45,512 nt of DNA from an uncultured virus (IMG/VR IMGVR_UViG_2049941000_000100). Lineage: Duplodnaviria; Heunggongvirae; Uroviricota; Caudoviricetes. Under the pieces are notes generated by a model, which was not told the origin of the DNA, made no database searches, and worked only from the letters and a program-made list of their open reading frames with translations. Of this stretch, positions 1-45,512 are shown piece after piece; within the stretch, counting starts at the first letter, position 1, and the number at the start of each line of letters is the position of its first letter. The translations under genes were made by a program, and so were the position numbers. The stretch lies in the IMG/VR virus record IMGVR_UViG_2049941000_000100; one strand, 5' to 3'.

Positions 1-2
1 GT

Positions 3-737
3 ATTGGCGCTGGTTATGCGGTCGCTCTTATTATAAGTTTAGCGGGCGCCGCACCTATAATTAATTTAGATAAGTTCAAAGAAATTAATAGTTTCTTTAG
101 TCTGCCGCAGTTTACATTTTGGATTGCGAAAGACGGGTTAAAAGAAATTAGCTTAATCTATCTCTTCCAAATTTTCTTTGCTTACGCGCCGGTCGCATTT
201 GTAGTATTTGCGGAGCATTTAGCGGACCATAAGAATTTATCTACTATTATTGGAAGAGATTTAACTAAGGACCCAGGACTTCATAGAACGCTTTTTGGCG
301 ATGGCGTTGGCTCTATGGTTGGCGCGTTCTTTGGTGGTTGTCCAAATACGACTTATGGTGAATCTATTGGATGCGTTGCAATTACAGGAAATGCATCAGT
401 AATTACGATTACTACTACGGCTATATTGGCTATTATTGTGTCGTTTATTAAACCACTTATGGTAATATTGGATTCTATTCCGGCTTGTGTAATGGGCGGC
501 GTTTGCATGACGCTTTACGGATTTATTGCGGTAAGTGGACTCAAAATGGTACAGAAGGTAGACCTTAATAAAAACGCTAATCTTTTCGTAGTTTCTGTAA
601 TTCTTATTGCCGGCGTAGGCGGACTTAGTTTAAGCTTTACTACTGGAATGGGAGATATTACTATTACTACTGTAGCTTGCGCGCTTATATTAGGAATTAT
701 TACTAATTTAATTACTAAGCATGGAAATAAAGAATAA
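3..737 (+). CDS. uraA: NCS2-family uracil/xanthine permease, 5'-truncated by window edge
   Basis: Frame open from base 3: ...FAEHLADHKNL...DPGLHRTLFGDGVGSMVGAFFGGCPNTTYGESIG...LYGFIAVSG, typical UraA/PyrP signature; hydrophobic helices; TAA stop. Confidence 0.88.
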   Translation: MGAGYAVALIISLAGAAPIINLDKFKEINSFFSLPQFTFWIAKDGLKEISLIYLFQIFFAYAPVAFVVFAEHLADHKNLSTIIGRDLTKDPGLHRTLFGDGVGSMVGAFFGGCPNTTYGESIGCVAITGNASVITITTTAILAIIVSFIKPLMVILDSIPACVMGGVCMTLYGFIAVSGLKMVQKVDLNKNANLFVVSVILIAGVGGLSLSFTTGMGDITITTVACALILGIITNLITKHGNKE

Positions 738-1215
738 AATAATTCTTTAAATTTAGGTCCGTCGTGGNNNNNNNNNNNNNNNNNNNNNNNNNNNNNNNNN
801 NNNNNNNNNNNNNNNNNNNNNNNNNNNNNNNNNNNNNNNNNNNNNNNNNNNNNNNNNNNNNNNNNNNNNNNNNNNNNNNNNNNNNNNNNNNNNNNNNNNN
901 NNNNNNNNNNNNNNNNNNNNNNNNNNNNNNNNNNNNNNNNNNNNNNNNNNNNNNNNNNNNNNNNNNNNNNNNNNNNNNNNNNNNNNNNNNNNNNNNNNNN
1001 NNNNNNNNNNNNNNNNNNNNNNNNNNNNNNNNNNNNNNNNNNNNNNNNNNNNNNNNNNNNNNNNNNNNNNNNNNNNNNNNNNNNNNNNNNNNNNNNNNNN
1101 NNNNNNNNNNNNNNNNNNNNNNNNNNNNNNNNNNNNNNNNNNNNNNNNNNNNNNNNNNNNNNNNNNNNNNNNNNNNNNNNNNNNNNNNNNNNNNNNNNNN
1201 NNNNNNNNNNNNNNN

Positions 1216-1416
1216 ATGAGAGAATTCCAGGAAGCTTATAACTTTATTCGTTTCGGTACGCGTGGGGATTGGGTTTCTAATGATAGGAACGATCGACGTA
1301 TTGAGCGTTTAACTAAGGGCGTTGATACCATGGCACCCTCTTGCGCATGCTATGAGCGTGAGAAGTATACTGGGACTTTGTGTGGGACCGAAGCTATTAA
1401 GTGGCTTTTAAGTTAA
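1216..1416 (+). CDS. Hypothetical protein (start may lie in the N gap)
   Basis: ORF directly after gap, TAA stop, followed by RBS of next gene. Confidence 0.5.
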   Translation: MREFQEAYNFIRFGTRGDWVSNDRNDRRIERLTKGVDTMAPSCACYEREKYTGTLCGTEAIKWLLS

Positions 1417-1428
1417 AGAGAGGATAAT

Positions 1429-1758
1429 ATGAAGCTTTGGGTCGATGATATGCGCGAGCCGCCCTATTGTGGGGAATGGATTGTTGTGCGTTCTGTACGT
1501 CAGGCAAAGATTGCGATTAATTGGTATGAGCATCAAATGAGCGATGACACTATTCTGATTAGTCTTGACCATGATGCTGGGGACTTTGCGCAAGATGGTG
1601 GGGATTATATTAAAATTCTGGACTGGCTTGAGGCTGAGGATATTGTTGATACTGGATATTTTTTTCATATCCATTCTCAAAATCCTGTTGGGGTTGAGAA
1701 TATGCGTAGGGTAATTGAGCATAACGGATGGAGAGAAATAAAAAGCATAGGAGAATAA
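1429..1758 (+). CDS. Cyclic-phosphate-processing receiver (cREC)-like domain protein
   Basis: KLWVDDMREPP, ISLDHDAG, DYIKILDWLE, HIHSQNPVG motifs; GAGG RBS. Confidence 0.75.
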   Translation: MKLWVDDMREPPYCGEWIVVRSVRQAKIAINWYEHQMSDDTILISLDHDAGDFAQDGGDYIKILDWLEAEDIVDTGYFFHIHSQNPVGVENMRRVIEHNGWREIKSIGE

Positions 1759-1759
1759 T

Positions 1760-1969
1760 ATGGAAGAAAAGTTCTATGATTGTCCGACCCAAGTTATCTT
1801 CCGTGCGAAGAAAGGCGACCATAAATATGCTGGTATTGCATATGGAAGTGTAGTTATTAGCGCGAAGTGTGGGGTAGTTATTCCTCTTCATGATATTGAG
1901 TATTTGAAAGAAGAGTATTGGCTGGATTTGACCGATGCGATTAAGGGAGATTTAACTGAGGTAGATTAA
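1760..1969 (+). CDS. Hypothetical phage protein
   Basis: AGGAG RBS, abuts previous gene, TAA stop. Confidence 0.7.
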   Translation: MEEKFYDCPTQVIFRAKKGDHKYAGIAYGSVVISAKCGVVIPLHDIEYLKEEYWLDLTDAIKGDLTEVD

Positions 1970-2214
1970 ATATATGAGTATAATAGCGCAAACTATTGTA
2001 GGTTTTATCTTAGAGCTTATCGCGTTGTTGGGCTGCGTTTTTCTTTTTGTCCATAAAGATGCCGATGATATGGCGCGGTTTAGTGGGTTATTTGGAATAA
2101 TAGGAATTTCANNNNNNNNNNGGGCTTAACAGTATGGGGCTTTTAATCTTTGCTATTATTCTATTTATTATAGATATAGTTTTAATAATAATTTCTTTTA
2201 AGAGGGTAAAATAA

Positions 2215-2676
2215 ATGAGTGCATATATCCATTTTTTCGTGCGTGCTGGTAGCACTTTTTGTCCTATTGCTACTTACTGCCGTAGTTCAAAAGTATATGA
2301 AATTTTCCATCGCGCGCCCTATGAACAGATAACAACTTTAGATAAAGCTACTCTTAATGATTATTTTGATGAAGCTACTATTATGCGCGATAATCTGAAA
2401 GAAAATAGGATTAAATACGAAAAACGTATTGAGACTATTAAGGGGTTTGAGAATAGCGCAGAAGAAAAGTTGGAATTGATTTGCGAATGTGAAGAGCTTA
2501 TTGAAGAAACTGATAGTGAACTTAGAGAAGTAGAGGATGCTATTTGTTTTATTGGTTTTCTTACTTCTATTCTTAGTGAAGTATTATATGATGTACCACT
2601 TGGAATTTTTAAGGGTCAGTATTTATACTATGGAGTTGAGTGTTATAGACCAACTACAAAAGATATTAAGGAGTAA
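2215..2676 (+). CDS. Hypothetical phage protein with central coiled coil
   Basis: 153 aa ORF, GAGG RBS, TAA stop. Confidence 0.75.
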   Translation: MSAYIHFFVRAGSTFCPIATYCRSSKVYEIFHRAPYEQITTLDKATLNDYFDEATIMRDNLKENRIKYEKRIETIKGFENSAEEKLELICECEELIEETDSELREVEDAICFIGFLTSILSEVLYDVPLGIFKGQYLYYGVECYRPTTKDIKE

Positions 2677-2678
2677 AT

Positions 2679-2909
2679 ATGGAATTTTTAGAGCGAGAGA
2701 AGCCTTATTCTTTTTGCTTTCGACTTATAAATTCTTTGAGTGGAGGGCGATTAAAGAAATATCTTACAAAGGCTTTAATTTATTTAATTAGATTAAGAAG
2801 TGATATAAAACTTATGACTCAAAATGGGGATATGTATATAACTAGTAGTTCTATGCTTGAGGATATTGAGATAGCTATTAAGTTTATTTATAAAATCTTT
2901 GAGATTTAA
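2679..2909 (+). CDS. Hypothetical protein
   Basis: AAGGAG RBS, abuts previous gene. Confidence 0.55.
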   Translation: MEFLEREKPYSFCFRLINSLSGGRLKKYLTKALIYLIRLRSDIKLMTQNGDMYITSSSMLEDIEIAIKFIYKIFEI

Positions 2910-2966
2910 TATAAAAAGTTACTTAAGATTAGAGCTTTTGTTCTAATATTTAGTAGGAGTAAAGAT

Positions 2967-3236
2967 ATGAAAGGTAAGTATCGTAAAAAGCCCGTTATTA
3001 TTGAGGCTATTTAGTGGACTGGAGATAATATAGATGAATTAAGGAGAGAGTTTTCTAATTTCATTAATGACTCTTGGATAGTCGGTAAAAATTCTGAGTT
3101 ATATTTAGGAACTCTTGAAGGGCCGATGCACGCGTCAATAGGAGATTATATTATCCGCGGGATAAAGGGTGAGTTCTATGCGTGTAAGCCAGATATTTTT
3201 ATGGACACCTATGATAAGGTAGAAGAAGAATAGTAA
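2967..3236 (+). CDS. Conserved small phage protein (KYRKKPV.IEA.Q family), needs TAG=Gln
   Basis: MKGKYRKKPVIIEAI[TAG 3012]WTGDN...TLEGPMHASIGDYIIRGIKGEFYACKPDIF; TAG sits at the family's usual Gln; missing from the ORF track. Confidence 0.85.
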
Positions 3237-3427
3237 TGGAAGCTTTGGTAGAAGTTATGGAGTTTGATACTTGGAGATATATAGCCTTAGTGGCTTTCTT
3301 TGTTTTAACTAATTTTGTGGCTTATAATTATGGCTTTGTGCGCGGTGGGACGTATATGTATTGGTATTGTAAAGATGTATGGAATATAAAAGATGACGAA
3401 GATGAGGAAGAGGATAATGCCACCTAA
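3236..3427 (+). CDS. Small membrane protein
   Basis: TAATG overlap with previous gene; one hydrophobic helix, acidic tail. Confidence 0.6.
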   Translation: MEALVEVMEFDTWRYIALVAFFVLTNFVAYNYGFVRGGTYMYWYCKDVWNIKDDEDEEEDNAT

Positions 3428-3728
3428 AAATTTTGAAGAATATACGATAGCTTATGGAGTTGGTAATCAAGAAACAAAAACTTGGGTTGCTACTAGTGAG
3501 TCTTTAGCAGAAGATGTAGATTTAACTCATTGGACTTTAAGCTGTCCTGATACTTTAACTATTCCTATTTGTGATTGGAATACTTCAGTTACTATAGGTA
3601 CCGCTAGTTTATATGAGCCGCGCCCTCTACGTTTACATTGTGAATATTGCGGCTGCGTTAGTAAGAAAGATTATGGGACTTGCGAGCATTGCGGCGCACC
3701 ATTAATCCCGCTGGAATATTATAATTGA
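3417..3728 (+). CDS. Protein with C-terminal zinc ribbon
   Basis: CEYCG...CEHCGAP; likely ATG at 3417 after GAGG. Confidence 0.65.
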   Translation: MPPKNFEEYTIAYGVGNQETKTWVATSESLAEDVDLTHWTLSCPDTLTIPICDWNTSVTIGTASLYEPRPLRLHCEYCGCVSKKDYGTCEHCGAPLIPLEYYN

Positions 3729-3737
3729 GGAAAATTT

Positions 3738-4124
3738 ATGGCGCATAAATATTTAGAAGATATTGGAATTACCGATGGTCCATATAATTGGCGTGGAGAT
3801 AGTTTTAAATGGCGGCACGAACGCCAGGTATATGGATTTGATAGTCGGGAATGTTGGAATCTAGATTATACTTTTTATCTTTGGCTTTATGAGCGGCTTA
3901 TGAAGTATCTTGAAGATGCGGAGTCGGTAGTGGACCTTACTTGGACTAAAGCTGAATATAATGGAAAAACCTATACCCAGCGTGAACTTATAGATATGAT
4001 GTTGGAGCGGCTTAAGAGATTTTTAACTGACGAAGATTTTAATGACTACGAAGAAGAAAACTTTAAATGGCTCCATGAAATAGAAAAAATTTGGGCAGTA
4101 ATTCTACCTGCAATGTGGTGGTAA
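3738..4124 (+). CDS. Conserved hypothetical phage protein
   Basis: GFDSRECWNLDYTF...ERL...MWW; GAGG RBS. Confidence 0.75.
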   Translation: MAHKYLEDIGITDGPYNWRGDSFKWRHERQVYGFDSRECWNLDYTFYLWLYERLMKYLEDAESVVDLTWTKAEYNGKTYTQRELIDMMLERLKRFLTDEDFNDYEEENFKWLHEIEKIWAVILPAMWW

Positions 4125-4127
4125 TTT

Positions 4128-4258
4128 ATGTTTTATATTGGACTTATTATTATTCTTATTCTTACTATTGTTCATACAATTAAAAATAAAGAAACTATAA
4201 AGGATGGTATTTTATCTTTTATTCTTAGCGTTATTCTCTTTTTTATTATAGAATGTGT
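4128..4258 (+). CDS. Small membrane protein, cut by gap
   Basis: MFYIGLIIILILTIVHT... open up to the N run. Confidence 0.4.
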
Positions 4259-4268
4259 NNNNNNNNNN

Positions 4269-4903
4269 TGTTTAAGTTTGGGTTCGATAAAGTAATGAAG
4301 GACTTTACTCGTAGTAATTACGAGGATTGGATTAGGGATACTCTTGAATCTGGCGCGGACGTCATTAGTGATGGTGATATTAACGATTGCTATATCTTTA
4401 GTGATGGTAATTGCGACGTTTATATCGCCGGTGGAGCTTCTAAGGTAGCTTTTTGGACTGACGAAAGCGATAGCGTTTTTAAAATGGGATTTAATAAGCT
4501 TCGGTGCGACTATTGCGGCTTAGAGGCCGAATATTTTGCAGAAGCGAAACGGCTCGGTTTAGGTGAATTTTTCGCAGGTACTGAGTTCGTTATGTACTGT
4601 AATGGTATTCGTATTTATAAGGCTGAGCGCGCAGAGGTAAGCTTTGAAAAACTTTCAAGCGACCTCTTCGATAAGCTTAAGAGCGATGGTATGGATGAAT
4701 CTACGATTTACGATACTATCGACGAGGCGGATAGTTGCTGCGAGTTTATTAATTGGCTTTTACCTTATTATACTAACGAAGATAAGGTTAACGAGCTTTT
4801 CGATTTCCTTAACGAGAATAGTATTAACGACCTCCATAGTGGAAATATCGGTTATATTGGGGACCGCATAGTTCTTATAGATTATAGCGGTTACCGTGGC
4901 TAA
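4269..4903 (+). CDS. Protein-kinase-like (APH/ePK fold) protein; start lies at or in the gap
   Basis: GGASKVAF loop, VFKM lysine, DLHSGNIG catalytic loop, VLIDYSG. Confidence 0.75.
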
Positions 4904-4910
4904 GATTTTT

Positions 4911-5035
4911 TCCAGAAATCCATAAATAGAATACTCCTCTTTCCAACGGCGCACGAGGTTTTGGAAAGTTGGGCGCATCGTCCTCCCTTATGTCTTTTGA
5001 TGCGTAGAGGAGTATTTTATTTATGGATTTTTGGA
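4911..5035 (+). ncRNA. Candidate structured RNA (30-bp stem enclosing two hairpins)
   Basis: 4911-4940 pairs with 5006-5035, both mismatches are G-U on +; inner stems TTCCAA/TTGGAA and CGCATC/GATGCG. Confidence 0.45.
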
Positions 5036-5050
5036 GGTTAAATAGATTCA

Positions 5051-5242
5051 ATGGAAATACATAATTTAAGTTTAGGAGAATTTTTGGAAAAATTCCCATA
5101 TATGCGGCCGCATATAAATTAGTATTATTCTAATTTTCTCGGTCGGCGCCTTATAATTCCAATAGATAACGATAAAATATTATCGGATATAATATAGGAA
5201 GAAGATATAAGACGATTAGAATACTATATAAGTATTTCTTAA
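5051..5242 (+). CDS. Hypothetical protein, 63 aa with TAG=Gln
   Basis: GGAGG at 5033, two in-frame TAG, TAA stop followed by terminator. Confidence 0.55.
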
Positions 5243-5269
5243 AAAATTCCAAAAAACGCTAGATAAAGG

Positions 5270-5310
5270 AAAAGACTAGGTAGGTAATTCTATCTAGTCT
5301 TTTTTATTTT
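5270..5310 (+). terminator. Rho-independent terminator
   Basis: AAAGACTAGGTAG...CTATCTAGTCTTT then T run. Confidence 0.7.
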
Positions 5311-5670
5311 AGGAAAATCCTATAAATTTTTACGTCGCGCGCAATCTACGTCTATAGAAAATTTTAGAAAATTTTTTCGGAAAAGTTAGTAGCTTTTTAA
5401 ATTTCGGTAAAAATAGTTACGTTAAAATTTTCCAAAAAATCGTAGCTTCGAAATTTTCCAAAAATAAAATTTCTAAAATTTTTCCGAAAATTACGTACTT
5501 TTTAAACGANNNNNNNNNNNNNNNNNNNNNNNNNNNNNNNNNNNNNNNNNNNNNNNNNNNNNNNNNNNNNNNNNNNNNNNNNNNNNNNNNNNNNTTCGCC
5601 GCATGGCGCGGGAGAAGTAGCCTATTCTTAAACCTAGCTTATACTAATCTTTATAATAAAACGTAGCCGA

Positions 5671-5780
5671 TAGGGGTTAATAAAACGGGGATAGGTAATA
5701 GGGGTTATAGGTAGGGATAATAGGTTAGGGGACTATATAAAGGTCTATAAAGGTTTATAAAAGTCTATAAAAGTTTATAA
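5671..5780. repeat. Periodic G-tracts followed by TATAAA(A/G)GT(C/T) 10-mers
   Basis: G3-4 runs at 5673, 5687, 5701, 5714, 5728; four tandem 10-mers from 5736. Confidence 0.7.
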
Positions 5781-6019
5781 GTGTACGGGGCACAAAATTT
5801 CCACGATTTCAAATTTTAAAATTTAAATTTTAATTCGCTACATAAAAACGCAGCTTTTTAACGCTGTGTTTAAACGTATATATTATATATATATAAGTAT
5901 TCTCCCCTGACTATGTTGAAGTAAACTTTTTAATTGAAAAATATAAAAAATTAGTGCAAATCTGAAATTTTGGAGCTGTCAAATTTTACTATAAAATTTT
6001 GCGTCGCGCGCCATATAGA

Positions 6020-6050
6020 TAAAAAAATAGACCCCGTTCTGGGGTCTATC
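6020..6050 (-). terminator. Rho-independent terminator closing the - strand array
   Basis: ATAGACCCC-gttct-GGGGTCTAT with A run on the left. Confidence 0.75.
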
Positions 6051-6061
6051 TACGTTCTAGC

Positions 6062-6406
6062 TTACGCCTTAGTGTAAGCCTTCTGGAGAGTGTTCTTAAC
6101 CTTAACCTCACCAACGGTCACACGACCGTCCGCGGCCAGAACCTTCAGCACGGCAGTGGCCTTAGACACAGAAGTGATACCCTCAATGCCAAGAGCATAG
6201 ACCGCAGAGGCTGTAAGGGTCTCATTGGGCAGAGCCTCGTACAGGATGTCAGCCAGCTCCATATTGGCGGCCTTCTTGGGAGAGATGGCGGTCTTACGCT
6301 TCTCCAGCGCGGTGTCCATCTTCACGATTTCCTCAGCGGCAAAAGCTTTCAGCTCGTCAGTCATAGCACCATTAGCAACATTAGTCAGAAATTCACGCTT
6401 CGTCAT
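6062..6406 (-). CDS. Array family A protein, copy 1 (coiled coil plus possible winged helix)
   Basis: Shares I.S.SKATA..K and V....K.Y motifs with 10634 and 18833 genes; AGAGG RBS. Confidence 0.8.
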   Translation of the reverse strand: MTKREFLTNVANGAMTDELKAFAAEEIVKMDTALEKRKTAISPKKAANMELADILYEALPNETLTASAVYALGIEGITSVSKATAVLKVLAADGRVTVGEVKVKNTLQKAYTKA

Positions 6407-6536
6407 AGTTTTTTTACCTCTTTCTTTTTTTTATTTTTTTAAATTTTCTTTCGGGCTTTGGGCTTTTTTCTTCCCTCACCTTACATATATATTATACTAT
6501 AAATTTTAGAAATTCTCAAATTTTCACAGCTTATTT

Positions 6537-6750
6537 TAAAATTTGACAGCGGGCAAATCGCAGCTGCGAGTAAAATTTGACAAGGCCTTTGCAGCTGCGC
6601 AGCTCCTTTAAAATTTGACAACCCAGCTCCCGGACGCAGCTTTCGCAGCTTTCGCAGCTTTCGCAGCTGCAGTAAAATTTGACAGCTGGTTTGCAGCTGC
6701 CTTACACGTTTAAAATTTGACAGGGCCCGCATAAATATGCAAATTTGACG
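6537..6750. repeat. TAAAATTTGACA repeat cluster with GCAGCT spacers
   Basis: Copies at 6537, 6571, 6609, 6673, 6711; inverted copy at 5977; (GCAGCTTTC)x3 at 6636. Confidence 0.85.
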
Positions 6751-7007
6751 CATAATCGATGCATAATATGCATAAATATAAATGTATATTTATGCAAAAA
6801 TCCTGCATAATCGGTGTATATTGTGCATAAATTTGCGCGCGAAATAATATATAATATAGTATATAATATACAATCTGCGTCCGAAAGGTAAATAATATAT
6901 AATATATTTTTGCGAATAAAACTTGACAAAAGCCTAAATTTGTGGCCCGGGCACGCCGTATAATTATGCATTTATAATATAAAAAAAGAGGGTTTCCCCT
7001 CTTCTTT

Positions 7008-7313
7008 TTAGTTCTTCTTTTCGGACTTTTTCGCCTTCTTCTCGGCGGCCTTCTGCGCTTTCTTGCGCTTTTCGTCCTCATGGAACGCATAAGCCTGCGC
7101 CGCCTCAAAGGGGTCATAACCGCTACCATCACGAGGACCCTTCGGAATCTTCAAGACGATTTCGATGGCACCTTCCTCGCCGTCCTCGACAATGGGAACT
7201 GCGAAGGTATTGGAACCTGTCTGAAGGATATCGAAGCCAAAGGACTTCAAGGATTCAGTAATGTGGAAAACGAGGGTCTTACGAGATTCTTCACCGATTT
7301 TCTTAGTCGCCAT
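7008..7313 (-). CDS. Array family B protein, copy 1
   Basis: MATKKIGE...IPKG.R.GSGYD..E.AQAY plus Lys-rich tail; AAGGAG RBS. Confidence 0.8.
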   Translation of the reverse strand: MATKKIGEESRKTLVFHITESLKSFGFDILQTGSNTFAVPIVEDGEEGAIEIVLKIPKGPRDGSGYDPFEAAQAYAFHEDEKRKKAQKAAEKKAKKSEKKN

Positions 7314-7343
7314 AGTATTTGCTCCTTTCATCTTTCTAATACT

Positions 7344-7372
7344 ATTATAGACGATAAATACCCATTTGTCAA
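7344..7372 (-). promoter_or_regulatory. Consensus sigma-A promoter (representative of roughly 25-30 in the array)
   Basis: TTGACA-N17-TATAAT on - strand. Confidence 0.85.
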
Positions 7373-7453
7373 TACATAATATTTATTAATTTTTACTGTA
7401 TATTTATGCGCCGGCCCGGACCAAAGGTCCTACTTGGGTTTTTAGATTATATC

Positions 7454-7612
7454 TTATTCAATATAAAAACTTTGAATTTCTACATACTCATTATTACATT
7501 CCGCTTCTAACTGAAAATTCTCGGCTTTTTCTTTTGTTGAGAAAGTTCCTAAAATAGCCCAATCATTTTCATCATTACCACCAATTACAATATATACTTT
7601 ATGTTTTTTCAT
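7454..7612 (-). CDS. Small hypothetical protein (52 aa)
   Basis: MKKHKVYIV...ILGTFSTKEKAE; GGAAAGG RBS; own TTGACA-N17-TATAAT at 7643-7671. Confidence 0.7.
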   Translation of the reverse strand: MKKHKVYIVIGGNDENDWAILGTFSTKEKAENFQLEAECNNEYVEIQSFYIE

Positions 7613-7846
7613 TTTCTTCTTTCCTTTCCTTTTTCTAAATTTATTATAGCATATTAGTACTAAACTGTCAAGGGGATTTGAAAAATTTTTTAGTCCGACT
7701 ATTGCAATCTTTCTTGATGGGTTAGTTTCATCACTCTCGGACAGTGACTACTCGCTCAACCTCTCCCCTTGACACTATTATAATACCACACTCTATAGTA
7801 AAAGTCAATAGGGGAAAATAATATATTATTTTCGCCCGGGCGAACG

Positions 7847-8077
7847 TTACCCCTCTTTCTCTTGCAGAAATTCCTCGACATTATTGGCGATTACTTTACA
7901 ATACAAACCTAAATTATCTTGCATTAAATGGGTTTTGTTCAATAATTCGCCAGTAAAAAGATTTACAACTGCGCCGATGCCATCGCGTGAACATACTTTC
8001 ATGAAGTAGTATGCAGAAAAAGGGAATTGAATAATTGCGCCATCTTTAACACCTGCGTAATGGATAATTTCAGACAT
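7847..8077 (-). CDS. Small hypothetical protein, related to 12470-12703
   Basis: G..(I)F....MK....AV.L..G.L pattern shared. Confidence 0.7.
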   Translation of the reverse strand: MSEIIHYAGVKDGAIIQFPFSAYYFMKVCSRDGIGAVVNLFTGELLNKTHLMQDNLGLYCKVIANNVEEFLQEKEG

Positions 8078-8098
8078 CTTTATTTCATCCTTTATTTT

Positions 8099-8302
8099 TT
8101 AGAAACAAATTACATAAATCAAACTACTTACAACCAAAGGGATTAAACCCTTTCTGAGAAAAGTTACAATGAAAGCGAGAGGGTACCAAATCCAATCTGG
8201 CATATCTACCCAAGTTGAAAGTTCCCAGTCATCTACTCCATTCTGAAAAGTGCGATAAAGGGTCCATCCAACGCAGAATACTATCAAAGCAATAAGTTTC
8301 AT
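8099..8302 (-). CDS. Small two-helix membrane protein
   Basis: Hydrophobic segments, AAAGGA RBS, own promoter. Confidence 0.7.
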   Translation of the reverse strand: MKLIALIVFCVGWTLYRTFQNGVDDWELSTWVDMPDWIWYPLAFIVTFLRKGLIPLVVSSLIYVICF

Positions 8303-8411
8303 ATTTTTTATTTCCTTTCTTTTTTCTAAATATAGTATAGCAGATTAAAATTAAAAAGTCAATACTTCTAATTGTGAACTTTTTATGAACGCCCGGGCCA
8401 AACCGATGACT

Positions 8412-8699
8412 TCAACAGTCATCGGAATAGCAACCCATATAGGGGTCAAATCCCATATCAAGGTCCATCTCCATTTCTTCCTCGTAATCGGGTTCGTCTT
8501 CGTCCCAATCGTCACGAGAAGGCTCGCACTCCCACTTGTCCCAAGAGTCCTCTTCTTCGTATTCTTCGGGATAGTCTTCGGGTTCCTCTGCGCCGCACCA
8601 GTACTCGCAGTTTACATAATCGCCGTCATCGGCATAGGGGCAGTGGTGACGACCATCCAAATCGGGTTCGTCGCAAGGGGTCCATTTCTTAAGACTCAT
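8412..8699 (-). CDS. Very acidic Cys-containing protein
   Basis: C..CPY..C..WC N-terminus, D/E-rich, ends MGFDPYMGCYSDDC; AGGAGG RBS. Confidence 0.8.
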   Translation of the reverse strand: MSLKKWTPCDEPDLDGRHHCPYADDGDYVNCEYWCGAEEPEDYPEEYEEEDSWDKWECEPSRDDWDEDEPDYEEEMEMDLDMGFDPYMGCYSDDC

Positions 8700-8712
8700 T
8701 TTTATATCCTCC

Positions 8713-8895
8713 TTAATAAGTATCGTATCCCATCATTTCGGCCTCTTCGTCAGAGTAAATGCCGAGGCACCGAATCCTCTCGCCTTCCGCAACCTGTCGC
8801 GCCGTATAAAAAGCGCCATTCTTAGTCGTGGACTGAACGAAGAACTCTTCGCCCTCCCATTCACCGCTCATAATCTCGAACAAGTAATTATCCAT
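8713..8895 (-). CDS. Small hypothetical phage protein
   Basis: GEEFFV...EAEMMGYDTY; own promoter. Confidence 0.75.
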   Translation of the reverse strand: MDNYLFEIMSGEWEGEEFFVQSTTKNGAFYTARQVAEGERIRCLGIYSDEEAEMMGYDTY

Positions 8896-8953
8896 TTCGT
8901 TTAGTTCCTTTCCTTATCTTCTATAATTATTATATCACAAGTTTTTTATTTTG

Positions 8954-9127
8954 TCAACTATTTTCTTTTTTATATTTAATAGTTTCTTGACAAAAATATT
9001 CAATATCATTTATACGTAATTTCATAAGTAATGCATAGATAGTATCACAATACAGATAACAATGGTTAATACACCATTTTGCGATATAATTTAACACATG
9101 GTCTTTAAGTTCAAAAAGCCAGTACAT
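8954..9127 (-). CDS. Small hypothetical protein
   Basis: AAGGAG RBS before ATG 9127; own promoter. Confidence 0.55.
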   Translation of the reverse strand: MYWLFELKDHVLNYIAKWCINHCYLYCDTIYALLMKLRINDIEYFCQETIKYKKENS

Positions 9128-9267
9128 TTTATTTTCTCCTTTCATTTTCTGAATATAGTATAACATATAAGTTTTGAAATTGCAATACCTATTTTAATTT
9201 GTTCACAATTTGTTCATAAGTCCGCGGCCCGGGCACGAACGCGCATATTTATACGCGCCCTTGCATA

Positions 9268-9924
9268 TTAATTCGGGAGTCTGTTTGCATAAAGGCAACC
9301 ATCTATGCAACCCCTCCGCAAACATTCCACAAAAATGTCCTTTTCAATCATCACATCTTCAAGTCCTGTATGAGATTCGATAAAATTATTATCGCCACTC
9401 AAATATTTATACAAAACTTCTGCGGTGAACCTCGGTTTTTTATACATAGTCAGATAGTTATTATCGGCGCAAAACTTTTGGTATTCCTTATCTTTTCCAA
9501 AAACTTCTTTGGCCATTTTCAAACTATCCCAAATTTCTACGCCATAAGGGAAGAACCACCGAAACTTTGAGGAAGTCGCATACCTTTGGGAAAGATTGCA
9601 AGATTTATAGTCAAAACTTGCATTATGCGCCACGATTTTCTGTATATTATGCTGAACGCATACATCTTTCAGAATAAATTTTACAGTTTTCAATCTGCGC
9701 AGAAAACGCTTCCCATTCTTAATATCTTCCCAATATTGGGGGATTTTTTCCGCAAAGTATGCGCTTGCCATCAATTCCTTATCGAGAAAAAAATCCGCAA
9801 TTACATAACTATGTGATTCGTATACATGCCCTGTTGCATCAATAACTGCAAACCCAATATCATATACAATGGGGTCATCCAAGGAGTTCGCAGTTTCAGA
9901 ATCAAATACCAAATATTTTTCCAT
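9268..9924 (-). CDS. DEDDh 3'-5' exonuclease (DnaQ-like)
   Basis: ExoI VFDSET, ExoII AHNASFD, WDSL, ExoIII HTGLEDV. Confidence 0.85.
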   Translation of the reverse strand: MEKYLVFDSETANSLDDPIVYDIGFAVIDATGHVYESHSYVIADFFLDKELMASAYFAEKIPQYWEDIKNGKRFLRRLKTVKFILKDVCVQHNIQKIVAHNASFDYKSCNLSQRYATSSKFRWFFPYGVEIWDSLKMAKEVFGKDKEYQKFCADNNYLTMYKKPRFTAEVLYKYLSGDNNFIESHTGLEDVMIEKDIFVECLRRGCIDGCLYANRLPN

Positions 9925-10051
9925 TCGCTTTATTTTCCTTTCCTCAACTCACAAGTAAAGTATACCACCATCAACCGAAAAAGTCAATCCCTAAAATTGT
10001 AAACAAAATATGAACGAGTGCAAATCGCCCGGGGAGTTAGGGATGGTTAAC

Positions 10052-10201
10052 CTAGTCCTCATCCCATCCTCGTTTATGCTTCTGTTTGCGGGAGTATTTT
10101 TTCTTGTCCTTTTCAATGCGAGTGTAAGGTTTTACCCCACCCCAATCGCCACGAATTTTATTGAGTGCGCGCAACTGTGCATCAGAAATTTTTCTTTCCA
10201 T
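10052..10201 (-). CDS. Basic 49-aa peptide, ArfA-like motif (54 aa to TAA 10037 if TAG is read)
   Basis: MERKISDAQLRALNKIRGDWGGVKPYTRIEKDKKKYSRKQKHKRGWDED; TAATG overlap with upstream gene. Confidence 0.65.
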   Translation of the reverse strand: MERKISDAQLRALNKIRGDWGGVKPYTRIEKDKKKYSRKQKHKRGWDED

Positions 10202-10395
10202 TAAAAACCAATTCTCCTTTTGTTTTCTCCACTAATAAGGTTGTAAGTCATGCCCTGTTTTTCATACACAGAAATCTGTGCAGAATTTTTATGCTCTCTG
10301 AAAACCTTATAGTATTCATCGACTTCGGCCTGTTCTTCGACCTCGAAGAAACCATAACTTCCATTAATACCTTTAATCTGAATAATGTACTGCAT
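10201..10395 (-). CDS. Small hypothetical protein
   Basis: AAAGGA RBS, own promoter, ends RRIGF. Confidence 0.7.
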   Translation of the reverse strand: MQYIIQIKGINGSYGFFEVEEQAEVDEYYKVFREHKNSAQISVYEKQGMTYNLISGENKRRIGF

Positions 10396-10633
10396 AACTG
10401 TTTTCCTTTCTTCTTTCTGATATTAGTATACCAAATAGGATTTGAAAAGTCAACCCACTTCACAAAAAGTTCACAATTTATTTTGCCCGGGCCACGCTCT
10501 ACCCTTACATCGACGCACTATTGGCAATTCGCGTAGTCTATAGGCATCAACCACGAGAAAAGGCCTACCCAATGTGCGCCCATGTAAGGATAGGGGGAGA
10601 GGGGTTTGGATACCCCTCTCCGAGGGGTTTGGA

Positions 10634-10972
10634 TTAGAGGGAGTACCCCTTCACAATCCGCTTGTCCACTTGCACATCACTAATGGTGATGTCCGCAATC
10701 CGCTTGCAGATAGCGGTGGCCTTAGAGGTACTCTCGATGCCGTCAATGGCATCACGAATCTGAGAGGCCGTCCGCACCTGATGGTCAGCGAGCAGAGCCT
10801 TCACAGCATCCACGAGGGGAGCATCCTCAGAGGAACGCTTCTCAGCGGCCTTCTGCGCCCTGCGCTCAGCCTCAGCGGCCATCTTCGCAAGCTCAGCCTG
10901 CGCCTTCTCAGCCATCTCAGCAGTCACCACAGCACCCTCAACAACAGCAGTCAGCATTTCCTTCATCGTCAT
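10634..10972 (-). CDS. Array family A protein, copy 2
   Basis: MTMKEML...IESTSKATAICKRI...VKGYSL; AAAGGA RBS; hairpin 10596-10621 downstream. Confidence 0.8.
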   Translation of the reverse strand: MTMKEMLTAVVEGAVVTAEMAEKAQAELAKMAAEAERRAQKAAEKRSSEDAPLVDAVKALLADHQVRTASQIRDAIDGIESTSKATAICKRIADITISDVQVDKRIVKGYSL

Positions 10973-11140
10973 AGTTCTTGTTTCCTTTCTCGTTTTTTNN
11001 NNNNNNNNNNNNNNNNNNNNNNNNNNNNNNNNNNNNNNNNNNNNNNNNNNNNNNNNNNNNNNNNNNNNNNNNNNNNNNNNNNNNNNNNNNNNNNNNNNNN
11101 NNNNNNNNNNNNNNNNNNTAAAATTTCTTTGAAAAATTTT

Positions 11141-11216
11141 TGGTGGGAGAGGGGGGATTCGAACCCGCCACCGCAGTTGAGTAGTGTCAACCTCATTACC
11201 ATTGTGATACTCTCCC
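11141..11216 (-). tRNA. tRNA-like gene with non-canonical anticodon loop (CACUAC)
   Basis: 76 nt: acceptor GGGAGAG/CTCTCCC-A-CCA, D loop AATGGTA, stem GTTGA/TCAAC, GGTTCGAATCC T loop; promoter just upstream. Confidence 0.7.
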
Positions 11217-11361
11217 TTGGAACAATTATAGTATAGCAAATAGGGGTCTAAAAGTCAACCCTTTTTTCAGAACTAAAAGAGTTAATTTGTCCTTTTAATG
11301 GGTCTATTTCGACCCGGGCAAGTTTATGCATCGCGCGCATAAATATGAAAAGAAAGGACTT

Positions 11362-11805
11362 TTATGCAAGTCCTTTCAGAATCTCGATGATATTATTTAC
11401 ATCAAACGCTGTACCTTTCCATTCATTTCGGTTATTACTCTCATCATCGAAGAGAATACCTTTGGGGAAGTTTACCATTGAACTTTTCGGAGTACCATAT
11501 GCAACAATGTGAATTTCGTCAAACTTTACACTTTTCAAATGAGTGGAAAGCCACTTCTTTTTTGCGTTTGTTACTTTCATATCATAATCGCTATTCGGAA
11601 TTTTGGAAAGCCAACTCACGATACCGATTTTATATCCTTTCGCCTGTAAGTTATTCAAAAGTCTTGCAAGACTATTCATATTTACCAAAGGTTTTGCGAT
11701 TTCATAAGGAGTAGAATCATATGCCCTTAACATATCCAACCAGTTATTAACTCCATAAAGATTGGCGATTGTTCCATCCATATCGAAGTAGATTGCTTTA
11801 GTCAT
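11362..11805 (-). CDS. HAD-family 5'(3')-nucleotidase-like protein, copy 1
   Basis: FDMDGTIA motif I, IVSW motif II, K, ILFDD motif IV. Confidence 0.85.
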   Translation of the reverse strand: MTKAIYFDMDGTIANLYGVNNWLDMLRAYDSTPYEIAKPLVNMNSLARLLNNLQAKGYKIGIVSWLSKIPNSDYDMKVTNAKKKWLSTHLKSVKFDEIHIVAYGTPKSSMVNFPKGILFDDESNNRNEWKGTAFDVNNIIEILKGLA

Positions 11806-11955
11806 TTTCGGAAGTCCTTTCCTCTTTTCTTGTCTATATTATAAACTATAAACTTAAATTTGTCAATAACTTTTTTACCCGTTCATAAAAAGTTCACAAT
11901 TGCGCCCGCCCGGGCAAGTTAGCAACCGCTAACCGATGTATAAAAAAAGAGAGTG

Positions 11956-12058
11956 TTAACTCTCCTTTTTCGCCTTTTCGGCTTTCTTTTCGGCCTTTAC
12001 TTTCTTTTCATTCTGCTTGAAAGTGTATGCCTGTGCATCTTCATACACATCATATCCA
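11956..12058 (-). CDS. Array family B protein, 3' fragment cut by gap
   Basis: GYDVYEDAQAYTFKQNEK...ES, nearly identical to 13860 copy. Confidence 0.6.
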
Positions 12059-12469
12059 NNNNNNNNNNCACTTTCTGTAATTATTATAGCACATCTTTTT
12101 CTTTTTGTCAACCCCTTTTTTCAACTTTTTTTAAGTTTTTTTCGGAGTTCTTGGGGAGTGCCATCCCTTACTTTCTGTACTTAGTTTACCATATTCGGCG
12201 TTGGTTGTCAAGGGGTTTTTCAAAATTTCTTTGAAAAATTTTTCGGGGGTCTCTGTGCCAAAGCACTGCTCTCTCCGCCCCTTGACGACCTTCTTTTCCT
12301 TTGAGAGTGAGTGCCCTCGGCTGTTTTCCTCACTCCCTTGGAACAATTATAGTATAGCAAATACCACCCTAAAAGTCAACCCCTTTTTTAAAATTAAAAG
12401 AGTTAATTTGTCCTTTTTATGGGTCTATTTTTCGCCCGGGCGAAAAGGCATAACGCCTTTTTATAGATA

Positions 12470-12703
12470 TTAATTCTCAATATTATGAATGGTTAGTTCG
12501 GCATCAAGTTTTAATACTAACGCATCATCATCATAAGTTGTAAGGCATCCAATGGATAGGCAGACGGCATTGTATTTTTCTTGCTCGGCTTCAATAGAAT
12601 TAATTTTCATACAGATAGAATTATCCATAGGGTCTTTAAAAATTTCACCCCAATTAATGTCTTTAAAAGTTTCAATGTCTGGAGTTTTGTCATTAATTAT
12701 CAT
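12470..12703 (-). CDS. Small hypothetical protein, related to 7847-8077
   Basis: AAAGGA RBS, own promoter. Confidence 0.75.
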   Translation of the reverse strand: MIINDKTPDIETFKDINWGEIFKDPMDNSICMKINSIEAEQEKYNAVCLSIGCLTTYDDDALVLKLDAELTIHNIEN

Positions 12704-12847
12704 AATTTTTATTTCCTTTCTTTTTTTCTAAATATAGTATAGCAAATGAAAGTAAAATTGTCAATACTTNNNNNNNNNNTTGTGAACTTTTTATGAATGT
12801 CCGGGCAATTTATGCACTGCGCGTATAAATATAAAAAGAAAGGACTT

Positions 12848-13291
12848 TTATGCAAGTCCTTTCAGAACTCCAATGATATTATTTACATCGAACGCTGTAC
12901 CTCTCCATTCATTTCGGTTATTACTCTCATCGTCGAAGAGAATACCTTTGGGGAAATTTACCATTGAACTTTTCGGAGTACCATATGCAACAATATGAAT
13001 TTCGTCAAATTTTACGCTTTTCAAATGGATGGAAAGCCACTTCTTTTTTGCGTTCGTTACTTTCATATCATAATCGCTATTCGGAATTTTGGAAAGCCAA
13101 CTCACGATACCGATTTTATATCCTTTCGCTTGCAAGTTATTCAAAAGCCTTGCAAGACTATTCATATTTACCAAAGGCTTTGCGATTTCGTAAGGGGTGG
13201 AATCATATGCCCTTAACATATCCAACCAGTTATTAACTCCATAAAGATTGGCGATTGTTCCATCCATATCGAAGTAGATTGCTTTAGTCAT
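12848..13291 (-). CDS. HAD-family nucleotidase-like protein, copy 2
   Basis: Differs from copy 1 at only a few residues. Confidence 0.85.
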   Translation of the reverse strand: MTKAIYFDMDGTIANLYGVNNWLDMLRAYDSTPYEIAKPLVNMNSLARLLNNLQAKGYKIGIVSWLSKIPNSDYDMKVTNAKKKWLSIHLKSVKFDEIHIVAYGTPKSSMVNFPKGILFDDESNNRNEWRGTAFDVNNIIGVLKGLA

Positions 13292-13433
13292 TTTAGGAAA
13301 TCCTTTCCTCTTTTCTTGTCTATATTATAACGTATATTTTTAAATTTGTCAATAACTTTTTTACTCGTTCATAGAAAATTCATAATTGCGCCCGCCCGGG
13401 CAAAGAGGCATAACGCCTCGTTATAATTAATAT

Positions 13434-13649
13434 TTATTCTCCATCTAATAGGAGTTCTCCCAAATTATTTTCAACTCGTTCAATACAGCAAACTTCACAG
13501 TCTTCTTGATAGATAGCCTCAATAAGTTCTTGCGAAAGTTGGTTTGCTCCTTCAAAGTCCCTACTCCAGAAATCTTCGCTGGCGAGAATATCAAACTTGT
13601 CATCAACTTTGACTTCAATTTCTTTAATAACTTTTGCAATTACTTTCAT
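13434..13649 (-). CDS. Small acidic hypothetical protein
   Basis: AAGGAG RBS, TAA stop. Confidence 0.7.
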   Translation of the reverse strand: MKVIAKVIKEIEVKVDDKFDILASEDFWSRDFEGANQLSQELIEAIYQEDCEVCCIERVENNLGELLLDGE

Positions 13650-13859
13650 ATTACTCTCCTTTTAATTATTTAATATTCTGATATGATTGAATCAATAAGG
13701 TCTCAAAGTAGTTCCCATCTTTTTATTTTCCTTTCCTTTTTCTAAATATAGTATAACAAAAGAATTCTTATTTGTCAACTCTTTTTTTAGAAAAAAATAA
13801 TATATTATTTGCGCCCGGTCGGTTAGCAACTGTTAACCAACGTATAAAAAAAGAGAGTA

Positions 13860-14289
13860 TTAACTCTCCTTTTTCGTCTTTTCGGCTTTCTTTTCGGCCT
13901 TTACTTTCTTTTCGTTCTGCTTGAAAGTGTATGCCTGTGCATCTTCATACACATCATATCCACTCCCATTACGTTCGCCCTTGGGAATCTGAAAGACTAC
14001 CTTGACGGCAGTTTCTTCTTCACCCTCTACTGCGGGGATACCATAAGAACCAGATGCGACTTGCAACACATCATATCCTGCGGCAATCAACGCATTNNNN
14101 NNNNNNGCGTTCGCCCTTGGGAATCTGAAAGACTACCTTGACGGCAGTTTCCTCTTCATTTTCTACTGCGGGGATACCATACGAACCAGATGCGACTTGC
14201 AACACATCATATCCTGCGGCAATCAACGCATTTTTGCAAATCTCCATAATCCGCGCGCGAGTGGATTCGCCAATCTTCTTTTGTACCAT
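13860..14289 (-). CDS. Array family B protein (middle part duplicated across a 10-N gap)
   Basis: MVQKKIGESTR...GYDVLQVASGSYGIPAVE...IPKGERNGSGYDVYEDAQAY; another 5' end at 14599-14636. Confidence 0.7.
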
Positions 14290-14374
14290 TAAATTTTCCC
14301 CTTTCATTTTTTCTAATATAATTATATCATAAAATTTAAATTTTGTCAAGTTTTAATTTTAAATTTTAATTTTA

Positions 14375-14456
14375 TTCCAAGGGGTTTACGTTCGTCAACG
14401 TTGGGACTCGAACCCATTTGGGATTTTGGCTGCCACCCTTTTCCATCCCCTTGGAA
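14375..14456 (-). ncRNA. Candidate small RNA with tRNA-type T arm
   Basis: Closing stem TTCCAAGGGG/CCCCTTGGAA, internal TGGGTTCGAGTCCCA, promoter directly upstream, no ORF. Confidence 0.5.
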
Positions 14457-14713
14457 CACTTATATTATAAACTATAAAATTCAAAATTGCAAGTCCTTTT
14501 TAGAAAATATATAATATATTATCTGCGCGCCCGGGTGAGTTAGCATACGCTAACTCGTATGTAAAAAGAAAAGGGCAGTTATGCCCTTNNNNNNNNNNTG
14601 CGCGCGAGTGGATTCGCCAATCTTCTTTTGTGCCATTAAATTTTCCCCTTTCATTTTTTCTAATATTATTATATCACAAAATTTAAATTTTGTCAAGTTT
14701 TAANNNNNNNNNN

Positions 14714-14898
14714 CACCCTACGGTGTTAAGGGCTCGTACCTCTCTCGGCATGTAATCCTCGCCGCGCTTTTACTTCGGTTCCCCGACTTACGGACTCTCG
14801 TGGGTCTCTGGCTTTACAGTAGCGGGCTTCGCTTTCGCGGGCTGAACGCTGGCTCCTTGCCGAAGGGTTTTAAGGGTTTTCCTTCCCTCACTTTCTGT
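14714..14898 (-). ncRNA. Candidate GC-rich structured RNA
   Basis: Follows TTGACA-N17-TATAAT (14903-14931); no ORF recognised; TCGGCA/TGCCGA pairing, CGC-GAAA-GCG tetraloop. Confidence 0.4.
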
Positions 14899-15116
14899 AG
14901 TTATTATACCACAGAATGGTTTCTTTGTCAAGAGGTTTTTCAAACTTCTTGGAGGAGTTGGGTGGCCTTCCCTTCCCTCATCTTCTGTAAGTATTATAGC
15001 ACGCGCTTGTTAAAAAGTCAATAGGTTTTTAAATAATATATAATATATAATTTGCGCGCCCGGGCAATAGTTAGCATATGTTAATCTGCGCCGTAAAAAT
15101 AAAAGCCTTTCGGCTT

Positions 15117-15566
15117 TTACTTACAATTCATGTCCAACCATTCTTTCATTTTTTTACTTTCACTATAAATTTTGATTTTAATGCCGCCGCCATTTTTTTT
15201 GCTTTCTCTATCGAGGGCGGCGAACTTGTGAATGAACTTGGAGAATTCGTTGATGTTCATGAAGTAAGTGTCGCAATCGTTAAGGACGAGGGCGAAAGTA
15301 TCGGAATGAGTGTTCTTGCGGAACCGCCGCCAAATACCCTCGAAAGTGTGGCAACCCTTGCAAAAACCGCCGCTCATGAGGGTTGCGCTCGGAGTTTTGA
15401 CGGAGATGTTCATGTTGTCCAGTTCAATGTCGGAACCCACATTGTAAGGAGTCTTATCATGTGTCGTGCGCTCGATGCCGTAGTAGTTGCAGAGAGACCA
15501 TTCTTTGTTGATGCCGTTGTTCTTGGTGGCGGTGATTTCGAAATCTTTGATGTTGATGTGTTTCAT
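15117..15566 (-). CDS. Hypothetical protein, possible PD-(D/E)XK nuclease fold
   Basis: E...SDIE....ISVK...ATL pattern; AAAGGA RBS; own promoter. Confidence 0.7.
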   Translation of the reverse strand: MKHINIKDFEITATKNNGINKEWSLCNYYGIERTTHDKTPYNVGSDIELDNMNISVKTPSATLMSGGFCKGCHTFEGIWRRFRKNTHSDTFALVLNDCDTYFMNINEFSKFIHKFAALDRESKKNGGGIKIKIYSESKKMKEWLDMNCK

Positions 15567-15963
15567 GTTTTTGTTTTCCTTTCTTTTGATGTCTTAAGTA
15601 TACACTATAAAACCGGGTTTGTCAACTACTTTTTTTATTGTTCATAATTTGTTCATAAATTCGCCTTCGCCCGGGCAAGATGTATATATGCAGTATAAAT
15701 GAGTATTTATACATTGAACTGTTGCTTCTCTGTTTGCGTCCCCTCTGTGGTGCCACTCCTTGTCTCTTTCTAATATTATTATAACATAAAAAAAAGGATT
15801 TGTCAACCCCTTTTTTATTTTTTTTCTGTTTTATTTGTNNNNNNNNNNAGTATATTTATGCACAAAACCGTTGCTTCTCTGTTTGCGCTCCCTCTCGGTA
15901 CCACTCCCCGTCTCTCTTTCTAATATTATTATAACATAAAAAAAGGATTTGTCAACCCCTTTT

Positions 15964-16155
15964 TTATTTTTTTTCTGTTTTATTTGTTAAATTATGAAAC
16001 ACGATACCGTCAACATGCTGTGCTTCTAATTGTGCAACCCATTCACTATTGAATGTAGCATGGCAATAAAACTGCCCACGATAGACTTTAGCCACAATGA
16101 ATTCGCGTTTTTCATCTGTAGAGGTCATTCCGGAAATGTAAACATTAGTAAGCAT
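15964..16155 (-). CDS. Small hypothetical protein
   Basis: AAGGAG RBS, own promoter. Confidence 0.7.
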   Translation of the reverse strand: MLTNVYISGMTSTDEKREFIVAKVYRGQFYCHATFNSEWVAQLEAQHVDGIVFHNLTNKTEKK

Positions 16156-16210
16156 TTTTTTATCTCCTTTTCTTTTTCTGATTAGATTATATCACGGGGA
16201 AAGGGATTTG

Positions 16211-16345
16211 TCAACCCTTTTTTAGAATTTTTTTATTTTTTCCAATGGTTCCAACCAATTCCCAACCATCAAATTGGGGAATCCAATCCACTGGCATTTC
16301 ATAAATTTTCCCAGTATAAATACTTTTCCAAAGATTAACTTTCAT
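16211..16345 (-). CDS. Small hypothetical protein (44 aa)
   Basis: MKVNLWKSIYTGKIYEMPVDWIPQFDGWELVGT; RBS and promoter. Confidence 0.6.
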   Translation of the reverse strand: MKVNLWKSIYTGKIYEMPVDWIPQFDGWELVGTIGKNKKILKKG

Positions 16346-16499
16346 TTTTTAATTCCCTTTCCTTTTTCTTGACTTAAGTATACCATACTTATTCCGGTTT
16401 GTCAACTACTTTTTTAAAATATATAATATATAATTTTGGGAGTTGGCCCGGGCCAGTAGTATTTAACGAATAGTTGAAAGTATAAAAAATAGGAGAATT

Positions 16500-16685
16500 T
16501 TATTCTCCTACCATTTCATTATATATTATATCCATTACATCTTTTGCGTCTTCTTTGCTTTGACATTCAATAGTCATATATTCATCGGAATTTTTGAAAT
16601 ATAACTTGATTATTGAGTGGACAATCATCGCATTACGAATTTCTTCGCAATTTATGATATTTCCATAAATATAAACGACTTTCAT
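16500..16685 (-). CDS. Small hypothetical protein
   Basis: GGAGG RBS before ATG 16685. Confidence 0.7.
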   Translation of the reverse strand: MKVVYIYGNIINCEEIRNAMIVHSIIKLYFKNSDEYMTIECQSKEDAKDVMDIIYNEMVGE

Positions 16686-16689
16686 ATTC

Positions 16690-16785
16690 TTACCTCCCAA
16701 AAATCTCGGAAATTTTGAAAACCAAAACGGTACGCCAGTTCTCGAACCCGTATTTTGCGATTACCTTATTCTGCAACTTCTTCAT
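16690..16785 (-). CDS. Small peptide (31 aa)
   Basis: MKKLQNKVIAKYGFENWRTVLVFKISEIFGR; GAGG RBS, promoter. Confidence 0.55.
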   Translation of the reverse strand: MKKLQNKVIAKYGFENWRTVLVFKISEIFGR

Positions 16786-16865
16786 TTTTCTGTACCTCTT
16801 TCTCTTTTCTTGATTAAATTATACACTATAATTTCCGGATTGTCAATACTTTTTTTGAAAAAAGT

Positions 16866-17006
16866 TTATCCTAAAAGCCATAAAATTGTGAGAAAACTGG
16901 CGGCGCCGAAAATTGCGGGAATAAGAATCCTACAAATCCAAATCACGTCAAAGAGGAAAGAATAAGGACGGACTTTTATGATTTTGTTAAGAACACGAAT
17001 TTTCAT
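16866..17006 (-). CDS. Small membrane peptide (46 aa)
   Basis: GAGG RBS, hydrophobic C-terminus. Confidence 0.55.
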   Translation of the reverse strand: MKIRVLNKIIKVRPYSFLFDVIWICRILIPAIFGAASFLTILWLLG

Positions 17007-17217
17007 GGAATTTTCCTCTCTTTTTATTTTCTAAATAAATTATATCGTAAAATTATGAATAATTCAAGTTTTAAATATTAAGAAATTTTAAACTGCTGGC
17101 GGCGCGCCCGGGCAAATTAAAATATGAATAAATTATGAACAATTATAAAATCCGGTTGACAATAGAAAAATATAGTGTATAATATAGGTAGAAAGAGAGA
17201 AAGAGAGGAAATAAAAA

Positions 17218-17382
17218 ATGTTCACTCTGAATTACAGTAGAGGTATAAAATGGAATGGTTATATGCACTTCGATAGTGAGATTGATGCAATCAATACTGC
17301 GTGGGGTATGTACGTTGAGAAGTTTGCCGATAAAGTAACTGTTACTGATAAAGATGGGAACGTTGTTTACCATATGGCATAA
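17218..17382 (+). CDS. Small hypothetical protein in an inverted cassette (54 aa)
   Basis: TTGACA(17156)-N16-TATAAT, GAGG RBS, TAA stop, hairpin 17386-17411. Confidence 0.75.
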   Translation: MFTLNYSRGIKWNGYMHFDSEIDAINTAWGMYVEKFADKVTVTDKDGNVVYHMA

Positions 17383-17520
17383 AGATATAGTTACTATATA
17401 GTAACTATATATTTATATCTGCTGGCGGCTACCTTAGTTAGCGACCGCTAACCTTTGCCCGGGCAAGAGTTAGTCTATGCTAACTAACTATTAACCTCCC
17501 ATTTGCTTTTGTTATGGTTC

Positions 17521-17958
17521 TTATGCGAGAGACTTGAGAACGTTGATGATGTTGGAAGGCGTGTATGCTTTGCCGTTCCAGTTTGCTCTATTGGCGGCCT
17601 CATCGTCAAAGAGGATTCCACCACCGCAGAGAGTGGATTTATTAGTTCCGTAAGGTACAATATGGATTGTGTCAAATTTGATGCTTCCCAGATGCTTCTT
17701 CAACCATTTGATTTTGCTGGCGGCAACCTTTGCATTGTAGTTTGCGCTTCCGCCTTTAGAAGTCCAACTAATGATGCCGACTTTATAACCTTTGGCCTGT
17801 ACCTTGTGGATTGCTTTGGCAAGAGTGTTCATGTTGCCGATAACGCTGGCGGCGGTGTAAGGGCTTGCGTCCTCGGCTACCAGTTTGGCAAGCCAGTTAG
17901 GAACGTTGTAGAGGTCTGCGATTGTGCCGTCCATATCGAACCAAATTGCCTTTTTCAT
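17521..17958 (-). CDS. HAD-family nucleotidase-like protein, copy 3 (diverged)
   Basis: FDMDGTIADLY, IISW, ILFDDE. Confidence 0.85.
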   Translation of the reverse strand: MKKAIWFDMDGTIADLYNVPNWLAKLVAEDASPYTAASVIGNMNTLAKAIHKVQAKGYKVGIISWTSKGGSANYNAKVAASKIKWLKKHLGSIKFDTIHIVPYGTNKSTLCGGGILFDDEAANRANWNGKAYTPSNIINVLKSLA

Positions 17959-18041
17959 TGCCTTAGCTCCTCTCTTAGCTTCTGTCTTATTATACTATAT
18001 TGCTGGCGGCTTGTCAACCCCCAGGGGGCCCGGGCCAGGGG

Positions 18042-18500
18042 TTAGGCCCCCAGGCCCGCCAGGCTCTTCTCGTTTGCGAAGGTGGCTTTCGTGTACTTGA
18101 TTTGGTACTTGATTCCGTCCACCGTCAGGTCCCCGTCCTCGGTGAAAGGTACGTTGTCTTTCGCCCATTCCTGACCAGCGGCCTCGGTGACCAGCTTCTC
18201 GAAAATCTCACCCCGATTGTACTTGCTGGCCTTAACCGTGGCTTCGAAAGTCGCTTCGTCGCACACCACCTGCGCGCCCATAGCCAACAGAGCCGCTTTG
18301 AGTTCGTTCTTCGGATTGAAGCGCAGGCTTGCTGTCCGAGAGCGACTGTCATAATCCATGCAGGTTACAGCCTCGAGAGCTTCAGCCGTCATATGCATGC
18401 AGGTCACGGCGTAAACCGTCTTCTTGTAGGCAAAGCCGAAAATATAGTTGTGAGTGGCCGCCGCTTCATTGTACCGCTTTACCATGCTAAAGTGTTTCAT
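18042..18500 (-). CDS. Hypothetical protein, possible PD-(D/E)XK-like fold
   Basis: GEIFEK...GDLTVDGIKYQIK..ATF; GGAGG and AAGGA upstream of ATG 18500. Confidence 0.7.
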   Translation of the reverse strand: MKHFSMVKRYNEAAATHNYIFGFAYKKTVYAVTCMHMTAEALEAVTCMDYDSRSRTASLRFNPKNELKAALLAMGAQVVCDEATFEATVKASKYNRGEIFEKLVTEAAGQEWAKDNVPFTEDGDLTVDGIKYQIKYTKATFANEKSLAGLGA

Positions 18501-18832
18501 ATCCTTAAAACCTCCGAACGTTGGGACGGTTCTCCGTCCTCTTGAGTACAGTATACGCCCATATAGGCCCATTTACAAGGGGATAAGGGTATAGTTCACA
18601 GATAGTTCACAATTTAACGTTTATCATTAAAATCTCTTTTTCGGGATAAAAGATACAAAATTTTGAAGTATATACCATACTTTTATATATCATATATTAT
18701 ATACAAAAAAATCCCCACGGGGGAGTGGAATTGGGTAAAATGTGAACTTTTTATGAACGGGTGCAAGCGCCCGTTAGCATACGCTAACTCGTATGTAAAA
18801 AGAAAAGGGCAGTTATGCCCTTTTCCTATGGA

Positions 18833-19174
18833 TTACAGAGAGTAACCCTTGACAACCCTCTTGTTGACAACGACCTCGCTCACCTTGACACCCTCGACCA
18901 TCTTCAAGATGGCGGTGGCCTTAGAGGTAGAGTCGATGCCCTCGATGGCATCCTTGACCTCGGCGGCGGTGAACACCTTAGAGGAGTTCCGCAGAAGGTT
19001 CGTGACGGCCTCGACAAAAGGCGCATTTTCGGCGGCACGCTTCTCGGCGGCCTTGGAGTTACGGCTTGCGTTCTCCTTATCCATCTTCAAGATGGCATTG
19101 GCGGCGAACTCACGCAGTTCGGCAGAGAGGTTCTCGTTGGTGGCAATAGCATTGTAGAATTCCTTGGTACGCAT
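18833..19174 (-). CDS. Array family A protein, copy 3
   Basis: MRTKEFY...IDSTSKATAILK...VKGYSL; AAAGGA RBS. Confidence 0.8.
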   Translation of the reverse strand: MRTKEFYNAIATNENLSAELREFAANAILKMDKENASRNSKAAEKRAAENAPFVEAVTNLLRNSSKVFTAAEVKDAIEGIDSTSKATAILKMVEGVKVSEVVVNKRVVKGYSL

Positions 19175-19680
19175 AGTTTTTTTATTTCCTTTCTTGCGTT
19201 GGTCGCAACCCTTTCTATTTAGTAAGGACTTTCGTCTCTCACTTTCTGAATTCATTATACCATAGGTTTGGTAGTTTGTCAAGGGGTTTTTCAAATTTCT
19301 TTGAAAAAGTTTTTTGGAGAATTTGTGTGACGAACTGCAGAAGTTCACACGCCTCGGGGCACTCCCCATTGGGCACTTGGTTCGTTCCTTCATCTCCTTG
19401 GAACAATTATAGTATAACCGATAGAGGGATAAAAGTCAATGGGTTTTTAAATAATATATAATATATTATCTCGGCGGCCCGGGTGAAAGTTAGCAAGTGC
19501 TAACCTATATATAAAAAGAAAGGGGNNNNNNNNNNNNNNNNNNNNNNNNNNNNNNNNNNNNNNNNNNNNNNNNNNNNNNNNNNNNNNNNNNNNNNNNNNN
19601 NNNNNNNNNNNNNNNNNNNNNNNNNNNNNNNNNNNNNNNAATAAATTTTTCATTTAGATATATTTTAATAAGTCTAAAAT

Positions 19681-19709
19681 TTGACTTTTCATCGAATCCG
19701 TAGTATAAT
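19681..19709 (+). promoter_or_regulatory. Sigma-A-type promoter at head of the recoded block
   Basis: TTGACT-N17-TATAAT. Confidence 0.75.
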
Positions 19710-19765
19710 AGTAATAGATAGGGGACTTATATATATTACCCTTATCGAGGAGGTCGAAAATTTTA

Positions 19766-21202
19766 TTGGAAAATAAAAAATCTTATTTAACGTAGGGAAA
19801 TAGACTTAACCTTAACTTTTCTATTCCCTATACGGATGAACGAACCGAATTCGTTTCTACCTATCTAAATTCCGATACGTTTTCCTATACTCCTCCTACT
19901 AACGCCGAACTAGAGACTATGGCAAATTATATATTATGGGGTAAATAGAGAGATACGGAAACTAACGTAGTTCAAGATAAGCTAATTGAAATCCCTACGC
20001 GCTCTAAAACATGGGATAGGTCCCAAAAAACCGAATCGCTCGACGCTTTATTAGCCCAACCGACTTTTAGCGAGCAATAGATAAATTCCCTAAACGGGAC
20101 TAAATATCGCTACCCTAAAGAAACGCTCTCGCGCGCATAGGTACGTAAAGAAACCGATTCCGATAAAAACCCTATATTTAACGACCTATGGAATCGTATA
20201 GACGAACTCGAACTCGAACTAAACTACTACGACCTTATCCACGGAAAGCGTAATACCGAACCTAGGTCCGAACTAGTAGAAAAATTCGACGAATGCGCTC
20301 AATAGACAATAAAAGAGCGCGCCGCAACTCTATCCCAATTTACCTATCTTAAAAAACGCCACTTATTAGTAGAACTAAGACGCGAATAGTTTACTCTAAG
20401 GGATACCGTAAAACCTACTATATTACCCCACTAGACGAACTCCGCTATCGATATATATAATAACGGGCCTATGGAACTGGATAGCGACGTACTTGTAAGT
20501 CCTATTGGATTAGTTTATAATACCGATTTAAGTAGGAAATTATTTAATACGTCCCGTTTTCCTATCCCTTCGGATTTTACATAGGACGAATTAGGTAGTC
20601 TACTTAAATCCTACTGGATGCGGAAGGCGGCCGTTGGGAAAAATTATATAGTTTTCGATTTTAGTAATACAGCCCACGTAGGAGAGGTATTTAGTTTATA
20701 CGACACGTTACGAGTAAGCGAGGACGACGTATTTTCTACTACCCCAGAATTTATAGATACATTATAGTACTATATTACTATGGCGGATTTAACTAACGTT
20801 TAGCGCGCAATTTTAGACCTTAAGCTAAAGCGCGTATCGAATGTAGATATAGCGGGGGGTATAAACGCGGAATACGGAAAATCGTATACGGTAAATTATA
20901 TAAGTACTATATTCCGCCAAAAAATTATACCGTCTATTTGCGCGGCGGCCTAGACTTAGGCGGAGATAATAGAGAATTTACCGTACCCCGAAAACTTTAA
21001 AAAGTGTAAGACGTGCGGCCGCGTACTACTTAGTACGCCTTAGAATTTCGTACGGAAAAGTAGGTCACCAGACGGTTTATCGACTTAGTGTAAGAAATGC
21101 GACCGAGAAGCCCGCGTAAAAGCAAAAGAAAAAATTAAGCCTTTATATTATACGTAGGAGAAGAACGATAACGATGGAAGAGATAAAGAATTAGGAGATT
21201 AA
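19766..21202 (+). CDS. ~478-aa protein with C-terminal HTH-like region and Cys4 finger (putative regulator); needs TAG=Gln
   Basis: GGAGG then TTG; frame interrupted only by TAG where read; LTNVQRAILDLK...SNVDIA...NYISTI; CKTCG...CKKC; absent from ORF track. Confidence 0.8.
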
Positions 21203-21437
21203 ATATCCATATCCCGAATTTTTAAAAGCCTTAGCTAAACTTAGACCGGAAGAGTTATTAGGACTCGCTAAGTTTATGGGAGTAAAACTTTTTAAAGACG
21301 ACGAAAAGGATGAGAAAGGAAATCCATTACCTTAGAGCGGAGAGTTTATAGTTTAGGGAATTATAGATAAGTATCCGACTTTAGGGCGTAAGGTTAGGAG
21401 ATAGATTTTAAAGATAGTTAAATAGGCAGGTAAATAA
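21174..21437 (+). CDS. Hypothetical protein (87 aa, TAG=Gln)
   Basis: AGGAG upstream, five in-frame TAG, TAA stop. Confidence 0.7.
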
Positions 21438-21670
21438 ATAGAAGTAGTTAAACGTAGATATTATACGCTGAGGGCGCGCGACGGACGAATTTATATAATC
21501 TTCGATAACACGCGGAACGGATGCCGCGCTATCTACGTTAAATCTACTTTTACTTTTTACTTTTATTTTTATATAGGACGTATAAATGCGCGCGTCCTAT
21601 AATTTTTATTATATTCTATGCGCGGCCGACCGCTACGCGGATTTATTATAAACGGCTGCTGGAGGGGGAT

Positions 21671-22511
21671 ATGGGGGTAAAACCAAATANNNNNNNNNNA
21701 TATCTGAAGATTTTAATTGGGCAATGGTAGATAAAATTTGCTAGATGGCAGATATTCCATTCGTACCAAGGGAATTTGAACGTTTACACGATGCTAATGG
21801 GGATGATGTTTTTCCTGTATATGCGCGTGTTTTCTAGGGGTAGGAATACGAATCTATTGGATGGGACGACTATTTTAAAGAATTTAAGACATTAAAAGAA
21901 ACTAGACTTATAGAGGACGAATTACCTTTAATTGGGGATGAGAAAATTTAGAAGTTGCGCGCGAAATGGGGAGATAACTATGACGCCGATTAGCTTATAT
22001 ATTTAGAAGACCTTTATAATGGTATGTTAGTTACATAGAATATTAATGGCGCCCTCTAGATTANNNNNNNNNNTGTATGATTTCACTTGAATTGGAATCT
22101 CGCATTCGTGCGGGCGCCGACTTCGATAAATTATTATCTTCTTATGATAAGTTAGTTAAGGTTGCGGAATTTACTCCGAAGAACGTAAAAAATGCTAATG
22201 ACTTTGATTCTGTAGGCGAACTTATAAAATGGCTTGAGAAGAGAGGTTGGAAGAATAAGTTTTACGATGGAGTTACTCGGGATGTTATAGATGAGACTAT
22301 AAAGAATATCCAAAACTATAACTAGCGTCTTTATATTAACGAAAGCGGAATAGGTGAGGAAATTAGTCGCCGTATCGAATAGCTTAAGATAGCGGATGAA
22401 GCGGAGACGGATTATTATGGCCTTGGTTCATATGACTCATTAGACGATTATGATAATGAGGGGTATGAATAGTTAATGAAAGAAGATAATGAGTTTAGGG
22501 GTGATATTTAA
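21671..22511 (+). CDS. Conserved protein upstream of terminase (possible small subunit); gapped, TAG=Gln
   Basis: GGAGG RBS; open frames either side of gaps; TAATG overlap with terL. Confidence 0.7.
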
Positions 22512-24776
22512 TGGCATAGAAACGAATAGTGCTACGTTCATTAAATAGAACCGAGTAGGACGTNNNNNNNNNNNNNNNNNNNNNNNNNNNNNNNNNNNNN
22601 NNNNNNNNNNNNNNNNNNNNNNNNNNNNNNNNNNNNNNNNNNNNNNNNNNNNNNNNNNNNNNNNNNNNNNNNNNNNNNNNNNNNNNNNNNNNNNNNNNNN
22701 NNNNNNNNNNNNNNNNNNNNNNNNNNNNNNNNNNNNNNNNNNNNNNNNNNNNNNNNNNNNNNNNNNNNNNNNNNNNNNNNNNNNNNNNNNNNNNNNNNNN
22801 NNNNNNNNNNNNNNNNNNNNNNNNNNNNNNNNNNNNNNNNNNNNNNNNNNNNNNNNNNNNNNNNNNNNNNNNNNNNNNNNNNNNNNNNACTTTTAAGGAA
22901 AGAAGTAATAGGTGGAGATTTAGTAGAAGTACCGGGTAATTACGGAAAGGACTATGTTACATTACGCTTTCGTAATGGTTCTTAGTTTGACGTAGTTGGC
23001 GCGCTTGAAAGTTCTTTGGGCGGACGTCGCCAAGGCGGTTTATTAGACGAGANNNNNNNNNNGGGAGTTGCGCTTACAGAACCATATCTCGAAAGTATCC
23101 AAAAGCTTTTAGAGAGATATATGAATTTTTTTACGGCTTATCCAGATTTATATTTGGATATAATTGCGCCGGTTGATGCGCAAATTAAACTATTCCCATA
23201 TTAGCGCGTGTTCTTGCGCGCGATAATGAGGTTTAAGAATGTTTATGTTACTGCGTGTCGTGCGTTCTCCAAATCTTTTATTACTATTCTCGGAATGGTA
23301 CTCTAGTGTATTTTTATGCCAGGTACTAAAAGATTTATATGCGCGCCGAACAAAAATTAGGCGGCGCAAATCGCAAAGGAAAAACTTACAGAGATATTTA
23401 GAGCTTGGCCGCTTTTAAGAAAAGAAGTAATAGGTGGAGACTTAGTAGAAGTACCGGGTAATTACGGAAAGGACTATGTTACATTGCGCTTTCGTAATGG
23501 TTCTTAGTTTGACGTTGTCGGCGCGTTAGAGAGTTCTTTGGGCGGACGTCGTCAAGGCGGTCTATTAGACGAGATTAAGTTACACGATGAGGAAATGGTT
23601 AATACAGTTGTACTTCCATTACTTAACGTATCCCGTCGCTTACCGGATGGAAGTGTAAATTATAAAGAGCCAAATCAGCAACAAATTTGTTGTACATCTG
23701 CTTGGCTTAAAACTAGTTTTGCCTATATAAAGCTTATTGATATGTTTGTGGATTCTATTATTAATCCTAAAAATACGTTTACTTTTGGATGCGATTATCG
23801 AGTTCCTTAGATGCATGGTCTCTTGGCGCGAGACTTCGTTAAAAAGCTTAAAATGAGTCCTTCATTTAATCAAGAGACTTTTGCGCGAGAGTATTTATCT
23901 ATTTGGACTGGTGGTGGCGAAGAATCATGGTTTGATTTTGATAAACTTCAAAAGTATAGAAAAATTAAAAATCCAGAAAAGCACGCATTTTTTAGAGCCG
24001 GTTCAAATTAGTATTACTTATTATCAGTGGACGTTGGACGACTCCATGATAGTACGATTGTATGCGTTTGGCGTGTAAACGTAATAAAAGATAAACATTA
24101 TTCTACATTAGTAAATCTTATTGTTTTAGGCCGTCAAGCTGAAACTAAAACTTTCCATCAATAGGCGATAGACCTTAAAAAGTTAATTAGAGATTTTGAC
24201 CCTAGAGAAGTCGTTATCGACTGCAATGGTTTAGGTATTGGTTTAGCGGATGAAATGATAAAAACCCAAATGGATGATAATGGAGAAGAGTTTGGACCAT
24301 TAGGTTTCTTTAATAATGATGATTATAAGAAAATTTAGCCGAAAGGTTGTCCAAATATTCTTTATTCTTTAAAAGCGAACGGGCCATTAAAATCTAAAAT
24401 TCATAGTAACGCGTATAGTCGTGTTAATAACGGAATGGTACGATTTCTTATAAAAGAACAAGAAGCGCGCAGTATGCTTTTAAGCACTAAGGTTGGATAG
24501 AAAATGAGTATTAAGGAACGAGTTGAAAGACTTATTCCTCACGAAATGACTACTAAGCTTTTTGAAGAGATGGCAAACTTGCGGCTTAAGAAAGGTTCTG
24601 GTATAGATATCGTATTAGAATAGATTAATACCCATTACCCTGATGACAAATATTCCGCTTTTGCTTATGGGTTATGGCGTATTAAAGAAATTGAAGAAGA
24701 GTCATTTAAGAAAAAACGTCGTTTTGACTCTTTTGGCAATCAAAGACAACTAGTCTTCTTTACGGAGGGAAGATAA
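22511..24776 (+). CDS. terL: Terminase large subunit (gapped, TAG=Gln)
   Basis: LFPY[Q], Walker A CRAFSKS, ICAPNKN[Q]A, Walker B LLDE, FAREY, nuclease SVDVG, IDCNGLG, DDKYSA. Confidence 0.92.
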
Positions 24777-26267
24777 ATGAGTGTAATTAAAGACTTAGGT
24801 GATTTAGCTTCCTTTTAGAAGATATAGGATGAAATGGTTGCAACTTCAGACACGTTTTGGAGCAATTCTTATTCTTATACTTCCGGATGGAATCAAAAAA
24901 TTAAAAACTACACAATTGAAGAAGTAGCCGCAATTATAAATTCAGGTTCAAGACTTTAGCAACAAATATTATCATAGAATTATTTTTATAAAGACGGTCT
25001 TTATCGTCGTATTATTACTTATTATGCAACGCTTTTAAAATATACTGGTCTTGTTATTCCCAATAGTGATAAGACTAAAAATCTCTCCACTCCAGGCATT
25101 ACAAAAAAGTATAATAAGGCGGTAGATTTCGTAGAAGATATAAAAACTTCTACTCTATTTACTGAAATAAGTTATAGGGTCTTAGTAAATGGTATTTACT
25201 ATGGTATTATTTTAAGTAGCGAAAAAAATAATTTTGTACTTATGGATTTACCTTTCTCATATTGCCGCACTCGTATGAAGGATTGGCTTGGGAACGATAT
25301 AATTGAGTTTAATGTTTCATACTTTGATAGTATATCAGATGATAGTATGAAAGAATATGCTTTGAAAGTATATCCTAAGGTAATTACTTCTTATTATCGG
25401 AAATGGGTAAAAGGTACAGTGTCGAAAAATGACCCTTGGGTTATTATTCCAGCGAAAATTGGGGTTTGTTTTTAGTTATTTGATGGACGTCCTTTCTTTT
25501 TAAGTGTTATCCCTGCGGCAATCAATTATGATAATGCGGTTGAGACAGAAAGAGAAAGAGATTTAGAAGAAATAAGAAAGATTATTGTTCAGAAAATTCC
25601 CCATCTTACTGATGGCGGCCTTTTGTTTGAGCCACTTGAGGCAGCGGAAATACATAAAGGCACCGTTGGGATGATGAGAGGAAACAAAAATGTTTCTGTT
25701 CTTACAACCTATGCGGACGTCGATGCGATTGTATCTAATACATCGAATGATTCGACGAAAAATAATTTAGAGAAGAATTTATAGAATGTTTATAGCGAAG
25801 CGGGGACTACTAGTTAGTTATTTGCGGCGACTGGAAATCTTTCTATTGAGACTTCTATTAAAAATGATACCGCGTTAATGATGGTATTAGGTAATAAATA
25901 TAGTAATTTTATTAGTTTTCTTTTAAATGATAAGTACGGAAATAGTTCTATTTCATTTAAGTATTCTATTTTAGATATTACATATTATAATGAGTCTACT
26001 TATATTTCTGATGCTCTTAAGCTCGCGCAGAATGGATATAGCTATATCTTGCCCGCATTAGCTATGGGAATTAGTCAAAGAGACTTAATTAATATTAAAG
26101 AAATAGAGAATAATGTATATAAATTAGGAGAATAGCTAATACCATTAAAATCTTCCTATACTTAGTCTTCTGCAGACGTCGGTCGTCCTCGTTTGCCGGA
26201 CGACTAGAAATCTGATAAAACTATAGCAAACGAAATTTCACTAGATGCTTAGGGAGGCTCTGAATAA
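24777..26267 (+). CDS. Portal protein (TAG=Gln)
   Basis: ~496 aa right after terL; C-terminal PLKSSYT[Q]S..GRP. Confidence 0.8.
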
Positions 26268-27588
26268 TGAAAGATAAACCTTGTTTTGAGTTCCCGGTAA
26301 CAATTTATAGTATTTTAGAACAAATTACTCCTACTCTGTCCAAGGCGCGCGTTCGGATTTTTTATAAGGGTGCGAATAGGAATGGTTCGTATATTACGGA
26401 TGAATTTGCGGAGAAATTAATTTCTACGCTTCCTTATGCGCCGGTTAAAGGAATTTATGACGCGGGCCAGGGTGATTACTTAGACCATGGGCCGGACAAT
26501 AACTATGGACGTATTTATGGTGTTGTTCCAGTAGATAATAATTTTGCTTGGGAAACCAATATAGACGAAGATGGCGTAGCACGCGTTTATGCGACTTGCG
26601 ATGTTTATCTTTATACTGCGATGTATAAAGAAGCCGGAGAAATTGTTGGCAAGTCTTAGTCTATGGAATTATATCCACCTTCTATAAGTGGTGAGTGGAT
26701 TATATATTAGGGTTCTCGGTATTTTAAATTTACTGATGGCGCCTTTTTTGGTTTACAAGTTCTTGGTGACGCGGTTGAGCCTTGTTTTGAAGGTGCTTCT
26801 TTCTTCACCGTTTAGAACGCAGAGGAAGGAATAAAGCAGTTAACGAAAATTATTGAGTAGTTAAACGCATATGTTTTAAAGTATTCCTATGGAGGAAAAT
26901 CAAAAATGGAATTGAATTTTAAAGTTTCTGATAGGGAAAAATTTGATGCCATCTGGACTTTATTAAATACACGTTATAATGAAGAGGGCGGCTGGGAAAT
27001 CTCTTATAGTATTTTAGATATTTGGGATGAATATGCCCTTGTGTATAATTATGAATATAATCGCTATGAGCGCGTTACCTATACTAAGAATGATGAAACT
27101 GATACAGTTGAGTTAGGAGACTTCTCTGTGCGGTTTATGATGGACCTTAGTGAGAGCGAAAAGGCCCTCGTTGATGGTCTGCGGACTGCGGCAGGGTCTT
27201 TTGANNNNNNNNNNAGTTAGAGAATAGTATCTCTACTTTGAATACAGAGAAAGAAACTACGGAAACAAATTTCGCTGAGTTAAGCGATAAGTTTTCTGTG
27301 TTAGAAGAAGAAGTTAATAGTTTAAGAGAGTATAAAGCTGCTTCCGAGAAGGAGAAAAAGTTAGCGGTTATTAAGTCTTATGAGTCTGTTCTTAATGAAG
27401 ATACTATTGAAGACTTTACAAAGAGAGTTGATGAATACGCTGATGTAATTAGTCTGGATAAGGATTTAGCTTATGCGCTGAAGAACTCTAATTTCTCTAT
27501 CTTTACGCAAACACCGGAATTTATTCCCATGAGTGATAATGGCTCGTAGGGCGATTTGCGTGAGCTTTTGACTCAATATAAAAAGTAA
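26267..27588 (+). CDS. Prohead protease fused to scaffold-like coiled coil (gapped, TAG=Gln)
   Basis: NRNGSYI, S[Q]SMEL, LG..VEPCFEGA; in frame through ATG 26906 to an acidic coiled-coil tail. Confidence 0.8.
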
Positions 27589-27608
27589 ATTCTTTGGAGG
27601 AATATAAA

Positions 27609-28157
27609 ATGGCTTTAACAAGATTAGTTATTGACGGTTATGGTCAGGTCGAATTAAACCAGGTTGCGTTCCGTCGGGATGGTCGTGTTGCTGCTCAGTG
27701 CAAGCCCAATGCCACTGATTTTGCTAGCAAGGCTCTCGAAAATGGTATGTTACTCGTTGTTGACGAAGTAAAGCGCGAAGTACGCCTTCCTGGCGCCACC
27801 GAAGCCGAGCCTGTTGCTCTGGTTTATAGCTCTGAGCATATGTATGACGAGAGAGCTCGTGCTCTTAAGAACTTCCAGAATGATATGTTCTTACCTCGTC
27901 TTGGTTACCTCGCCGTTGGTGATAGGTACACCACAAATTGTCTGTCCTATGATAGCACTGAATTTGCTACTGAGGCAGCCTTGAAGACCGCTATTGATGC
28001 GGCTGCTACTACAGCTGTTTATGCTGGTATTTCTACTGATGGTTCTCACAAGCTGAGTGCCACAAAGCCCTCTTACGGCCCCGTCATGAAGGTTCGTAAT
28101 GGTTTCACTATGCCTGATGGCACTTACGGTGTGCAGTTAGTCTGCGTATAGGCGTAA
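27609..28157 (+). CDS. Head decoration/cement-like protein
   Basis: Between scaffold and capsid; GYGQVELN, ENGM, TMPDG motifs; ends GTA-TAG-GCG-TAA. Confidence 0.75.
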
Positions 28158-28177
28158 TTTTGAAGGAGGATAAGAAT

Positions 28178-29224
28178 ATGGAACAGAAGATTTATGATTT
28201 AGCTCTTTATGCTGCTAAGCGTGAAGCTCCCGCCGATTTCTCCTATCAGAATGTTGAAGACGCTCTGCGTGGAGAACTTCGCAAGATGGCTGGTTCCGTT
28301 AACGAGTTTATGCGGAATCGCTATGATATCTATGATATTATAATTAAGACTGCTGATGCGGTCATTCCTGAGAAGACTATTGCTCTGCTTGGCCAGTTTG
28401 CTGAGATTCAGAGTGTACCCCAGGGTCAGAAAGTTATGTTTAAGACCCGCACTGGTAAGATGCGCGCCAAGAAGTTCCTGACTCAGGTTGGTCTCTCTGG
28501 TGTATATGAAGCGTTCCGTCTTGATGAGAAGACTTTCGAAATTAAGATGGGTGCTGTTGGTGGTGCGGCCACCATCGACTTCTGCCGCTATCTTGATGGC
28601 GCCGAAGATATGGCCGAGTTAATGGACATTATCGTTGAGGGTCTTAGCGATGCTATTTTCCTTGAGGTTCAGAAAGCCCTTATCGCTTCTCTGAATGTTA
28701 CTCGTCCTGTTGCCACAGTTGTTGACCAGAATGGTTTCGATACTGATAAGATGTTTAAGCTTTGCGCTCTTGCCAAGCAGTATGGCAATGGTGCCGTAAT
28801 CTTTGCGCCTTCTGAGTTCGTTGCTGCGATGGGTCCTGATGCTATCGTTCCCGTTCCCGCTTCTGGCAACTATGGTGGTGTCTATCATCCCCAGGATATT
28901 GATGCTATTCACAATACTGGCTATGTAAATCTGTTCAGAGGCACTCCTATTGTTCAGATTCCTCAGTCCTATGTTGATGAGACAGACACTAAGGTCTGGA
29001 TTGACCCATCTGTCGCTTACGTTCTCCCCACCGGTGGTGAGAAGGTCGTAAAGGTCGTTCTCGAGGGTGAGACCCAGATTAAGGACCATAACAACTATGA
29101 TAATTCTATGGAAATCCATGTTTGGAAGAAGATGGGATGCGCCATCCTCTCCTACAACAACTGGGGCATCTATAAGAACGAAGACATTAGCAATGCTAAC
29201 GTCTACAATCCCTATGGTATATAA
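28178..29224 (+). CDS. Major capsid protein
   Basis: 348 aa, AGGAGG RBS, biased high-expression codons, synteny, terminator after. Confidence 0.85.
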   Translation: MEQKIYDLALYAAKREAPADFSYQNVEDALRGELRKMAGSVNEFMRNRYDIYDIIIKTADAVIPEKTIALLGQFAEIQSVPQGQKVMFKTRTGKMRAKKFLTQVGLSGVYEAFRLDEKTFEIKMGAVGGAATIDFCRYLDGAEDMAELMDIIVEGLSDAIFLEVQKALIASLNVTRPVATVVDQNGFDTDKMFKLCALAKQYGNGAVIFAPSEFVAAMGPDAIVPVPASGNYGGVYHPQDIDAIHNTGYVNLFRGTPIVQIPQSYVDETDTKVWIDPSVAYVLPTGGEKVVKVVLEGETQIKDHNNYDNSMEIHVWKKMGCAILSYNNWGIYKNEDISNANVYNPYGI

Positions 29225-29239
29225 TTAAATTAAATAATT

Positions 29240-29273
29240 TGGGGAAGGAAGAAAACTTCCTTCCCCATTTTTT
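29240..29273 (+). terminator. Rho-independent terminator
   Basis: TGGGGAAGGAAG-aaaa-CTTCCTTCCCCA then T run. Confidence 0.85.
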
Positions 29274-29305
29274 AAATTCTAAGGAGTTAAAAGGAGAATT
29301 CTATT

Positions 29306-29800
29306 ATGGAAGGAAAAATTGTTATTACTAGTACAATTAATGCGCAGGTTGGTATTACATTACCAGACATTCATTTTAAGCACACTTGGGAAAAGCGTGG
29401 AGATAAATTCACAGTAAATCACGATATTTTTGAAGCCATGATGTACAACAATGGCGCGCGCAACATGTTTAAGAAAGGTATTCTTTATACAGAAAACATG
29501 GAAGTTAAGAAGGAATTTGGACTTGAGCCGGAAGATGCGGAAGAGCCCGTTAATATTATTGTATTAAACGAAGCGCAGATGAAGAGATATCTTAGTGTAA
29601 TGCCATTCCGTGATTTTAAGGAAGGTCTTGAAAAAGTCTCAGATGATTAGGTAGTGTTGCTCGCGCAGTATGCGATTACCAATAATATTTTGCCTAGTAT
29701 TGAAAAGGCTATGTATATTAAAGACCGCGTAAATATTAGTATTTTAAAAATTATCGAAGAAAATTAGAAAGACGCTGTAGAAGATAAAAAGGAGGCTTAA
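29306..29800 (+). CDS. Hypothetical virion-module protein (TAG=Gln)
   Basis: Reads through TAG 29648 and 29765 to a TAA abutting next gene. Confidence 0.75.
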
Positions 29801-29803
29801 TAT

Positions 29804-30232
29804 ATGACTCCGTATGATGTAGTGTACGATGCGTTCTTATCTAAGATATTAGATGATGAATGGGGTTATTGGACCGAGGAAGAGGTAAAATAGGACCTAC
29901 GTGCATTACTAGAAGGCGCGATACCTTGGTTTAAGTTTCCAAGAACTTCTTTTAGCCGAGGGGACTACGGCTTTGATGAAGATTTAAGTAACGAAGAAAT
30001 TTAGATTTTAGCTACTTATATGAAATGTGAGTGGCTGAATAGGACTATCTTAACTTGGGAAAACGTAAAGCCGCTCTATGAAGAGAGAGATTTTTCTTAG
30101 GCTAATCTTTTAGCTAAATTTAAGCAAATGCTTGAAGCAGAAGAGTATAAAGCCTTAAAATTAGAACGGATTTACTATCGTTCTTACGATAGTAAACCGT
30201 TTGACTTCCAATCTTTAGCGGGTGGGCAGTAA
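29804..30232 (+). CDS. Putative head-tail adaptor (TAG=Gln)
   Basis: MTPYDVVYDAFLSKI...L...EI[Q]ILA..M..EW...DFS[Q]ANLL; AGGAGG RBS; synteny. Confidence 0.7.
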
Positions 30233-30233
30233 T

Positions 30234-30464
30234 ATGGAAAAAGGTAATTTAATCGCAGAAGGTTATTATAATAAGTTAAAAAATAAATATTTTGGCTTAT
30301 TATGNNNNNNNNNNTCTATTGTTATTGAACTGTCTGGTTTCCCTGAAGAAGATAGAACTATAAATTGGATGGAATTAGTAAATAAGACTAATTCACTTCG
30401 TTATCTAGATTACGAATATTTTCGTAAGACCATATTTGAGTGTATGGGATTACTTTCAAAATAA
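30234..30464 (+). CDS. Hypothetical protein (gapped)
   Basis: ORF between neck genes, ends FRKTIFECMGLLSK. Confidence 0.65.
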   Translation: MEKGNLIAEGYYNKLKNKYFGLLXXXXSIVIELSGFPEEDRTINWMELVNKTNSLRYLDYEYFRKTIFECMGLLSK

Positions 30465-30467
30465 TAG

Positions 30468-31220
30468 ATGAGTTATTTTGAAGATATATATTTAAAAAGG
30501 TTAAATAGATATGGTTTAAATTACTAGTGACCCTTGGGTTATNNNNNNNNNNNNNNNNNNNNNTAGACTTAGCGTGAGAAAATGTTTGAATAGTTATTAC
30601 TAAAGAGTGTGTATAGGATTGACTTTGAATATAATGATGGGGTTGAGCCTGGGCTACTTGAAAGGTATAAACAAGATGAAACTGAAACTCGCGCGTATCT
30701 GTTAACTAGAGTAAGTCTTAACATTCCTAATGGAACTATTCTCTATCTTCCAAATAAAGATTAGGAATTAATTCCTTGGATGATTTATTGGTTAGAGAAT
30801 ATAAAAGCAAGTGGATATAATCGTTATGTCCTTTTAAAAATGACTCATACGATTACTTGGTAGAGAGAAGGAACTACATATTCTACTTTAGCTTATTTTT
30901 ATGGCTAGGAAGATAATATGTTGAAAGATGAAATTCGTTCTCGTAGTCGTATGGATACTATATACTCTGAAAATCTTAAACTTAGTTTTATGGTTATTCC
31001 TACAAATGGAGATTTAAGGAAAGATGATTATTTTGAAATCGGTGAAGGTAAGTTATTAGAAGCTTATAGAGTTACTGGTTATGATAGATAGTCTACTCCT
31101 GGGGTTGAATATGTAAGTATTGACCCAATTTATATTTATGACCATTCAGAGCCGCCCACTCCATAGCCAGGAGAGGATATGGATTAGTATTATTGGTTAT
31201 AGAAAGGTGGTGAGAGTTAA
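30468..31220 (+). CDS. Putative neck/head-closure protein (gapped, TAG=Gln)
   Basis: Frame open 30564-31220 apart from TAG; 5' part disturbed next to gap. Confidence 0.65.
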
Positions 31221-31711
31221 TGGGAGTAAGAAATTGCGCGGATATTGGCGATAATTTAATGAAGATAATGAAAAGATTATTAGCCAATCAAAATCTTTTA
31301 AAACTTTTATATTATACTGATAAAGACCCATTAAATGGTGAGGATATAACAGACGAACAAATTTAGGATGAAATATTTGAGAAGTTTGTTAAAATTATTC
31401 CAAGAGTAGGTCCGAAAGATACAGCGCACTCTGTAGTTACTATCCGTGTTACTCGTGCGAGATAGGATTCGAATAATAATGAATTTAAAGATGTACGTAT
31501 TAATATAGAGGTTTTTGTGCCACTTACATAGTGGATTATAAAAGATGTACAATTGCGGCCGTTTGCTATTTTAGGAGAAATACAAAGTTCTTTAAATGGA
31601 AAAACTATAAATGGTTTAGGAAAATTAACTGGTGGGGATTTTGATTTAAATTTCTTAACAGAAGAAATATCTGCATATGAGCAGTATTTTTATTTAACTT
31701 CTTATGATTGA
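31220..31711 (+). CDS. Putative tail-completion/terminator protein (TAG=Gln)
   Basis: NQNLLKLLYY...LRPFAI...GLG; TAATG overlap; TGA stop. Confidence 0.7.
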
Positions 31712-32433
31712 GTCATTTCTTAAAATACCTTAGAAATTTTAGACTATATGTACGATTTACCCACCTACGGTTAATGATGTTCTGAGAGAAGAAACAAAAT
31801 AGTTAGTAAATCTTTTAACTATATCTTAGGAAGAGATAGAAGATTATTTTGTTGATAAAGTGGATAATAAAGGTTAGCCTATTAATCCACCAGACCCTTT
31901 TACTTATTTATTAATGAACGCGCAATACAATAGTGAGTTTAAATAGAAAGTAATTGATAGTTTTTAGCTTTATATACATGAACCAGTTACTATACTTACC
32001 GATTAGGGGGTTATAATAGTTGGAGATTTATAGAAAGAAGTTTTTNNNNNNNNNNATTATTAATAAAGATAATTTCTTTGAATTTCAAAATGCTTTACGA
32101 CGCGCGTGCGGAGATAAAGAATTAGAAAGACCTAATCCAAATGAAAATCCACGTATTAAGTAGATGAAGGCTAAGGCGCGTTATCGTGATAGAATTAAAG
32201 CTAAGAAAGGAATTGGAATCACTTTTGAAGAAACTTTGGTTTCAATTTGTTGTATGGGTATTGGATTAAATCCACTTAATATCGGAGAGATTAGCTATGC
32301 GGCGTCTAAAAAGTTAGTAGAGAAATATCAATAGAAAGAAAAGTATGATATTGATATTAGAAGTTTACTAGCTGGCGCGGATAGCAAAAAGATTAAAGTG
32401 CAATATTGGATGAATAAAAACAACGATAAATAA
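31704..32433 (+). CDS. Hypothetical tail-module protein (gapped, TAG=Gln)
   Basis: IYPPTV...LLAGADSKKIKVQYW; TAA stop before tail tube RBS. Confidence 0.7.
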
Positions 32434-32451
32434 AATAGGAGGCTATAATAC

Positions 32452-33324
32452 ATGGCTAGTATTTTAGACCGTTATGGTATTAAAGAGGTTGCTGACGTTA
32501 CCTTCTATAAGATTAAGCCCGATGGTACTCAGGGTGACCCCGTATTATACCTTGATACATTAAAAGTTTCTACTATTGAGCAGACTGCTGAATCTGTTGA
32601 CGCTCGTGGTGGTAAAGGTAATCCTAAGCTGGTAACTTGGGATTATGGTAAGGAAATTACAGTATCTATTGAAGATGCTCTTTTCTCTGCCAAGTCTATG
32701 GCCATTATGTTTGGTAATGGTATTGCTACACCTAAAGCTAGTGGTACAGTATCTCGTACAATTATGGCTCGTGTTATTGATGACACTACAGATTATATCG
32801 ATTATATTCAAGTTGACCTTTATAATTCCACTACTCATACTTCTGAGCGTGTTAAGGTTGATATGAAAGAAACCACTACAGCAAGAGCCAATATGATTCT
32901 TTTCTCTGCCGCCGTAACAAGAGGCTTGAATGTTAGAAAAGTTACCGGTGAAGATGGTACAGTATTGGGAAGTGCCAGTGATACCGCCACTATGGGTTTA
33001 GAGGCAATTAACACCGCTATTGCTAGTAAGGGTGGTCAGAAGGTTTTAATTGACTATACTGTTCCTGCTGATAAGTCTGAAATTGTTATTTCTGGTGATA
33101 CATTCCCTGGTACTTATTATGTACAGGGTGATACCTATGCTCGTTCTGATGTTGATGGTAGTGACCAGTTCTTCCAGTTCATTATTCCTAAGGCTAAGAT
33201 GACTTCTGAGAATACAATTACTCTGGAAGCTGAAGGTGACCCTGCTGTATTTAATATGAATCTTACCGTTCTCCGTCCTGAAGATGGTGACATGATGAAG
33301 CTTGTACAGTATGACCTGAAGTAA
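32452..33324 (+). CDS. Major tail (tube) protein
   Basis: 290 aa, AGGAGG RBS, ARGGKGNPKLVTWD and IPKAK...TLEAEGDP motifs, terminator after. Confidence 0.8.
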   Translation: MASILDRYGIKEVADVTFYKIKPDGTQGDPVLYLDTLKVSTIEQTAESVDARGGKGNPKLVTWDYGKEITVSIEDALFSAKSMAIMFGNGIATPKASGTVSRTIMARVIDDTTDYIDYIQVDLYNSTTHTSERVKVDMKETTTARANMILFSAAVTRGLNVRKVTGEDGTVLGSASDTATMGLEAINTAIASKGGQKVLIDYTVPADKSEIVISGDTFPGTYYVQGDTYARSDVDGSDQFFQFIIPKAKMTSENTITLEAEGDPAVFNMNLTVLRPEDGDMMKLVQYDLK

Positions 33325-33340
33325 ATTAAATTATTAATTT

Positions 33341-33378
33341 AAAAGGTGGAGGAAGGAATTCTTCCACCTTTTATTTTT
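33341..33378 (+). terminator. Rho-independent terminator
   Basis: AAAAGGTGGAGGAA...TTCTTCCACCTTTT then T-rich tail. Confidence 0.8.
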
Positions 33379-33394
33379 AAGGAGTTATAGAGTT

Positions 33395-34115
33395 ATGGCA
33401 GCAAATGAATTTAGTCTGAAAGAATTATATGATGTGAGCTTAAAGGCTACTTATCCTATAGAGATAGGTGGTAAGGTTATTGAAACTGGAGAAATAATTG
33501 CCTATTTTGATAGTATATAGATTTCAAATTTTTAGGAAATAAAGTCTTATGTAACTGCGCATGGTGGTTTTGATGACCGCGCGCATGTATGGTGGGAAAC
33601 TACAAAAGAAGTAAACTTTACTATGGAAAGGGGAATATTTTCTAAAGTTCAGTTTGCGCTTTTAAGTAATTCTAAATTAGCTAATATAGAAGAAGAAGAG
33701 AAAATATTAATTCCTATTAGAGAAGAAATAGAAACGAATGAAGTAGGGCGTTTTACTTTAAAATACTTCCCAGTTGGACAATTTTTTGTATATGATTTAG
33801 ATACTGGTGAAAAAATAAATGCTTTTCGTTTTTNNNNNNNNNNGCGTAGTAAATATCGGTCAAAGACTTATTAAGGGATATTTACGACTTGAAGGAAGAA
33901 CAAAGATTAAGGACGACGTAACAGGTCAAACTCATACAGGAATAATTATTATTCCAAAGTTAAAGTTAATGTCGGATTTATCTATGCGTTTGGGAGAAAA
34001 TGCAACCCCGATGGTGGGGTAGATTCGGGCGAAGCTTTTCCCGGAGGGAGAGAGAACCGATTCAAGAGTTATAGAGATGTACTTCCTTAACGATGATATA
34101 GATAGTGATATGTAA
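33395..34115 (+). CDS. Tail-tube paralogue (gapped, TAG=Gln)
   Basis: N-terminus and IIIPKLK...L.LGE.A.P align by eye with major tail protein. Confidence 0.7.
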
Positions 34116-34119
34116 TTAA

Positions 34120-34158
34120 GTTGACATTAACTTTAGAGTTAATGTCAATTTTTTTATT
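34120..34158 (+). terminator. Terminator-like hairpin before tape measure gene
   Basis: TTGACATTAACT-ttag-AGTTAATGTCAA then T run. Confidence 0.65.
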
Positions 34159-34175
34159 TAGAGAGGTAAAAGGAT

Positions 34176-37100
34176 ATGAATTAGAGGTATAGTATAACTA
34201 TTGATGTAGGGGCAGATATTTCAAAAGCTCGCGCAGCAATGGGAGACCTATAGAAAATTTTTAATACATAGAATTTAGGCGCTGGTCAATCTAATAGACT
34301 TGCTTCTATGTTTACTGATTTATCTAAAGCATTAGATGAATTAGAAAATAAAAGTGGGAAAACTTTTTCTTCTTTGGGAGAAATAAGAGGTATAGATAAA
34401 ACAAAGGATAAGGTTAGTTCTTTAATTGATGATATTGCTCGTGAATTTAATAAATTAGAAGGAATGGGGGATACAGAACTCGGTAAAAATTTTAAAGGAC
34501 TGGCAGACAATTTAGCTAAAGCTGGAGAAGCTTTTAAAACTTATGAAAGTTCAATGTCAAAAATTAAAAATAGGCAAAATGAACTTAGTAAGTATATAGA
34601 AAAGACTACTAAAGAATATGAAAAATAGAAATAGGTTTAGAAAGCATATAGAGATTTTAGAAAAGACTTACCAGAAGAAGCTAGAGGAAAATAGTAGGCA
34701 GGAGTGAGAGCCTATCTTAATAATTAGTTAGACATCGCTTAGAAAGAAAATAAAAAAAGATAGGAAGAATTAAATGATTATATTAATTCAAAAGGTTTAG
34801 GTAATGATGTAATCACTAAAACCGGAAGTGTAAGAAAAAATCAAGAATATAGTGATGATGAAACTTTAAATAAGTTAGCTTCTAATGCGAAAGAAGCTCA
34901 AAGTGCCTTAGATGGATGTACAAAAAGNNNNNNNNNNTTAAACGATTTTAATAATATCACAAAAAATTTAAAATCTGAAAGTGAATTTAAAAAGATTGGA
35001 GATAGTTTAAAATAGGCTCAAGAAGAATTAGCTAATTTAACTAGCGGGAAATTAAGTGAAGATGCTTTTAATAATTTAAAAACTTCTTTGAGTAGTGTTT
35101 TTGGAGAAGAATTATTTAAAGATATTCAAAATTCTGAAAATGCAGTTGATTAGTTTAAAGAAAAAATAAATTCTATTTCAGCAGATAAATTAAATTCGTT
35201 AAAACAATAGTTTCCAGAAATTATTTCCTTGTTAGAAAAAATGGGAACTGCCGCGCGAGGCGCTGGTTAGAAAATTGACGAAGGTTTAGGAACTGCCACA
35301 AAAGCAGAATAGATGGGAAAAGAAATAGATGTTCTTGGTTCTCGTCTTAAATACTTTTTCTCTCTTGCTGGTGGATTTAATTTAATGCGGCGAGCAATTC
35401 GTTCTGCAGTTACTACAACTAAAGAATTAGATGCAGTAATGACATAGACCGCAGTGGTTTCTGAATATACGGTTGGTGATATGTGGAAAATGTTACCGCA
35501 GTATAGTAAAGAAGCTAAGAGATTAGGTACTGTTATAAAAGATGTATACGGCGCGCAGACCTTATATGTGCAACAAGGTCTTAATATGAATGATGCCATG
35601 GATTTAGGTGTTGAAACCTTAAAGATGGCGCGAGTTGCGGGAATTGGTGCAGAAGAAGCAACTAATTCCATGACTGCAGCACTTCGTGGTTTTAACATGG
35701 AATTAAATGAGTCTAGTGCTGTTCGTATTAATGATGTTTATTCAAAACTCGCGCAAAATACAGCATCTAACGTACAAGAAATTTCAACCGCTATGACGAA
35801 GACTGCGGCGCTTGCTAATAGTGCTAATATGTCCTTTGAAAATACTGCGGCTTTCTTGGCAACGATTATAGAGTCTACTCGTGAAGGTGCAGAAACTGCT
35901 GGTACTGCGGTAAAAACGGTTATTGCACGTTTTACAGAAGTTAAGAAACTTTATGATGAAAATGAATTAACTGGAACTGATGAAGAAGGTCAAGAAATTG
36001 ACGTAAATAAGATTTCTAAAGCCTTGAGAACTGCTGGTATTAATATGAATGATTTCTTTACCGGCGCGAAAGGACTAGATGAAATATTTATGGAACTAGG
36101 TAGTAAGTGGGATAGCCTTACTACTGTACAACAGCGTTATATTGCTACTATGGCTGCTGGTAGTCGTCAATAGTCTCGTTTCTTAGCTTTAATGCAAAAT
36201 TATAGCCGTACTGTTGAATTAACATAGATGGCGTATAATAGCGCGGGGTCTGGGCAAGAGTAGTTTGAGAAAACACTTGATTCATTAGAAGCCAAAATTA
36301 ATAGATTTAAAGATACTTGGGATACCTTTATTATGGGTATTGCTAATAGTGATTTAATTAAAGGTGCAATTGATTTTGGTACTGATTTTTTAGAAATATT
36401 AAATAATATAGTTAATGCAATATCTGGTAGTAATGGATTAATAAAGAGGATCACTTCTATCGGGTTGGCGGTANNNNNNNNNNTTGGCGGTAGGTGGATT
36501 TAAAATAGCTAGAAGCGTTCTTGGTAATGGAGGACTTTTAGGTTCTATTATATCTGGTAAAGGTTTAAAAGTTGGAGAGCAATATGGCAAGACTTTTACG
36601 AAAGGATTAACATATGCTTTAAGTAAATAGGGCCGCTAGGAAGGATATGGTTTGGGTAACTGGGCATATTAGGCCTTTAAAGTTAATAAGACCGGCTATT
36701 TGGATGGAATTACTAAAGAGAATGCAGCTAGTATAGAATAGGCTTATAAAGATTATGATTAGAGGATAAATGAAATAAATCTTAAACGACAAGAATAGAA
36801 GTATTCGGATACGTTAAGTTAGTAGAAATTTGATAGAGATACTATTCAAGAAAGAAAAAGTTTTCAAGAAAAAACTGGATTAAATGAAAAATAGGCATAG
36901 ACCGTTATAGATAATAAAGGAGTCTAGTAGACTGTTAAAGATTATAACGCACTTGGCAATGCTGCATTGCTTGCTGGTACTGCAATTTTCACTGTAACCG
37001 CAGCGCTATAGTCAAGCGGTGCGATTGGTGAAAAAACTGGAGGCATTTTTAAGAGTCTTGGCGCTGGCTTAATGGCAATGGGCGGCGCGGTAAAAATTAT

Positions 37101-40100
37101 TACTGCGATAGGCGGTGCTTTTGCTTCCTGGGCTGGACCAATAGGTATTGCTATAGGATTAATTACTGCACTTTATGGTGTTTATGATGCTCTTAATGAA
37201 TCTCCCACGGAAAAATTTGATAGATTAAGTGAGGAATCTGAAAAGATTAGTTAGACCGTAGAAAAATTAGAAGGTAAAATAGGAGATTTAGAAAGTAAAT
37301 TTTCTAGTATTACAGAATAGGAAGATGCTTTCTCAGATTTAGTTTTAGGTACTGAAGAATGGGATACTGCGGTTTAGAATCTTAATCAATCTATTTTAGA
37401 GCTTGTTCGTTTGTATCCAGAATTAGCGGATGCAGTAGAATTTGTTGGTGGAAGATGGCAATTAGATATAGATAAATATTAGAAGTTTTTAGATGATTAG
37501 AAAGATTTTTTATTAAGAACTTAGTTGATTGAAAGCGCCGGTGAATTAATTACCGCACAGGCAGAATATGAAAAAGATACTACGCATGGTGTCGGAAAGA
37601 AAATTAGAGAAGGAACATATTTAGAAAATTTTAAAGATNNNNNNNNNNATAGTCTATGGGTATGGACTTGATATTAATGATTAGCAAATTGAAGTAATAA
37701 ATAAAAATCTCGCACTTGGTACATATGATAAAATAATTGAAGAAATTTATAATGCTTTATTAGAAGGTAGCTTGTCTTTAACTGATAAATTAACGACTAA
37801 TTTACAAATGATAGGTACAAAACTTGGTAATTCTTCATTTGGTACTTTAGGTAGTGAGCAAGTTATAGCTTAGATTTTTACATAGGATAGAGAAGCTTTC
37901 GAAACAGCTAGAAAATATAACCGTGCAGCGGAAAAAGCTTAGGCAGTCACTCGTTCATAGGCTATAATTAATGGTTACCAATAGACTACTGCGTCAAAAG
38001 ACACATAGTATTCTTAGTTTTTTTCAGAGTATGCTGGGGCTTTATATGATAGTTTTATAACAACGTTATCTGAATAGGCTATTGCTGAAGGACAAAAAGA
38101 AATAGAGCAAGATTATCTTTCTAAACATAAAGTTACTTTAAAAGATGCATTAATAGCAGAGTTTGGAGAAATTGATGACACTTGGTATGAAGAATATATA
38201 AAAAATCAAGTTGCGATAAATAGTTTTATAGAAAAAATTAACGAAAGTTATAATAATTTTATACAAAGCGCTGAAAAAACTCCAGAATTGACTTCTTTTT
38301 TATCCGAAGGCTTTAAAGGTCTTAAAGTTGATACAACACCAGAAAAATTTGTAGAGTAGTTAANNNNNNNNNNNNNNNNNNNNNNNNNNNNNNNNNNNNN
38401 NNNNNNNNNNNNNNNNNNNNNNNNNNNNNNNNNNNNNNNNNNNNNNNNNNNNNNNNNNNNNNNNNNNNNNNNNNNNNNNNNNNNNNNNNNNNNNNNNNNN
38501 NNNNNNNNNNNNNNNNNNNNNNNNNNNNNNNNNNNNNNNNNNNNNNNNNNNNNNNNNNNNNNNNNNNNNNNNNNNNNNNNNNNNNNNNNNNNNNTCAACT
38601 GGATGGGAAGACTTTTATGGAAAAATTAATGCAAATCAATATAAAAGCTTACTTCCTACAAAAGATTTGACTTATGGCCAATTAGAAGGATTAAATACTT
38701 TATATAGTGGCGTAAAAATTCGTGGTGGTAATCTCGAAGAAACTAGTAAAATTATTAATGAAGGTATTTTATCACAAGCTAAAACTGATAATTTACAAGA
38801 TGTATTAAATTTAATTACAGGAACGGATTTTTCTTCTATCACTAATATAGACAATTATTTACGACNNNNNNNNNNTTTAATGAATATGTTGTTAATACAA
38901 TTTAGAATGAGTTAAAGAGTGTAAGCGAATCTGTTGAGGCTGGACAAAAAGTTAGAGATGGTTTAAATGATGTTTAGAAAACTCTTATAGAAACTATTTT
39001 AACGTCTACAGAAGAAGAATTTAAAAATATTGAGCCGGGAAAATTAGATGAAGCTTTAAGCTCTTTAGGTTTAGCTCCTTCTGAATATACTACTAATGAA
39101 GAAAAACGAGCTGCATTAGAATATGCATATAGCCCATATGGAGTCTAGGGTGCTAATTTAGCAACTGCCGAAGAGCTCTAGTAGTAGTTAATTAATGAAC
39201 AAACTCGTGGATATAATTAGATTATTTCTGCGCAAACATTGTTAGATTAGATTTCAGCCGGCGATGAGGCTGCAAGGTAGGTATTAGAAAGTAGGGTTAA
39301 AGAACTTGGTACTGGCGAAGAGTACATGGTATCGAAAGATGTTGTTGAGCTTGGAAAGGAATATGAAGATGTTCTTAATGCTCTCGCAATAGATTCTAAT
39401 AAAGCAGTAAAAAGTTTTGATAATTTAACTTAGGTTTATAAAGAAAATGCAGATGCACTTAAAGTAGAGAATAAAGGTACTAGAGAATACGGTATAGCTT
39501 TAGCAAACTTAACAAAAAGTGTTAAAGTTGCTTTTGGAAATAATGATAAAATAACTGAAGATTTTGTTGATAATAATTTAGATTTATTTAAAGACTATGC
39601 GGATGGTGTAGAAGGTGCTGAAGATAGAATTCGTCAAGCTATGATGGACGAAGGAATAGCAAATGTAGCCATTCAAAATTTAGGTGATTTGCAAAAAGCA
39701 ATTGATAGTATTGATGGGTCGCAATTAACTATTAATGGAACTGCTGATTGTAGTCAGGCTTTTTCAGAATTAGCCAATGTGGTTGGTAGTGCAGAAGAAG
39801 CTGCTGCGGCGATGGAATCTTTAGGATATTCAGTTACTTGGGAAGCAGCTGGTACAATAGTTGATGAGCATGGTCAAACTTATACGAATTATCGGGCTGT
39901 TGTAAGCGATAATGTTGGAAAAGCTGTAAATCGCAATCGCGCGGGAGGCGGTGGCGGTGGAGGCGGTGGAAGTAAAGAGTTCAAAAATGACTTCGATAAA
40001 TATTATAATCAAGTCGAAGACATTAACGAACTTGAACGCCAACGTAATCTCCTCGAAAAAGACTACGACCAACTTCTAAAATCTGAATCTAAATCTGGCA

Positions 40101-41956
40101 AAGATATATATGATAATCTTTCAAAGCAACTTGCACTTTTACGCGAGCGCGCGAGTCTAACCGCAGACCTTGCAGAGAAGCGTAAACAACAAATTATAGA
40201 TACAACTCAAGATGAAGAGTATAAAGACGTCGCCAAATACGCTTGGTGGAATGAAGCAGACCTAACTATTGAAATTGATTGGGATGCAATTAATCAAATT
40301 AAAGACTCTGAACAAGGCGATTTAGTAAAAGAATACGTTAAAAAGCTTGAAGATTTTTAGTCTAAATATGATGATATGATTGAGAATCTTGAAGATATAG
40401 AGTCTACTATTCAAGAGATTAATGAACGTGGAAAAGAAGAATATACTTCTCTTGAAGATCGTACGCGCGATGCATTAATAAAACAAATTCAAGATAAAGT
40501 CGATGAACTTTCTGATGTTAATGAATCTATAAATGATACAAATTAGAAGTTATTTGATTCAATAACTTAGACTTTAGAACTTCAACGTCAAGAACGCACA
40601 AATGCAGAAACCGAAAATGAATTAACCGATAAAGAAAAGCGTCTTGCTTATTTACAATAGGATTCTTCTAATGCGAATCAAGTAGAAATTGCAAAACTTC
40701 AAAAAGAAATTGATGACGCGCGGCAAGATTATACAGATAATTTAATCGACCAAAAAATTAGTGAACTTCAACGTCAAAATGATGAAGCGGCGAATCAACG
40801 GCAACAATAGATAGAGTTAATGTAGCGGTCTCTTGATTGGGAAGAGAAATCTGGCGCATTTTGGGATGAAGTTTATCGTTTAATTAGTTTAGGTACTGAT
40901 GCGACTGGCGCACTTATACATTAGAGTGATTTAGAAAATGTACTTAAAGGCAGCGAAGGTTGGGAAGCATTATCTGAAGAAGGTAAGATGAACTGGCTTA
41001 AAACTTTAGAGGATTAGGTTGCACAAGGATTTTCTTATTTAGAGATGGGTCGTCAATTAGAAGATATTGGTACTAAAGCAGGTTCTTCTATTACTTTTAC
41101 TAATGCTAATGGAGAAAAATTAACTGGTACAGTAGATAAAGAAGGTAATGTGGTAGTTAAAAATAGTGATGGTTCTACTACAACTTATAAAGATGTATTT
41201 TAGGACTATCATGGAGCTTTCAGAACTTTTGAGAATTCTGGAGAGACTAAAATAGCGCCTAGTTCTACTACTTCTACTACTAAATCAACAACAACCGCTG
41301 GGACTGGAAATAAAAACAATAAAGTTCCGGATAATAAGGGTTGGCATTATAATGAAACTCACCATTGGCATGAGTATACAGATGGCACAAAATACGGTGA
41401 AGAACCACATAATTTTAAGCAAATGCCGGATAGCTCAGTTAAGGTTTGTACAGAATGTAAATATGTGCATCAAAAAAGTAATGCTATTACACAAGTAGAT
41501 TTAGGTCCAGCCAATATTTAGACCACCACTACTGGTAAGGGACGGCTTACTACTCCTACAGTAGTAGCTAATGCTTCGAATACTACTTCTACAAATGAAC
41601 AAACATAGAGCGACATTATTTCTCTTTTAAAGAATAAAAAGATTAAAGCTTATGCTTCTGGTGGCCTTAATACCTATTCTGGTATAGCTTGGCTTGATGG
41701 AACACGCTCTAATCCTGAACTTGTTCTTAATGCGCGTGATACCGAAAACTTTATTGAGTTAAAAGATACTCTTGCCTCTATTAAATCTAATGGTGGTCTT
41801 AGTCTTACTGGTGGAGATAACTACTACGATATTAAAGTCCAAGTAGATTCTCTTGGAAGCGACTACGATGTAGATAAAGCTATTGACCGTATTAAGACTC
41901 GAATCGCGCAAGAAAATGCGTATCGTAATGTAAATGCATTATCTCGTCTTCGATAA
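34176..41956 (+). CDS. Tail tape measure protein (several gaps, many TAG=Gln)
   Basis: TP901-type core at 35.4-36.3 kb (ELDAVMT, INDVYSKLA, AGTAVKTVIARF), poly-Gly linker, C-terminal YASGG...LDGT..PELVL. Confidence 0.9.
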
Positions 41957-41971
41957 AATAAAATTAACGAA

Positions 41972-42010
41972 ATAAATAGAGTAGGGTTTAAAAAACCCTA
42001 CTTTATTTAT
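41972..42010 (+). terminator. Hairpin after tape measure gene
   Basis: ATAAATAGAGTAGGGTTT...AAACCCTACTTTATTTAT. Confidence 0.6.
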
Positions 42011-42062
42011 AGAGTTAAAGCGATAAAAATAGATATAAACGCGATAGAAGGAGGAAAGACAT

Positions 42063-43042
42063 ATGCCTATTAAAGGTGATTTTATATCTTTTACATATAA
42101 TAGTGTCCATTCTACCGATTTGGGAATAGTACATGTAAGTTCATCTGATAGATATGTAGATGCGCTTCTTCCTACATTCCAAGATAAGACCGTTTAGGCT
42201 ACTGGTAGTGATGGCACTTATTTTTTTGGAAGCTACTATACTCAAAGACCTATAACACTTAATATTGCGTTTGATAGTATGACAGAGACTTAGCTTAGAC
42301 GCACGCGGGCTCTATTTGGAGATAAGTAGTCTCACCCATTAGTTTTTGACGAAGAACCATATAAAGTATATTATGCAAAAGTTACTGGTACACCGTAGTA
42401 TAATTATATTTGTTTTAATAATTATGAGGATGATAGTAATATAAATCCACGTATTTACAAGGGGGAAGGGACAATTAATTTTATTTGTTATGATCCTTTC
42501 GCGCATACACCCAATAAATGTAAATATTTAGATAATTATGTGGTAAATGGGACTGATACTCCTTGGTATAAATATGATAATAAAAATGAATGGAATTTAA
42601 GTGCAAATTTATTATCTTCTAAAGGGAATTACGATACTTTTTCTAATCGTAGTTTTATGCTTTATAATCCTGGTGACGTAGAAGCAGATTTTAAATTAAT
42701 AGTACCGATTAGTGCGATTTTTAGTGGTATAAAAATCGATGATGGGAGAAATGATTTAGAAAGTCATACTTTAAAATTTAATGCTAAACCATTTTCTGTA
42801 CCAGTAAAAGGTGAGGACACACATCTATTATTTAATTCTAAAACTAATTTAGTTGAAGGATTAAAAATAGATGGCGCAATTGTTACTCGTACTGGAAATT
42901 TATATAATGAAAAGATTGGAGATGGACACTGGTTTCGTATTCCACTTAATTAGGAGAATAAAACTTNNNNNNNNNNTATTTTACATTAAATGATTATATT
43001 GGTGGAGATCCCACTTTAGAATATGATTATCTTTACTTCTAA
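42063..43042 (+). CDS. Distal tail protein (Dit)-like (TAG=Gln)
   Basis: FTYNSVHSTDLGI, GSDGTYF, LVFDEEPYKVYYAK, FICYDPFA, YNPGDV; follows TMP. Confidence 0.8.
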
Positions 43043-43057
43043 TACGAGGTAAAAACT

Positions 43058-45512
43058 ATGAATATAATTAAAAAACCTTATGAAATAAGTATTTGGAAAG
43101 ATTTACTAATGTATGTAGGTACTCCGGAGTCTGGAAAGACTTCGCCTACTTCCAATTTAGGTGATTTATCTAGTGTAGATTATCAATATTATGATGAAGA
43201 GCGACTTGCGGTAATTGGGTCCGATGTTATGACTTCTCCGGCGCGAGTAGTAAATCCTGTATTTAAAAAGAATATTAATGGTACCGAAACTCTTACTTTT
43301 GACATGTATTATTAGTATGAAGATGTTGAAAGTGGGGGAATAATTAGAAATCCTTTAATTGATTTAGTAATTGACGAAAGAAAAGTCAAACTTTTTTACG
43401 AAAATGAATGGCATGATTTTATTGTAAAAAAAGACGACGAAAAGGGAAGAGACTATAAATATTCTTACACTTGTACTGGACTCGCGGCGAATGAATTAGG
43501 TAAGACTGGTTTTAATATTGAATTAGATACAGACTTAGAAAATAATATGGGGACTGTGACGGAGCTTGGAAAAGAGGTTTTGCGCGGTTCTGATTGGCAA
43601 CTTAGAGATGAAGATTAGGAAATAATTAAACAGACTAATGAAGAAGCTTTATATTCATTAGTATTAACTAGTTCAATAACAAACGCTAAATTATTAAATG
43701 ACGATAGTGACTTTGATACAATAAACGAGGGGCGGCGTATATATGCATATTATACCCCTTACGCAAATCAAGAAAAGGATTATTTCTAGTTTATATATGT
43801 AGATGGGGATACTGGTACTGCTATACCGGATTTATTAGAAGATGGAGTTACTATAAATTGTAATGATACTAGAACATATGATTTATATATTTCTAATGTT
43901 ACCTGGACTAACGATAGACCTAATTTTGCAACTGGGACACCTAGTGTCGCGCAATATAGAGGTCTGCGTTATGTAAGAAAGTAGCTTAGTGCTTACGATC
44001 CAGTATTAAAACAAACCGTATTAAAGTATACCCGTAATAATACTGAATACTATGGTTATACTACTACAGACTATATAGATTCAACTACTGTCCAAAATTA
44101 TATATATAATTCTACTAATTTCTCTGGTACTTCTTACTGGGGAATCTACGGGGATAGTAATAATAAGTCAATTAGTGCGGAAGTTTTCCCTAGTGTAAAA
44201 AATAATACTAATGTGACACGTGCAGGATATTTAGTTGTTTAGTTTGGAAATACTAACGCGCGCCTTGTAAATGATGGAATAATTTAGAATTATTCAAANN
44301 NNNNNNNNNNNNNNNNNNNNNNNNNNNNNNNNNNNNNNNNNNNNNNNNNNNNNNNNNNNNNNNNNNNNNNNNNNNNNNNNNNNNNNNNNNNNNNNNNNNN
44401 NNNNNNNNNNNNNNNNNNNNNNNNNNNNNNNNNNNNNNNNNNNNNNNNNNNNNNNNNNNNNNNNNNNNNNNNNNNNNNNNNNNNNNNNNNNNNNNNNNNN
44501 NNNNNNNNNNNNNNNNNNNNNNNNNNNNNNNNNNNNNNNNNNNNGAAGAAAAATTTAATGCAAATAAAACTAAATATTATTATAAAAGTGGTAATAATTA
44601 TATACATTGTACTGCAAGTTCTACTTATAATAGTTCTATAGAATATTATATTTCTTCAATCGAGCATTTATATTTTAATTCTACGAATAGCAGCACAGTT
44701 GTNNNNNNNNNNNNNNNNNNNNNNNNNNNNNNNNNNNNNNNNNNNNNNNNNNNNNNNNNNNNNNNNNNNNNNNNNNNNNNNNNNNNNNNNNNNNNNNNNN
44801 NNNNNNNNNNNNNNNNNNNNNNNNNNNNTGGTAAGAATAATTAGCCAATCGCACCAGATGATCCAGTAGAAAATTTGCCGGACGTGCGTATTGAAACTAA
44901 ATATCACTTTTATGATCCAACAAAAAATATAGGCAAACTTTCTGAAGAAGACTATGTTTTTAGCGAATCAAATCCTTCTTTATATGAGCCTTTATTTGGT
45001 AGTGATGACAATAAATTTGAAAAAATTCGTAGCATAACTGCGAAAGAATCAAATAGATTTAATTTACTTCAGGAATTAAGCGAAACATTCGAGTGCTGGG
45101 TTAAATTTAAAATAGAGCATGATGCGAATGGCCACATTATAACAGAACCATTTGATTATTATAATTTACTTAATCTTGCGGAAGGAGCTAGTGTAACGGG
45201 CTATTATATTTATGATTGGTATAGTAGGAATTATATACATCCTTCTGAAACTACCGCTAAAAAAGGACAGAAGTATTATGAACAAGTTTCGCGTCGGCGT
45301 CAAGTTAAAAAGGTAATATTTTATAAAGAGATACTTGTTGTCAATTACGCCGGATTTAAGTATGGTATTAATTTAAAAGATAATAATCGTACTTTAGATA
45401 GTGAATAGATTGTTACTAAAATTATTGTAAAAGATAATACTTGTGAATAGGCTGAGAATGGTTTCTGTTCTATTGCTCGCGCGCAAGATAATCCGATAAA
45501 AGAAAATTTTGT
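43058..45512 (+). CDS. Large tail-tip/baseplate hub protein, gapped and 3'-truncated (TAG=Gln)
   Basis: KPYEISIW, NINGTETLTF, ESNRFNLLQELSETFECW, GFKYGINL; follows Dit. Confidence 0.75.

What the first reader, a model, noticed from the sequence alone, without database searches (positions are those of the whole stretch)
6945..19484. Candidate phage gene-cassette system: ~20 self-contained units separated by a GCCCGGGC palindrome
Seen: 14 exact and 7 one-mismatch GCCCGGGC sites, mostly 350-850 bp apart, always intergenic in AT-rich DNA. I saw no CCCGGG elsewhere in the window. On the - strand a typical unit reads site, motif, sigma-A promoter, RBS, gene(s) or short RNA, terminator, motif, site. 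Known parallels: integron attC cassettes, T4-type PeSL promoter cassettes and SPO1-type host-takeover regions. Inference: the site is a crossover point for gain, loss, duplication and inversion of early or anti-host genes. No recombinase lies in this window.
Basis: partly seen in the sequence, partly recalled or inferred. Interest (0 to 1): 0.92.

Follow-up and report, generated by a model that had tools for sequence, protein, structure and literature searches.

The report
Palindrome-jointed early-gene cassettes of a phage
A rumen phage that reads TAG as an amino acid keeps about twenty self-contained early mini-genes in a row, each joined to the next at the 8-letter palindrome GCCCGGGC, and related phages have swapped, gained, lost and once flipped these units at that joint, much like the known promoter-terminator cassettes of T4-type phages.

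Summary
There are 14 exact and 7 one-mismatch GCCCGGGC sites, all in 6945-19484 (0.17 exact expected), and every CCCGGG of the window lies there. Each site sits between a terminator or hairpin and a host-type promoter; 20 of 21 have a promoter within 70 nt. Contiguous relatives carry the same arrays, and whole relatives carry the motif only there.

Sequence similarity between junctions switches partner within 1-2 bp of the 8-mer: 36 one-sided pairs against 16 two-sided. Cassette order differs between relatives and in an independent sample. One cassette is inverted.

A control limits this. The -35 and -10 hexamers are equally sharp joints, and one cassette loss maps to a shared -35. No integrase, resolvase or ParB was found in 5 relatives. 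Sister lineages use other palindromes at the same position.

Best reading: a PeSL-like linker, probably a protein site, exchanged by short-homology recombination and not an integron-like system.

This scan noted GCCCGGGC joints before on other DNA (e1-5850729, e1-5922876).

The parts
6945..19484 (-). Array of about 20 early-gene units in the standard code, transcribed on the - strand (one unit inverted) and delimited by GCCCGGGC sites
6945..6952 (.). site, exact (last of the array in the direction of transcription)
7414..7421 (.). site, one mismatch (GCCCGGAC on +)
7834..7841 (.). site, exact
8391..8398 (.). site, exact; its promoter module resembles that of site 12799
9227..9234 (.). site, exact; in run X5 it is joined to 13810 instead of 9226
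10027..10034 (.). site, one mismatch (GCCCGGGG)
10485..10492 (.). site, exact
11312..11319 (.). site, one mismatch (ACCCGGGC); terminator side resembles 12799, promoter side resembles 12434
11908..11915 (.). site, exact; terminator side resembles 13813, promoter side resembles 13394
12434..12441 (.). site, exact
12799..12806 (.). site, one mismatch (GTCCGGGC)
13394..13401 (.). site, exact
13813..13820 (.). site, one mismatch (GCCCGGTC)
14529..14536 (.). site, one mismatch (GCCCGGGT); followed 2 bp later by a 50-bp exact repeat of 18773-18822
15058..15065 (.). site, exact
15669..15676 (.). site, exact
16446..16453 (.). site, exact
17106..17113 (.). site, exact; promoters diverge from it on both strands
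17457..17464 (.). site, exact; GTTAGC-N4-GCTAAC-type hairpins on both sides
18028..18035 (.). site, exact; the -35 box lies only 10 nt downstream
19477..19484 (.). site, one mismatch (GCCCGGGT); first of the array
17114..17456 (+). Inverted cassette: + strand TGAAT/TGAAC repeat, perfect promoter at 17156-17183, RBS, ORF 17218-17382 (54 aa), palindromic terminator 17379-17416, hairpin 17437-17452
11314..11917 (-). Cassette with an NT5C/HAD-type deoxyribonucleotidase gene (11362-11805); 93.9% identical to 12801-13403, and the match runs from site to site
12801..13403 (-). Second copy of that cassette (gene 12848-13291), set between different neighbours
17521..17958 (-). Third NT5C-type paralogue
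9268..9924 (-). 218-aa protein (phrog_20187); the DxE, HNxxFD and Hx4D motifs read from its sequence suggest a DEDDh-type 3'-5' exonuclease; it is the one cassette shared by all relatives used here
   Evidence: the exonuclease reading is my own reading of the motifs
18766..18822 (.). GCGCCC half-site joined directly to the hairpin and terminator that follow site 14529 (6 nt missing relative to that junction), then the 50-bp exact repeat
11918..11933 (.). Example of the GTTAGC-N4-GCTAAC hairpin next to a site; 7 copies in all (11918, 13822, 14539, 17437, 17469, 18773, 19489) against 0.06 expected
8375..18758 (.). Span holding 11 copies of TGAAC-N6-TGAAC (direct repeat with an 11-bp period, found in either orientation), which lie between a site and a -35 box in many units; 2.2 expected
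19766..21202 (+). Sigma-factor-like gene (phrog_5767, E 2.5e-14) with 15 in-frame TAG codons, divergent from the array; first gene of the TAG-recoded late block

Best explanation
The region is the early, host-RNA-polymerase-driven accessory block of a large rumen phage that reads TAG as an amino acid in its late genes. It is a tandem array of autonomous units, each made of a promoter, an RBS, one to three small genes and a terminator. GCCCGGGC marks the seam between the terminator-and-hairpin end of one unit and the promoter module of the next. The seam works as a 'linker' in Botstein's sense and like a PeSL of T4-type phages. Because it is the same short word at every junction, terminator-side and promoter-side modules are re-joined there. 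The -35 and -10 hexamers serve as joints in the same way. This re-joining causes gain, loss, reordering, duplication and occasional inversion of units.

Inferred: the exchange is done by the phage's general recombination and replication machinery acting on short homology, by annealing or template switching. A G+C-only palindrome in A+T-rich DNA favours this. No dedicated integrase is involved.

Also inferred: the word is kept constant because it is a functional DNA site, most likely bound by a lineage-specific dimeric protein that marks or insulates unit boundaries. Recombination at it would then be a consequence of its conservation.

Shown: the anatomy, the array in relatives, the base-pair-level mosaic junctions, the differences in unit order, and the absence of canonical recombinases in relatives.
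For: - Enrichment and position.
- The array is real in contiguous contigs: L040 has 14 exact sites and L041 has 13, with no N in either.
- The motif is confined to one cluster in whole relatives: G003, 124 kb, has 7 sites, all within 90754-95704, and the reversed-word control gives 0.
- Mosaic junctions: among 188 sites of 14 loci, 16 pairs are alike on both flanks, 16 only on the terminator side and 20 only on the promoter side. Identity drops from 0.75-1.0 to background within 1-2 bp of the 8-mer.
- 42 of 164 ends of BLAST similarity blocks (HSPs; at least 80% identity and at least 100 bp, 12 loci) lie within 5 bp of a site, against 5.4 expected.
- Unit strings differ by whole units and by order: WIN, L040 and L041; L003 (D C E A G S) against L016 (.. 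C A T M M).
- The roughly 700-bp indel between L002 and L003 is bounded by site variants.
- A 13-kb contig of the independent run X5 joins 13810 to 9238 through CTTCGCCCGGGC.
- One cassette is inverted between sites 17106 and 17457.
- For general rather than site-specific exchange: the -35 and -10 hexamers are equally sharp joints, and the N-cassette loss in L041 maps to a shared 19-bp -35 stretch.
- PF00589 and PF00239 give 0 of 5 relatives while the controls ring. Among the 125 ORFs of G003 there is no recombinase or transposase, but there are an AAA_24 protein (Sak4-like by my recall), RuvC-like, RuvB, RecJ-like, UvrD and a ligase.
- For a functional site: the array persists in relatives whose marker protein is only 51-59% identical (L113 has 11 exact sites, L067 has 10).
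- Mismatches avoid the centre: counts by folded position, outer to centre, are 22, 33, 8 and 2 of 65.
- The flanks show a symmetric exclusion: no A at -1 and no T at +1 in 115 sites.
- Sister lineages place other palindromes at the same terminator-to-promoter position: L018 has 14 copies of TTAGACGT-N3-ACGTCTAA against 0 expected, and L020 has 28 CATGCATG.
Against: - No binding protein has been identified.
- The conservation test across aligned junctions is weak. The site is 0.946 identical against 0.84-0.85 for the flanks, but about 0.92 is expected from the way sites were chosen.
- 8-10 bp is short for ordinary homologous recombination, so the precision at the 8-mer could equally point to a dedicated enzyme.
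- About 14 promoters in the array have no site, so the site is not needed for promoter or terminator function.
- BLAST tends to pull block ends that lie within about 10 bp onto a G+C-rich word, which inflates the count. One search does not suffer from this on the unlike side.
- The pairs are not independent events, because related genomes share junctions.
- No whole genome of the window's own phage is held, so a recombinase encoded elsewhere in it cannot be excluded.
- The window's internal order rests on a scaffold with N gaps.
Confidence: 0.58

Rival explanations
1. There is a dedicated site-specific system. An as yet unrecognised, lineage-specific phage protein (a nuclease, a recombination mediator or a novel recombinase) recognises the palindrome. 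It breaks or pairs DNA there, so that cassettes are excised, inserted and inverted by an integrase-independent but targeted mechanism.
For: - Junctions are precise to 1-2 bp at an 8-mer that offers too little homology for ordinary recombination.
- The centre, CCGG, is the most constrained part, as in the crossover cores of site-specific systems.
- The flanks show a symmetric exclusion.
- Different palindromes in sister lineages fit co-evolving protein-site pairs.
- A half-site is joined to foreign sequence at 18766-18772.
- One cassette is inverted between two sites.
- The PeSL authors raised the same idea for T4 deletions at GGGC/GCCC words (PMC2839356, section 21).
- A PDDEXK_5 endonuclease of G003 has homologues in G002 (53% identity) and weakly in G001, and none in three relatives that lack the array. 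This is a lead only, confounded by relatedness.
Against: - The -35 and -10 hexamers are joints of the same sharpness and frequency.
- One cassette loss maps to a promoter, not to the site.
- No tyrosine or serine recombinase was found in 5 relatives, and no transposase family among the 125 ORFs of G003.
- No inversion polymorphism was found among 191 units of 18 loci.
- The PDDEXK_5 gene lies among homing-endonuclease-like genes and tRNA-like DNA, far from the array.
Confidence: 0.2
2. The site is a purely regulatory or architectural mark. On this reading the palindrome is an operator, roadblock or insulator for a regulator and plays no part in recombination. Similarity switches there only because functional modules begin and end there, and selection keeps only the recombinants that leave modules whole.
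For: - The site always lies between terminator and promoter, at a variable distance (10-54 nt) from the -35 box.
- Other motifs that look like protein sites share the spacer: the TGAAC-N6-TGAAC repeat (11 found against 2.2 expected) and the hairpins.
- Sister lineages have other operator-like palindromes, including a 19-bp inverted repeat typical of dimer operators.
- No recombinase was found.
Against: - Any joint between the terminator's T-run and the upstream promoter element would leave modules whole, yet the switch is focused on the 8-mer to within 1-2 bp.
- A site-to-site duplication and a site-bounded indel are seen.
- About 14 promoters do without the site.
- ParB_N was found in 0 of 5 relatives, and no helix-turn-helix family hit any of the 28 array proteins at E 0.01.
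Confidence: 0.18
3. The pattern is an artefact or chance: a product of scaffolding, of strain mixing or of base composition.
For: The window is a scaffold with seven N runs inside the array. Its order around 14589 and 18772 disagrees with the contigs of runs X1, X5 and X7 and with L040 and L041. The two 94%-identical cassettes could come from two strains.
Against: 14 exact copies are found against 0.17 expected. Arrays of the same kind occur in N-free contigs from other samples and in IMG/VR records. The mosaic argument holds whether the copies lie in one genome or in two strains.
Confidence: 0.02

Closest known systems
PeSL (promoter-early stem-loop) cassettes of T4-type phages (Arbiol et al. 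2010, PMC2839356: abstract and sections 13, 16 and 21 read; Comeau et al. 2014, PMC4122927: abstract and outline only)
   Same: Both are composite terminator or stem-loop plus strong host-type early promoter elements, with an A+T-rich upstream part, lying between small accessory genes of a hyperplastic region. In both, indels and replacements between close relatives sit at these elements, no dedicated recombinase is known, and G/C tracts are present in the element. The PeSL authors also cite T4 deletions ending at GGGC/GCCC words.
   Different: Here one invariant 8-bp palindrome with no loop sits at the seam, separate from the terminator hairpin, and the joints map to it within 1-2 bp. [quoted passage not shown] The phage is not T4-like: it has a PolIII-alpha replicase and a phage sigma factor, it reads TAG as sense, and its promoters and RBS are of the Firmicutes type. 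Mini-circles were not tested here.
Botstein-Campbell 'linker' sequences of modular phage evolution (as summarised in PMC2839356, section 21; original papers not seen)
   Same: Short conserved sequences flank exchangeable modules and both place and regulate the incoming module.
   Different: Those were proposed for lambdoid functional modules. Here the modules are single mini-operons, about 20 in a row, and the linker is an 8-mer whose sequence differs between sister lineages.
Integron cassette arrays (attC x attI, IntI)
   Same: A tandem array of small, mostly unknown genes separated by a repeated palindromic element; cassette content and order vary between relatives.
   Different: No IntI-type integrase was found in relatives. 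There is no attC-type long imperfect hairpin. Every cassette has its own promoter and terminator instead of sharing a common Pc. One cassette is inverted.
SPO1-type host-takeover module (recalled; no paper read)
   Same: A dense run of very strong sigma-A promoters, strong RBS and small early genes.
   Different: In relative G003 the array is not in the terminal repeat. No conserved junction palindrome is known to me for SPO1.
Stoperators of cluster A mycobacteriophages (recalled; no paper read)
   Same: Many copies of one short site in intergenic DNA of a phage, thought to act at the DNA level on transcription.
   Different: Stoperators are asymmetric 13-mers spread over the genome of temperate phages and bound by the immunity repressor. 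Here the site is a palindrome confined to the early array of an apparently virulent phage (no integrase in relatives).

Membership tests
PeSL-type regulatory cassette (works-like class) | Composite of a sigma-70-type early promoter with an A+T-rich upstream part and a stem-loop or terminator, lying between genes | tested here: met
   20 of 21 sites have a promoter scoring at least 9 of 12 within 70 nt. My reading of the fold lines gives a hairpin ending within a few nt upstream of about 15 of 21 sites, and 11 of 21 have a strict T-run within 90 nt upstream.
PeSL-type regulatory cassette (works-like class) | Concentrated in a hyperplastic region of small accessory genes or ORFans | tested here: met
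   At the thresholds used (Pfam E 0.01, PHROGs E 0.001), 17 of 28 array proteins hit no Pfam family and 20 of 28 hit no PHROG. The motif occurs only in this block in G001-G005.
PeSL-type regulatory cassette (works-like class) | Indels and replacements between close relatives lie at the elements | tested here: met
   joints lie at the 8-mer and also at the -35 and -10 boxes.
PeSL-type regulatory cassette (works-like class) | Circular excision products (mini-circles) | not testable with these tools
   Only contigs were laid. One 'goes back' joint (19220 to 8927, side 31) lies at promoter repeats and is not interpretable.
PeSL family in the strict sense (T4-type myoviruses) | The host genome is a T4-type phage | tested here: not met
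   Relative G003 has a PolIII-alpha replicase, gyrase-like topoisomerase, RuvB and a sigma-like gene. The window's late genes read TAG as sense. The judgement that this is not T4-like is inferred from that gene content.
Integron | IntI tyrosine recombinase next to the array | tested here: not met
   PF00589 was found in 0 of 5 relatives, while the control rings in 14 of 14 genomes. None was found among the window proteins scanned: 28 array ORFs against Pfam and PHROGs, and 22 others against PHROGs only. The window's own full genome is not held.
Integron | attC sites: long imperfect hairpins with R and L boxes | tested here: not met
   The repeated element is an 8-bp perfect palindrome. The adjacent hairpins have 6-8-bp stems of varied sequence. 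The attC consensus itself is recalled, not taken from a tool.
Integron | Promoterless cassettes read from a common promoter | tested here: not met
   Each unit has its own promoter and terminator.
SPO1-type host-takeover module | Lies in the long terminal redundancy | tested here: not met
   G003 is classed as having direct terminal repeats, and its 7 sites lie at 90754-95704 of 123,981. This could not be tested for the window's own genome.
REP/BIME with RAYT, or IS200/IS605-type hairpin elements | Y1 (HUH) transposase and a conserved subterminal hairpin | tested here: not met
   No Y1_Tnp hit among the 125 ORFs of G003 at E 1e-5. The hairpins next to the site vary in sequence. No dedicated genome search with that family was run.
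ParB/KorB-type long-range silencing at palindromic operators | A protein with the ParB N-terminal domain is encoded | tested here: not met
   PF02195 was found in 0 of 5 relatives, while the control rings in 11 of 14 genomes.

The most novel reading that the evidence does not exclude
The palindrome is the recognition site of a dedicated phage-encoded protein that co-evolves with it: GCCCGGGC here, TTAGACGT-N3-ACGTCTAA and CATGCATG-type words in sister lineages. That protein breaks or pairs DNA at the centre of the site. These phages would then carry a targeted, integrase-free system for cassette exchange and inversion, a phage counterpart of the integron built from promoter-bearing cassettes.
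Probability: 0.15. Interest if true: 0.9.

Novelty: new variant of a known kind. Interest (0 to 1): 0.6.

Why it matters
This case shows modular shuffling of early or anti-host genes with unusual clarity. One invariant 8-letter word sits at every seam, the joints are mapped to the base pair, and sister lineages use different words at the same position. It comes from a phage group far from T4: gut and rumen phages of Firmicutes-type hosts that recode TAG. That makes an old question directly testable: are phage 'linkers' passive patches of homology, or protein-recognised sites? The seams also give a practical handle for finding and delimiting accessory-gene cassettes, likely host-takeover and counter-defence genes, in uncultured phages.

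Tried and rejected
- Megablast of the array against GenBank phages found no match.
- No whole genome is held for the window, so the genome-wide count was made on relatives instead.
- Rfam at gathering thresholds gave 0 matches. No tRNA was found in the window.
- Other G+C-rich palindromes in relatives are different things. GGCGCGCC in L016 and CGTATACG in L006 and L018 either overlap the site or sit in a 47-bp tandem array.
- The test for purifying selection across aligned junctions is inconclusive, because sites were chosen as exact in one partner.
- A search for units inverted between genomes found no match of 100 bp or more among 191 units.
- Host-operator idea, taken from earlier notes of this scan and tested with consensus words that I recalled. 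A Rex-type box gives only 3-mismatch hits, and those are direct rather than inverted repeats (10 found against 3.0 expected). A LexA/Cheo-type box gives 9 against 9.6 expected.
- A literature search by the bare motif returned only primers and unrelated uses. Two keyword searches for phage palindromic linkers found no description of this system. A search for the A-DNA link was unhelpful.
- Joints with sides of 19-31 letters, mostly promoter to promoter, are not counted as evidence. Parts of the array with low cover in X5-X8 are not interpreted. Depth in X1 was not used to decide whether the two 94%-identical cassettes are paralogues or strain variants.
- The PDDEXK_5 co-occurrence is kept only as a lead.
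- timed out and was rerun.

Full report
**1. The observation**

GCCCGGGC occurs 14 times in the window, against 0.17 expected (the largest of 100 shuffles gave 2), and all copies lie between 6945 and 18035. Allowing one mismatch gives 22 hits. Of these, 21 lie in 6945-19484 and one stray lies at 30647 inside a late gene. CCCGGG occurs 18 times against 3.41 expected, and all 18 lie in the same region. Of the 20 spacings, 19 are 351-836 bp and one is 1449 bp. The count, the coordinates and the claim 'no CCCGGG elsewhere' are therefore right.

The window is a scaffold. It has 29 N runs. Six 10-N gaps and one 120-N run lie inside the array. At one of the 10-N gaps a contig of run X1 shows that the true gap is 3 nt (table 4). 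The internal order of the array in the window is therefore not fully reliable.

**2. Context**

Long ORFs on the + strand from 19.7 kb onward appear only if TAG is read as an amino acid. Fourteen late ORFs hold 115 in-frame TAG codons in 5,667 codons. PHROG matches there include:
- a sigma-factor-like protein (19766-21202);
- terminase and portal;
- a virion structural protein (32452-33324);
- the tape measure.

I take 28160-29224 to be the major capsid protein. That rests on its position and on my own judgement; its PHROG families carry no name.

The array lies on the - strand, diverges from the sigma-like gene, and reads in the standard code. Its 23 RBS-supported ORFs end in TAA (18), TGA (4) or TAG (1).

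At the thresholds used (Pfam E 0.01, PHROGs E 0.001), 17 of 28 array proteins hit no Pfam family and 20 of 28 hit no PHROG. The hits that carry a functional name are three NT5C/HAD-type deoxyribonucleotidase paralogues and a 218-aa protein with a weak match to a DNA polymerase exonuclease subunit. The rest are families or domains of unknown function, or weak hits below the curated cut-offs. The 218-aa protein (phrog_20187) has DxE, HNxxFD and Hx4D motifs that read like a DEDDh exonuclease; that reading is my own.

The region holds 16 perfect 12-of-12 sigma-70-type promoters, 15 of them on the - strand, and 31 terminator-like sites against 12.9 expected. The runs that hold the DNA are bovine and other ruminant gut metagenomes. 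The consensus promoters and strong RBS point to a Firmicutes-type host; this is an inference.

**3. Anatomy of a seam**

Read on the - strand, a seam runs as follows:
- the gene end;
- a terminator stem with a T-run;
- a few nt;
- a small hairpin of varied sequence. GTTAGC-N4-GCTAAC occurs in 7 cases against 0.06 expected;
- T, then T or C;
- GCCCGGGC;
- a G or C;
- one of several upstream modules. These are an alternating A/T block, a TGAAC-N6-TGAAC direct repeat in either orientation (11 found against 2.2 expected), or a third type;
- the -35 box, 10-54 nt after the site;
- the -10 box, the RBS and the gene.

20 of 21 sites have a promoter scoring at least 9 of 12 within 70 nt. About 14 further promoters in the array have no site (my count), so units can hold two to four promoters and the site is not a part of the promoter itself.

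In 115 distinct exact sites from 14 loci, A never occurs at -1 and T never occurs at +1, which is a symmetric exclusion. Among 65 one-mismatch sites, the mismatches fall at folded positions 1 to 4 (outer to centre) 22, 33, 8 and 2 times. The central CCGG is therefore the most constrained part.

**4. Relatives**

The 218-aa protein found 25 IMG/VR loci and 80 metagenome loci.
- The closest contiguous relatives carry arrays like the window's. L040 has 14 exact sites and 18 within one mismatch in 10 kb. L041 has 13 and 18. Neither contains an N.
- Arrays persist where the marker protein is only 51-59% identical: L113 has 11 exact sites and L067 has 10.
- In whole records the word occurs only in this block. 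G001 has 2 copies, G002 has 6, G003 has 7 (all at 90754-95704 of 123,981), G004 has 6 and G005 has 4. The reversed-word control gives 0 in all five.
- More distant relatives lack the array. G007 and G008 have none, and G006 has one overlapping double copy.
- Of the 80 metagenome loci, 22 have no exact site.

**5. Do breakpoints fall on the site?**

Within the window:
- A 604-bp segment (11314-11917) is 93.9% identical to 12801-13403, and the match runs from site to site.
- Other similarity blocks end exactly at a site: 11212-11319 with 12333-12441, 8290-8398 with 12691-12806, and 11907-12058 with 13812-13962.
- The partner of a site on its terminator side differs from its partner on the promoter side. 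Site 11312 resembles 12799 on one side and 12434 on the other. Site 11908 resembles 13813 and 13394.

Between genomes:
- L002 and L003, which are 95% identical, differ by a cassette of about 700 bp bounded by site variants.
- A unit of L003 (7436-8220) matches L016 (9116-9877) from site to site, in a different order of units.
- Written as strings of site-to-site units, the loci read as follows:

| Locus | Units |
|---|---|
| WIN | . B H I N J . K . B . . B O . A P . . L |
| L040 | B H I N J Q K B O . A P . . L . R |
| L041 | H I J . Q K B . . . A . . . L R |

Counts:
- Among 12 representative loci, 42 of 164 ends of BLAST similarity blocks (HSPs; at least 80% identity, at least 100 bp) lie within 5 bp of a site, against 5.4 expected. 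A further 43 lie 6-60 bp away.
- An earlier, smaller set gave 15 of 65 against 1.8 expected.
- BLAST can pull ends that lie within about 10 bp onto a G+C-rich word, and related genomes share junctions. These counts are therefore not counts of independent events.

The sharper test anchors pairs of sites without gaps. Among 188 sites, 16 pairs are alike on both flanks, 16 only on the terminator side and 20 only on the promoter side. In the one-sided pairs, identity stays at 0.75-1.0 up to the base next to the 8-mer. It falls to 0.1-0.5 from the first or second base beyond it.

One cassette (17106-17457) is inverted as a whole between two sites. This explains the promoters on both sides of site 17106 and the hairpins on both sides of site 17457.

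**6. Independent sample**

A 13-kb contig of run X5, from another study, lies on the window in this order: [..13810] CTTCGCCCGGGC [9238-10525] [11213-12058] [14111-14538] [18773-19416] [14714-15762] [16399-18783] [19791-20500].
- Its unit order therefore differs from the window's, and one new adjacency passes exactly through a GCCCGGGC.
- Contigs of X1, X5 and X7 join 14538 to 18773 through a 50-bp exact repeat that begins 2 bp after site 14529. L040 and L041 have that same order.
- The window's own order there rests on a 10-N gap. It may be a scaffolding error or a real variant.
- At 18766-18772 the window has a GCCC half-site joined directly to the hairpin that elsewhere follows site 14529.
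- Several promoter-to-promoter joints with short sides are not counted as evidence.

**7. The control that limits the claim**

The same anchored test on promoter hexamers gives joints just as sharp.
- At the -35 box (184 anchors): 25 pairs alike on both sides, 9 left-only and 40 right-only.
- At the -10 box (185 anchors): 28, 31 and 13.

The loss of cassette N in L041 maps to a 19-bp stretch around the -35 box that two promoters share, not to the site. Every short conserved word of the seam is thus a joint, and the 8-mer is not uniquely hot.

No Phage_integrase, Resolvase or ParB_N domain was found in 5 relatives, three of them 97-100% complete, while the controls ring. The 125 ORFs of G003 include no recombinase or transposase family at E 1e-5. 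They do include an AAA_24 protein (Sak4-like by my recall), RuvC-like, RuvB, RecJ-like and UvrD proteins, a ligase and a type II topoisomerase.

**8. Other lineages use other words**

L018 is a relative without GCCCGGGC. It has 14 copies of TTAGACGT-N3-ACGTCTAA (13 exact; 0 expected). All 14 lie between a terminator and a promoter, 316-830 bp apart. L020 has 28 CATGCATG words, several of them upstream of early promoters. The position and the palindromy are conserved; the word is not.

**9. Explanation**

The best-supported reading is a PeSL-like seam. An invariant word at every terminator-to-promoter junction, together with the promoter hexamers, serves as the point where modules are re-joined.
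- I infer that exchange is by the phage's general recombination or replication machinery on short homology, through annealing or template switching. A G+C-only palindrome in A+T-rich DNA would favour this, and its palindromy allows inversions.
- I also infer that the word is kept because it is a functional site for a lineage-specific dimeric protein, by analogy with the promoter hexamers. Those are conserved for binding and are joints for that reason.

The main rival is a dedicated protein that cuts or pairs the site. It is kept at 0.2. An 8-10-bp homology is very short, the centre of the site is the most constrained part, and sister lineages have their own words. A purely regulatory reading is kept at 0.18.

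**10. Comparison with what is known**

PeSLs of T4-type phages are the closest known system (PMC2839356, sections 13, 16 and 21 read; PMC4122927, abstract only). They share the composite promoter plus stem-loop, the hyperplastic region, the indels at the elements, the absence of a known recombinase, and even G/C tracts. The PeSL paper also cites T4 deletions ending at GGGC/GCCC.

The differences are the loop-free invariant 8-mer with base-pair-precise joints, the lineage-specific words, and a quite different phage group.

The array is not an integron, because it has no IntI, no attC and its own promoters. It is not a SPO1-type terminal-repeat module, and it is not a REP/RAYT or ParB/KorB system by the features tested.

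Searches of the held library by the motif and by keywords found no description of this system. Papers outside that library were not searched.

Earlier notes of this scan describe GCCCGGGC, GGCCGGCC and GCCGGC seams on other DNA. They are leads, not support, and I reached my readings from my own calls.

**11. Verdict**

This is a new variant of a known kind, with interest 0.6.

Noticed in passing
window 19715-45512 (+ strand): The late structural block is open only if TAG is read as an amino acid: 115 in-frame TAG codons in 14 ORFs, including 15 in the sigma-factor-like gene. The putative capsid gene 28160-29224 and the structural gene 32452-33324 have none. The early array reads in the standard code. 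No suppressor tRNA lies in the window.
   Followed up: partly
window 6540-6760: At the downstream end of the array there is a run of six or so AAAATTTGACA words, each holding a -35-like TTGACA, interleaved with four GCAGCTGC palindromes and CGCAGCTTT repeats. Similar 'aaatttgac' words follow the last site in L006 and L016. Function unknown; it could be an origin, a sigma sink or a boundary of the array.
   Followed up: no
window 14539-14713 and 18573-19640: The window's order here disagrees with the contigs of runs X1, X5 and X7 and with L040 and L041. Those place the 18773-19416 unit directly after site 14529 and join 18772 to 19640. The cause is either a scaffolding error at a 10-N gap or a real translocation variant.
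   Followed up: partly
window 17092-17102, 17419-17429, about 18000-18010: A third short word, CTGCTGGCGGC on the + strand, occurs three times next to sites or inside a promoter spacer.
   Followed up: no
window 11230-11215, 12351-12335, 14464-14445, 19411-19395 (- strand): Four promoters share a conserved transcript start, TAATTGTTCCAAGGGAG, which carries the RBS. These units have very short leaders and are unlikely to be RNA genes.
   Followed up: partly
L018:3959-10686: A relative without GCCCGGGC has 14 copies of TTAGACGT-N3-ACGTCTAA, each between a terminator and a promoter. A second word, CCTCCAGT, recurs near them.
   Followed up: partly
L006:12790-12931: A tandem array of a 47-bp unit that holds CGTATACG lies just beyond the cassette block of a relative. 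L018 has scattered CGTATACG words at the corresponding place. These may be iterons or a packaging signal.
   Followed up: no
L038:2441-3550 (record G003) and window 11362-11805, 12848-13291, 17521-17958: The relative encodes an adenylosuccinate-synthetase-like protein, a dUTPase and an anaerobic ribonucleotide reductase. The window carries three early deoxyribonucleotidase paralogues. Together these hint at remodelling of the nucleotide pool, and perhaps at a modified base in the DNA.
   Followed up: no
L034:7226-7927 and L035:1192-1869 (record G003): GIY-YIG endonuclease genes interrupt the gyrase B-like and the PolIII-alpha genes of the relative, leaving split genes. HNH-like ORFs and a PDDEXK_5 endonuclease lie in a tRNA-like region at L033:5771-9238.
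   Followed up: partly
G002 (record of L002), both ends: The 112.9-kb contig begins at base 2 and ends at its last base with GCCCGGGC. The assembly evidently broke at the repeated seams.
   Followed up: no

Follow-up and report, generated by a model that had tools for sequence, protein, structure and literature searches.

A reversed gene cassette between palindromic joining sites in the early region of a recoded rumen phage: a fixed rearrangement rather than a switch

Our results show that one small gene of an uncultured rumen phage lies reversed, together with its promoter, between two copies of a palindromic joining site. The reversal is an old, fixed rearrangement common to the phage's relatives and not an on/off switch. 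The DNA that we analysed, here called the window, is a stretch of 45,512 nt (IMG/VR record IMGVR_UViG_2049941000_000100), and the reversed unit at 17106-17464 is the only plus-facing unit of its early-gene array. As to how the unit was turned round, we lean towards a rare crossover that was guided by the only inverted homology on offer and would have kept promoter, gene and one dyad at each junction.

The window is part of a large, tailed, TAG-recoded phage and is available as a gapped scaffold. Its structural genes, among which tape-measure and virion families were matched, begin at 19.7 kb, and a comparison of translations shows that they are open throughout only if TAG is read as glutamine. 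Late genes at 19766-33874 need table 15 (TAG = Gln); the array genes fit table 11. The sequencing runs that contain the stretch are mostly bovine gut metagenomes. Consensus sigma-70 promoters precede the small genes of the variable region, and such arrays are found in 21 records. Between 5 and 20 kb there are 30 promoter-like sites on the minus strand and two on the plus strand, the second of which, at 19681, lies beyond the array. Seven promoters between 15000 and 19500 match the consensus at 12 of 12 positions, and the sole one on the plus strand is that of the reversed unit. CCCGGG occurs 18 times in the window, every copy within 6946-19478, and GCCCGGGC is matched 22 times with at most one mismatch (4.3 expected).

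Several other features of the array deserve mention. CCGG is found inside the -35/-10 spacer of array promoters (15613, 16130, 16394 and 16835 in the window), and in relatives whole GCCCGGGC sites often lie inside promoter spacers (L080; L064/L050). This spacer is where one would classically expect a repressor or a methyl mark to sit. A HAD cassette is present in two 94%-identical copies (11312-11915 and 12799-13401), and on either side their homology stops precisely at the sites. The third HAD paralogue, at 17521-17958, is more distant. The left edge of the array (5300-6900) is AT-rich and carries repeated AAAATTT, AAATTTGAC and GCAGCTG words, which are found in L001 and L090 too. This stretch is possibly a genome end or an origin.

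The initial annotation described a cassette exactly inverted between sites 17106 and 17457, and this is borne out: promoter and gene lie on the plus strand, unlike the rest of the array (Table 1). It also took the accessory motifs to be mirrored, which is true of two of them. The double TTCAYA/TRTGAA repeat stands to the left of seven other sites and to the right of 17106 alone; the GTTAG-N6-CTAAC dyad stands to the right of seven sites and, within the window, to the left of 17457 alone. It is not true of CTGCTGGCGGC, which reads on the same strand outside and inside the unit. The GTTAG dyad is also a weaker marker of polarity than was assumed, as in relatives it occurs on the promoter side too in 18 of 235 ordinary junctions. 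What had been read as a plus-strand hairpin is a strandless, perfect 26-bp palindrome without a terminator call, and the terminator scan called none at either end of the unit. The GTTAC-N6-GTAAC within this palindrome is a variant of the GTTAG arm motif. The breakpoints of homology coincide with the sites, and the promoter arm starts 10 nt inside the left core. At the ends of the unit lies an 11-bp inverted repeat, the longest among the 20 adjacent site pairs of the window; the pair 17106/17457 is the only one with an exact inverted match of at least 11 bp.

Table 1. Features of the reversed unit, its surroundings and the dyads with asymmetric centres in relatives (window positions unless a record is named)
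Feature	Position	Strand	Remarks
Array of promoter-RBS-small gene units	6945..19484	-	21 GCCCGGGC-type joining sites; N gaps
Left neighbour: 46-aa gene with a weak promoter (17067-17039)	16866..17067	-	unchanged in L027 and L029
CTGCTGGCGGC, outer copy	17093..17103	+	left of left core, outside the unit
Left core GCCCGGGC	17106..17113		divergent junction; back-to-back promoters 38 and 42 nt away
Left arm of 11-bp inverted repeat	17106-17116		left core and the following AAA
TATGAA direct repeat, 11-nt period	17123..17139	+	promoter-side arm in mirrored position; common to the G011 homologue
Sigma-70/SigA-type promoter TTGACA-16-TATAAT	17156..17183	+	promoter scan
Shine-Dalgarno-like AGAGG	17204..17208	+	sequence
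54-aa protein gene, unnamed phage family	17218..17382	+	ORF, homologues, predicted fold
Perfect 26-bp AT-rich palindrome	17385..17410		contains GTTAC-N6-GTAAC; kept in L027 and L029
CTGCTGGCGGC, inner copy	17419..17429	+	inside the unit; un-mirrored 11-bp direct repeat
Inner GTTAG-N6-CTAAC dyad	17437..17452		4 nt left of right core
Other arm of 11-bp inverted repeat	17454-17464		includes right core
Right core GCCCGGGC	17457..17464		convergent junction
Outer GTTAG-N6-CTAAC dyad	17469..17484		4 nt right of right core
Right neighbour: HAD-family 5'-3' deoxyribonucleotidase-like gene	17521..17958	-	unchanged in L027 and L029
Asymmetric-centre dyads, L104	12505/13006, 18973/19816		
Asymmetric-centre dyads, L095	15803/16439		
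Asymmetric-centre dyads, L090	7642/8270		

One could argue that the reversal is an assembly artefact, given the N gaps of the scaffold and what is probably a mis-join near 18773 (within 18773-19520). There the independent contig X1, from a run that may be the source, departs from the window at 18772, X6 runs on into the sequence of window 19640, and the cassette at 18773-19520 sits upstream in X6 and L027, behind a site matching 14529. The unit itself, however, contains no N, as had been noted, and X1 covers 15913-18772, both sites included, with 0 differences. X6 is collinear with the window over 16399-18783 (106 differences). X8 likewise reaches across the two sites, X5 across the left one only, and all of these contigs have the window's arrangement, which L027 and L029 also show across both sites. 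An artefact is therefore hardly credible.

The gene is carried by three metagenome records, two of which (L027 and L028) are 99% identical, leaving two lineages. In both lineages the unit is reversed between the same neighbours. Its identity to the window is 86% in L027 and 80% in L029, and that of the adjoining HAD gene 73% and 72%. The initial annotation named a fixed orientation and homology breakpoints away from the sites as evidence against it; the first holds for the close relatives and the second does not. Every close relative examined has the same orientation, and there is no flipped form among L027/L028, L029 and the contigs X1, X5, X6 and X8. In the sequencing runs, orientation was judged from contigs (four runs, among the joints listed), which drop rare variants. 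Two opposite-strand joints (15850->17106 in X5 and 15913->17119 in X6) were rejected as evidence of inversion because their short sides (45 and 32 nt) appear to fit a paralogous arm at 15630-15657, which is 89% complementary to 17123-17150. More widely, one of 44 related locus pairs (at least 2.5 kb at 75% or more; six of the 44 pair overlapping parts of one genome or involve a duplicate record) has a piece on the opposite strand.

These results bear on the idea of an active, phase-variable switch. In Mu Gin/gix, P1 Cin, Salmonella Hin and the R64 shufflon Rci/sfx a segment between two sites inverts, through an adjacent serine or tyrosine invertase acting on sites of fixed geometry with an asymmetric centre, and populations are mixed. 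Our unit resembles these systems in that a segment between two sites, here palindromic and bounding one unit exactly, is found in reverse. It differs from them in that no invertase was found in the relatives searched, arm spacing is variable, and a single orientation is seen in all lineages and runs. Moreover, promoter and gene flip together, so that expression need not change. A switch of the Gin/gix or shufflon kind is thus scarcely plausible.

The unit was probably reversed long ago, and forward was probably its ancestral orientation, judging from the sequences of its homologues: a homologue in a distant phage (G011; 47-50% amino acid identity) faces forward with its array, whereas both close lineages are reversed. 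The G011 homologue has kept the TATGAA arm; it has other neighbours and no flanking GCCCGGGC. Homologues of reversed genes at 74% amino acid identity or more are also reversed, where classed. We found no empty or forward version of the exact locus, as a pattern scan of IMG/VR returned no relative of the gene, the mirrored-arm pattern matched 0 records and a search with the neighbour at 18042-18500 returned none.

Another question is how common such reversals are in the family. A pattern scan of IMG/VR yielded 19 records with the same type of array; the set of 21 arrays consists of IMG/VR records, the window, L027 and L029 (G012 was dropped as a duplicate of G015). Twelve of the 21 are uniform and nine contain reversed genes. 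The HAD gene led to further loci of the same layout whose dyads are different, namely GCCGGC-centred ones, TTGGATGT-N3-ACATCCAA, TTAGATGT-N3/4-ACATCTAA and a TAATTA..ACG..TAATT type. In a set of 20 hand-picked reversed blocks, whose junction windows were also set by hand (we excluded doubtful gene calls as well as the dyad types of L108/L112), both ends carry a dyad in 18 blocks, and one each in 16; the 16 include the window, in which a second CCGG adjoins the -35 box. The blocks of G018 and L100 have one end without a dyad, and two junctions of L144 without CCGG are further exceptions. Unrelated dyads of other clades, including AT-rich ones without CCGG, show like reversals. The core is present at six or more of eight positions at 24 of 28 switch junctions, but also at 294 of 349 ordinary tandem junctions. 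For this reason we rejected core presence as a test, and the dyads at the ends of reversed blocks amount to consistency, not proof.

The junctions themselves are more specific in their arms. By script, the core lies between two GTTAG dyads at 8 of 9 convergent junctions of the window clade and G002/G019 (the ninth was recognised by eye), and at 3 of 235 ordinary junctions. This is what one would expect if two terminator-side arms had been joined at the core. The distance from core to GTTAG is 1-7 nt, and the motif is missing from 176 of the 235 ordinary junctions. Exact cores are found at 5 of 14 convergent junctions, where the core has no promoter to serve, versus 9 of 14 divergent ones, and perfect AT-rich dyads at promoterless convergent junctions in L104 and L095. 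Where the dyad has an asymmetric centre (Table 1), this centre is inverted between the two ends in three of four reversed cassettes (by chance about 1/3), as recombination between inverted repeats would favour.

Some arrays are rearranged on a larger scale. In G001 (155447-175543; L047, L038) whole gene blocks are reversed, and this array has 30 exact sites with the longest extended palindromes (mean 11.5 bp). Many GCCGGC-type arrays (several of L084-L119) consist of two divergent arms around a promoter-rich central gap. Several reversed genes across these clades belong to the same two families, and from their sequences some of these reversals may be very old.

Inversion in place happens in this family. 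L093 and L098 are collinear over about 9 kb at 66-80% identity, and at one locus they share a cassette that faces opposite ways in the two records and has a core at either end. The crossover fits best as a symmetric one at 17-26 nt inside the cores, where the inverted homology is extended (score 102.5 versus 86.5 at the core centre, for the right junction only, as the left is too diverged).

Array comparisons show that units are gained, lost or replaced by recombination at linkers, including a clean insertion or deletion of 1330 nt at a core (L055/L062), and several homology breaks at cores are exact to a few nucleotides. Of 96 alignment ends outside genes in eight pairs, 19 lie no more than 12 nt from a core, against an expectation of 6.5 (binomial p 2e-5), and 14 in promoters; cores were masked for this count, which may draw ends towards them, and the ends are not independent. 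Cores and promoters both serve as seams. They differ in what they offer: between adjacent junctions, chosen to contain an exact core, the strongest inverted shared word is the core in 96 of 99 pairs, and the strongest direct one is the core in 75, the promoter in 13 and another word in 11. A gene cannot be turned round by promoter linkers, which have a direction, but it can be where the seam is a symmetric operator; that this happens is shown by the unit at 17106-17464 together with L093/L098.

Alternatively, the unit could derive from a circle or from another phage and have been inserted the wrong way round, at the core or at the neighbour's promoter arm, duplicating CTGCTGGCGGC. The two copies of CTGCTGGCGGC bracket core, promoter, gene and palindrome, an arrangement partly kept in L027 and L029, and the un-mirrored repeat fits an insertion better than a flip. 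The different neighbours and missing GCCCGGGC of the G011 homologue point the same way, as do the L055/L062 event and the mini-circles described for T4-type phages in passages of PMC2839356. However, CTGGCGG is clustered here, with six copies on one strand at 16897-18010, so that two copies need not be a target duplication. In addition, the two-sided GTTAG junction, rare elsewhere, is predicted by a flip at the cores, and in-place inversion is known from L093/L098. We regard a reversed insertion as unlikely, though as a possibility of some substance.

The CTGGCGG word was also considered as a Chi-like signal and rejected, since it has neither polarity nor enrichment across the family (38 versus 43 copies in the HAD loci, 8 in the whole of G001 and 4 in the whole of G005). 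One other copy lies in the window, at 18056 on the opposite strand. Some of the copies at 16.9-18.0 kb fall inside genes and a promoter spacer; L027 and L029 have three at about the corresponding position, and another three are found close to the G011 homologue.

What, then, is the dyad for? Its likeliest primary role is that of a docking site for a transcription protein, of phage or host, at the early promoter. The distance from core to -35 box is phased at 10.5 nt (R 0.26, 0 of 5000 jitters; n = 177, one genome per clade). A role at promoters only does not explain the perfect dyads at the promoterless junctions of L104 and L095. Paralogous small proteins at 6062-6406, 10634-10972 and 18833-19174 recur in many arrays; the two that were tested have no match in Pfam or PHROG, and these proteins are candidates for a dyad-binding protein.

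The homology-guided crossover that we favour would follow from such a role. The dyad would serve foremost as a docking site for a protein acting on the adjoining early promoter. Promoters and ribosome-binding sites repeat head-to-tail and would thus provide only direct homology, leading to gain, loss and swap of units. The dyad reads alike on both strands and would be the only inverted homology between two junctions. On rare occasions the phage's general recombination kit (a Sak4-like annealase and a RuvC-like resolvase) or template switching might produce a crossover there; in our unit it would fall in the 11-bp inverted repeat GCCCGGGCAAA...TTTGCCCGGGC. The flip would leave promoter and gene intact, with one dyad at each end, and so give a viable product. 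For annealase-driven recombination 11 bp is short, and in five of six cases the reversed units of G002/G019 have an exact inverted match of only 4-6 bp; both count against a crossover guided by homology. Nor does the length of inverted homology predict reversals well: 73%, 31% and 0% of adjacent pairs have an inverted match of at least 11 bp in G001, G003 and G002, where we find many, none and three reversals, respectively.

Our enzyme searches were run on related records, whose terminase-region proteins resemble the window's by eye, rather than on the window's own replication genes. Tyrosine recombinases (PF00589), resolvases/invertases (PF00239) and Y1 transposases (PF01797), the enzymes of REP/RAYT and IS200/IS605 (HUH) elements, were found in none of 19 related records, large serine recombinases (PF07508) in none of 19 records of an overlapping set, and PF00589 in none of five further records with other dyads. 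A Sak4-like AAA_24 protein is present in 11 of the 19, including all seven near-complete ones. G001, in which 129 of 188 called proteins were scanned against Pfam, encodes a Sak4-like protein (E 7.7e-57), a Holliday-junction resolvase (E 7e-13), a RecJ-like nuclease and an ATP-dependent ligase. According to passages of PMC5928155, Sak4 anneals single strands and tolerates divergence; these passages give no minimum homology length.

Excision, integration and inversion could also all be the work of a dedicated, site-specific recombinase, either a host enzyme or a member of a family not yet recognised. It would bind the dyads and carry out strand exchange at the symmetric core. The core-plus-two-arms layout of the convergent junctions would suit such an enzyme. 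So would the enrichment of breaks at cores, several of them exact within a few nucleotides, the perfect dyads kept where no promoter follows, and the inverted asymmetric centres in three of four cassettes of L104, L095 and L090. Its sites, however, would have arms spaced at anything from 1 to 7 nt and wholly different sequences between clades, and they are phased to the -35 box. Close relatives show no orientation polymorphism, the best fit in L093/L098 is off-centre, and no tyrosine, serine or Y1 enzyme was found in relatives. This reading is doubtful. The initial annotation inferred recombination at a palindromic, orientation-free site. The confinement of breakpoints to the sites, the enrichment of breaks at cores in relatives and the in-place inversion of L093/L098 support this view in part. 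An active, reversible, site-specific system is unsupported, because orientation is fixed, recombinases of the tested families are missing from the records searched, arm spacing varies, 14 of 96 ends lie in promoters and the L093/L098 crossover lies inside the cores.

Another reading would have a nuclease cut the CCGG/CCCGGG core and the phage ligase rejoin the symmetric ends either way. CCGG is indeed the invariant centre across the GCCCGGGC and GCCGGC clades, and G001 has an ATP-dependent ligase. Nevertheless, CCGG is frequent throughout the genome (24-67 copies per 20 kb of G001), and the clades with AT-rich dyads show the same reversals without it. Cutting and joining is very unlikely. We also considered CCCGGG avoidance outside the arrays as a sign of a nuclease and rejected it, since the avoidance is too weak.

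A bolder proposal is that these rumen phages encode a dyad-binding protein outside the known recombinase families with two functions: regulation of the early promoters, and strand exchange, either catalysed or targeted by it, at the palindrome specific to its clade. We think this improbable. If it were true, the early region would work as a self-contained platform for cassettes in either orientation, the analogue of an integron but in lytic phages, with sites and enzyme evolving together. Whether seams act as passive homology or as targets of an enzyme can be tested cleanly on the arrays. Seams of this kind tie a regulatory element to evolvability in a large family of uncultured phages, even though the unit at 17106-17464 is itself a historical scar.

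Linker-guided shuffling of accessory genes is already known from T4-type phages; our arrays add the evidence for inversion. PeSL cassettes of RB49 and phi1 (Arbiol et al. 2010, PMC2839356) form a hyperplastic early region of small genes. As far as the passages of that paper considered here go, each small early gene has a host-type consensus promoter, units are gained, lost and swapped between linkers, and no dedicated recombinase was identified, all as in our arrays. The conserved element there is a GC-rich terminator stem-loop in or beside the promoter, whereas here it is an 8-bp dyad apart from terminators. PeSL crossovers were mapped between -10 box and ATG, and many breaks here are at the dyad upstream of the -35 box. 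The PeSL passages describe insertion, deletion and replacement, and here inversions occur too; among the matches to invers/invert listed for PMC2839356 (12 of 21) we found inverse PCR and no DNA inversion. Our array thus shuffles like PeSL, departs from it in linker and crossover position, and adds inversion. By analogy, the T4 deletions at GGGC/GCCC motifs (Mosig 1998, cited in PMC2839356) are a possible parallel to the array breaks. In the parts of the literature on cassette arrays, recoded rumen phages, operator shuffling and palindromic inversion that we consulted, there is no published description of the GCCCGGGC element. Lambdoid morons resemble our unit as single genes with their own promoters, often opposite to their neighbours, but are said to be independent of conserved flanks (passages of PMC2839356), whereas the ends here are the array's own linkers.

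Integron attC arrays and Xer/dif modules share with our array a row of single-gene units with a recurring site. Integron cassettes are mostly promoterless, all face one way and end in attC. The inner CTAAC...GTTAG pair looks similar to the integron RYYYAAC...GTTRRRY, and the arm motifs may be like Rex, DtxR or attC motifs. Unlike integron cassettes, units here carry their own promoters and some are reversed; PF00589 was not found in the relatives searched. The element also differs from attC in its length of about 25-45 bp, its variable spacing and its lack of L boxes, and the 11-6-11 layout of Xer/dif is absent.

Finally, the product of the reversed gene is a 54-aa protein with seven close homologues at 72-98% identity and eight profile matches; Pfam, PHROG and the ESM Atlas gave no usable match. 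Its model (pLDDT 93.9) has a predicted beta-beta-alpha-beta-beta fold, which is common among small phage proteins. The best match among solved structures is T4 Dmd (PDB 5hy3 chain B; Z 7.6, rmsd 1.9, 52 of 54 residues) at 8% identity and a Foldseek E of 0.71. A profile search of PDB sequences returned no match to Dmd at E<=10, and many unnamed phage proteins fit the model as well as Dmd or better. Like the 54-aa protein, the antitoxin Dmd is a small early phage protein, of similar size and predicted fold. Dmd neutralises RnlA/LsoA-type HEPN nucleases, and for the 54-aa protein a counter-defence role, suggested by its structural model, is a lead only.

Follow-up and report, generated by a model that had tools for sequence, protein, structure and literature searches.

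Comparative evidence for TAG as a glutamine codon in most late genes of a siphovirus-type phage from the cattle gut

Gene content and relatives of the window

The window, by which we mean the whole stretch of 45,512 nucleotides that was analysed, is a 45-kb piece of a siphovirus-type phage of roughly 110–140 kb from the cattle gut, belonging to an SPbeta/phAss-1-like family whose near-complete relatives measure 108–140 kb. A PHROG 419 gene (2967..3236, plus strand) is followed by a block of early genes on the minus strand (6062..19282), in which 25 small genes picked by hand end in TAA or TGA and 15 perfect TTGACA-TATAAT promoters precede the genes. One minus-strand gene (10037–10201) has a TAG five codons before its end and may terminate there; homologues do not settle which.

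The late operon, on the plus strand, opens with a sigma-factor-like regulator (19766..21202), whose match to PHROG 5767 'sigma factor' (E 2.5e-14) is restricted to residues 293–447 and for which an NCBIfam search gave no useful match. It is preceded by a sigma-70-like promoter (19681..19709, plus strand) that agrees with the consensus at 11 of 12 positions; a promoter scoring 10–12 of 12 likewise lies 50–154 bp upstream in all nine relatives (of 12) with an intact call for this gene, whether they are recoded or standard. Apparent in-frame TGA codons in the relatives' copies proved to be natural gene ends, except for one in L037.

Then come the virion genes, all on the plus strand. The terminase large subunit (TerL, 23064..24776, PHROG 9), whose start falls at a scaffold gap, has 10 in-frame TAG codons and shows 36–41% identity to the TerL of phAss-1 and Geobacillus virus E3. 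The portal gene (24777..26267, PHROG 2739, E 3.5e-61) has 11 and adjoins, at 26267, a prohead protease/scaffold-like gene (26267..27588) that is split by a gap bridged in 4/4 runs; both of its parts match PHROG 3313, the sequenced in-frame parts hold 5 TAG codons, and its position suggests a protease. Position likewise suggests that 27609..28157 encodes a head decoration protein; its sole TAG (28149) is the second-last codon. The YonB-like major capsid gene (28178..29224; ESM Atlas feature score 0.99, PF27364) encodes glutamine by 14 CAG, no CAA and no TAG, and the YomU-like major tail tube gene (32452..33324; ESM Atlas 0.97, PF27173) by 7 CAG, one CAA and no TAG. Between these two lie head-completion and neck-region genes (29306..32433) that are rich in TAG apart from the gene at 29306. 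The tape measure gene (34176..41956, PHROG 4211, E 2.8e-47), in pieces separated by scaffold gaps, holds at least 70 in-frame TAG codons, including TAG-TAG-TAG at 39179; in the closest whole relative (G001) it is one gene of 2,694 amino acids with 80. The window closes with a distal tail protein gene (Dit; PHROG 33, E 3.7e-20) and the first part of a large tail/baseplate gene, both with TAG (42063..45512). At least two 10-N runs are bridged by 95 and 78 letters in other strains and are therefore scaffold gaps. An Rfam search of the window found no family.

Contigs of four studies follow the window region with few differences. A search of viral contigs with gene 2215 gave no match, and a metagenome search with gene 1429 returned relatives with identities up to 86%, of which none is the same phage; a tRNA with anticodon CUA lies at 6 of the 80 loci from this search. 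In RNA runs, just 10–18% of the words of the window were present. Of 80 relatives, 32 are recoded, and in-frame TAG is absent from 47; the standard-code relatives keep the same gene order and the same promoter, without TAG, and a quick TerL tree implies at least three to six code changes. A phage-borne permease is matched at 60–70% mostly by Clostridia records (best 80 of 526 matches), and Clostridia are probably the host.

Residues at TAG and coding density

The initial annotation had read TAG as glutamine from 19766 to 45512 and described the virion genes as broken by TAG only. Reading TAG as sense restores the terminase, portal, tape measure and Dit genes, with PHROG matches that span the TAG codons, and raises the part of the window covered by frames of 300 codons or more from 0.045 to 0.402, compared with 0.045 for TGA and 0.211 for TAA as sense (codons containing N were counted as non-stop). 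At shorter cut-offs TAA outscores TAG, because TAA is the commonest stop. The frames are, however, also interrupted or shifted by 29 N runs (1,916 N), and the proposed range holds in part: TAG is used within it and also outside it, in gene 2967–3236. Nor does TAG occur throughout the essential virion genes; it is found in most late genes, but the major capsid and tail tube genes are free of it.

All seven positions that had been singled out carry TAG. At five of them glutamine is the residue in most aligned loci of standard-code relatives: at 23202 in 38/38 and at 23358 in 39/39 loci (both in TerL), at 26163 in 17/26 (portal), at 26657 in 38/40 (protease-like gene) and at 30098 in 28/28 (gene 29804), these five being in frame. 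The TAG at 3012, within a conserved Gln-Trp-Thr-Gly motif, is opposite a glutamine of the closest whole relative when aligned by eye, and the triplet at 39179 shares the reading frame of the tape measure gene's C-terminal part. Across the window, glutamine is the residue in 20 of 28 conserved TAG columns of the standard-code relatives as against 52 of 1,723 columns overall; eight of the 28 have another residue, among them Glu (3) and Lys (1). It fills 38.5% of all 2,467 cells in TAG columns, with Glu next at 9.1%, close to its share in control columns at CAA (45.2% of 1,365) and CAG (47.1% of 1,049) and far from that at GAG (5.3%). A majority residue other than glutamine occurs in 45/78 TAG columns and, similarly, in 22/40 CAA controls. 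For the TAG codons of recoded relatives, 243 of 280 conserved columns have glutamine.

In close relatives TAG is exchanged mainly with CAA and CAG, and the TAG at 28149 is CAG in four other strains (4/4 runs, four studies), although strain differences make a weak test, one of the 40 differences listed of 837 touching a TAG. The base following TAG shows no clear preference relative to that following CAA. TAG was also considered as a true stop in recoded genomes, where it comes first at 41 conserved gene ends; nine query ORFs out of these were examined, and eight proved to be antisense shadows of longer genes. Comparison with relatives thus confirms TAG as the predicted glutamine codon (code 15) of most late genes. 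Pyrrolysine would be expected at few, Lys-like positions, and does not fit 171 TAG codons in 24 late spans with Lys at 1/28 conserved columns. The broader alternative, that TAG encodes pyrrolysine, Glu, Lys, Tyr or Trp, or that the TAG codons of a decayed genome are misassemblies or nonsense mutations, could draw on the gappy assembly, on the label 'Pyl' that ARAGORN gives the relatives' CUA tRNAs from their anticodon, and on the long variable arm of two of these. Yet the conserved columns favour glutamine, the loci of the two long-arm-tRNA genomes likewise point to glutamine (13/14 and 6/6), and the habit is common to 32 relatives and matched by the contigs of four studies; we regard this reading as largely refuted and exceedingly improbable.

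Distribution of TAG among early and late genes

In the low-copy late genes of the window, TAG makes up 171 of 314 glutamine codons (counted over 24 late spans), in line with a simple model of mutation bias (expected fraction 0.537, p = 0.82). The high-copy genes (capsid, decoration, tail tube) have 1/28 where 0.515 is expected (p = 6e-8), and the 25 early genes have 1/52. Recoded codons are therewith concentrated late (164/304 vs 1/52, Fisher p = 1.5e-14), and the early genes can be read in both codes. The recoded relatives repeat this, with 882 of 2,750 codons against 1,277 expected in low-copy genes and 9 of 488 against 214 expected in high-copy genes; in six recoded genomes TAG is absent from the glutamine codons of Pol III alpha (0/252), GyrA (0/143), DnaB (0/133) and major capsid (0/88). 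Code 15 thus acts gene by gene rather than genome-wide, early and high-copy virion genes reading alike in both codes. The avoidance in high-copy genes is partly ordinary codon bias, since standard-code relatives favour CAG there as well (70% in the capsid gene).

None of 58 gene families is clearly above the mutation-bias expectation, the highest observed/expected ratio being 1.08, and TAG therefore looks tolerated rather than favoured. The model is a crude one. For CAG its prediction is too high (about 39, with 19 seen) and for Leu TTA too low (238, with 312 seen), but it fits TTG:CTA:CTG.

Decoding of TAG and comparison with known systems

A search for the decoder found no tRNA within the window; among relatives, a tRNA-CUA is present in five of six recoded genomes, including the closest whole relative, and in none of six standard ones. 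The release factor and glutaminyl-tRNA synthetase that the initial annotation had suggested looking for did not appear: an RF-1 domain is absent from 24/24 records of relatives, and 15/15 records have no Glu/Gln-tRNA synthetase. Nor did a protein track the code among 1,112 clusters (best 4 recoded/1 standard and 3/0), the ORF caller behind them being crude enough to fragment the sigma-like gene in 3/12 genomes, so that small or mis-called genes can escape. The decoder is most likely a phage-encoded tRNA-CUA outside the window, as in the relatives, charged by the host, which we infer to use code 11. Synteny with G001 predicts its gene some 15–20 kb upstream of position 1. With this tRNA present, C-to-T changes would turn CAG into TAG, and TAG in low-copy late genes would drift up to the mutation-bias level. 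Selection would purge it from two sets of genes: those used before the tRNA accumulates (early genes with host promoters, replication genes), and those whose products are required by the hundred (capsid, decoration, tail tube), where any remaining termination or slowness of decoding would be costliest; the pattern of purging is observed and its cause is suggested by it. We consider this account, with TAG read as glutamine in late genes through a phage tRNA-CUA, highly probable.

Code 15 in such gut phages is already published. The phAss-1 group (proposed Phassvirus and a wider group; Babkin et al., 2023, PMC10607447; 'Caudoviricetes code 15 clade' at NCBI) likewise comprises SPbeta-like gut siphoviruses with TAG as glutamine in TerL, portal and tape measure genes, a tRNA-CUA without synthetase, and recoded and standard members side by side. 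In Data S1 (PMC10607447) no TAG is marked in its genes for the major capsid protein and Pol III alpha, and by our count the phAss-1 capsid gene has 0 TAG and 15 CAG. The window phage differs in its gut (cattle vs human), in having 10 rather than 2 TAG codons in the TerL match, and in having no Ig-domain or flagellin-like genes in the interval from portal to protease; protein identity to phAss-1 is 36.4% for TerL and 33.4% for the gene annotated as major capsid protein. It therefore stands outside the proposed genus Phassvirus, whose hallmarks are about 80–86% nucleotide identity to phAss-1 and, following the portal gene, a large capsid gene with an Ig domain. The recoded gut phages of Borges et al. 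(bioRxiv 10.1101/2021.08.26.457843) also have TAG in structural but not replication genes, a code that varies among close relatives, and suppressor tRNAs without synthetase. Their Agate lineage (~127 kb) includes a cattle example and may include our phage, with which the 108–140 kb of near-complete relatives and the mixed codes would agree. Two TAG-recoded Agate phages carry RF2, a factor present in none of 24 records here. In code-15 crAss-like phages (Peters et al., 2022, PMC9523058; Yutin et al., 2021, PMC7886860; Pfennig et al., bioRxiv 10.1101/2022.06.29.495998) early genes are again readable in both codes; these belong to an unrelated phage order with Bacteroidota hosts and are recoded in gene blocks, whereas here individual genes free of TAG sit within one recoded operon. 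For them TAG as glutamine is known from proteomics (the same three sources and bioRxiv 10.64898/2026.08.21.746148), for the window phage from sequence comparison. In a 2026 preprint a crAss-like major capsid gene is reported to lack recoded codons, and translational selection is suggested (bioRxiv 10.64898/2026.08.21.746148).

Borges et al. propose selection for recoded codons; here no gene family is clearly above mutation bias. Under their model TAG would be a positively selected timer; the gate in this phage family would be the sigma-like gene (19766), which a host-type promoter would drive but which could be translated only once tRNA-CUA had built up. This gene carries 3–15 TAG codons in 20/20 recoded loci behind a sigma-70-like promoter, and so differs from the other host-promoter genes (1/52), and a lysis-gene bias has been described in crAss-like and TGA-recoded Agate phages (bioRxiv 10.1101/2021.08.26.457843). 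Against it, the 15 TAG among 22 glutamine codons of the window gene, the earliest at codon 10, are not above the mutation-bias prediction (p = 0.20), promoter and gene order are shared by TAG-free standard-code relatives, and the lysis-like candidates of the closest whole relative, weakly annotated, have TAG in 1/13 glutamine codons (lysis genes lie outside the window and are weakly identified in relatives). We think a timer rather unlikely; late proteins would as a consequence be delayed until the tRNA has built up, but nothing in the data calls for selection of TAG to that end.

With its 70 or more TAG codons, the tape measure gene calls for almost complete readthrough: at 70–80 in one gene, roughly 93–96% per codon must be read through for a full-length yield of 0.5–5%. 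Such efficiency, and relatives without release factor or synthetase, might suggest a host that itself decodes TAG as glutamine, with no code switch at infection. Strict avoidance of TAG in early and replication genes, a tRNA-CUA that tracks the code and a TerL tree on which the code changed at least three to six times fit a standard-code host instead, and Clostridia are not known to read TAG as glutamine; we hold a recoding host to be very improbable. More tentatively, and with considerable doubt, we propose that the switch is a single small, mobile tRNA-CUA of varied origin without a companion protein, flipped at least three to six times, and that TAG fills low-copy late genes to mutational equilibrium as mostly neutral passengers rather than a selected timer, the lone tRNA outcompeting host RF1, or RF1 being silenced by a phage factor also present in standard-code relatives.

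For annotation, the virion module collapses under code 11, and the genome is to be read with code 15. A family with recoded and standard sister lineages in the same gene order allows one to ask whether TAG is favoured or merely tolerated, and the codon counts favour tolerance, with TAG purged from genes that are early, high-copy or involved in replication. A numerical lower limit on readthrough efficiency comes from the tape measure gene.

Reading of TAG in the late operon

Open frames of at least 300 codons cover 0.045 of the window under code 11 and 0.402 when TAG is read as sense, with N codons not treated as stops (45,512 bases, GC 34.8%, 29 N runs amounting to 1,916 N). The same cover is 0.045 with TGA and 0.211 with TAA as sense, the latter being ahead at shorter frame cut-offs because TAA is the most frequent stop. 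With TAG as sense, 19766-45512 forms a single packed operon on the plus strand. The initial annotation had described tightly packed genes, and all seven TAG positions quoted there are present in the sequence. Its further statement that essential virion genes are broken only by TAG stands in part: reading through restores them, and the breaks that remain lie at N runs. Two 10-N runs are bridged in other strains by 95 and 78 letters and are therefore scaffold gaps. A duplicate of an internal terminase segment directly before a 10-N gap (23016-23051) is probably an assembly artefact at a scaffold join. A PHROGs scan of 34 window proteins names the sigma-factor-like gene, terminase, portal, tape measure and Dit, and ESM Atlas, through its feature search only, assigns a YonB-like major capsid protein (28178-29224, plus strand) and a YomU-like tail tube (32452-33324, plus strand); the latter also matches PHROG 2729, as does an adjoining second tail-tube paralogue (33395-34115, plus strand).

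A search of IMG/VR with the large terminase (TerL) confirmed 117 relatives. The analysis used the best 80: 16 window genes, with TAG as X, were aligned to six-frame translations of these 80 loci and the actual codons were read. In-frame TAG is absent from 47 loci ("standard"), occurs 8-66 times in 32 ("recoded") and once in L037, at a gene end. At window-TAG columns, Gln fills 38.5% of 2,467 cells of the 47 standard loci, with Glu as runner-up (9.1%), and the Gln share in control columns of the standard loci is 45.2% for CAA, 47.1% for CAG and 5.3% for GAG. The majority residue is Gln in 33 of 78 window-TAG columns and another in 45, and is also other than Gln at 22 of 40 CAA columns. Where columns are at least 80% conserved, Gln stands opposite 20 of 28 window TAGs, vs. 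an overall background of 52/1,723; the same holds for 243 of the 280 TAGs that recoded relatives have in such columns. Among 40 of 837 strain differences listed, one alone touches a TAG (28149), which is CAG in 4/4 contigs from four studies. TAG recoding in the window is real, and the initial annotation interpreted it correctly as Gln.

The TAG at 28149 is the second-last codon of the decoration gene and its only TAG, and gene 2967 has a TAG at 3231, its end reading TAG-TAA; under either code the protein would be nearly full length. A single internal TGA in the sigma-like gene of the standard-code L037, in a column that is Gly in 41/49 loci, is a mutation or sequencing error.

Relatives, early genes and decoding machinery

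The window TerL is 41% identical to that of Geobacillus virus E3 and 36% to that of phAss-1, a code-15 gut phage. Near-complete relatives measure 108-140 kb, and the closest whole relative, G001 (TerL identity 83%), has the gene order of the window: uracil permease, small plus-strand genes, inverted early block, sigma-like gene, head, tail. The uracil/xanthine permease (3-737, PF00860) is therefore phage-borne, and its occurrence at the same place in G001 rules out that the window is a prophage edge. Its nearest cellular matches, among 80 of 526 listed, are mostly Clostridia, a weak hint at where the host might be sought. Fourteen DNA runs, mostly recorded as bovine gut, contain half or more of the sampled words, and two of them may be where the window DNA comes from. 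In a quick TerL tree of 65 distinct rows, drawn from 75 whose cover reached 70% (6 loci omitted), the recoded label requires 6 changes, 3 of them forced by starred branches, against ∼21 in shuffles, and the window falls into a starred group with four loci (L001-L004), all recoded.

The minus-strand block (6062-19282) consists of small genes, each with a near-perfect sigma-70 promoter upstream; 15 sites match the consensus perfectly and the total is 81, vs. 39.6 in shuffles, and it is on these sites that we regard the block as early. It includes paralogue sets (11362/12848/17521, a near-identical pair plus one; 6062/18833, with 10634 similar by eye; 13860/14104, with 7008 similar by eye), several of its gene families are also present in relatives, and it looks like a host-takeover region.

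No tRNA genes were found within the 45-kb window. Among near-complete relatives (ARAGORN, relaxed threshold), tRNA-CUA was called in 5 of 6 recoded vs. 0 of 6 standard genomes, the exception being G002, an 89%-complete genome whose tRNA cluster lies at a contig end. No RF-1 domain was detected in 24 records of relatives and no Glu/Gln-tRNA synthetase in 15 (positive controls run for both), and the best code-tracking proteins among 1,112 clusters, from crude gene calls, reached only 4 recoded/1 standard or 3/0. Taken together, these results make a host-charged tRNA-CUA the best-supported decoder, which for the window genome we infer from its relatives. Genes for tRNA-CUA of 88-91 nt occur at L093:19240-19327 and G011:95354-95443 and in L159, L164 and L166. 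By eye, no relationship is apparent among the five CUA tRNAs, which suggests that they arose separately. Those of G004 and G011 have a long variable arm, and TAG in both genomes still aligns with Gln. Weak calls with anticodons TTA and TCA (G011:97379-97452 and G016:25402-25469; relaxed ARAGORN) are probably degenerate.

Distribution of TAG and its mutational expectation

TAG/CAA/CAG counts in the window are 164/121/19 in 23 spans of low-copy late genes (those other than capsid, decoration and tail tube), 1/1/26 in the latter three, 1/20/31 in 25 minus-strand genes picked by hand and 2/6/7 in eight left-hand genes. The tail-tube paralogues, one TAG-free and CAG-rich (32452-33324) and the other containing TAG (33395-34115), are a natural control inside one operon. 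Recoded loci carry TAG in TerL (32/32), portal (31/31) and the sigma-like gene (20/20), and in capsid (2/22), tube (2/15) and decoration genes (1/27). Across six recoded genomes TAG makes up none of the Gln codons of Pol III alpha (0/252), GyrA (0/143), DnaB (0/133), GyrB (0/112), capsid (0/88) or ligase (0/69). Capsid genes of standard relatives likewise prefer CAG (70%). The replication genes of G001 favour CAA (Pol III: 41 CAA, 6 CAG), so a preference for CAG does not explain why they avoid TAG.

For each gene set, an expected TAG share was derived from the set's own two-fold sites, using their T:C and A:G ratios. The model is rough, under-predicting Leu TTA and over-predicting CAG, with four-fold sites yielding 0.60; it fits Leu TTG:CTA:CTG at 0.48:0.39:0.13 against 0.54:0.34:0.12. 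Low-copy late genes of the window (24 spans) have TAG at 171 of 314 Gln codons (expected 0.537, p = 0.82) and high-copy genes at 1 of 28 (expected 0.515, p = 6e-8); pooled recoded loci, near-copies included, give 882/2,750 vs. 1,277 expected and 9/488 vs. 214 expected, respectively. Over the 24 spans, uncorrected, three small genes exceed expectation (p 0.014-0.025) and the C-terminal piece of the tape measure falls below it (p 0.002). Among the 58 families found in at least four recoded genomes, the top observed/expected ratio is 1.08. We favour drift of TAG in low-copy late genes combined with purging elsewhere. It is possible that TAG instead acts as a timer under selection, for which the sigma-like gene would be the gate. 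The weakly annotated lysis-gene candidates of G001 are poor in TAG; the window contains no lysis genes.

Within the tape measure, 39326-40225 (C-terminal part) has TAG at 1 of 14 Gln codons; late CAA-rich stretches comparable in codon use occur in G002, G004, G005 and G011 and not in G001. G011 also carries a pair of very long genes (roughly 3,300-3,600 codons), one (23426-33277) with a pattern like the tape measure and one (10905-21626) poorer in TAG.

Stop-codon recoding, its late-gene bias and code changes between close relatives were described by Borges et al. (bioRxiv 10.1101/2021.08.26.457843), TAG as Gln in the related phAss-1 group by Babkin et al. (PMC10607447), and proteomic proof of recoding in crAss-like phages by Peters et al. 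(PMC9523058) (see also Yutin et al., PMC7886860; Pfennig et al., 10.1101/2022.06.29.495998); a TAG-free major capsid gene was noted in a 2026 preprint (10.64898/2026.08.21.746148). A mutation-equilibrium test of recoded codons was not found in the mostly open-access literature searched, and the words "neutral" and "drift" are absent from the main text of Borges et al. The present phages offer a clean family for asking whether recoded TAG is selected. The number of TAGs in the tape measure gene, at least 70 in its sequenced parts, also sets a floor on suppression efficiency: if each TAG is independent, a per-codon readthrough of 0.93-0.96 would be needed for an assumed full-length yield of 0.5-5%.
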